Below, in pieces: positions 1 through 32,000 of a stretch of DNA of 32,000 nt. How positions within the stretch are numbered: position 1 is the first letter of the stretch; each line of letters begins with the position of its first letter. The notes beneath the pieces are model-generated. The model did no database searches. It was not told the origin of the DNA and saw only the letters and a program-made list of their open reading frames with translations. The translations under genes were made by a program, and so were the position numbers. Source of the stretch: Candidatus Saccharimonadota bacterium (GTDB lineage: Bacteria; Patescibacteriota; Gracilibacteria; BD1-5; UBA6164); NCBI GenBank assembly GCA_965229705.1, contig OZ245922.1:420001-452000 (forward strand), written 5' to 3'.

Positions 1-2180
1 ATGCTGGAAAATATACAGAAGAAATCTCTGACTACGAATGAATGCACTACAGAGAAGCAAATGATGTGATCACAGAAAAACTCAAAGAACTATGAAGACT
101 CTTCAAAAAAGAGTCTATCAATCACCGAGTCGCAATGTGTCCTCGTAGTGGTACTCCCCTCATTTATAAAGCGCAAGACTCATGGTTTATCAATATTCAA
201 GATCTCAAAGATAAGCTCATCGACGAAAACGAAGGAATTAACTGGCAGCCAGGGCATCTCAAACATGGACAATTCCTAAAGTCTATGGAAAGTGCTCCTG
301 ACTGGTGTATCTCTCGAACACGATATTGGGGAACTCCTATGCCAATATGGGTAGGTCGAGATAGTGACGGAAAAGATCAGGATATAAAGGTTTTTTGAAG
401 CAAACAAGAAATAGAGTCAGCATCATGAATGAAAATTACAGATCTCCACAGACCATATATTGACGATATCACTTGGGAGGAAAATGGACTCACATATACA
501 AGACTCCCCGAAGTCCTTGATGTATGGATGGATAGTGGCTCGATGCCATACGCGCAAATGCATTACCCATTTGAAAATAGTACTGAGATGGAAGCCAGCT
601 ACCCTGCTGATTTTATCGTTGAGTATATCGGACAAGTCAGAGCCTGGTTTTATGTCATGCATGTTGTCGGAACAGCGCTCTTTGATAAACGAAGTTTTAC
701 CAATGTTATTACAACAGGAATCGTCAACGGATCTGATGGAAGAAAAATGAGTAAATCATACGGAAACTATCCAGATCCTCGAAAAACTATTGAGACATAT
801 GGCGCAGATGCTATCAGATTTTATATGGCAAACTCTCCCCTACTTACAGGTGGGAATATGGATTTTAAAGAAGAATGAATCCTCGAAGTTGTGAAGAAAT
901 TGATCCTCCCACTCTGGAATACCTATTCATTTTTTACGACTTATGCAAATATAGATTGATTTGAACCTATGAACTCTCAAAAAATTAAAGTTCAAGGAAA
1001 CTGAGATTTTTCTGAGAAGAGCATACTTAATAGTAGGAGTTCGAAGAAAATATCTCAAAGTGACGATGAAATTTGAACTTGTTCAAAGCTTCAAAGAAGT
1101 AATCCTCTCGATATCTGGATTATCTCAGAAGTACATAGTCTTACTCAGCAGGTTACAAAAGCAATGGAACACTATGAAGTTACCGAGGCTACTCGTCCAA
1201 TTGTACAATTTATGGATCACCTCACTAACTGGTATATACGTCGAAGTAGGAAGCGTTTTTGGAAAAGTGAAAATGATCAAGATAAAATGCAAGCCTACGA
1301 AACGCTCTATGAAGTACTCATAGAACTATGTAAAATTATGGCACCTTTTACCCCATTTATTACCGAAGAAATATATAAGAATCTTACAGGGAACCTGTCT
1401 GTGCATTTAGAAGATTTTCCTACGAGTAATAGCTCACTCATAGATACTGATCTCAATGCAAACATGAGTCTCTGCCAAAAAATTATTAGTCTTGGTCTTT
1501 CTCTCAGAACAACTCAAAAAATCAGAGTAAGGCAACCTCTTCAAAGTATTTCTATCTGAGAAACGCTTTCTGACTACTACAAAGATATTATTAAAGAAGA
1601 ACTCAATGTGAAAGAAGTCCTCCAAGGAGATAGTAGTTCTATCGCAAAAAAAATATGTAAACCAAATGGTCGACTCATTGGACCAAAATTTGGAAAAGAT
1701 GTAAAAAATATTATTTCACAAGCAAAAGCTGGAAATTTTACAGAAATAGATCAAAATACAATCCTAATTCTCCCTCTTGATAAAGAACAGAAGGGGTGGG
1801 AACTCACTTGAGATGAGTTTGAAATAGCATTTATCAGTGAAGATCACTGTGATAATATCGAGTCATGATTTGGTATGGTGATTTCTATGGATCTAGAGTT
1901 GACTGATGAACTTGTTGCGGAAGGTTATGCTCGTGATATAGTGAGGCATATTCAAGAAGCACGAAAAGAAGCAGGCTATGAGGTTGATGATCGTATCTGT
2001 ATATCTCTCACGCCAGACCTATCGTATTGAGAAGGAAAATGAGTCTCTATTCTTGAAAAATTTTGAAAATATATAGAGTGAGAAACCCTCTCATCACTCG
2101 ATACATCACTCTCTCATGGAGATATCGAAAAAGATATTGAACTCGGTGAAATGACTACAAAGATTATTCTAAAAAAATAA
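1..2180 (+). CDS. ileS: Isoleucyl-tRNA synthetase (5' end outside window; codons phased from nt 3)
   Basis: One frame is open to TAA 2178-2180 when in-frame TGAs are read through. Track fragments 135-398, 429-878, 1164-1559 and 1608-1811 all lie in this frame. Motifs: HRVAMCPRSGTPLIYKAQDSWF, KMSKS loop (GRKMSKSYGN), NWYIRRSRKRFW, C-terminal ELVAEGYARDIVRHIQEARKEAGY. Confidence 0.95.
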
Positions 2181-2188
2181 ATACTCAT

Positions 2189-2794
2189 ATGAACAAAAAA
2201 GAACTACAAGATATGCTCTGAGAAATAACAAAAAATATCGGTCTTTTGGATTTTTATCTTTCGGAAAACAAACTCCTCAAAAAAACAAAAACTCACTTTT
2301 TTGTTTCAGATCTTGATGAGACTCTCTTTTCTCGCAAAAAACAACTCAAAAATGAAGAAGGGCTAAGAAAAAATAGAGGAGAAGCATGAAACACCTATAT
2401 GGTCAATAACATCGGTATTTATGAGATGATAGAAAAGTATTATGTGAAAAAAAAATATCCCCAAGAAATTATTACCACCCTTCACGATCAAGAAAGTCTC
2501 ATACTCACTGCCGGTATGCCCGAGTATCAAGAAATGAAGAAGCGAGCTCTTGGTTTTGATGATATTCCTATGCGTGTGGTAGTGAGTAGTGAGGATAAGA
2601 TTCTTGAGCTGATCAGGTATGTGTTATTTCGACTCAAGTATCTCCCAAAAACTATTACCATTTATGAAGATAGACCAGAGTACTTTATCAAGTATCGCCC
2701 TCTTATAGAAAAAGTTCTCTCATGTCAGCTAAAAATTATGAAGGTAGAAATGGATGGCAACAACGGATACAAAAAGATTGAAGAGGTTTCTTAA
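2189..2794 (+). CDS. HAD-superfamily-like hydrolase (201 aa)
   Basis: ATG 2189 to TAA 2792-2794 with read-through TGA at 2219 and 2387. N-terminal FVSDLDETLF fits HAD motif I (DxDxT). The remainder is unassigned. Confidence 0.55.
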
Positions 2795-2874
2795 AAAAAC
2801 CTGAGAAACCCCTTTTTTCTCTCCTTTTCCAAAGGAGAGATTGCTCGATAGAGCCAGAGAGAATTAGAAATTTT

Positions 2875-4389
2875 CTATTTTTCAGAATTTCCTGAAATCT
2901 CTTGTAATTGTTCTGCATATAATTCTCTTCCCTTTTTTGTCGGAAAATTCCCACTAATACATCAGAGACACATATCTTTTACTTCAACCTGTAGGGCATC
3001 AATAAGCCTCTCTTGGTTTATGTATCTCAGGGAGTTTGCTCAGAGATGTTTCGCAAGTCTTTCGAGCTCATAGTCTTGAGGATTTTGAGGATTTTGAAAG
3101 AATCTATTTGCGAGTAATTCTTCAATTTTGCGTAAGTTAATTGCATAATAACATGGGGCCATAATAGGTGGAGAAGGTATGCGGATATGTACCTCGCTTG
3201 ATTGAAAAAAGTTTTTTACGATTTCTATTAGATATTCAAGTGTTGTTCAACGAACCATACTATCATCTATGAGAATCAATTTTTTTCAGCGAATTTTATC
3301 GATAAGTCCTGGATGAAAAATATATTTCTTTTTCAAAACCTCTATCCTTTCTTCTCTTGTTTTTGCGATAAATGATCGCTTATCAAAATCAGGGTTTTTA
3401 AAAATAGCTGCCTCAAAATGCTGTAAGTTGAGACTATCAGCGTAACCATCAGCACTATCTTTGGAACTAGCTGGAACATGTATCACAACACTATCTTCTC
3501 GAGAAAAGGTATTTCTATCAGTATCTGCAAGATTTTGCCCAAGTCTATAGCGATGTTCACTTGATGTTTCTCCCCAGAGTTGTGTTTTGGGATCAGCAAA
3601 ATATACGGTTTCAAAAAAACAGTGTGATGTTTTTATAGGAAGATCGATATCCATAAGTGACTGCTGAACCTGTGATGATTGTGGTGAAAACTTTATAGAT
3701 TCTCCAGTGTCTACTACCTTGATATGTTTACTATGAATTTTAACTCGTCATAGTGCGCTACTCTCACTTGAAAAATAAATATTTCACTCATGAACACCAT
3801 GAAATACAGGACGAAAACCCCATCTATCTTTTGTAAGGGTAAATCATCACTCACTGTCTGCAAGAACAATATTACAAGATCCATCTATCTTTTCATTAAT
3901 ATTTTCTAAGATTCTTTTGGTATTTTTTTCTCAAGACTTGATATTACTGCGTATCATATATTCAAGTACTTTTGTATCAAATATGGGTCTCTGGAAAAGT
4001 GTTTCGCCTTGCTGCTCTTCAATATTTTGTGCAATATCTTCTGCATTAGCAATATTTCCATTAAAAGCAAAGGCATGATGAAGTCCTGTTTTAATCTCAA
4101 ATGGTTGAAAAGACTCTGTTCATGCTTCGTTTCCTCAACTTGTGGGGTAACGAGCATGTCATATGATTCCGATAATATCTCGAGCTGTATCATGGACTTG
4201 CTGATATATTTGAGGGTCGTTAAGGTCTGTAAACTTCAAAGTTTGTATTCCATCTTGCGCTGTTACGACTGAGAGACCATATCATTCTTGTCCTCTATTT
4301 TTATTTCAACGAAGGAGATTGAGGGCGATTTGTGGAAGATCAGACTTCGATGTTCTCTCTATATCATAAACTCCTATTATTCAGCACAT
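2875..4389 (-). CDS. purF: Amidophosphoribosyltransferase (glutamine-PRPP amidotransferase), Fe-S type
   Basis: ATG at 4389 to TAG 2875-2877, verified codon by codon. Motifs: N-terminal M-C-G(TGA)-IIGV nucleophile Cys, NRGQEG, GHARYPTSGG, AFNGNIAN, RWGFRP, PRPP loop KKLILIDDSMVRGTT, and cluster-type cysteines (HCFFE, APCYY, CLGC). Track fragment 3286-3654 is in the same frame. Confidence 0.93.
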
Positions 4390-4492
4390 GGAAAAATGTA
4401 TTATGTTATAACAACCTTCATAAAGTATGATAACAATATACAGGTAAAGGAGAAATATTTTATTTACTTTATGTAAAAAATTTGTGAAAAAT

Positions 4493-4518
4493 AAAAGTCT
4501 TTCTCAAGAAAGACTTTT
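4493..4518 (-). terminator. Hairpin terminator downstream of the acidic-protein gene
   Basis: Perfect 11-bp stem AAAAGTCTTTC / GAAAGACTTTT with a 4-nt loop. It is followed on the minus strand by a T-rich tract, 34 nt after the TAG stop at 4552-4554. Confidence 0.6.
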
Positions 4519-4551
4519 TATTAAAGTTTATCTTCTATCAACTCATCTGAA

Positions 4552-5160
4552 CTATTTCTTCGCTCATTTTGTGCTAGCTTTTGCAGGAGAGAGCTTCATG
4601 CCTCAAATATCATTCATACTTGAAGTTATTTTATCTGATTCATTATTTAGATCTGCGATTTCTCATTCGAGCTCTGCTTTCTCACCTTCTAAACCTCGTA
4701 TCTTTTCCTCGAGTGCTGCTTTTGTCTCTTCTTTTTTCTTCACTCGTTCTGCAATCTCAGATTTTCTCCCCTCAAGGCTTGATATAGTCGCATCTAAAAT
4801 ACTGTTCATATCTCCTTGTGCAGGAACTTCAAGTACTTTTTCTAAAAGCACTTCTTTCTTTTCTAAATGTTCTTCTTCCTGAGTAATCTCTATAGTTGTA
4901 TCATCTTCAAGTATAACATCGTCAAAAGAAAAATCTCAAAGTGCTTCATCTTCTTGAGAGTCTCATAGTGTTTCGGTTTCATCATCACTGTCAAACGAAA
5001 GAGAAAAATCCTCTTCTTGAGAATCTTGCGCTTCTGATAGTTCAGATGATGTATTTTCTTCTCCTGAATCAAAATTGAAGGTGATTTCCGTATTTTCTTC
5101 AGATGCTGTTTCAGGATTATCGATGATAAGTGTATCATCTTGAGTCGCTTTTGTAGGCAT
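4552..5160 (-). CDS. Hypothetical acidic coiled-coil protein
   Basis: The frame is open from 5196 to TAG 4552-4554 with 5 read-through TGA. Track fragments 4963-5196 and 4663-4851 are in phase. The N-terminal half is D/E/S-rich; the C-terminal half has heptad-like charged repeats (KKKEETKAALEEKIRGLEGEKAELEGEIADL). The start is either 5160 (MPTKAT) or 5196. No family recognised. Confidence 0.5.
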
Positions 5161-5292
5161 AATAAAAGAATATTTATAAAATATCAGATACATCATATCA
5201 TAAAAAAATCATAGAAGCAAAAAACTGAGCCTTTTTTCCTTGAAAATAAAAAATTCACTATATAATTCCCCCATATTTTCTAACAATTTCCT

Positions 5293-5613
5293 ATGGATTT
5301 TAGCAAAGCAGGAGAACTTATGAAACTCCAACAAGAAGCAATGAAAGTGAAGAAAGAACTCGAAAATACTCTCATCGAAGCAGAAGAAAAAGGTCTTGTA
5401 GTAACAATCAACGGAGAAATGAAGGTTGAAAAAGTTGAGTTTGAGACAGAAGAACTTATCGGAGACAAAAAAGGACTTGAAGAGGCTATTATGGTCGCAG
5501 TAAATAAAGGAATGAAAAAAGCTCAAGAAGTCGCAGGATCAAAGATGCAGTGAGTCATGCAAGGTATGGGGCTTGGAGATATGGCTTGAGGTCTTCAGTG
5601 ATTAGGAAAATAA
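5293..5613 (+). CDS. ybaB: YbaB/EbfC-family nucleoid-associated protein
   Basis: ATG 5293 to TAA 5611-5613. Three TGA fall in the Gly-rich tail (QGVMQGMGLGDMAGGLQGLGK). About 106 aa, with KLQQEAMKVKKELE...VVTINGEMKV...LEEAIMVAVNKGMKKAQE typical of the family. Confidence 0.85.
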
Positions 5614-5633
5614 AAGTTTTTCAGACTCTCTTA

Positions 5634-6365
5634 CTACCAACTCTCCCCTTCATCACGATTTCCAGAAGAAAAAAATCTTCTCATCTCAGGAGGAAGAAAA
5701 TTTTCAGAAAAAAAGCTATCGAATCCTCTCAGTGGATCTCAAAATAAATTTTCACTCTCTTGAAGCTCATCCTGTTTTCCAAAAAATTGCTGATTTTGTC
5801 TCTGTTCGTCTTTGAGAGACTCTATAACATTCTCTAACGCTTGAGATTGCTCTTGTGTGAGTCAGTTTTCTTCACCAAGTGATGATTTCTCTTCATCATT
5901 TTCTTTTCATATATTACCTTCTTTTTTCGATGTTCACTCATTTTCCTCAGAAGAATTTCCATCTGCAGTATCATCTTCAAAATCTTGCTGTGAATTCTGA
6001 TGTGATGAAGATTCATCTTGAGAAAGAAGTTTTTCTACTAGTTCAAGATTGTAGCGTGTATCAGGGTGTTCCTGCTTTTGGAGAGAAGCCTGAAAAAAGT
6101 CTCTTGCCTGTTCTCAAAACGATATTTCTCCTGTTTGTATAAATATCTGATAACTGGTGTTTCCGAGGTTATGTAAAACTTTAGGGTTTTTATGGTTCGT
6201 ATATTTTTGGAGTATTTCTTCATATTTTTCTTCTTGATACAAAAATGCTATATCTTTTGATACAAAAAAGTGATATAGTCCCTGTCAAAGAATATATACA
6301 AGTATGAGTAAAAAAGCTCATAATGCACAAGAAAGAAAGATATTTTTTATCAGGTTGTTATCCAT
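5634..6365 (-). CDS. BatC-like membrane-anchored TPR protein with acidic tail
   Basis: ATG 6365 to TAG 5634-5636 (243 aa) after TGA read-through. It has an N-terminal TM helix (NIFLSCALGAFLLILVYILG) and TPR-like helices (AFLYQEEKYEEILQKY...NLGNTSYQ...ARDFFQASLQ). Its start overlaps the stop of the upstream vWA gene (ATGGATAA). Confidence 0.7.
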
Positions 6366-7260
6366 AATGTTTACGAAGAAACAATATACAAAATGCGAGC
6401 CACAAGATACAAGATAGGTATATCAAAGAGTCCATGCCTCCAAAAGATTTTTTTTCTCAAAGAGAAAATTCTTCTCAAAAATCCAAATATACTCCAGACA
6501 CATCTTTTGCAAGTTTTTGTAGCACAGAGGCTTGAAGTCCAGAGTATACCTGTCTTCATTGATAATATATTCCAGGGATAGGAGACTTTTCTTCTTGACC
6601 AACACCAATAAAAAAAATCGATATACTCTGCGTTTTTACTTTTTCTTTTAGGCTGGCAGAAAGTTGTAGTTCTTTTTCATGACCGTCACTATATACTATG
6701 AGTGTTCCTCTATTTTCTCAAAAATGATCCAGAGAATCCTCTAGTCCTTTCAGCATATCACTTCCTCACTTTGATATACTCTTTGAAGAAACTCCTGAAA
6801 GAAGAGTCAAAAATATCTCTCTGTCAGTTGTAAAAGGAATAATTCTTTGCGTTTCTCCAGCAAAAATATTGAGTGCAAAACTATATCATACAGAACGCTC
6901 AAGTATTTCTGATATATTTATTTTTGATGATTCTAAACGGCTCTTTCTTCACATATCAGTAACATTCATACTTTCAGATGTATCGAGGAGAAATATGACT
7001 TTTTCTGCTCAACTTATCGACTCTTCACCATTTTTCTCAATCAAAAAAAATCAGCACAGAAGACCTATAAAGCTCAATACCAAAAAGATTTCTCACATAT
7101 ATTTCTTTCAGAAAGTTGTGAGAAAGCTACTTCATTTTCTCGAGAACAATCTCAAACTCAGTACTTTCAGCACTTGAGACCAGTTTCTTAGGCAATATTT
7201 TTTTATTTCTCAGAGTTTTCTAAAAAATACTCTTATAATGTCATAATTTTTTTTCTTCAT
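6358..7260 (-). CDS. BatB-like von Willebrand factor A (vWA) domain membrane protein
   Basis: ATG 7260 to TAA 6358-6360 (300 aa), checked codon by codon. vWA MIDAS region KVIFLLDTSESM, then NIFAGETQRIIPFT, LIVYSDGHE, IFFIGVG and a C-terminal TM segment. The whole frame is invisible in the standard-code track. An alternative start is at 7098. Confidence 0.8.
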
Positions 7261-8231
7261 AGCAACAAGAGTTGAAAAAGTATACTCAATATAAAAAGTA
7301 TCATAAAAAATTTCTCAAGAGAGTTTTTCTCTACAACTATATCTACTTCTAGTAAATGCTTTTCTAGCTCAGAAATCTCGCGAAAAACCTCCCGAAGCAT
7401 CTTCTCATCTTCTGCTCAAAAATACTGTCATCAAGTCATCTCTGCAAGAGTTCAGAGCGTCTCGCTATCAACTCACTCTACCATAATTCTCTGCATCAAT
7501 CACAAACTATGTGGTAAATACACGGAGCTCTCTCAGGGTTGTCACAGTCCAACAGTATAGAGAATAATGGATTTTTCTTGAAGAAGTTTTCCTGCAATCA
7601 GAGGATCTACTCATGTATTTGCAGATCCGTCACTGAGAAGGATCATTATTTTTTTTCTCTGGTTTTCTCAAAACATATCAGACCCAAGTAAAAGAGCATC
7701 TCATATAGCTGTTCCCTGAAACTTTTGAAAACGAAGTCCTTCTTGGGGAATGATATCTACCTCAAGGCGACTCATAAATTCTTCGAGAAATCAAATATCA
7801 GAAACAAGCGGAATACTCTGAAATGCCTTTCCTGCAAAAAGAACCAGTCACACTCTATCTTGAGAAAGTTCTACAAAAAACTCTTGGAGTACTCTTTTTG
7901 CTGTTTCGAGTCTATTGGGAGACATGTCTTGCGCGAGCATTGAGTAACTCAAGTCGAGTATCACAACGATATCACGCCCTTTTTGACGAGTTTCTTGTAG
8001 TTCATAGCTCTGATATGGTCATGCGAGAAGACCTCATATACAAATAAATGAGATGAGCATACTACATATGAGGAGAGAAAAATATATTGAGTTGTTTCTA
8101 TATATCTGTAAAAGGAGCTTTCCTTGAGAAAAATTTTTTTGCTTCTTCACTCTCGAAATATACACAATAAAAAAAACTGCTACAAACAAAAATGTCAGAA
8201 ATACCAAGGGATATTCAAAAGAAAAAAACAT
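7233..8231 (-). CDS. BatA-like vWA domain membrane protein
   Basis: ATG 8231 to TAA 7233-7235 (332 aa). N-terminal TM helices, MIDAS DIVVILDLSYSM, SPNRLETAKRVL, RVGLVLFAGKAF, GTAIGDAL, IMILLSDGSANTG, LYTVGLG, a TGGQYF motif and a C-terminal TM segment. Confidence 0.87.
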
Positions 8232-8241
8232 AAATAATGGG

Positions 8242-9228
8242 TTATGTATCTTTTTTATGGTGTGTCTTCTGCGAGAGTGATACAGAGGAAAGATACGAGA
8301 TAAGTTCCTCTATATATTTTTGTGCCTCTTCTCTGTAAGATGATCATCACGCTATTTTGGAGTATTCATTCGTGTATGTCCTGCGAAAAATATCAAACAG
8401 TTCAGGATATGCTCATAGCTCTTCCTGTTGCAGCTCTTTCAGGCTCGAAGTTTTTGCATGCATGAGACCCAGGTGATGAAAATAATTTCTCAAAATATGA
8501 TGCAAGCGTGCATAAAACTCTTTTTTAGAATATTGTGGAATCTTTTTTTCGAGTTCTTGGATGAGTCTTATATACTCCTCTTCTTCTGTTTTTTGGTAAA
8601 GCATTATTTTTTTGTTTTTCAGAGAAGTATCAAGTACATCTTTCTTCTGAACAAAATATAAATACAAGAGAGTATAAAATCCTGAAAGAAACACAAAAAC
8701 TCAGGCAATGCTCACAATGAGAGGAAATCTCTCCAGGCGTAAAGGTCGAAGAAGAGTATCTCATAGTTTTTCTTGTTGCATGCTTGACTGAGGTATATCA
8801 GTATTTTGCTGTTTTTTTGTATTTGGTATTTGTGCAGTATGAATATTTTGAGATACCATAGTTCCTATCTGCAAGGTATAGGTCTCGTCGTCTATTATTT
8901 CTGTGTTGGTATCAGAAATCCTTACTGGACCAAGAGTAAAATTCCCTTCTGTATATGCCTGAAGTATTATCTGATAACTACTTGATTGTGACTGCTTGCC
9001 ATTGATACTCTGAAAGCTTGATGACTGCGACTGAGAAATAATATCAAAGTTTTCTATTCCAGGAAGTTCTATCTCTCCAGCTTGTACTCATGAGAGAGAT
9101 ATTTCTATGAAAAATCTCTCTCCTACGACTCACTGAGTTCTGTCAACAGAGAGCTGTATTTTGTCACTTGCAGAGACGGTATAAAGAGGAAAAAATATGC
9201 AGATTAGCAATAGAATAAAACCTTTCAT
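8242..9228 (-). CDS. BatD-like / DUF4381-like membrane protein (signal peptide, beta-rich ectodomain, TM, helical tail)
   Basis: ATG 9228 to TAA 8242-8244 (328 aa). Signal peptide MKGFILLLICIFFPLYTVSA, then VGERFFIEISL...GNFTLGPVRI (BatD-type N-domain), a TM helix and a helical region (EFYARLHHILRNYFHHLGL...T..EL) like DUF4381. Its position just upstream of batA-like fits the operon pattern. Confidence 0.65.
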
Positions 9229-9342
9229 AAAACAATAACATATATATTTCTTGTATCATATTCTCTCACAGCTTTTATGAAATATAAAAAAGAGAAATAA
9301 AACTTGATAATTTATCAAAAACCATTTTAATAAAAAAAAATT

Positions 9343-10425
9343 ATGCATAAAAAAAATACTATGAGTCTCGATCTTCGAATAAGTGTCAGTAATGAAAAAT
9401 ATCATCAAGAAATGCAAGGAAGAATTGCCCCTCTTTTACGGGCATGATTTACACAAGAGTTAATTGAAAAAGCAACCGTAAAAGTAAATGCCACTCTTTG
9501 GATGAAACCCGAAGAAAATATTATACCAAAAATTCAAGGACTCAAAAATCTTGGATTTGCAGATCCTGTGAAACTTATCTCTGCTTTTCCACCAATCCTC
9601 GGTTGTAGTCTCGAAGAAAATATTAGGCCAAAAATTCATATCCTTGACCACTTTATACAAGATATATCATTAGGGAGAGAGCTCATCATACGAGCCCCTG
9701 AAATACTCTCAACAAAGAAAGATAAGTCGTGGATCATTCTGCGTTGACTCTATCACTTATGATTCTTACAAAAAGAATATTATGAGAAAGTGGTACAAAA
9801 CTATAAACGAATCAATATAGAAAATATTGAAAACTTTGTTATTGCTATTATCGAAACTCAGGAGTGAAATGTCAGTGCCAGTGATCTTCTCAAAAAAATA
9901 CGCGAGGTAAAAAAGAGAAGCATAGAAAAAGAAGAAAAGAGAAATTTCCTACAAACCTCTCTTCAGAAAGGAGATTCCAAGAAAAAACTTATTGAAAGGT
10001 ATTTCCGAGGGTATCCTCTCAAAAAAGCGTCTACTCAAAAAAAAACATACTACATAAGTTTTTTTCTCTCTTCAAGCAGTTTCACAAAAGAGAGGTATAT
10101 ATCGGATAATTCGGTGAGAAAAAGTGTTTGAACTCCTATCTTTTCAAGAGCAGATTTCAAAGATTTTTTTTCTTGTAACCTCGCTAAACGATACTGTTCT
10201 CTCTTGCGAATATCTGCAGTATCTATAAATATTTCCTTTTCTCACAGGCTCAGATGACAAATACCCTCTCATTCAAGGGTATCCTCAAATTGACTCGAGA
10301 GATGTATATATATGATATCATGTTTTTGTGAAAGCAGACTCAAACTCTTACTATCAATATCTAGAGTATCACTGAGAAAAAACAGCAGTGATTTCTTCAT
10401 TTTGCAGGAGAGCATACTGCGATAA
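9343..10425 (+). CDS. mTERF-like helical-repeat protein; 3' end uncertain (no TAA/TAG before 10423-10425)
   Basis: ATG 9343. Repeats EENIIPKIQGLKNLGFADPVKLISAFPPILGCSL and EENIRPKIHILDHF...LIIRAPEILS resemble the mTERF motif. The DNA-level repeat GAAGAAAATATTAnnCCAAAAATTCA occurs at 9511 and 9613 (102-nt period). Beyond about 10050 the frame runs antisense through the DUF58 gene and looks non-protein-like. Confidence 0.5.
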
Positions 10426-10886
10426 TCCCTACTGTCACATGAAGAAATATGTTTCATTTTTTCGTCTATTTCTTTATAAAAAAACGGAAGATTTTTATGA
10501 GGTTTTCTTGGCTGTATAAAAGTATTTTCTCCAGAAGAGAGTATATAAGCTCAGAGATTTTCTCACAGTGACTCTGCAATATCTGCTATATGCCTCAAAA
10601 CTTTTTTCATCAGATGTTTCTTGAGATGGTCTTCATAACTCAAAGTCTCACTTATATCACATACACACAAAATATTGATACTTGTTTCTTCGTGATATGT
10701 TCGCATCAATGTTTTAGTGCTACGAGTCGATACCTGCCAATCAATTCGTTTAGCATTATCTCCATAAGAGTATTCTCGATAATGATGAAACTCTTGTCCT
10801 CCACCTCAAAAATGAGAACGAAAATTTCACACCAAAAAAGAAGCAAGAGCTTTTTTTGGGAAAATCTTTGGATATAGTTTTTTCAT
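10050..10886 (-). CDS. DUF58-family protein (MoxR-associated)
   Basis: ATG 10886 to TAG 10050-10052 (278 aa). Motifs HFGGGGQEFHHYREYSYGDNAKRIDWQVSTRSTKTLMRTYHEE and ILCVCDISETL are classic DUF58. It lies 22 nt downstream of moxR. Confidence 0.87.
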
Positions 10887-10908
10887 AGTATTTTTTCTCA
10901 GATTTCTC

Positions 10909-11850
10909 TTAGTGATTCAAAGGAACAAGAGAAAGTATCTTTGTTATAACATCATCAGTGGAAATTCATTGAGCAAGAGCTTCGTAACTCAATGAGAGTC
11001 TGTGTCTAAGTACTGGGTATGCCATCTCTTTTATATCTTCTGGAAGTACATAATCCCTTCACTGTAAAAGAGCATAAGCTCTTGAAGTTTGCAGTATAGC
11101 AAGTGACGCTCGTGGTGATGCTCCATAATTTAGTTCTGTGAGTTTGGTTATTTCTCTGCTATAGGCAATAATATTACATATATACTCGTAGAGACTCTCT
11201 GAAACTTGTATTGTTGTGAGATGTTGTTGTATTTCTGATATATCCTCTTTTGTAATGCAGGAAGATATTTTTTGTGCGTTTCGAGTATCAGCTGACATGA
11301 GAATCTCTTTTTCTTCTTGTATGCTCGGGTATGGAACCTGAGACTGGAGGAGAAATCTATCCATTTGTGCTTCGGGGAGTTCGTGAGTTCCTTCTTGTTC
11401 AAGAGGATTTTGTGTTGCGAGAACAATAAAAGGTTGAGGGAGAGAAAAAGTTTTTTCCGCAATAGTCACTTCCAATTCCTCCATAGCTTGCAATAGAGCT
11501 GACTGAACTTTACTTGGAGCTCTATTAATCTCATCTGCGAGGATGAAGTGAGCAAAGATAGGTCCCTTTTTGATTTCAAACTCTTTTGCGTCAGGATCAT
11601 ATATCCTTGCTCCTATGATATCACTTGGGAGCAGGTCAGGAGTAAACTGTATACGACTTTCTTGCAAGTGTGTTGCCTGTGAAAAGGCTTTTACCAGTCG
11701 CGTTTTCCCAAGTCCAGGAGCTCACTCAATCAAAATATGTCATGAACACATAAGAGCAATAGTGATATCTCTTTTGAGTTCTCATTGACCAATGATGACT
11801 TTTGAGACTTCATCTATGAGCTGTGTGAGTTTTGCTTGGATTTTATGCAT
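10909..11850 (-). CDS. moxR: MoxR-family AAA+ ATPase
   Basis: ATG 11850 to TAA 10909-10911 (313 aa). Walker A is I-E-G(TGA 11722-11724)-APGLGKT. Other motifs: IQFTPDLLPSDIIG, Walker B ILADEINRAPSKVQSALLQAMEE, LATQNPLEQEGTHELPEAQMDRF, GASPRA. Confidence 0.94.
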
Positions 11851-11987
11851 AATGTCTAAATAAAGAAACTACTTTCCTTAGTATAATGATATTTGGTGCT
11901 CTGAGAATTATGTTATGTAAAAAGGAAATTGACTTTTAATACAAAACACTAAAAATACTCTTATCTACACATATAAAAATATTTAAA

Positions 11988-12731
11988 ATGCAAACATTCA
12001 AAACAGGAGATTACTTATATGAATGAACAATTATCGGAAATCCTCTCCTTATCCCGGAAAGGCCTATTGCACAGAATACTAGATTAGTAAGTAATATGAT
12101 ATGAAAAATATTAAATACTTTATGACAAACTCCAAATATACATAATTTAGGAACTTCCTTTCCTCAAGTCAGCCTTTCCAGAGAAAGCTCATCAGCTGGT
12201 GAATGGTGTGCTGTGAATCTCCAAAATCCTGTATATATCGGACTTGAAGAATGTATATCCCCATTTCACACAAAGTATGTTATTCGTCCCTGAAGGTTGT
12301 GAAAAAATATAAAGATATGACTAGAAAAATTTGATGAAGAATACAGACCTCTAGAAATACATACTAACCGCGTAATAGAAAAGGGAGTAGATCTTGGATT
12401 GCTCAGAGAGTTATCATATGGTGAGTATATAGAAGAACAAATAAAAGATTGTGATACTTTTATAGAAAGCAGGTGAGTAAAAGATTTAAAAAGACAGTTT
12501 GAAGAATATAGAGACTGTCTTGAAGATTTTCGCTGACTCTCAGATATAATATTTAAAGTACAGTGATGAGAGGTAGTTATGGAAAGATTAAAGCAAGGAA
12601 ATTTTTGACTGTTTTTCGTTATGAGTTCAAAAGGCTGAGGACAAAGGAAAAAAAAGAAAAAACAAGAGGAACGGTCTCCTGTTTTTGGGGATTTCTGAGG
12701 ACTTATCCCACGACTTGGGAGTAGATTGTAA
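11988..12731 (+). CDS. Orphan protein A (247 aa), no family recognised
   Basis: ATG 11988 to TAA 12729-12731, verified line by line. The frame is open across 13 in-frame TGA and has no TAA/TAG in 744 nt of AT-rich DNA. Globular-looking composition with a Lys-rich C-terminal tail. Confidence 0.6.
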
Positions 12732-12741
12732 GATATTAAAA

Positions 12742-13989
12742 GTGAATACTCATTCAAATCATATCTCAAGTGATCATAAAATATCTCAGTCTTATCAATA
12801 TTGAGGTATTTTTACCAAGCTTATCAGCGAACATGATACGGATAGTTGGTCTGGGGAAGACTTTCACGAACTTTTCTGAGGGTATACCGTACACGAGATA
12901 TTTTGAGAAGATATATTAAGCGAAGATTCTCAAAAAAACATACAAAAATTTCAACAAAGATATGACTTGATGTGCAAGAGCTTTCAAAAATGAGCTGAGA
13001 AGTGGGTGTGGAAACAATGTGCTCAAGCAAGGATTGAAAAAATCAACTCTCTCATGCAACTCTCCGAGACAGAACTGCGACAAAGTATACTCCAGACTCT
13101 CCTAGATGAACAATGATATTCTCAAATATGTAATATATACTGAGAGTTACTTGAATGACAGAGAGAACTCTATCCTGATTACGCGGAAATATCTACTTGA
13201 TGAGGCAATGAAAATCCTGATGGTACAATTGTGGATATATATGATTCTCTCTCTCACAACTGAAACAAAATATTACATCTCCTGCGTAAATTATCAGAAC
13301 TCTTTAGTGTATGATCTATACAAAATTTTCGTGATTTTCAGTGTATAAATAAAGTCATACTTCAACTGATTCAAGATTTGGAACAAAGGTTCTTTTACTA
13401 TGAACAAGAACTTAAAAAACCATTAATGAGTCTGCATCATATTGCTCTGTTAAAAAACTTTTATCTCGATCCTCAACACCCAGAAGTTTGAAAAACCAGT
13501 ATTGTTCCAAAAAGCGTTTTTATAAACTCTCATAACTCTTCTTTTGATATCACTCAGGCTATAGGTCAGAGAGTTCACGTACTGGTACAAGAAGGTGAAT
13601 GAATATGAGGACATACTGATATAACATCCCAAAAAGATACCACAGTCTCTTTTATATGAACAATATCAAATGAACAAGTAATGATACACATATGAAATTA
13701 TGGAGAAAAAGTGAGAATTATCCTCCAAGACATTCACATGCACCCTCAATCATGTATCAAAGACTGTTCTAATGTACAATGCCATAAAGTATCTTGAAGA
13801 TGATATATAGGTAATATTAAAAACCTGAGTTTTTATGATTGTTGAAAATGAGAGTTTGCTATATGGAACATACAAAATCTCTCCATAAATGGTAATAAAC
13901 CAAGAATCAGCAAGCCCGATCTCCTTAGATTACCTAAAGTATACGTTAACGGAAAGAAACGATGATTGCTAGGAAGGTTGATGATATAA
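12742..13989 (+). CDS. Orphan protein B (up to about 415 aa), start uncertain (GTG 12742, TTG 12715 or ATG 12970; possibly fused to orphan A)
   Basis: The frame is open from 12592 to TAA 13987-13989, verified line by line, with 21 in-frame TGA after 12742 and no TAA/TAG. A Cys/His cluster HPQSCIKDCSNVQCH lies at 13741-13785. A strong terminator follows immediately. Confidence 0.6.
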
Positions 13990-14030
13990 ACTCTAAGTAA
14001 GAATAAATCTTACTTAGAGTTTATAATTTT
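13988..14030 (+). terminator. Rho-independent terminator after orphan B
   Basis: Perfect 14-bp stem AAACTCTAAGTAAG / CTTACTTAGAGTTT (13988-14001 and 14009-14022) with a 7-nt loop, followed by ATAATTTT. The stem overlaps the TAA stop. Confidence 0.8.
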
Positions 14031-14138
14031 CGAAAAAAATCAAGTTATGGCAACACGAAAAAATAGAAAATGTGGTAAAAATAAGGAGTTCAAGGAAAAT
14101 ATAGCTTGGCGATAAAATACGAGATTTTCCGCATTTCC

Positions 14139-14576
14139 TTATAAATCTATTTGCTCAATACTCGCTCCATTAGCTTTCACAAAATCCTGTATTTCATTTC
14201 CTGAGTGATGTTTATACTTTTCACAAAAGACAATACGCTGTAAACCTGCCGCAATGATAGCTCGAACGCAGTCAAAACAAGGTTCATAAGTACAGTAAAT
14301 CGTTGCTCACTCAATAGCAATTCCTTTTCGTGCTGCCCAAACTATTGCGTTCATCTCAGCATGAATCTCGTATTTGTATGACCACTCGTGATGTTCTTCT
14401 GTGTATTTTCCATCAAAATAATCTGAACAGTTTATGTATCCAGAAGGTGTTCCATTGTATCATGTTGAAGCAATTCTTCCGTCTTTTACAATCACTGCTC
14501 ATGTTTGACGAGAAACACACTTTGAAGCACTCGCTATTTCATAAGCAATGTTGATAAAATTTTTGTCTTGAAGCAT
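14139..14576 (-). CDS. dCMP (deoxycytidylate) deaminase, ComEB/Dcd-like
   Basis: ATG 14576 to TAA 14139-14141 (145 aa). Zinc motifs HAEMNA and PCFDC, plus GAVIVKDGRIASTGYNG. Confidence 0.87.
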
Positions 14577-14586
14577 AAGAGTATGA

Positions 14587-15195
14587 TTATTTTTCGAGTC
14601 TTTCAGATATTTTTTTCCAATCAATGATATGAAAAAAGTTTTCTATATATTGTCCTCTATCATTTCGAGTATCAATATAATAAGAATGCTCCCATACATC
14701 ACAGCCTAAAAGTGCTCTACCTCAAAGAGTAAGAGGATTTTCAGCGTTTGGCGTTGAGTATATTTCAAGAGTTGGTCCTTTTTGTACGAGCCAAACCCAG
14801 CCTGAACCAAATCTCCCAAGAGATTCTGTCTTGAACTGTGATTTCATTTCATCAAAAGAACCAAAACTCCCCTCTATCATCAGTAAAAGTTCCTCTGAAA
14901 TCCCTATAGGAAGTGATTGTTGATGAGAACTACGATCAGAAAGATTATAACAAAAACTCTTCCAAAATAGATTATGATTCCATATCTGCGCAGCATTATT
15001 ATATATTTTCCCCTCTGAGTTTTTGATAATATCCTCCAAACTCATATCTTCGTAATGAGTTCACTCTATGAGAGAGTTTAATGTATTTACATATGTGAGA
15101 TGATGCTTTCCATAGTGAAAATCTATTGTTTCTGCAGACATAAACGGTTCTAAAGCATTTTTCTCAAAAGGAAGTTCTATCAGTGTATGTTTCAT
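14587..15195 (-). CDS. sodB: Superoxide dismutase, Fe-type
   Basis: ATG 15195 to TAA 14587-14589 (202 aa). Motifs [51 protein letters not shown]. Track fragment 14722-15045 is in phase. Confidence 0.94.
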
Positions 15196-15325
15196 TTCTA
15201 TTTTTTTACAATGTAAGTCTTATAGTCCAGTATAACGAAAAAAGAGAAAAAACGAAAAATTATATTTGAAAATTCATCCTCTGGGAATACTATTCTGGCA
15301 AAGAGTATTTTAAAAAAGTATTGTC

Positions 15326-16726
15326 TTGTTTTTCAAGAAAAAAAACATCCCCTGAACCACAAAATACCATACATTTATAGGAATACAGGCAAGTTCTCTG
15401 GTGTGAGTATTTTTTGTTTTGTGTCTTGCTTTTTTTTCTGTAAGAGCTATCGAATCCATTGATTTTCATGCTTTTGACCAAGAAACTCCTGAGTATACAT
15501 ATACAAACTCTATAGAAGTACTCCAGAACAACAAACAAGAGAAGAAACAAGATATGACCTATATACTGATAGTAGGAAGATGAGGTGGAGAACATGATGC
15601 TCCAAATCTTACAGATACTATTATGCTTGCTGGTATAAATAGAAAAAAAGAGTCTATCACTCTCTTCTCCATTCCGAGGGACCTCTGGATAAAGTACCCT
15701 GATAAAAAAACCGAAGGAAAAATCAATAGAGTATATGAAAAATATGCAGATACGAGTACACAACTCGCGATCACTCATCTAAAAAACAAAGTCTCGCAAA
15801 TAACAGGAAAACACATAGACTATTATGCGAGTGTTGATTTTGAAGGATTTATAAAAGTTATCGATATACTCGGATGAGTAGAAGTAACTCTTGAAAAGAA
15901 TTTTGTTGACTACCAATACCCTGATGACAATTTATGATACAAAACCTTTATACTGAGAAGATGAACATGGACCCTTGACGGAGAAGTAGCACTGATGTAC
16001 GCTCGATCACGACACTCAAGTAGTGATTTTGATAGATCCCTCAGACAACAAGAGATCATATCATCACTAAAAGATAAGATAGGTGAACTAGGATATATCA
16101 GCGATGCAGGAAAAATCATGAGTCTCTATAATACCTTTACAAAGTATGTAGATACTGATCTTACACTGAAAAGCCTTATAAGTCTTGGACTTGAGATAAA
16201 ATCATGGGACGATACTCAAACACTCAGTTTTAACCTCAATGATACTTGTTATGAGTGAAGTGATATCTGTGATACAGGGTGATTTCTCTATGTCCCAATG
16301 AGAACATATTTTTCATGAGCAAGCGTTCTTCTTCCTCATGATGCCGACTCTATATACCCTGAAGTATATGATGAGATACATAATTATGTAGACTACATCA
16401 ACACCTTTCCTGAAGCATTTCTTGAAGAAAAAAACATACATATATACAATGCTGCTGGTATACCTTGACTTGCAGGAAGGATGTGAGACACTATCCAGAA
16501 ATATGGTTTTTCTCTCGATCCCTACGTATCACTTCATACGCTGCGCTCTTGGGATGGACAAGAAAATGTGATATATATAAATACTGATCTCAAAAATAAA
16601 GAGTCTGTTGCTCAAGTCCTACAAGATATCACTGGTATTTCTCCAAGTTTTGTCCTCTCTCCAACACAAAAACACAATGCAGAAATAGAAATCATCCTCA
16701 CACAAGATACAAAAACTATACAATAA
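15326..16726 (+). CDS. LytR-CpsA-Psr (LCP) family cell-envelope protein; non-ATG start assumed
   Basis: The frame is open from 15314 to TAA 16724-16726. It has a TM helix (VGVFFVLCLAFFSV) and motifs ILIVGRGGGEHDAPNLTDTIMLAGIN, FSIPRDLW, DYYASVDFEGFIKVIDILGGVEV, ALMYARSRHSSSDFDRSLRQQE, plus a C-terminal LytR_C-like region. The first in-frame ATG is 15554, downstream of the TM helix, so TTG 15326 or GTG 15401 is the likely start. Confidence 0.85.
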
Positions 16727-16739
16727 TCATCTCAAAGCT

Positions 16740-19700
16740 ATGTTTCAGAAAAGAAGAATACAAAGCCCCTACCAAAACAGATCTCACAGAGCAGGCGCTG
16801 GAAATATGCAACAAAAAGTTTTGCAATCATCTGAAAAATCACAAAACAGATGATTTTCTCTTATTGGGAAGATATTGCAATATCTCTTTCTCTTTTTGTG
16901 TATTTCTCTCTTGCTATGAGCGTATATCATTCATCAAAAATATATCAAAACTCTTCCCTCTGTAGACGAGCTCTGAGATCTCAATATTCCAGAAGCTTCT
17001 ATCATATACGATAGAGAATGAAATGAACTCTATAAAATATTTAAAGAAAAGCGTATATACAAATCATATGAAGATATCAGTGAAAACATGATCAATGCCC
17101 TCGTTGCCTGAGAAGATAAAAGATATTGGGAAAATCCATGAGTAGATGCTATAGGACTCATAAGAGCTCTCTTATATGGGGTTATGTGAAAAAATGAAGG
17201 GTTTTGAGGAACTTCTACACTCACCCAGCAACTCATAAGAAATACTATTATTGAAAACCGCAGTTCCCAGGAAAGCACCATGGATAAGATCGAAAGAAAG
17301 ATAAAAGAAATATATCTCTCCGTGAAACTTACCAGCTCTCTTTCAAAAGAAAAGATTATAGAACTCTATCTCAATAAAATATCTTTCTGAAGTAATGCCT
17401 TTGGTATAGAACAAGCCGCTGAGACATTTTTTTCAAAAAGTGCAAAAGACCTCGATATACTTGAATCGAGTATGCTTGCCTCTCTTCCTAAATGACCCTC
17501 ATATTATTCTCCTTACAATAACTACAAAAGACTGGTATGATACTTGTATGTTTATCCAGAAAATGATCCCGAGAGCATTACTCCACTGATAAATGATACG
17601 GTTGTGACGACTTACGAAGAAAGTGTCAAAAAATTTACCGAAACTATTTCCTGACTCAAACTCACAAGACTCAGTACCAACTCTCTGCTGTTATGCGGTT
17701 TAGAAAGAGAATTCTTAAAAGACAATATCTCTCTTGATAGTGATGGTTGTAGAGTTATGGAATACTCAGACTTTTTACGCTTACTCAACTCTCTCAAGTT
17801 TTCACTCTCTGAGCAAAGTGATATTGTTGAGTATCAAACAGGAAGAAAAGACTTCATACTCTGAAGAATGCTCGAAGACTGATATATCAGTTTTGCTCAA
17901 TATAAAGAGGCACTTATCGAGAGTATTAATTTTCGTTTTTCTTCATATAGAGAAAATATTGTAGATGCTCACTTTGTTTTTTATGTCAGAGAATACCTTG
18001 AGGAAAAATACGGGAAAGATCTCCTTGAACAGTGAGGTCTGAGAATATATACAACGCTTGACCCTAAACTTCAACAAAAAGCTCAAGAAATCATAGAAAA
18101 ACAAACACAAAAAAACCAAAGCCTTTTTGATGTCAGTAATGCCTCTCTTATATCGCTAGATAATGAGACAGGGAATATACTCGCAATGGTATGATGAAGA
18201 GATTATTTTGATGAAGAAAACAAAGGAAATATCAACATGACTACTTCCCGACTTCAGCCAGGTTCTGCTTTTAAACCCTTTGTATATTCTCTGGCTATTG
18301 ATCAAGATACTATCGGAACTCAGACACCTATATACGATCTCGAAACAACTTTTCCTGGAGACTATACTCCTGCAAACTTTGATGGAGAGTTTCTTGGAAA
18401 AATGAATGTCAGCAGCGCTCTCAATACCTCTCGTAATATTCCTGCTATCAAGATGTATTATCTTGCTTGATGAGAAAAGAGTATTATGGATTGGATGAAG
18501 GGTTTATGAGTCACATCCGTAGAAACAGCCCAAGAAGAATACCGAAAAACCTACCAAAAAGAGTATAGATATGGAGCAGCTATGGCACTCTGAACAGCCC
18601 CAATGACAGCGCTAGAAATCGCATGAGCATATAGCGTACTTGCCAATACTGGTTATCAAAAAAAGATAGAACCTATTATGAAGATCCTCGACTCAGAATG
18701 ACTCGTCATCGAGGATAACCAAATCTCCTCTCAAAGAGATCCAGGAAAACGAGTCATTGACTCACAAACTGCCTATATCACAAACGCCATACTCTCTGAT
18801 ACAAGTGATCGTCCAGACTACTGGAACTCTCTTCTCTCTCTTAATGATAGAGTTGCAGCAGCAAAAACTGGTACTTCTACCAAACAGTTTGAAGAAGACG
18901 GAGAAAAAACGATTTATCCTCGCAATCTCTGGACTGCCTGATACACTCCGCAAATTACTACTGTCGTATGGGCAGGAAACAATGATGGAACACCCGCAAA
19001 CTTTGATGGGAATGGTCTCCAAGCGGCAGGTCCAATATGGAAAGAGTTTATGGAATTTGCCCATGAATGAAAGCCCGTAAAATCATGGGTTAAACCTGTA
19101 TGAGTTCAAGAAAAAAGTATTTCTCGCATTTCGGGAAAACTTGCATGAGATGATTTTCCGCAAGAAGCTCAAGTTATATCACTATTTAAAAATGCACCCA
19201 AAACCTATGACTCAAGTCTCCAAGATGTACAAGTAGATTTGCTGTGTGACGGTATTGTGACTGATCTCACTCCTATCTCTGCTATAGGAAACAAAAAATA
19301 TTTTTCTCTACAATCTCTTAGACCCACATGGGAAAACTGGGAAACTCCAGTACAAGAATGGTTTGCCTCTGGAAGATATCAACCTGCATATATTCTTCTC
19401 TCTGAAGAAATACTCACCGATCTTCCAAGTAGAGAATGTTATCGGGAAAATAGTATCCCATCTGAAACAACCCTCGGAACTGACTTGCGAGAAAACGATA
19501 TCCTCCATATAGGAGAAAATTATATAGAAATATGATACCGAAGTAGTGTAGGAATAAGGAAAATTGATGTATATCTCTGAGAAGAACTCATAGCAGAGCT
19601 CAATCAGGCAAGTAAAAAAAATTGATTTTACGCAGGAACCATTACTATTCCCGATACATATTCTGGAAGACACCTGCTAACTATTAGAGCGATAGATAGA

Positions 19701-20036
19701 CAGTACTACTCTCAGTGAGTCAGTTATAATATCAATATTCTTCCAAGTGATCGTATGTCTCCTGAAATACGCATCAGTTCTCCCAGCGAGAAAAAACCGT
19801 TTATCAAGACGTGAGAAAGTTTCATTCTCAAGGCAGATATACGAGATCGTAGTGAGATATCGAGTATCAATATATTCATCAATGGAGTACTCTATACATG
19901 ATGAAGATGAAGAGTGATTGATGAGTCTATTGCTTCTAGTGAGTTTAGCCCATGAAGGCAAAAGATCGTCATCGAGGTGATAGACGAAGCTCAAAATAGA
20001 TCTTATAAAGAGATTTCGCTCTCTCTTGTCCCCTAA
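16740..20036 (+). CDS. ponA: Class A penicillin-binding protein (glycosyltransferase + transpeptidase) with long C-terminal extension, 1098 aa
   Basis: ATG 16740 to TAA 20034-20036. GT51 motifs: EDKRYWENPGVD, F-G(TGA 17205-17207)-GTSTLTQQ, RKIKE, IIELYLN. Transpeptidase motifs: SAFK, SRN, KTGTS. Track fragments 18237-18470 and 19239-19535 are in phase. Confidence 0.95.
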
Positions 20037-20067
20037 ACAGAGATTTTAATTTTTAATTTTTTTTACT

Positions 20068-20685
20068 ATGTACACAGATATACATGATTTTCCAACTCTT
20101 GCGAAAATAGATACTCTAGCTCCAAGCTTTGAAATGCCCTATTATTGCCCGAAAAAAGATGATGAATGAGTCTTGCATCTGCAAGATCTCAAAGGAAAGT
20201 GGGTTGTTCTCTTTTACTATCCTGCAGATTTTACCTTTGTGTGTCCAACAGAACTCAAAGATATGGCTGACTCGAAGGCACAGTTTGATAATATGTGAGT
20301 AGAAGTACTTGCCGTATCTACTGACACGATTTTTTCTCATAGAGCCTGGGTCAAGCAGGAAATCCTTATGAAAAACTTTCCCTATAAAATGCTCGCAGAT
20401 CACAATCTCGAAACAGCTGACTGCTATAATATCCTTGATGAAAAAACAGGTATTGCAGGTCGTGGGACTTTTATCATTGATCCTGAAGGGATTCTCAGAG
20501 GTATAGAAATCACTTCTGGTCCTTTAGGGAGAAATAGTGAGGAGTTATTACGAAAGATAGAAGCATTGCAGTTTATGTCTGCAAATCCTGGTGTTGCCTG
20601 TCCAGCAAAATGGACCGCAGGCTCAAAAACACTTACCCCTTCTATCAAAATAGCAGGTGAAGTTGGTGAGCAGCTAGAAAAATAA
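20068..20685 (+). CDS. ahpC: Typical 2-Cys peroxiredoxin (AhpC/Tsa family)
   Basis: ATG 20068 to TAA 20683-20685 (205 aa). Motifs: [15 protein letters not shown] (peroxidatic Cys), [11 protein letters not shown], resolving Cys in GVACPAKW. Confidence 0.93.
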
Positions 20686-20690
20686 AAAAA

Positions 20691-20720
20691 TAAGAGCAGA
20701 GAATCTGCTCTTATTTTTTT
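20691..20720. terminator. Bidirectional hairpin terminator between convergent ahpC and the ATPase gene
   Basis: 9-bp stem TAAGAGCAG / CTGCTCTTA with loop AGAAT. It is flanked by an A7 run upstream and a T7 run downstream. Confidence 0.8.
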
Positions 20721-21982
20721 CTAATACTGAAAATATCTCTTTTCAGACCTACTTTTGTGATATCTTCAAATAAATACTCTACTCATTTCTCATATCTCTT
20801 TTTGTATTCTCCTCAGCGAGTAATGATCGCACGAGGTATTTTATCTTCGTATTTTCATACAAAACTCAAGAGAGATTTTGGAATAATGTCTTTTTTTCCT
20901 GATTTGATTTCAATAGGAAGTATCATATTTTCAAAATTATCGAGCATCACAAAATCTACCTCTGTACCATTCTTATTTTGCCAAAATTTGATATCTAAAA
21001 AATCTGGAGATACAAAGCGAATTTCATTGTATGCATAGTTTTCAATAATTTTTCCATAAAAATTGGTGTCGAACGAAGAAGGTCAAAGAATATAGTTTAA
21101 AAATCCTATGTCATTCATATATCATTTTCTTGATTTTTTTATTTCATTTTTAAGATTTCAAGAAAATGGTTCTATAAAATCAAATAAAAAGCTTGATTCT
21201 GCTATCTGTAAAAATTTTACATAGAGTTTCTTTTTGATGCCAAGCTCTGCTATAATTTGTTCCGCTTTTATGAGACTTCATATTTTCGTAGCAAAAAGCT
21301 GTAAAAATTTTATAAAGTAAATATTTTCATCTTCTTGAAGCAAAAAGCCTATATCTTTGTAAAGATAATCATCATAAATACTTTTAAATACCCATTTTTT
21401 TTCTTGCTGTGTTTTTGCTTTTACGACTTCTGGGTATCATCCATAACGTAGATAGATTTGAAAATTTTTCTCAATTTCTTTTTGTATAATAGCATTATTC
21501 TCTGGCATTTTTTCTACATTCATTCATTCAAATTCTAAAAATTCTGAAAATGAGAAAGGGCGTACTTGGATAAGATTATATCTTCCAATCAGACTGTCAG
21601 TAATACCGCGAAATACTTCTAAGCTCCCACTCCCAGAAATAATAAGTTTGAGTGAAATATCACCTTGTTTATTTTTATCAACGAGATATTTAATGATAAT
21701 TCCAATATTTTTAATTTTCTGGGCTTCGTCGATAATCAGGTATTTCTTATTTGAAATATCATAACGAAATTCTAAGAGTTCTAGGAATTCTTTCGGAGAA
21801 AAATTTTCTAAGAAAAACTCATCTCCACTCAATACCAGTTCTTCATTCACGATTTTTTTTTCGCGCAAGATTTGTATGAGGGAGCTTTTTCATACTTGTC
21901 GTGCTCAGACAAGTATTAGTGCATTTTTATTATCAAGGCAGCTCTGAATTCTTTCAATATATTTTTTCCGATAAAAAAGCAT
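20711..21982 (-). CDS. AAA_14 / DUF4143-type ATPase (423 aa)
   Basis: ATG 21982 to TAA 20711-20713, checked codon by codon. Walker A LVGARQVGKSSL, Walker B LIIDEAQKI, then GGYPEVV and the C-terminal GKIIENYAYNE...NGTEVDFV...PIEIKSGKK typical of DUF4143. Confidence 0.85.
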
Positions 21983-22344
21983 ACTTTTCAAAAAATTACA
22001 ATATATATTTCTTTTAAGTATGCTTTTTTTACAAAAATTGCAATATTTTCGTAGGTTTTTCTTCGAGAATCATAGCAGAAATATATTTTTCGATATAAAA
22101 AGTTCGAAATTCTCATGAGATATGAGTTATTGCTCGTTTGGTCTGCCTAGAAGGTCATCGTTTCATGAATGATCCCATGTAGAATCCCATGTTTCAATGA
22201 TTCATGTTTCTCTGACTTTATAATATATGGTAGTTGTTACAATTGTAGCAATTAGGTTTTGTTTTTTTCTACTTTATGATGTTATCATTTCTCCCCCATC
22301 CCTTGTCAAAAAAATCACTATTTTTTTGAGGAAAAAAAGATATA

Positions 22345-23130
22345 ATGATGAAAGCTATGGAAGTAAAACTAAAAAAAGATATGCAAAAAATTGATATACA
22401 AGACTACGAAAAAAAGATCCGTTCTTTACAGAAAGAACTTGAAAAATTTCGTCCAATACCTGAAGTGCAACTGAAAAACTTACAAAACTGGTTCAACATC
22501 TGATTCACTACTCATTCAAATGCTATTGAAGGAAATAGCTATACTCTCTCTGAAGTAAAAGTCCTTATAGAAGATGGTATTACTGTATGAGGGAAAACTA
22601 TTCGTGAAACAAAAGAAACTGAAAATCTCGCTGAGATTACACAGTCACTCTGGAGCTTTTTTGAACAAGACTTTCTCCTGACAGAAAAGTTCCTCTATGA
22701 TATGCATCGAAAGCTCCTGAAAGGTATAGAAAAAAAATATATAGGAAAATATAGAGATTCTCAGGTATTCATAACTGGAAGTGAAGATATTCCACCAAGT
22801 TCAAAAGAGCTCCCAAAACTTATGCAAGAGTTTATATATTTTTGTAATAGCGAGACTTCAAAAAAAGATTGCCTAAAAAAAATCTCAGATATACATTTTC
22901 GCTTTATAAAAATACATCCATTTTTTGATGGAAACGGAAGAATATGAAGACTTCTCATGAATCTTTTTCTCGTAAAATATTGATATTTCCCTATAATTTT
23001 CCCGATAGTTACGAGAATAGAATATATTCAAAGCCTGTGAAAAGAAAAAAATTCCGAAGATTTTTATAAATATTTTCTCTGGCAAATGTATGAAAACATA
23101 AGTGACTATTTACGATTTTTCCAAGACTAA
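22345..23130 (+). CDS. fic: Fic-domain protein (AMPylase-type), class II with N-terminal inhibitory motif
   Basis: ATG 22345 to TAA 23128-23130 (261 aa). Fic motif HPFFDGNGRI-G(TGA 22945-22947)-RLLMN at 22915-22950. The [S/T]xxxE[G/N] inhibitory motif SNAIEG lies at 22516-22533. Confidence 0.9.
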
Positions 23131-23167
23131 AATATGGATATATATCTTAAATTTGCAGAAAAATATA

Positions 23168-23752
23168 ATGATTACTCTCTCTGATCTTTCAAAAAAAGTT
23201 CTTTCAAAGCAGCAACAAGAACTTCTCTTCACTATACTCTTCCTCATAGCCTTCTACAGCTTTCTTTTTGTGAGCCAAATAGCATCTGGAGTTATTGCAT
23301 TATTTCTTTTTGTTATGGTCTATGTATACCTCAAGAAATACCATCAACCCAACGAACTCTCTGTGCTCTTATGAAGTATCATATTTTCAAGTATCCTCAT
23401 CGTAATTCTCAAATCTCTTGCCTTGAGTGATAGTGAGATCATGAACTCAAGGCTCAGTAATATCTTTGAGCATATAAACCTGATGTTTGCTCTCGGGATT
23501 ATGAGCTATAGTCTCTCAAAACCTTTTATAGAACACAAAACTATTCTCAGCGTATTTTGTGTATTTTTCTCTTTTACGATAAGCGTCGTTTTAGAAATCA
23601 TGCAATATATCTATAGAGATTATTTCTGACTTATCACAAACAAAGTGTATGGCATTTACCATGACAGTATGATAGATTTATGAGTCAATTTTATTAGTGC
23701 TTGGATAATCTGTTTCTGTCTTGTATCAATACTGAAAAAAGAAAAGAAGTAA
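23168..23752 (+). CDS. Multi-pass membrane protein, possibly VanZ-like
   Basis: ATG 23168 to TAA 23750-23752 (194 aa). Track fragments 23102-23374 and 23423-23629 are in phase. There are 4-5 hydrophobic helices. LEIMQYIYRDYF...DSMIDLGVNFISAWI loosely resembles the VanZ family. Confidence 0.55.
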
Positions 23753-23821
23753 AGAGGTACATTAGAAAAAAATAGGTGGCTAAAAGAGGAAGTATTTGGC
23801 ATTATAGAGCTGAATACTTTT

Positions 23822-24226
23822 TTACTTCTTTTTTTCGTCTCACAGTGAAAGATGATGAAAAAACTCTTTTGCCCGAGAAAGAAGGTTTTGTGAGTACTTG
23901 CGAAGTTTTTTTGTTCCCTTTTTGTACTCTTCTCATTCTTGCACTTCTGCAATGACTTTCTGAGCTTGGCTGATATATTTTTGAGATCACTGTATAAAAG
24001 CAGCCTTTTTTTTCGAAAATGATTTTTGTTGTTCTGGAGATAAAAGATATTTTTCTATATCAGAAAAAAGGCTTTTATGAGTCTGGATAAATGTTTCAAA
24101 AGCAGCAGAAATATCTCTATCTTTTTGTCATTTTTTTTCTCACTTTTTTTTCTCTGAATACAAAGATGCTATCACATTTCCGGCAAGATATCACGCTGTG
24201 AGAAAAAGTATTTTTTTTCAAAACAT
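23822..24226 (-). CDS. Small membrane-anchored Lys-rich helical protein (YtxH-like?)
   Basis: ATG 24226 to TAA 23822-23824 (134 aa) with 7 read-through TGA. N-terminal GKKILFLTAGYLAGNVIASLY is followed by charged helices. The frame is closed by TAG just upstream of the ATG. Confidence 0.45.
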
Positions 24227-24456
24227 AAGCTCCTCGATGAAAAAATAAAAAGTACAGCTTCACTCCTATGAAGAGGAGCATTTTTCTGATATGATGTAAG
24301 TATATTATTTTCTTCATGCAAGTCCACGCAATTTTTTAACATGAAAAAATATTCAAGCTTTACAGAGAAAATAATTCCCCTAAAATTTTTTATCGTTATC
24401 CTTTTTTTGAAAAAAATCAGAAAAAAGCATAACATTTTAACACAAACACAGACTCT

Positions 24457-27045
24457 ATGGTATACAACAACTTTTCCGACGGATACAAAAAAACCCTCAT
24501 AAACGCTGAAAATAATGCGAGAAAACTCTGACTCAAAGATCTCCGACCAGAAGACATATTCCTCGAACTATTAGAAAATGCTGACGGCAGCATACTCGAG
24601 GTTCTCACGCTATACGGTATTGATAAAAAACTGGCTCTCGAAATCATCAATAAAGGAAACCTCAATGATCCCTTCTCAAAAAGAAAATGAGTTTATAGTG
24701 GTATGAACCAAAAGTGTAAAGATATCATTCTTGGAAGCGTAAAACTTGCAGCATCTCACTCAAAACCACGAGCTACCCTTGAAGACCTCCTCATGTCTCT
24801 GCTTGTATGAGATACATGGCTACCGAGTTTTTTGGAGTATATCGGTATTAACCCCAGCGACCTTGAAACAAATCTCTGAGACCTCTTTCGCCTTGGAACA
24901 CAAGATGGTACATGAAATACTGCCAACTCTCAAGTATCATCTGAATGAAACACTAGCAGTGATGACTCTATCGAAAAACTCTTTGGAACACTCGCAGAAA
25001 ATATATTCTCGAGTATTCAGTCAATGGCATGATGATGAGAAATGGAGACTCCTTTTGATGCAAATACAAAACAAGGAAAAAAAGAAGACTCTACAACTCC
25101 TGCACTTGATTTTTTTTCAACAGATCTTACTGCAGAAGCCCGAGAAGGAAAAATCGACAATATCATCGGAAGACAGTGAGAAATAGAGAGACTCATCGGA
25201 ATCCTCAATAGAAAGACAAAAAACAACCCCTGCCTCGTATGAGAAGCCGGAGTAGGAAAAACGGCAATAGTAGAAGGGCTTGCCCTCAGGATCGCAAAAG
25301 GAGATGTTCCATTTTCGATGAAAGATAAGAGGATTCTCTCTTTAGATATGTCGTCTCTTGTTGCAGGAACAAAGTTTCGAGGCGAGTTTGAGTCTCGTAT
25401 TAAACAAATTATTGAAGAAGCTAGTAAGGTAGAAAATGAAGTTCTCCTCTTCATTGATGAGATACATACCATCATCTGAGCTGGAAGTGGGGAGGGATCT
25501 CTTGATGCTTCAAATATACTCAAACCTGCTATGGGTCGTGGAAAAATACGCGTTATAGGAGCAACAACTCTCAATGAATATCAAAAATATGTAGAAAAAG
25601 ATCCTGCTCTTGAAAGACGCTTTCAAAAGATTGTTGCTGCAGAACCAAGTAGAGAAATAGCGCGAGATATTATTTCTGGCCTCAAAGAGGTATTTGAAGA
25701 ATATCATAACCTCAATATTTCTAGCGCGGCTATAAACGAAGCTGTTGATCTCTCTATCAGATATATCACTGATAGACAACTTCCTGACAAAGCCATAGAC
25801 CTCATAGATGAGGCCTGTAGTCTTAAATCTATGAAATATAATGTTGATGAAGAAGAAATAAAAAAAATACGCGAAAAAATGGCGAAAAATCAAAAAAAGA
25901 TAGAGTCAGCAGTTATGTCAGAACAGTATAAAAAAGCCGTCGCTCTCAAAGATATTCAAAGCGCTTATGAGAAAGAGATTCAAACAATTAAGCAAAAATT
26001 CTCTATTCCAAAAAATGAGCGTTTTTGGGTTCAGGCCGAAGATATTCATAAAGTTCTTTCTATTACGACAGGTATTCCTGTGGCAAATCTCTCTAAAAAA
26101 GAGATAGATCGACTCAAGAGACTTCCTCGCCATATGAAAAAAAATATCATCGGACAAGACCCTGCGATAGAAGCTATTTGTAAATCTATCATCAGAAACA
26201 AAACTGGTATCGGAGAACCAAATAGGCCTCTTGGAAGTTTTCTCTTTCTTGGTCCAACAGGGGTAGGAAAAACCGAAATAGTAAAAGTTCTTGCTCGAGA
26301 GTATTATGGTGATGAGGATGCGCTTATTAAAATAGATATGTCAGAGTATTCTGATAAAACTTCTGCCAATAAGCTCATTGGTGCAAGTGCTGGATATGTG
26401 TGATATGAAGAGGGATGAGTTTTGACAGAAAAAGTACGAAAAAAGCCTTACTCTATTATTCTTTTCGACGAGATAGAAAAGTGAGATGTAGAGATATATA
26501 ATCTTTTGTTACAAATCCTTGAGGAGTGAGTTCTCACAGACAATAAATGAAGAAAGGTAAATTTTAAAAATACGGTAATTGTTATGACATCAAATATTGG
26601 GCAGGAAGAGTTTGGTGAACGAGCTGCGCAAATAGGTTTCAATATTTCAGACAGTGATGAAGAAAAAGTAATGAATGACTATGAAAAAGCGCAAGACAGA
26701 GTAAAGTGATCATTGACAGAGTACTTTTCTCCAGAGTTTGTAAACAGAATAGATAAGGTAATCGTGTTCAATCCTCTTGATAGAACCGCTATTAAAAAAA
26801 TTATTCGTCTGCAACTGGAAAAATTTGAGTCTCGGCTGGTAAACCAAGATATGCATATAGATTATGATAATAAGGTGATAAATGCTATTGCAAAAGAGGT
26901 ATACAATCCTGAGTTTGGAGCAAGAGAGATTCGTCGTTTTATTACCAATATGATTGAGGATCAGATTGCTGAGATGATTCTCAAAGACGCAGCGAAAAGG
27001 CATTTTGAACTATTTTCAGGGAAGAAAGGAATCGAAGTGAGGTAG
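24457..27045 (+). CDS. clpC: ATP-dependent Clp protease ATP-binding subunit, ClpC-type (862 aa)
   Basis: ATG 24457 to TAG 27043-27045. Two Clp_N repeats; Walker A1 G(TGA 25240-25242)-EAGVGKT; [13 protein letters not shown]; a short middle domain with a UVR-like motif ([13 protein letters not shown]); Walker A2 GPTGVGKTE; GYV-G(26401)-YEEG-G(26416); LFDEIEK; NTVIVMTSN; GAREIRR. Confidence 0.95.
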
Positions 27046-27046
27046 C

Positions 27047-27071
27047 AAAACAGCCCCAAAGGGGCTGTTTT
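27047..27071. terminator. Bidirectional hairpin terminator shared by clpC and the minus-strand cassette
   Basis: 11-bp stem AAAACAGCCCC / GGGGCTGTTTT with loop AAA. It starts 2 nt after the clpC TAG and lies 22 nt beyond the TGA of ORF 27093-27299. Confidence 0.8.
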
Positions 27072-27092
27072 ATTATAAAAGATAAGAGAGAT

Positions 27093-27299
27093 TCAAGATT
27101 TTGGCTTGAGCTCCCTAGCAATGTTATCAATAGTTATGGTAATTCTTTTTTCGCCTATACCATGATAACATTTTTGGCAGATTGGAAGGCTAACTTGCAC
27201 GTCAGCCTCCTTGTTCTTTCTCCCCTCAAATGGAGGGTTGGGATGATAAGCGAAGGGGCTTCCGACCCCTATTCCCTCCAAGCATTGAATGCAATTCAT
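27093..27299 (-). CDS. Small CxxC...CxxC (zinc-ribbon-like) protein, 68 aa if TGA 27093-27095 terminates; would extend to TAA 26862-26864 under table 25
   Basis: ATG 27299 is preceded by GGGGAG (27306-27311) with a 6-nt spacer. The peptide is MNCIQC...PICQKCYH. All 6 Gly are GGN codons. G/C-ending codons (aag, gag, gac, gtg, ccc, ggg) are unlike the neighbouring genes. The TGA is followed by the hairpin terminator. Confidence 0.4.
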   Translation of the reverse strand: MNCIQCLEGIGVGSPFAYHPNPPFEGRKNKEADVQVSLPICQKCYHGIGEKRITITIDNIARELKPKS

Positions 27300-27305
27300 T
27301 TTTAT

Positions 27306-27311
27306 CTCCCC
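27306..27311 (-). promoter_or_regulatory. Shine-Dalgarno-like site for ORF 27093-27299
   Basis: The minus strand reads AGGGGAGATAAAAATG; GGAG sits 6 nt before the ATG. Confidence 0.45.
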
Positions 27312-27314
27312 TAG

Positions 27315-27569
27315 TTAAATGCTTACTAATGTACTAATGAGTATTATAGTCAAAAGGAATTTTTTTATTCCTCTGTAATGAAATGCTATCGGAATAGCCA
27401 TTTCGACCCACGTTCTATCCTCTTCCTTAGGTTTGATACCTAATCCTCTTTGAATCAGGGTTAAAGCTCCCGTATCTCCTGGCTCATCTTCAGAATATTT
27501 TTGAAATAACACATCTTGCACCCAGATTACAATTATAAAAAGCTGGAAAAAGAAAACTACATAAAACAT
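27315..27569 (-). CDS. Small membrane protein, 84 aa (two hydrophobic segments flanking an acidic loop)
   Basis: ATG 27569 to TAA 27315-27317, preceded by AAGGAG (27577-27582) with a 7-nt spacer. There is no TGA in the ORF and all 5 Gly are GGN. N-terminal MFYVVFFFQLFIIVIWV and C-terminal FLLTIILISTLVSI are hydrophobic. Confidence 0.45.
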   Translation of the reverse strand: MFYVVFFFQLFIIVIWVQDVLFQKYSEDEPGDTGALTLIQRGLGIKPKEEDRTWVEMAIPIAFHYRGIKKFLLTIILISTLVSI

Positions 27570-27576
27570 ACAATTT

Positions 27577-27582
27577 CTCCTT
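27577..27582 (-). promoter_or_regulatory. Shine-Dalgarno-like site for ORF 27315-27569
   Basis: The minus strand reads AATAAGGAGAAATTGTATG, a canonical AAGGAG with a 7-nt spacer. Confidence 0.5.
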
Positions 27583-27657
27583 ATTATTCTGTTTCTGTTT
27601 TTGATCCCCACGCAAGATCACCTTTATTGCGTAGGAATCTTGGTTAAAGACACCCTT

Positions 27658-27684
27658 ATTATGATAATTTAAAAAAATAGTCAA
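27658..27684 (-). promoter_or_regulatory. Putative sigma70-type promoter of the minus-strand cassette
   Basis: The minus strand reads TTGACT (27679-27684), a 15-nt spacer, then CATAAT (27658-27663). The roughly 90-nt leader contains a 9-bp stem (27607-27615 / 27627-27635, one G-U pair on the minus-strand RNA). The spacer is shorter than optimal. Confidence 0.3.
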
Positions 27685-27763
27685 ATATCTTTTTCTGAAA
27701 ATGCGTGAAAAAATCGTATTTTTTCCTATAGTAAGGGAAAGAAAACTCTTTTTATAAAAAAGT

Positions 27764-29377
27764 ATGGTCAGTCTCAAAAAAATATTTCTCTTACTCTTGT
27801 GTATCTTGTCTCTTTTGCAGAGCCATAACAGCTTTGCTATACTATGAGAAGATCTCGGACTTGATCTGTATAAACAAATAGACTCAGGAATAAAAGACCT
27901 CCAAATACAACAATATCAATATGAACTCTCAGGACAATGACAGACAAATATACAAAATGTCCTCACTCCAATATTTGAAAGAGAATGAATCAACTGTGAT
28001 ATACGCTCTAGCTCAGACATAGAAAACTTTCTCGGAAATACCGCAGAAGATCAGGTGGCATACATTTTTGAAAAATGCTGATTTTCTGATGAAAACCCTG
28101 CTCCCACAGAACTCATATCAAAAGTAGTCTCTATCAGCACATACATCAAAAATACCTACTGACAAAAAGCCCAAGCAAAGACAGACGCCCTCTACAATGT
28201 TGCACGAACAGGAATATACAATGATGGAAATAGGGAAAATTCACCTTTTGATCTCATCGTTGATCTACAAGATATTGACAGTATCATCTTCTCCGAAGAG
28301 ATTCCTTATGAATGAATAGAGTATCCACTCTCAAACCAAGCTCTCCAAAATTTTATTGATGACAATATCAATGATCCTCTTACAGGAATTATCACTGATA
28401 TAGCTCTATGAAATAGCGATGAAGCAGCTGCTCAATACGCACAAAATATGGAAAGTTCTTTTGAGACATTTTTCCCAGCAAATTCACTATCACATAACTA
28501 TGTCTGTACAACTGATGATAATATTGCCAGTTTTTCTGTATCTGATGTTGAGCAAGCTCGCCCATCAACAAGTAGCAATTCTTCTCAAGTATGGATGTAT
28601 TCTCAAGAAACTGCTAGTAGCGGTGCAAGCTGGTGATGACCATTTCCATGACAAACACGTAGCGTCACATATAACGCCTATACTGACGAGTGGGGTTGTA
28701 AGGCTGGAACATTTTTTTGTATTGTTATAGCGTTTGAAGACGATAACTATGGTATGAACTCCTCTGATACTTTTAGTGTAGAATGAGTAATCACCCGAGC
28801 ATGAAAACATCTTGAAAAAGCCGCAAACACTTCCCTCACGCAGAAAAAAATGACCACTAATAACTTTGAGCTTGGTGCTATTATAAGCGATCTTCCATGA
28901 ACTCTTAGAGGTTTTTGACTTGAGGTAACGACTCAGCCTGTTCCCATACTTGAGGTGCAAAACTCAAAAAAATCTCAAGTGAATGGAGATATGTATCAGA
29001 TAGAAAATCTTCTATACACCTACTATAAAAATAATGGTCTCGACTATAAAAGAGCAAATGATTTACGAATATTTTGAAGTATCAGTGGAATAGCCCCAAG
29101 TGAGCAGGAAGAAAAGATCTTTCAGACAAGTGAATGAATGCCTCTCAATTATGTAGAACAAAGAAGAAATAATCTCAAAAAATTTATGTCAGCCCTCGAA
29201 GAAAATAACAGACTCGTATCAGAATCTGTAGAAAAACAAATTATCCATGATGATATGAAAAAATTCAATAAAAGCTTTTCTGAACTAGAACAGTTTGTCA
29301 AAAATATTGAAGACTTTGTAAAGTCAGTAGCATGAACTGTAGAAGTTTTGGAAAAAATACCTACTCGCTCCAGCTAA
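27764..29377 (+). CDS. Secreted orphan protein S1 (537 aa)
   Basis: ATG 27764 to TAA 29375-29377. Track fragments 28448-28636 and 29138-29335 are in phase. Signal peptide MVSLKKIFLLLLCILSLLQSHNSFA; several cysteines; helical charged C-terminus. No family recognised. Confidence 0.7.
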
Positions 29378-29379
29378 AT

Positions 29380-30657
29380 ATGATAAAATATATTCTTACA
29401 TTTTTGATAGTCCTGTGAAGCTCTAGCATCGTGTATAGCGCTGATGAATGTAGCGCAAGTTGCCCAATAGTAGATACTCCAGCTATTGCTCTCACAGAAT
29501 ACTTTACCAATATGGATGAGCTTATCAGAAGTGTATCTGGAACTATCAGAGCTGAAAAAACACAACAGTGAGATACCGCAATAGAAAAAGATATCTATAA
29601 AACTCGATCGAAGATCATGACAAGTTTGAGTCAAGCACTCAGCTTTGAGGAGTATTATGGAAGTTTTGATTTTCATATCGCACTTCCCATGACTCAAACT
29701 ATTCCAAAACCTATAAAAAGGGATTATAATACCATACGATCCTACACTCAGCGACTCACGCAAATGCTCGAGATATACGAAAGAAGAGGTGCAGGATGAA
29801 ACACTCTTCCAGATATATGTGCACGACTCTCTTACTGTGAATTTCCAGAAGATATAAGCGTGAGGGATCTCCTCACGCAAGCCATCAATAACAATACTCA
29901 AGTACTCCTCTTATTCACGCAGTCTGTCTCTGGAAAAGATACCAGTAATATACAACTTACACTTGTGAGTCCTGATTTCACATCACAAATACTCCAGTAT
30001 TATAATTCTCAATCTCTCTACGAGTGTAGTCAGTGTCAATGAGAAGTAGTAGCTGATTTTCGTGAACAAATATCCAATATCACTATCAAAACAAAAAATT
30101 ACCAAGACGGAATCCAAATCTGGAAAGATGCCTGGAACTTACTCACAGGAAAAGACCCTCAATGACAAAAAAGAAGTGAAGAAGACAGAGTCCTCAAAGA
30201 GTATCTTTCATCGCAAAACATCAACTCAGGACAAGGAGATATTGTAGTAGAAAATCTCAAGAGGTATGAAAGTTCATGAATATCAAGCTCTGATCCCCTC
30301 ATGAACTCAGAGAGGTATTTACAAGATGCAACTCAAAGAGAAGAAAATACCTTTCAGCAGACACTTGCGGAAAAGTTTAAAAATCAAGAGAGAGTTTCTA
30401 TCACAGATATTGTGAAAGCAAATAAGCAAATATCAAATACCGCTGATATAGAAAAGAGTATTAATACGCTTTTTGAAGAACAAAAACCTTTTGCTTTTAC
30501 TCAAGATGTTGCGACCCAGCAAGTACAGTCTCGCCTCATAAATATGCACTACTCACTTACAAGGTCTATCAATATATTGGAAAACATTTCTCAAAGAGCT
30601 TCCAAAGTATGTGACCGACAATGAACGGGTCTCGGAAAATGTAACTATAGTAGATAA
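29380..30657 (+). CDS. Secreted orphan protein S2 (425 aa)
   Basis: ATG 29380 (2 nt after the S1 stop) to TAA 30655-30657. Track fragments 29617-29799, 29860-30042 and 30301-30624 are in phase. Signal peptide MIKYILTFLIVLGSSSIVYS. Paired cysteines: CSASC, CARLSYC, CSQC, CDRQGTGLGKC. Confidence 0.7.
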
Positions 30658-30668
30658 CTTTTCAAAAA

Positions 30669-31412
30669 ATGCTCACAAAGAAACAACAAGAAATCCTCAG
30701 AAAAAATGGAAAGATTCATAAAAAAATATTTGCAGCTATCAAAGATATGCTTGCCGTATGAGTGAGCGCAAAAGAGGTAGACCAACTCGCTCTCAGGATG
30801 TGCCGCGATAGCTGAGTCGTTTCTGCTTTTACCTGAGTATATGGCTATAAATATACTCTTCAAACGAGCGTAAACAGTGTTGTTGTGCATGGAAGACCTC
30901 TGTCGTCTATCATATTTCAAGAAGGTGATGTAGTAACAATAGATTTTTGAGTCAAAGATAAGGAGTATGGGATTTGTACTGATGCTGCATTTACGACTAT
31001 TATCTGAGACGCTGATACATTTCCGGAAAAAAAAGAATTTCTACGAGTATGAGAAAAAGCTCTGAAAAAAGCTCTTGCAAAAGCAACCGCAGGAAATACT
31101 ACCTGAGACATAGGGCATGCTATAGAAAAATATGTCGAAAAACATGACTATCATATTATTCGAGATCTTACCGGACATGGGGTTGGAAAGAGCTTGCATG
31201 AACAGCCATATATTTATAACTACGGAACTCCTGGTCAGTGACCAGAACTCAAAGCGTGAATGGCACTTGCAATAGAACCTATCATCGGGTATTCTTGTGG
31301 TAAAATCACTGATGAGTGAAACTGGGAAATATATGTTGCTGATGGGAGTCTTGGTTGCCAGTTTGAGCATACGATTTTGGTAACTGAGGGAGAAGCTGAA
31401 ATTATTGTGTAA
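30669..31412 (+). CDS. map: Methionine aminopeptidase, type I
   Basis: ATG 30669 to TAA 31410-31412 (247 aa). Motifs: VVHG, metal ligands in DFGVKDKEYGICTDAAFT, GHGVG, LAIEP, FEHTILVT. Confidence 0.93.
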
Positions 31413-31421
31413 CAATATAAA

Positions 31422-32000
31422 ATGAAGTTCCAACAAGCATATACAGATTTTCTCGACTGGCTCGAAGCAGTAAAAAATAAATCTCAAAGAACTGTAGAGC
31501 AGTACGGGAGGCATCTTGAGAAATTTTCTGAGTACCTCGAAGAAAAAAACATTGATAGTTTACGCTTCGAGGTAGAAAAAATAACATTAAAACTTGCTGA
31601 GTGATTTCGGTCATATCTGTATAAAAACAATAAAAATATTTCTATCAAAACGGCAAACGCTTATATGATTACTCTCAGGAGTTTTCTCAAGTATCTCGAA
31701 AAAAAATGAATAACTTCTCTCTCCCCTAGCTCTATTGATCTCATCAAAGCCGAAGCTCGAAAAGTCGAGTTTCTCACAAATGAGGAACTAGAAAAAATAT
31801 TTGCTATCCCAAACACAAAGACACTCATAGGAAAGCGTGACAGAGCCATTATGGAATGTATTTATTCAACAGGACTGCGTATTTCAGAGCTTACCGCGCT
31901 CAATAAAAATGACATTAACTTACAAACGCAAGAATTTGCCGTGAGAGGAAAGTGAAGAAAGCTCAGAGTCGTCTACCTCACAAATACTGCTACCTGACTG
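31422..32000 (+). CDS. Tyrosine recombinase, XerC/XerD-like (3' end outside window)
   Basis: ATG 31422. N-terminal SAM-like core-binding domain (FLDWLEAVKNKSQRTVEQYGRHLEKF, TANAYMITLRSFLKYL) and the start of the catalytic domain (FLTNEELEKIF...RDRAIMECIYSTGLRISELTAL). Confidence 0.85.

Follow-up and report, generated by a model that had tools for sequence, protein, structure and literature searches.

The 32-kb window, by which we mean the whole stretch of DNA analysed here, is almost certainly part of an ordinary Gracilibacteria-type chromosome that follows translation table 25. Judged from its sequence, UGA would be read as glycine, UAA and UAG would be the only stop codons, UGG would encode tryptophan, and the remaining codons would keep their standard meaning.

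Open reading frames and termination

When the window was read with the standard code, open reading frames (ORFs) of at least 200 aa covered 5% of its length, the longest comprising 308 codons including the stop codon. With TAA and TAG as the only stops the coverage rose to 92% and the longest ORF to 1,116 codons, whereas freeing TAG or TAA instead resulted in a coverage of 20% and 10%, respectively, by ORFs of this length. As a random control, 50 first-order Markov sequences were searched with TAA/TAG-only stops; their longest ORF had a mean length of 198 codons and a maximum of 265, and the coverage was 0.9%. The GC content of the window is 35%.

Codons were tallied in 20 homology-supported gene models with 7,555 codons in total, which contain 194 in-frame TGA, no TAA and no TAG. 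TGA amounts to 2.6% of all codons and is present across every type of gene. Glycine accounts for 6.7% of the codons when TGA is included and for 4.1% without it; TGA thereby represents 38% of the glycine codons and is the commonest of them in the window. All 19 genes that could be closed terminate with TAA (14) or TAG (5). Moreover, Pfam domains are continuous through TGA, as exemplified by AAA_3 in MoxR (positions 1-131 of 131) and AAA_2 in ClpC (positions 1-165 of 166). The recognised features are collected in Table 1; NCBIfam yielded no match for eight of the window proteins that lack Pfam hits.

These results are in line with the initial annotation, which had stated that the genes are chopped under the standard code and continuous with TAA/TAG-only stops, and that all closable genes end in TAA or TAG. 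Likewise, the seven codons it had singled out are in-frame TGA, located at 25240-25242, 26401-26403, 26416-26418, 17205-17207 and 22945-22947 on the plus strand and at 11722-11724 and 4381-4383 on the minus strand. The last of these belongs to the PurF-like gene, which begins M-C-TGA, and we take this glycine to be part of the Cys1-Gly2 start known for the family.

Its warning that a standard-code annotation of this DNA is wrong was also borne out, as table 11 breaks up all genes. This fragmentation is what would be expected if TGA were a stop codon and the genes were pseudogenes or assembly debris. Such a reading has practically no chance of being correct, given that just one of the three stop codons, TGA, is found in frame, that TGA falls on glycine columns, that full-length Pfam domains extend over it, and that the pattern is kept in relatives.

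Table 1. Features of the window, with strand, number of in-frame TGA codons, terminator and supporting matches
Feature	Positions	Strand	TGA	End	Support and remarks
Isoleucyl-tRNA synthetase (IleRS), C-terminal 725 aa	3..2180	+	15	TAA	Cut by the 5' edge; 13 TGG; Pfam tRNA-synt_1, Anticodon_1, DUF5915; PDB 8c9d, E=1e-129
PurF-like glutamine amidotransferase/phosphoribosyltransferase	2875..4389	-	15	TAG	Pfam GATase_6/7
Bat-like operon	5634..11850	-			Pfam AAA_3, DUF58, BatD, VWA_2 unbroken over TGA
Unknown protein	5634-6365	-			Bat-like operon
VWA protein	6358-7260	-	13		Bat-like operon
VWA protein	7233-8231	-	16		Bat-like operon
BatD	8242-9228	-			Bat-like operon
DUF58 protein	10050-10886	-			Bat-like operon
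MoxR ATPase	10909-11850	-	5		Bat-like operon; Walker A Gly at 11722-11724
dCMP/cytidine deaminase	14139-14576	-	3	TAA	Pfam dCMP_cyt_deam_1
Fe/Mn superoxide dismutase	14587-15195	-	2	TAA	6 TGG; Pfam Sod_Fe_N, Sod_Fe_C
LytR-CpsA-Psr family protein	15314..16726	+	11		Start codon not fixed; Pfam LytR_cpsA_psr, LytR_C
Class A penicillin-binding protein (PBP), glycosyltransferase + transpeptidase, 1,098 aa	16740..20036	+		TAA	Pfam Transgly, Transpeptidase
Peroxiredoxin (AhpC/TSA)	20068..20685	+	2	TAA	Pfam AhpC-TSA, 1-cysPrx_C
AAA_14/DUF4143 ATPase	20711..21982	-	11	TAA	Pfam
Fic-domain protein	22276..23130	+	6		Pfam Fic
ClpC/ClpB-type AAA+ unfoldase, 862 aa	24457..27045	+	18	TAG	PDB 3j3s, E=1e-184
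Methionine aminopeptidase	30669..31412	+	10	TAA	Pfam Peptidase_M24
XerC/XerD-type tyrosine recombinase, N-terminal 192 aa	31422..32000	+	4		Cut by the 3' edge; Pfam Phage_integrase and SAM-like domains; NCBIfam XerC/XerD

Amino acids aligned with TGA

Seven alignments to PDB proteins from standard-code organisms provided 77 TGA columns. Gly stands opposite TGA in 40 of them, compared with a background of 7%, followed by Ala (7) and Asp (5), and neither Trp nor Cys was found in any. For the first 72 columns the binomial p value for Gly is 5e-26. At TGA only Gly attains a log-likelihood ratio above zero (+48.3 nats), Asn being next best with -5.1, whereas Cys and Trp reach -24.8 and -104.7, respectively. 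None of the 77 columns lies opposite a gap inside an aligned region. In single pairwise alignments about half of the TGA columns face a residue other than Gly, the misses being mostly in variable regions; GGN codons, for their part, are opposite Gly in 69% of columns and opposite another residue in 31%. TGG columns contain Trp in 14 of 22 cases (64%) and Gly in none, and the IleRS motif NWYIRRSRKRFW shows a W-to-W alignment with NWYVRRSRDRFW of PDB 8c9d. Thus, both the assignment of TGA to Gly rather than Trp and the statement that Trp is still encoded by TGG, as made in the initial annotation, are upheld, and the refuting outcomes it had named for the alignments did not materialise.

With regard to individual proteins, Gly was observed at 8 of 10 TGA columns in ClpC (PDB 3j3s), at 8 of 14 in the PurF-like protein (PDB 1ao0, E=3e-37), including RGQE-G, II-G-H and VR-G-TT, at 3 of 5 in MoxR (PDB 2r44, E=4e-85), at 7 of 10 in methionine aminopeptidase (PDB 1o0x), and at 1 of 5 in the Fic protein. 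The class A PBP, with 36 TGA versus 41 GGN among its glycine codons, has Gly at 11 of 22 TGA columns and Trp at none when aligned with PDB 4oon.

For ClpC, a set of 145 diverse ClpC/ClpB cluster representatives was used as outgroup. The TGA columns 262, 341, 649, 654, 691 and 698 contain Gly in 130-145 of the 145 representatives (90-100%), and Trp is absent from every TGA column. The TGA sites include the Walker A motif (25240-25242) and the GYV-G-YEEG-G motif (26401-26403 and 26416-26418), and the Walker A and GYVG glycines are Gly in 143-145 representatives. Column 676, which is TGA here, is Ala in 141 of 145, and close relatives show G, TGA translated as W, or A at this position, which fits a lineage-specific Ala-to-Gly change. 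The proposal that TGA sits on invariant glycines consequently holds for ClpC and for the MoxR Walker A codon, which is Gly in 2r44, but not for two further sites: the PBP codon 17205-17207 is opposite Thr in P. aeruginosa PBP1a, and the Fic codon 22945-22947, located within HPFFDGNGRI-x-R, falls on a column that is Ala or Ser in FICD proteins (PDB 5jj6, 6i7g).

Close relatives of ClpC (119 proteins, translated by the public collection partly with table 4) contain almost only G or W, and a few A or N, at the conserved TGA columns, the W residues corresponding to the relatives' own TGA codons. At the conserved TGG column 121 they show W or F and never G. Judging from these columns, close relatives interchange TGA and GGN at the same ClpC positions.

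The Mycoplasma-type code of table 4, with TGA as Trp, results in the same ORF lengths as table 25, and it was employed for this contig by the public protein collection of 5.8 billion clusters. There, entry P0001, recorded on a public 1,006,762-bp NCBI/ENA contig, is identical to our ClpC except for W at all 18 TGA codons. Organisms with table 4 are the Mycoplasmatales, the Entomoplasmatales and several insect endosymbionts. Like the window, they have lost UGA as a stop codon and combine a small AT-rich genome with an identical TAA/TAG-only ORF structure. They read UGA as Trp, however, whereas the UGA columns of the window contain Gly and never Trp. The strongly negative Trp ratio, the Trp content of the TGG columns and the near-invariant glycines in the Walker A and GYVG motifs of ClpC likewise contradict table 4, and counting TGA as Trp leads to an abnormal composition, with Trp at 3.3% and Gly at 4.1% of codons. 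We therefore regard this reading as extremely improbable. A correct reading of the window requires table 25; table 4 turns 38% of the glycines into Trp, among them those in the Walker A motifs of ClpC and MoxR and in GYVG of ClpC. Homology searches, structure prediction and motif calls would be led astray by this error.

Lineage, tRNA(UCA) and release factor

The named proteins among the best 120 ClpC matches are all from Candidatus Gracilibacteria (63-76% identity), and no Absconditabacteria-labelled protein is present among these 120. Placement in a Gracilibacteria-type lineage (BD1-5/GN02, CPR), the taxonomic frame proposed at the outset, is thus supported by one marker, ClpC, and by the NCBI labels, and table 25 sets this frame for any interpretation of the remaining sequence of the window. 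Because the closest ClpC from another genome is 84% identical and the named ones at most 76% among the matches listed, the DNA appears to derive from a species or genus of its own inside this group.

Candidatus Gracilibacteria genomes with table 25 (HOT-871, CP017714.1; GN02-872; the closed BD1-5 genome, PMC6851277) share UGA as Gly, UAA and UAG as stops, and UGG as Trp, and the window resembles them further in its low GC content, its contig of about 1 Mb and its ClpC identity. No lineages other than Gracilibacteria/BD1-5 and Absconditabacteria are known to have the reassignment (PMC8629427, Shulgina & Eddy 2021; 2026 gTranslate preprint, 10.64898/2026.05.24.727570), in agreement with the restriction claimed by the initial annotation; it was validated by proteomics in these lineages (PMC4032931), and the GTDB class equivalent to table 25 is JAEDAM01 (10.64898/2026.05.24.727570).

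Absconditabacteria (SR1), in which table 25 was first described according to the account of Campbell et al. (2013) in PMC8629427, have the same UGA reassignment. In contrast, the extra CGA/CGG-to-Trp change reported for them (PMC8629427) is not seen in the window, where the CGG sample is thin. CGA columns contain Arg in 12 of 29 cases and Trp in none, and a second reassignment of CGA to Trp was rejected. CGG occurs five times in the gene models, and both codons that were compared are opposite Arg, a thin sample that does not support CGG as Trp; at the CGG codon of ClpC, 117 of the 145 cluster representatives have Arg. The remaining codons follow the standard code in the column alignments.

ARAGORN detected no tRNA within the 32-kb window, and the Rfam gathering search no Rfam family. 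Genome contigs were scanned with a Gly-identity tRNA(UCA) pattern, which matched at least 120 loci. At least 88 loci with two conserved tRNA(UCA) types are labelled Gracilibacteria, Absconditabacteria or Patescibacteria, and their flanks are recoded, with an ORF cover of 0.17-0.20 under table 11 versus 0.68-0.85 with TGA open; chance-match control loci (27 among the matches listed) reach 0.94 under table 11. Type A, 79 nt in length, is present in HOT-871 and GN02-872 (L036, L064), and type B, with 74 nt, was found in Absconditabacteria (24 loci among the matches listed). A tblastn search with the window proteins against the tRNA(UCA) loci returned five scattered matches among the 120 loci listed, which did not place the window with either tRNA type.

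By analogy with these relatives and the literature, UGA would be decoded by a dedicated tRNA(UCA) in which the identity elements for GlyRS (G1:C72, C2:G71, G3:C70 and U73) are retained, in keeping with the identity rules given for tRNA-Gly(UCA) of UGA=Gly lineages in PMC8629427. Release factor 2 would be lost, as suggested by PMC6851277, where prfB was missing from every BD1-5 genome available at the time, and therefore nothing would compete at UGA. There is only a slight chance that UGA is decoded as Gly here by a route other than the one described, for example without a type A tRNA-Gly(UCA), with a retained RF2 and a dual Gly/stop meaning, or with real slippage, as opposed to assembly error, at the two frame breaks next to poly-A.

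ARAGORN by default labels tRNAs with a UCA anticodon as 'SeC', which could suggest that selenocysteine is inserted at TGA or that TGA is read through depending on its context. We consider the likelihood of either to be negligible, since TGA is as frequent as 2.6% of codons in all kinds of genes, Cys is missing from all 77 columns, and the tRNA(UCA) of the relatives, in which a short variable loop is combined with an acceptor of 7 bp (GCG...CGC-U), has a non-Sec architecture. Taken together, the glycine reading conforms to what is already known for this lineage, where it is a textbook property, and the contig is already public. As earlier work on the lineage already documents the reassignment, the tRNA behind it and the loss of RF2, no new question is opened, and the value of the result lies in annotation, not in discovery.

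Frame breaks at poly-A runs

Two ORFs, at 9361-10425 and 11940-12731/12592-13989, have odd ends next to poly-A runs. These ends could indicate a dual meaning, with TGA mostly read as Gly yet stopping some genes, and a tRNA with U34 could moreover read UGA and UGG ambiguously as Gly or Trp by wobble (PMC8629427). The first TGA past the A9 run is located about 25 codons downstream, and 1-nt indels at the A8/A9 runs account for the odd ends better than TGA stops do. In addition, every closed homology-supported gene extends to TAA or TAG, the length of ClpC is inside the homologue range of about 850-873 aa, and Gly is absent from TGG columns. A dual meaning is hence very improbable, and we retain Gly as the single meaning of TGA.

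In a homology search the fused ORFs 11940-13989 matched only the window's own product, P0273, and were therefore classified as orphans. The minus-strand ORFs 12011-12811 and 13450-13929 encode low-complexity sequences rich in S, F and I and were for this reason dismissed as antisense artefacts.

Reading frames and gene content with TGA as a sense codon

The window has a GC content of 35% over 32,000 bp. With TAA, TAG and TGA as stops (table 11, the standard code), its longest ORF comprises 308 codons including the stop, and ORFs of at least 200 aa cover 5% of the sequence. When only TAA and TAG terminate, these values rise to 1,116 codons and 92%, as compared to 323 codons and 20% with TAA and TGA only, and 308 codons and 10% with TAG and TGA only. 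In first-order Markov random sequence read with TAA/TAG stops, the longest ORF had a mean of 198 and a maximum of 265 codons, with a cover of 0.9%. As the large gain came only with TGA freed, and random sequence reaches 0.9%, the effect is TGA-specific and far above chance. The increase in cover from 5% to 92% and the 194 in-frame TGA codons described below bear out the initial annotation, which had read TGA as a sense codon across the window.

To keep the Pfam scan free of assumptions about the amino acid, 28 candidate ORFs were translated with X in place of every TGA. The domains ran uninterrupted across the X positions in IleRS, a PurF-like amidotransferase, two VWA proteins, BatD, DUF58, MoxR (AAA_3 positions 1-131 of 131), dCMP deaminase, Fe/Mn SOD, a LytR-CpsA-Psr protein, a class A PBP, peroxiredoxin, an AAA_14/DUF4143 ATPase, Fic, ClpC, methionine aminopeptidase (Map) and an XerC/D-type recombinase. 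The 20 homology-supported gene models (7,555 codons) contain 194 in-frame TGA but neither TAA nor TAG. Moreover, all 19 closed genes among them end as had been claimed, with TAA (14) or TAG (5) and never with TGA. A dual meaning of UGA, glycine and stop, is very unlikely: the closed genes all run through to TAA or TAG, and ClpC, with 862 aa, lies inside the homologue range of 850-873 aa.

The amino acid specified by TGA

Seven X-masked proteins were aligned to solved structures from standard-code organisms, and the printed alignments were tabulated by script. The references were B. subtilis ClpC (3j3s), 8c9d for IleRS, P. aeruginosa PBP1a (4oon), B. subtilis PurF (1ao0), 2r44 for MoxR, T. maritima MAP (1o0x) and C. 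elegans FIC-1 (5jj6) for Fic. Glycine stands opposite TGA in 40 of 77 columns (52%) and tryptophan in none; the remainder comprises 7 Ala, 5 Asp and scattered other residues. Against a glycine background of 7.1% in the aligned targets, the first 72 TGA columns give a binomial p of 5e-26. For comparison, GGN columns contain 69% Gly and 2% Trp, and codons of any other tabulated amino acid at most 6% Gly and about 0 Trp. TGG columns hold 64% Trp and 0% Gly, in agreement with the earlier statement that TGG still encodes tryptophan. These alignments exclude table 4, which reads UGA as tryptophan. Scored with substitution frequencies taken from these seven alignments themselves, the log-likelihood ratios for TGA favoured Gly (+48.3 nats) over Asn, the next best (-5.1), Cys (-24.8) and Trp (-104.7). 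Selenocysteine at UGA is likewise excluded, by the frequency of TGA and by the lack of Cys columns opposite it. The same holds for pseudogenisation of the genes, against which stand the complete asymmetry between in-frame TGA and absent TAA and TAG, and the position of TGA on glycine columns. Codon by codon, the remaining codons each match their standard meaning, including CGA as Arg; CGG occurs only 5 times in the gene models.

The seven triplets first cited as examples are all in-frame TGA codons. Their placement on invariant glycines holds for ClpC and MoxR but not for PBP, where codon 17205-17207 lies opposite Thr in P. aeruginosa PBP1a, nor for Fic, where codon 22945-22947 lies opposite Ala or Ser in FICD proteins. 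The PurF column is outside the printed alignment; as the family starts with Cys1-Gly2, this codon would be Gly2.

ClpC was further aligned to the representatives of 145 clusters (50% identity) in a library of 1.84 billion proteins, after exclusion of four Trp-rich sequences that are possibly table-4 translations of recoders. Glycine occupies TGA column 262 (Walker A) in 145/145 representatives, 341 in 139/145, 649 in 143/145, 654 in 130/145, 691 in 144/145 and 698 in 140/145, and no representative has Trp in any TGA column. Column 676 is Ala in 141/145 representatives and G, W or A in close relatives, a pattern that fits a lineage-specific Ala-to-Gly change.

The top match of the window ClpC, the public-collection protein P0001 (862 aa), is identical save for W at all 18 TGA positions, indicating that the public collection used table 4 for this contig. 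In that collection the Walker A and GYVG glycines of ClpC are rendered as Trp, and many Gracilibacteria homologues there show the same W-for-G pattern. As W denotes TGA or TGG in relatives translated with table 4, it is a useful marker. Among 119 close homologues, G and W account for nearly all residues in the conserved TGA columns, apart from a few A or N (column 262, G 63, W 56; column 649, G 65, W 54). Column 121, a conserved TGG position, has 112 W, 7 F and no G. Thus, TGA and GGN swap freely at shared columns, as synonymous codons would. In the 20 gene models TGA is the commonest Gly codon (194, 38%), followed by GGA (171), GGT (82), GGG (41) and GGC (18). The Gly share of codons is 6.7% with TGA and 4.1% without it.

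Lineage and glycine tRNAs with a UCA anticodon

P0001 is placed on a single contig of 1,006,762 bp in NCBI and ENA. The second-best ClpC match has 84% identity, and the named proteins among the best 120 matches are all from Candidatus Gracilibacteria (63-76% identity), GN02-872 included. Thus, the window derives from a public, near-complete Gracilibacteria-type CPR genome. Taken together, the assignment of TGA to glycine in the window is correct and essential to its annotation; it is an already known property of a known lineage, and the genome is already public. In line with this, UGA encodes Gly in Absconditabacteria and Gracilibacteria under the same tRNA identity rules (PMC8629427), this meaning was validated by proteomics in a BD1-5 bacterium (PMC4032931), prfA was present and prfB undetected in all BD1-5 genomes then available (PMC6851277), and GTDB class JAEDAM01, with orders BD1-5 and Absconditabacterales, is now equated with table 25, UGA as Gly (10.64898/2026.05.24.727570).

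The 32-kb window contains no tRNA genes. Genome contigs were scanned for tRNAs combining anticodon UCA with the identity elements of bacterial tRNA-Gly (G1 C2 G3 ... C70 G71 C72 U73), which yielded at least 120 loci; ARAGORN confirmed a tRNA(UCA) in 93/120 among the matches listed. Type A (at least 64 loci) is 79 nt long and highly conserved, with its CCA encoded in the gene and a D region of unusual length; HOT-871 and GN02-872 both belong to it. Among the matches listed, its labels are Gracilibacteria (41), 'Peribacteria' (11), Patescibacteria (6), Ca. Altimarinus (1) and unnamed (5). The type-A tRNA is near-invariant in at least 64 genomes, at a locus GC of 19-57%, and its D region, TAACATAAAAGAGTGAGTGTA, is atypical in lacking the usual GG. 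Type B (at least 24 loci) is a 74-nt form without CCA, labelled Absconditabacterales/Absconditabacteria (6), 'Peribacteria' (10), and other or unnamed (8) among the matches listed. The Absconditabacterales tRNA-Gly(UCA) thus differs in sequence, length and CCA from the Gracilibacteria one.

Within 8-kb flanks, ORFs of at least 150 aa cover 0.20 (type A) and 0.17 (type B) with table 11, and 0.85 and 0.68 with TGA open, among the matches listed. At 27 control loci, chance matches without a tRNA, the table 11 cover is already 0.94. As the flanks are recoded at types A and B and not in the controls, tRNA and recoding go together in relatives. By analogy with these relatives and the literature, UGA in the source genome would be decoded by a tRNA-Gly(UCA), probably resembling GCGGGGGTAACATAAAAGAGTGAGTGTACTAAGGCTTCAACCCTTGGGTGTGCCAGTTCAAACCTGGTCCCCCGCTCCA, and RF2 would, judging from the literature, have been lost.

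At least 21 'Candidatus Peribacteria' MAG contigs bear a Gracilibacteria-type or Absconditabacteria-type tRNA-Gly(UCA) (loci L010, L016, L038-L040, L042, L053, L054, L056, L059, L063, L065, L073, L088, L098, L100, L101, L104, L105, L117, L118). Since the type-A/B flanks, these loci among them, are TGA-recoded on average, the NCBI label is an unsafe guide to the genetic code. In addition, at least five singletons carry a Gly-identity tRNA(UCA) within high-GC, clearly standard-code contigs, with the MAG labels Gemmatimonadales, Archangium, Anaerolineaceae, Akkermansia and Woesearchaeota. The L099 tRNA sits in the glyT slot of a canonical Thr-Tyr-Gly-Thr cluster, and its anticodon has therefore changed from UCC to UCA; that of L069 lies within a tight six-tRNA array. 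These five tRNAs might act as natural suppressors of UGA, or they might reflect consensus errors.

Further features of the window

Coordinates of window features and of selected tRNA-Gly(UCA) loci
Sequence	Coordinates	Strand	Feature
Window	5634-11850	-	Bat-like (Bacteroides aerotolerance-type) gene string in a CPR genome: MoxR ATPase, DUF58, BatD, two VWA proteins, unknown 243-aa protein
Window	9361-10425	+	weak mTERF Pfam match, 24.8 bits (cut-off 23.1)
Window	11940-12731	+	protein-like ORF, 13 TGA
Window	12592-13989	+	protein-like ORF, 22 TGA
Window	24457-27045		ClpC
Window	27764-29377	+	537 aa, signal-peptide-like N-terminus; adjoins 29380-30657
Window	29380-30657	+	425 aa, signal-peptide-like N-terminus
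L036 (HOT-871)	6520-6595		type-A tRNA-Gly(UCA)
L099	269-341	-	singleton tRNA(UCA)
L069	1799-1871		singleton tRNA(UCA)
L003	16-90	-	singleton tRNA(UCA)
L030	4985-5055	-	singleton tRNA(UCA)
L085	4566-4638		singleton tRNA(UCA)

The adjoining 537-aa and 425-aa proteins had no Pfam or NCBIfam matches. Two unusually TGA-rich ORFs in adjacent frames overlap around an A8 run (12648-12655) and are probably a single gene of ~700 aa (11940-13989) broken by a 1-nt indel or slippage; the homology search with its product found no homologue save the window's own orphan ORF product, P0273. The mTERF-matching ORF crosses an A9 run (10037-10045) and then extends a further 375 nt through the end of the DUF58 gene, in antisense orientation to it. 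If the frame moved by 1 nt at this run, the ORF would stop at a TAA near 10056, which makes an assembly indel likely. An mTERF-like protein is unusual for a bacterium.

What the first reader, a model, noticed from the sequence alone, without database searches (positions are those of the whole stretch)
27093..27700. Two-ORF cassette with standard-code hallmarks embedded in a TGA=Gly genome
The two small minus-strand ORFs (84-aa membrane protein at 27315-27569; 68-aa CxxC...CxxC protein at 27093-27299) differ from everything else in the window in four ways. First, both have canonical Shine-Dalgarno sites at correct spacing (AAGGAG-7nt-ATG and GGGGAG, with GGAG 6 nt from the ATG). None of the other roughly 18 start regions I inspected has a canonical, correctly spaced one. 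Second, all 11 glycines are GGN, with no TGA in 152 codons. Neighbouring genes use TGA heavily (21 in orphan B, 13 in orphan A). Third, the second ORF ends in TGA 22 nt before the strong hairpin terminator shared with clpC. Under table 25 it would instead read through the terminator and 184 nt of antisense clpC to TAA 26862-26864, adding a junk-like 77-residue tail. Fourth, the second ORF is visibly more G+C-rich and uses G/C-ending codons. Upstream there is a TTGACT/CATAAT promoter-like pair and a structured leader. Possible explanations are a recent acquisition from a standard-code organism or phage, a code-dependent element (toxin, lysis or immunity-like membrane plus Zn-ribbon pair), or an assembly chimera.
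Basis: partly seen in the sequence, partly recalled or inferred. Interest (0 to 1): 0.78.

Follow-up and report, generated by a model that had tools for sequence, protein, structure and literature searches.

The report
Foreign-looking two-gene insert in Gracilibacteria
A roughly 590-base insert found only in this Gracilibacteria genome (a bacterium that reads the stop codon TGA as glycine) carries two small orphan genes with ribosome-binding sites and TGA-free coding that the host's own genes lack. It is most likely DNA recently acquired from a source using, or compatible with, the standard genetic code, and its second gene has lost its stop signal in this host.

Summary
The window is a TGA=Gly genome: clpC has 18 in-frame TGA, which align to Gly in standard-code homologues. 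Between clpC (stop at 27045) and the next gene (start at 27764) lie two tandem minus-strand ORFs.

- **Ribosome-binding sites:** ORF1 has AAGGAG-7nt-ATG and ORF2 has GGGGAG-6nt-ATG. No such site precedes any of about 26 native genes here, and about 1% of 175 genes in the clade have one. The tandem arrangement arose in 0 of 20,000 shuffles.
- **Glycine codons:** 0 of 11 are TGA, against 41% in host genes.
- **Composition:** ORF2 is the most extreme 207-nt stretch of the 32 kb. ORF1 is ordinary.
- **ORF2 end:** TGA lies 21 nt before the hairpin shared with clpC. The next TAA is 77 codons on, antisense to clpC.

New context comes from thirteen related loci. They keep the flanking genes, but this intergenic slot is empty in nine. 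In three it holds unrelated orphan ORFs, two of which are also SD-led and TGA-free. So the cassette is a lineage-specific insertion, not a chimera.

No homologue of either ORF exists in any database searched, so the donor and function are unknown. I rate recent import at about 0.5. The rivals are native orphan genes, a structured RNA in place of ORF2, and decaying debris. Interest is moderate.

The parts
27315..27569 (-). ORF1: 84 aa, ATG start, TAA stop. It has hydrophobic N- and C-terminal segments (residues 1-23 and 67-84) and no Cys. All 5 Gly codons are GGN. It is an orphan.
   Evidence: The only database hit is itself. Nothing in Pfam, PHROGs, PADLOC, NCBIfam, PDB, phages or IMG/VR. Codon-usage score is at the 91.5th percentile of spurious ORFs and the 3.9th percentile of real gene segments.
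27577..27582 (-). Shine-Dalgarno-like AAGGAG, 7 nt upstream of the ORF1 ATG
27093..27299 (-). ORF2: 68 aa with CxxC...CxxC (Cys 3, 6, 41, 44). All 6 Gly codons are GGN. It ends at TGA 27095-27093. GC is 43.5%. It is an orphan. The same stretch is also predicted to be strongly structured as RNA.
   Evidence: Exhaustive phmmer against 1.84 billion representatives found only itself plus a chance hit. Fold z = -3.3 on the minus strand against -1.1 on the plus strand.
27306..27311 (-). Shine-Dalgarno-like GGGGAG. It lies 3 nt after the ORF1 TAA stop and 6 nt before the ORF2 ATG, a layout typical of translational coupling.
26862..27092 (-). Read-through tail of ORF2 under table 25: Gly plus 76 residues, ending at TAA 26864-26862. 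It passes through the terminator hairpin and 184 nt antisense to clpC. Its codon usage looks non-coding.
   Evidence: (score -0.02, 53rd percentile of spurious ORFs)
27046..27071 (.). Hairpin AAAACAGCCCC-TTTG-GGGGCTGTTTT, directly after the clpC stop (TAG 27043-27045). Its T-run is good in the clpC direction. On the cassette strand only four U follow the stem.
   Evidence: I6. Every related locus has an equivalent hairpin of different sequence at this position.
27603..27639 (-). 13-bp stem-loop in the putative 5' leader of the cassette
   Evidence: MFE -21.3 kcal/mol, z = -3.4. No equivalent stable hairpin in the L001 leader.
27658..27684 (-). TTGACT (27684-27679) plus an AT-rich -10-like stretch: CATAAT at 15-nt spacing or TAATAA at 17 nt. 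This is a possible minus-strand promoter. The TTGAC box belongs to the conserved backbone, not to the insert.
   Evidence: (not called by the scan). In plus orientation the box reads AGTCAAA and lies about 60 nt upstream of the conserved promoter of the gene at 27764.
27072..27657 (-). Approximate extent of the lineage-specific insert: leader, ORF1 and ORF2. It has no counterpart in any related locus.
24457..27045 (+). clpC, the conserved flank. It has 18 in-frame TGA=Gly codons and stop TAG.
27705..27732 (+). Promoter-like GTGAAA-16-TATAGT of the downstream gene, conserved across the clade
27764..29377 (+). Conserved flank: a clade-specific secreted protein of 537 aa with 17 TGA codons and no Pfam family

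Best explanation
The stretch 27072-27657 is a lineage-specific insertion into a fast-turnover intergenic slot between clpC and the next gene of a TGA=Gly Gracilibacteria genome. It carries a compact two-gene mini-operon of foreign type.

Shown:
- The insert is absent from all related loci.
- Both ORFs have correctly spaced SD sites in a clade that otherwise does not use them.
- Both ORFs lack TGA codons.
- ORF2 is a compositional outlier.

Inferred:
- The cassette was acquired recently from an SD-using source that uses, or is compatible with, the standard code. This could be a standard-code bacterium or its phage, or one of the TGA-free phages reported for Gracilibacteria. It has not yet been ameliorated.
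- It is transcribed from the backbone TTGACT box, with a 5' stem-loop at the start of the transcript.
- ORF1, a small protein with two hydrophobic segments, is translated and stops normally at TAA.
- ORF2, a four-Cys, Zn-ribbon-like protein, initiates by coupling at an SD 3 nt after the ORF1 stop.
- Gracilibacteria lack RF2, so the donor-type TGA stop of ORF2 is read as Gly and ribosomes run into the hairpin. If the transcript ends there, the message has no stop codon and the product would be rescued and tagged for degradation. If it does not, a 145-aa protein with a hydrophobic junk tail results. Either way ORF2 is probably crippled in this host.

The biochemical function of the pair is unknown.
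For: - **Insertion:** Synteny of the 23822 gene, clpC, slot, the 27764 gene, the 29332 gene and map is kept in 13 related loci. The slot is 0-151 nt in nine of them. It holds unrelated orphan ORFs in L001, L002 and L008. Occupied and empty slots are interleaved on the ClpC identity matrix.
- **SD:** Native genes, including the low-TGA genes sodA and prx, have none.
- **TGA-free:** 0 of 11 against 41%.
- **Same pattern elsewhere:** The L001 slot ORF has AAGGA-7nt-ATG, 0 of 5 Gly as TGA in a genome at 51%, and TGA 20 nt before its hairpin. The L008 slot ORF has AAAGGAG-6nt-ATG and 0 of 5 in a genome at 29%. The L002 slot ORF has no SD and 8 TGA codons.
- **Composition:** ORF2 is the most extreme 207-nt window, and the cassette is at the 95th-99th percentile for k = 2 to 4. 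Codon usage of both ORFs is below the 4th percentile of host gene segments.
- **Coding signal:** Two CxxC pairs in 68 aa.
- **Literature:** prfB is absent from all BD1-5 genomes (PMC6851277). TGA-free phages predicted to infect Gracilibacteria are described in PMC10746230. The anti-SD motif is generally retained in CPR outside one Parcubacteria subgroup (PMC9297842).
Against: - No homologue of ORF1 or ORF2 was found in 5.8 billion clustered proteins (both ORFs) or in 1.84 billion representatives read exhaustively (ORF2 only). Phage, plasmid, IMG/VR, Pfam, PHROGs, PADLOC, NCBIfam and PDB searches were also empty. No donor is identified, and neither ORF is supported by conservation.
- ORF1 composition is host-like.
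- The empirical probability of the TGA-free result is only 0.03-0.04. Some native genes are TGA-poor, such as sodA and prx at 2 of 14.
- The minus-strand promoter is not canonical.
- No integrase, transposase or flanking repeats are associated with the insert. The Xer gene at the window end is syntenic in all loci.
- A native gene also has a long junk-like tail with no stop.
- The ORF2 stretch folds unusually well as RNA.
- Expression is untested.
Confidence: 0.5

Rival explanations
1. ORF2 is not a protein gene. The GC-rich stretch 27085-27319 (minus strand) is a structured RNA, either a 3' UTR element of the ORF1 message or a small RNA that ends at the hairpin. The open frame, the 'SD' and the terminal TGA would then be by-products. 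ORF1 may still encode a small protein.
For: - MFE is -72 kcal/mol for 235 nt. z = -3.3 on the minus strand against -1.1 on the plus strand. Only 2 of 82 background windows reach this value. With the terminator included, z = -4.7.
- A predicted long-range helix pairs the GGGGAG region with the CUCUCU stretch just after the TGA.
- GC-rich islands in AT-rich genomes are often RNA genes.
- ORF2 codon usage is not host-like, at the 77th percentile of spurious ORFs.
- This reading explains why no TAA/TAG follows.
Against: - No Rfam family matches, even at E <= 1.
- No homologues exist, so covariation cannot be tested.
- An SD-ATG-ORF of at least 60 codons arises in only 0.5% of shuffles.
- Two CxxC pairs are unlikely in a chance frame.
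- The SD sits at a coupling distance from the ORF1 stop.
Confidence: 0.2
2. These are native, lineage-specific orphan genes, either born in place or diverged beyond recognition. Their SD sites and avoidance of TGA reflect selection for strong, coupled translation. The 145-aa read-through product, or an end set by transcription termination, is the normal state.
For: - ORF1 GC and GC3 are host-like.
- GGN codon preferences match the host.
- Presumably highly expressed native genes (sodA, prx) are TGA-poor at 2 of 14.
- A native mTERF-like gene also lacks a nearby stop.
- The flanking genes themselves evolve fast, at 38-45% identity across the clade.
Against: - sodA and prx have no SD, so SD use does not track expression in this genome.
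- SD cores are depleted upstream of starts across the clade.
- ORF2 is the compositional extreme of the window.
- The slot is empty in nine related loci.
Confidence: 0.15
3. The insert is non-functional debris or an artefact. It is either a decaying fragment of foreign DNA that is no longer expressed, or, less likely, a misassembly or minority-strain variant.
For: - The cassette is a singleton, seen on one contig only.
- There are no homologues.
- The promoter is non-canonical.
- ORF2 has no usable stop.
Against: - Both ORFs, both SD sites, the coupling distance and the leader hairpin are intact.
- Both flanks are syntenic, and the insert sits exactly between conserved backbone elements.
- A 590-nt piece with two chimeric junctions inside a 1.0-Mb contig is improbable.
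- The analogous L001 ORF was seen on 6 contigs.
Confidence: 0.1

Closest known systems
Genes of 'code-11-compatible' phages predicted to infect Gracilibacteria and Absconditabacteria (Liu et al. 2023, mBio, PMC10746230)
   Same: These are genes associated with a code-25 host that contain no in-frame TGA and so read the same under codes 11 and 25.
   Different: In those phages a TGA stop is backed by a nearby TAA/TAG. Here the next in-frame stop is 77 codons away. All integrated phage sequences in that study were code 25, whereas this cassette is chromosomal and has no phage gene nearby. No sequence relative exists in IMG/VR or GenBank phages.
Phage 'morons' and small horizontally acquired genomic islets
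   Same: It is a compact promoter-ORF(s)-terminator unit inserted between two conserved genes. It has atypical composition and orphan content, and it is present or absent among close relatives.
   Different: It lies in a bacterial chromosome, not a prophage. The -35 box and the terminator belong to the host backbone rather than to the insert. There are no recombinase genes or repeats.
Non-stop messages rescued by trans-translation (tmRNA)
   Same: If the transcript ends at the hairpin, ORF2 has no in-frame stop that this host can read. That is the substrate for ribosome rescue.
   Different: This is purely inferred. The 3' end of the transcript and the presence of ssrA in this genome are untested, and no tmRNA gene lies in the window.
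Small four-Cys zinc-ribbon proteins (for example the N-terminal domain of antitoxin MqsA), recalled from memory as a lead only
   Same: CxxC at residues 3 and 6, and a second CxxC about 35 residues later.
   Different: There is no detectable sequence similarity to any Pfam, NCBIfam, PADLOC or PDB entry. The structure model is too poor to compare (pLDDT 49). There is no HTH domain and no toxin partner.

Membership tests
Horizontally acquired islet (foreign DNA insertion) | Present/absent polymorphism between conserved flanking genes in relatives | tested here: met
   The slot is 0-151 nt in 9 related loci and 718 nt here. The flanks are syntenic.
Horizontally acquired islet (foreign DNA insertion) | Composition and codon usage that depart from the host | tested here: met
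   ORF2 is the most extreme 207-nt window. Both ORFs fall below the 4th percentile of host codon-usage scores. ORF1 GC is ordinary.
Horizontally acquired islet (foreign DNA insertion) | An identifiable donor or homologues outside the lineage | tested here: not met
   No homologue in any database searched.
Code-11-compatible Gracilibacteria phage genes (PMC10746230) | No in-frame TGA | tested here: met
   0 TGA in 152 codons, against 2.7 per 100 codons in the host.
Code-11-compatible Gracilibacteria phage genes (PMC10746230) | TGA stops backed by a nearby TAA/TAG | tested here: not met
   The next in-frame TAA lies 77 codons after the ORF2 TGA.
Code-11-compatible Gracilibacteria phage genes (PMC10746230) | Phage context: structural genes, an integrase or a CRISPR spacer match | tested here: not met
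   No phage genes occur in the window. PHROGs finds nothing. The Xer gene is syntenic housekeeping. Spacer matching could not be tested.
Phage moron | Own promoter and terminator around the ORF(s), located inside a prophage | tested here: not met
   The -35 box and hairpin are backbone elements also present in empty slots. There is no prophage.
Integron gene cassette | attC recombination site and a nearby intI integrase | tested here: not met
   No flanking structured repeat other than the terminator. The only tyrosine recombinase is the conserved Xer gene 3.7 kb away, which is present whether or not the slot is occupied.
Toxin-antitoxin or anti-phage defence pair | Similarity of either protein to a known toxin, antitoxin or defence family | tested here: not met
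   PADLOC, Pfam and NCBIfam find nothing.
Known structured RNA family | A match to an Rfam covariance model | tested here: not met
   No hit at gathering score. Only chance-level hits appear at E <= 1.
Genuine protein-coding genes | Conservation under purifying selection, or direct evidence of expression | not testable with these tools
   Both ORFs are singletons. No expression data are available.

The most novel reading that the evidence does not exclude
The clpC-proximal slot of this Gracilibacteria clade may be a landing pad for a class of small SD-led, TGA-free cassettes that move between standard-code bacteria (perhaps the hosts or prey of these episymbionts, or their phages) and code-25 cells. 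The TGA-terminated second gene would then act as a genetic-code sensor. In a standard-code cell it would be made correctly. In the code-25 cell it would be extended into a terminator and destroyed by ribosome rescue. That would make the cassette's activity depend on the genetic code of the cell it is in.
Probability: 0.04. Interest if true: 0.85.

Novelty: new variant of a known kind. Interest (0 to 1): 0.45.

Why it matters
If the reading is right, this is a natural case of gene flow across a genetic-code boundary, caught before amelioration. Import from the standard code into code 25 leaves reading frames intact but disables TGA stops, so the cost of a code 'firewall' in this direction can be seen directly. 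The gain of TGA-Gly codons and the loss of SD sites could also serve as a clock for dating imports into Gracilibacteria. The recurrence of SD-led, TGA-free ORFs at one slot in three genomes hints at a hotspot or a targeting mechanism. If the ORFs are not expressed, it is simply a small piece of foreign or orphan DNA.

Tried and rejected
- **Homology searches, all empty.** The word-indexed search of 5.8 billion proteins was run for both ORFs. Exhaustive phmmer of 1.84 billion representatives was run for ORF2; its only other hit, P0003, is an unrelated repeat protein. Pfam, PHROGs, PADLOC, NCBIfam and PDB gave nothing. The 718-nt spacer was searched by blastn against phages and plasmids, ORF1 by tblastn against phages, and both ORFs against IMG/VR. 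tblastn against the 15 related loci gave nothing for ORF1. For ORF2 only the read-through tail matched, as expected for the antisense strand of conserved clpC.
- **Structure prediction.** The AlphaFold model of ORF2 from a single sequence had pLDDT 49, so no fold search was run.
- **Source contig.** The look-up of encoding contigs could not retrieve the source contig.
- **First genome scan.** A scan of genome contigs with the neighbouring 537-aa protein found nothing. The clpC scan succeeded.
- **A shared 'vehicle' between the window and L001 cassettes.** Leader and terminator similarities were marginal (p = 0.003 and 0.008). They did not exceed the null in a full-length scan. The L001 leader does not form the hairpin. 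The idea was dropped.
- **Terminal repeats or target duplications.** Only short AT-rich chance repeats were found.
- **ybaB as a native SD-led gene.** Rejected, because the Pfam domain begins before the internal ATG.
- **The Xer recombinase as a cassette integrase.** Rejected, because it is syntenic in all loci.
- **tRNA, tmRNA and Rfam explanations for the spacer.** None found.
Full report
**1. Setting**

The window comes from a genome in which TGA is a sense codon. clpC (24457-27045, plus strand) is a single 862-aa frame only if its 18 TGA codons are read through. Against seven standard-code ClpC genes, those codons align to Gly in 48 of 80 aligned positions and never to Trp.

The closest relatives found by a clpC scan of genome contigs are Candidatus Gracilibacteria MAGs, with 58-80% ClpC identity. 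Both target ORFs are on record only as singletons from one NCBI/ENA contig of 1,006,762 bp.

**2. The observation**

- ORF1 is 27569-27315, 84 aa, with stop TAA.
- ORF2 is 27299-27093, 68 aa. Its Cys residues are at 3, 6, 41 and 44, and it ends at TGA 27095-27093.
- Under table 25, ORF2 continues for Gly plus 76 residues to TAA 26864-26862. This tail passes through a 12-bp hairpin at 27071-27046 (z = -4.9) that abuts the clpC stop, and then through 184 nt antisense to clpC.

*SD sites.* AAGGAG lies 7 nt before the ORF1 ATG, and GGGGAG lies 6 nt before the ORF2 ATG. The second site begins 3 nt after the ORF1 stop.

- None of about 26 native genes in the window has such a site.
- One apparent exception, AGGAG before ATG 5320, is internal to ybaB. 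The Pfam domain of ybaB begins upstream of that ATG.
- The gene at 23822-24226 has GAGGAG only 3 nt from its ATG, which is a near miss.
- Among 175 genes of at least 120 aa in the window and 15 related loci, a 4-mer SD core precedes 4% of starts, below the 8.3% seen before internal ATGs. A 5-mer precedes 1.1%.
- Two tandem SD-ATG-ORFs of at least 60 codons never arose in 20,000 dinucleotide-preserving shuffles of the 718-nt spacer. One arose in 0.5%.

*TGA.* Host genes use TGA for 248 of 611 Gly codons (41%), while the two ORFs use it for 0 of 11. The binomial probability is 0.003. Empirically, 2.7% of runs of 11 Gly codons and 4.4% of 152-codon windows in real genes are also TGA-free. sodA and prx use TGA for only 2 of 14 Gly codons.

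*Composition.* ORF2 has 43.5% GC, at the 98.5th percentile, and is the most extreme 207-nt window of the 32 kb in di- and trinucleotide content. ORF1, at 33% GC, is ordinary. Both ORFs score below the 4th percentile of host gene segments for codon usage, and at the 91.5th (ORF1) and 77th (ORF2) percentiles of spurious open frames.

*Corrections.* TTGACT and CATAAT are 15 nt apart, and the promoter scan calls no minus-strand promoter here. The leader hairpin at 27639-27603 is real (z = -3.4).

**3. Comparative context (new)**

Thirteen related loci inform on this slot: L001, L002, L005-L009, L081-L083, L085 and L086 span it, and L084 begins inside the downstream gene and so cannot be scored. 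All keep the gene order: homologue of the 23822 gene, clpC, slot, homologue of the 27764 gene, homologue of the 29332 gene, map, xer. The slot between clpC and the next gene varies as follows.

| Slot length | Loci |
|---|---|
| 0-151 nt (empty) | L005, L006, L007, L009, L081, L082, L083, L085, L086 |
| 545 nt | L001 |
| about 610 nt | L002 |
| 878 nt | L008 |
| 718 nt | this window |

The occupied slots hold unrelated orphan ORFs on the same (minus) strand.

On ClpC identity, the window lies outside a group in which L001 (occupied), L002 (occupied) and L007 (empty) are 86-88% identical to one another. Turnover at the slot is therefore fast, and the window's cassette is a derived insertion of about 590 nt (27072-27657).

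The TTGAC box and the hairpin are backbone elements that are also present in empty slots. In plus orientation the box reads AGTCAAA, and it lies about 60 nt upstream of the conserved promoter of the downstream gene (GTGAAA-16-TATAGT, 27705-27732).

The slot ORFs fall into two kinds.

| Slot ORF | SD | Gly codons as TGA | TGA share of Gly codons, whole locus | End |
|---|---|---|---|---|
| Window ORF1 | AAGGAG-7nt-ATG | 0 of 5 | 40% | TAA |
| Window ORF2 | GGGGAG-6nt-ATG | 0 of 6 | 40% | TGA, 21 nt before the hairpin |
| L001 ORF | AAGGA-7nt-ATG | 0 of 5 | 51% | TGA, 20 nt before its hairpin |
| L008 large ORF | AAAGGAG-6nt-ATG | 0 of 5 | 29% | TAA |
| L002 ORF | none | 8 TGA codons | 50% | TAA |

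In 227 kb of clade sequence, no other intergenic SD-led ORF of this kind was found. This repeated pattern is the strongest argument that the window's features mark a class of foreign-type genes rather than chance.

**4. What it is**

The best reading (confidence about 0.5) is a recently acquired mini-operon from an SD-using source that uses, or is compatible with, the standard code.

The literature supplies a plausible pool of such DNA. Most phages predicted to infect Gracilibacteria have no in-frame TGA and read identically under codes 11 and 25 (PMC10746230). Gracilibacteria lack prfB (PMC6851277), so a TGA stop cannot be read. The anti-SD motif is generally retained in CPR bacteria outside one Parcubacteria subgroup (PMC9297842), so an imported SD could still work.

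The mechanism below is inferred, not shown:

- Transcription starts near 27655 from the backbone box.
- A 5' stem-loop forms at the start of the transcript.
- ORF1 is translated and stops at TAA.
- ORF2 initiates by coupling to ORF1 termination.
- At the ORF2 TGA, glycine is inserted and ribosomes enter the hairpin.
- This gives either a message with no stop codon, to be rescued and tagged, or a 145-aa product with a hydrophobic tail.

The function of the hydrophobic ORF1 protein and the four-Cys ORF2 protein is unknown. No toxin, defence, lysis or phage family matches.

**5. Evidence against, and rivals**

No homologue or donor exists in any search. Neither ORF is therefore backed by conservation.

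(a) *Structured RNA in place of ORF2 (0.2).* The ORF2 stretch folds unusually well and in a strand-specific way. z = -3.3 on the minus strand and -1.1 on the plus strand, and only 2 of 82 background windows reach this value. A predicted long-range helix pairs the GGGGAG region with the sequence just past the TGA. ORF1 shows no such structure (z = -0.5). There is no Rfam match. The double CxxC and the SD-ATG-ORF statistics argue for coding.

(b) *Native orphan genes under selection for strong translation (0.15).* ORF1 composition and the GGN preferences are host-like. However, the low-TGA native genes have no SD.

(c) *Debris or artefact (0.1).* All signals are intact, and the insert sits exactly between conserved backbone elements. 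That makes a chimera with two junctions improbable. The analogous L001 ORF recurs on six contigs.

*A caveat on hallmark 3.* A native, TGA-containing mTERF-like gene (9343-10425) also has no TAA/TAG near its expected end. It runs 375 nt antisense into the DUF58 gene, and its tail has non-coding codon usage (0.04 against 0.29 for the body). Long junk-like tails are therefore not unique to ORF2 in this genome.

**6. Comparison with known systems**

The cassette works like a moron-like or islet import, and it resembles the TGA-free phage genes of PMC10746230. It fails two of that class's features: a backup stop after TGA, and a phage context. It is not an integron cassette or a known toxin-antitoxin or defence pair, and it matches no Rfam family (see the membership table).

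I file it as a new variant of a known kind: a chromosomal, SD-led, TGA-terminated cassette in a code-25 genome.

**7. Verdict**

Acquisition is likely, the donor code is inferred, a chimera is unlikely, and a code-dependent function is unsupported.
- Interest is 0.45. The cross-genome slot pattern and the unreadable stop are interesting for the question of genetic codes as barriers to gene transfer. However, the ORFs are orphans with no evidence of expression.

Noticed in passing
window 27046-27763; L001:12575-13119; L002:3848-4460; L008:12593-13470; empty slots in L005, L006, L007, L009, L081-L083, L085, L086: The spacer between clpC and the next gene is a fast-turnover slot in this Gracilibacteria clade. 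It is empty in nine loci and holds unrelated minus-strand orphan ORFs in four. Three of the four occupied slots carry SD-led, TGA-free ORFs, while the L002 ORF is SD-less and TGA-rich.
   Followed up: yes
window 20711-23752: A second variable region. A low-GC (26-33%) block of three genes lies between prx (20068-20685) and the gene at 23822-24226. The genes are an AAA_14/DUF4143 ATPase, a Fic/DOC protein and a multi-pass membrane protein. In L007 and L081-L083 the homologues of the two flanking genes lie about 100-770 nt apart, with none of the three genes detected between them. These three genes do contain TGA-Gly codons and have no SD.
   Followed up: partly
window 9343-10425 (+) against 10050-10928 (-): A native mTERF-like gene with TGA-Gly codons in its body has no TAA/TAG at its expected end. 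It stays open for 375 nt antisense to the 3' end of the convergent DUF58 gene. The tail has non-coding codon usage. How such genes terminate in a genome with only two stop codons is unexplained.
   Followed up: partly
window 5293-5613 (+): A small YbaB/EbfC gene (Pfam PF02575, E = 1.5e-12) lies in what looks like a spacer. Its internal AGGAG-5nt-ATG at 5320 mimics an SD-led start, but the domain begins upstream, so the start is ATG 5293, which has no SD.
   Followed up: yes
window 27679-27684 and the equivalent position in L001, L002, L005-L008 and L081-L083: A TTGAC(T/A) box (AGTCAAA on the plus strand) is conserved about 60 nt upstream of the promoter of the 537-aa gene, even where the slot is empty. 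It could be a regulator binding site, an UP-like element, or the -35 of a divergent promoter that fires straight into the clpC terminator.
   Followed up: partly
window 2401-2925 (+): Two adjacent 225-nt windows have predicted-fold z-scores of -3.2 and -3.4, the lowest in the background sample. They span the 3' end of the gene ending at 2794 and the spacer before the convergent gene at 2875-4389.
   Followed up: no
window 31420-32000 (+): The N-terminal part of a XerC/XerD-type tyrosine recombinase runs off the window end. It is syntenic at 63-78% identity in all related loci whether or not the slot is occupied, so it is a housekeeping gene and not linked to the cassette.
   Followed up: yes
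L008:12600-12737 (-): A 45-codon ORF follows the large L008 slot ORF. It has a hydrophobic N-terminus, one in-frame TGA at codon 16, and a frame that runs through the terminator hairpin. This loosely parallels the read-through of window ORF2.
   Followed up: no
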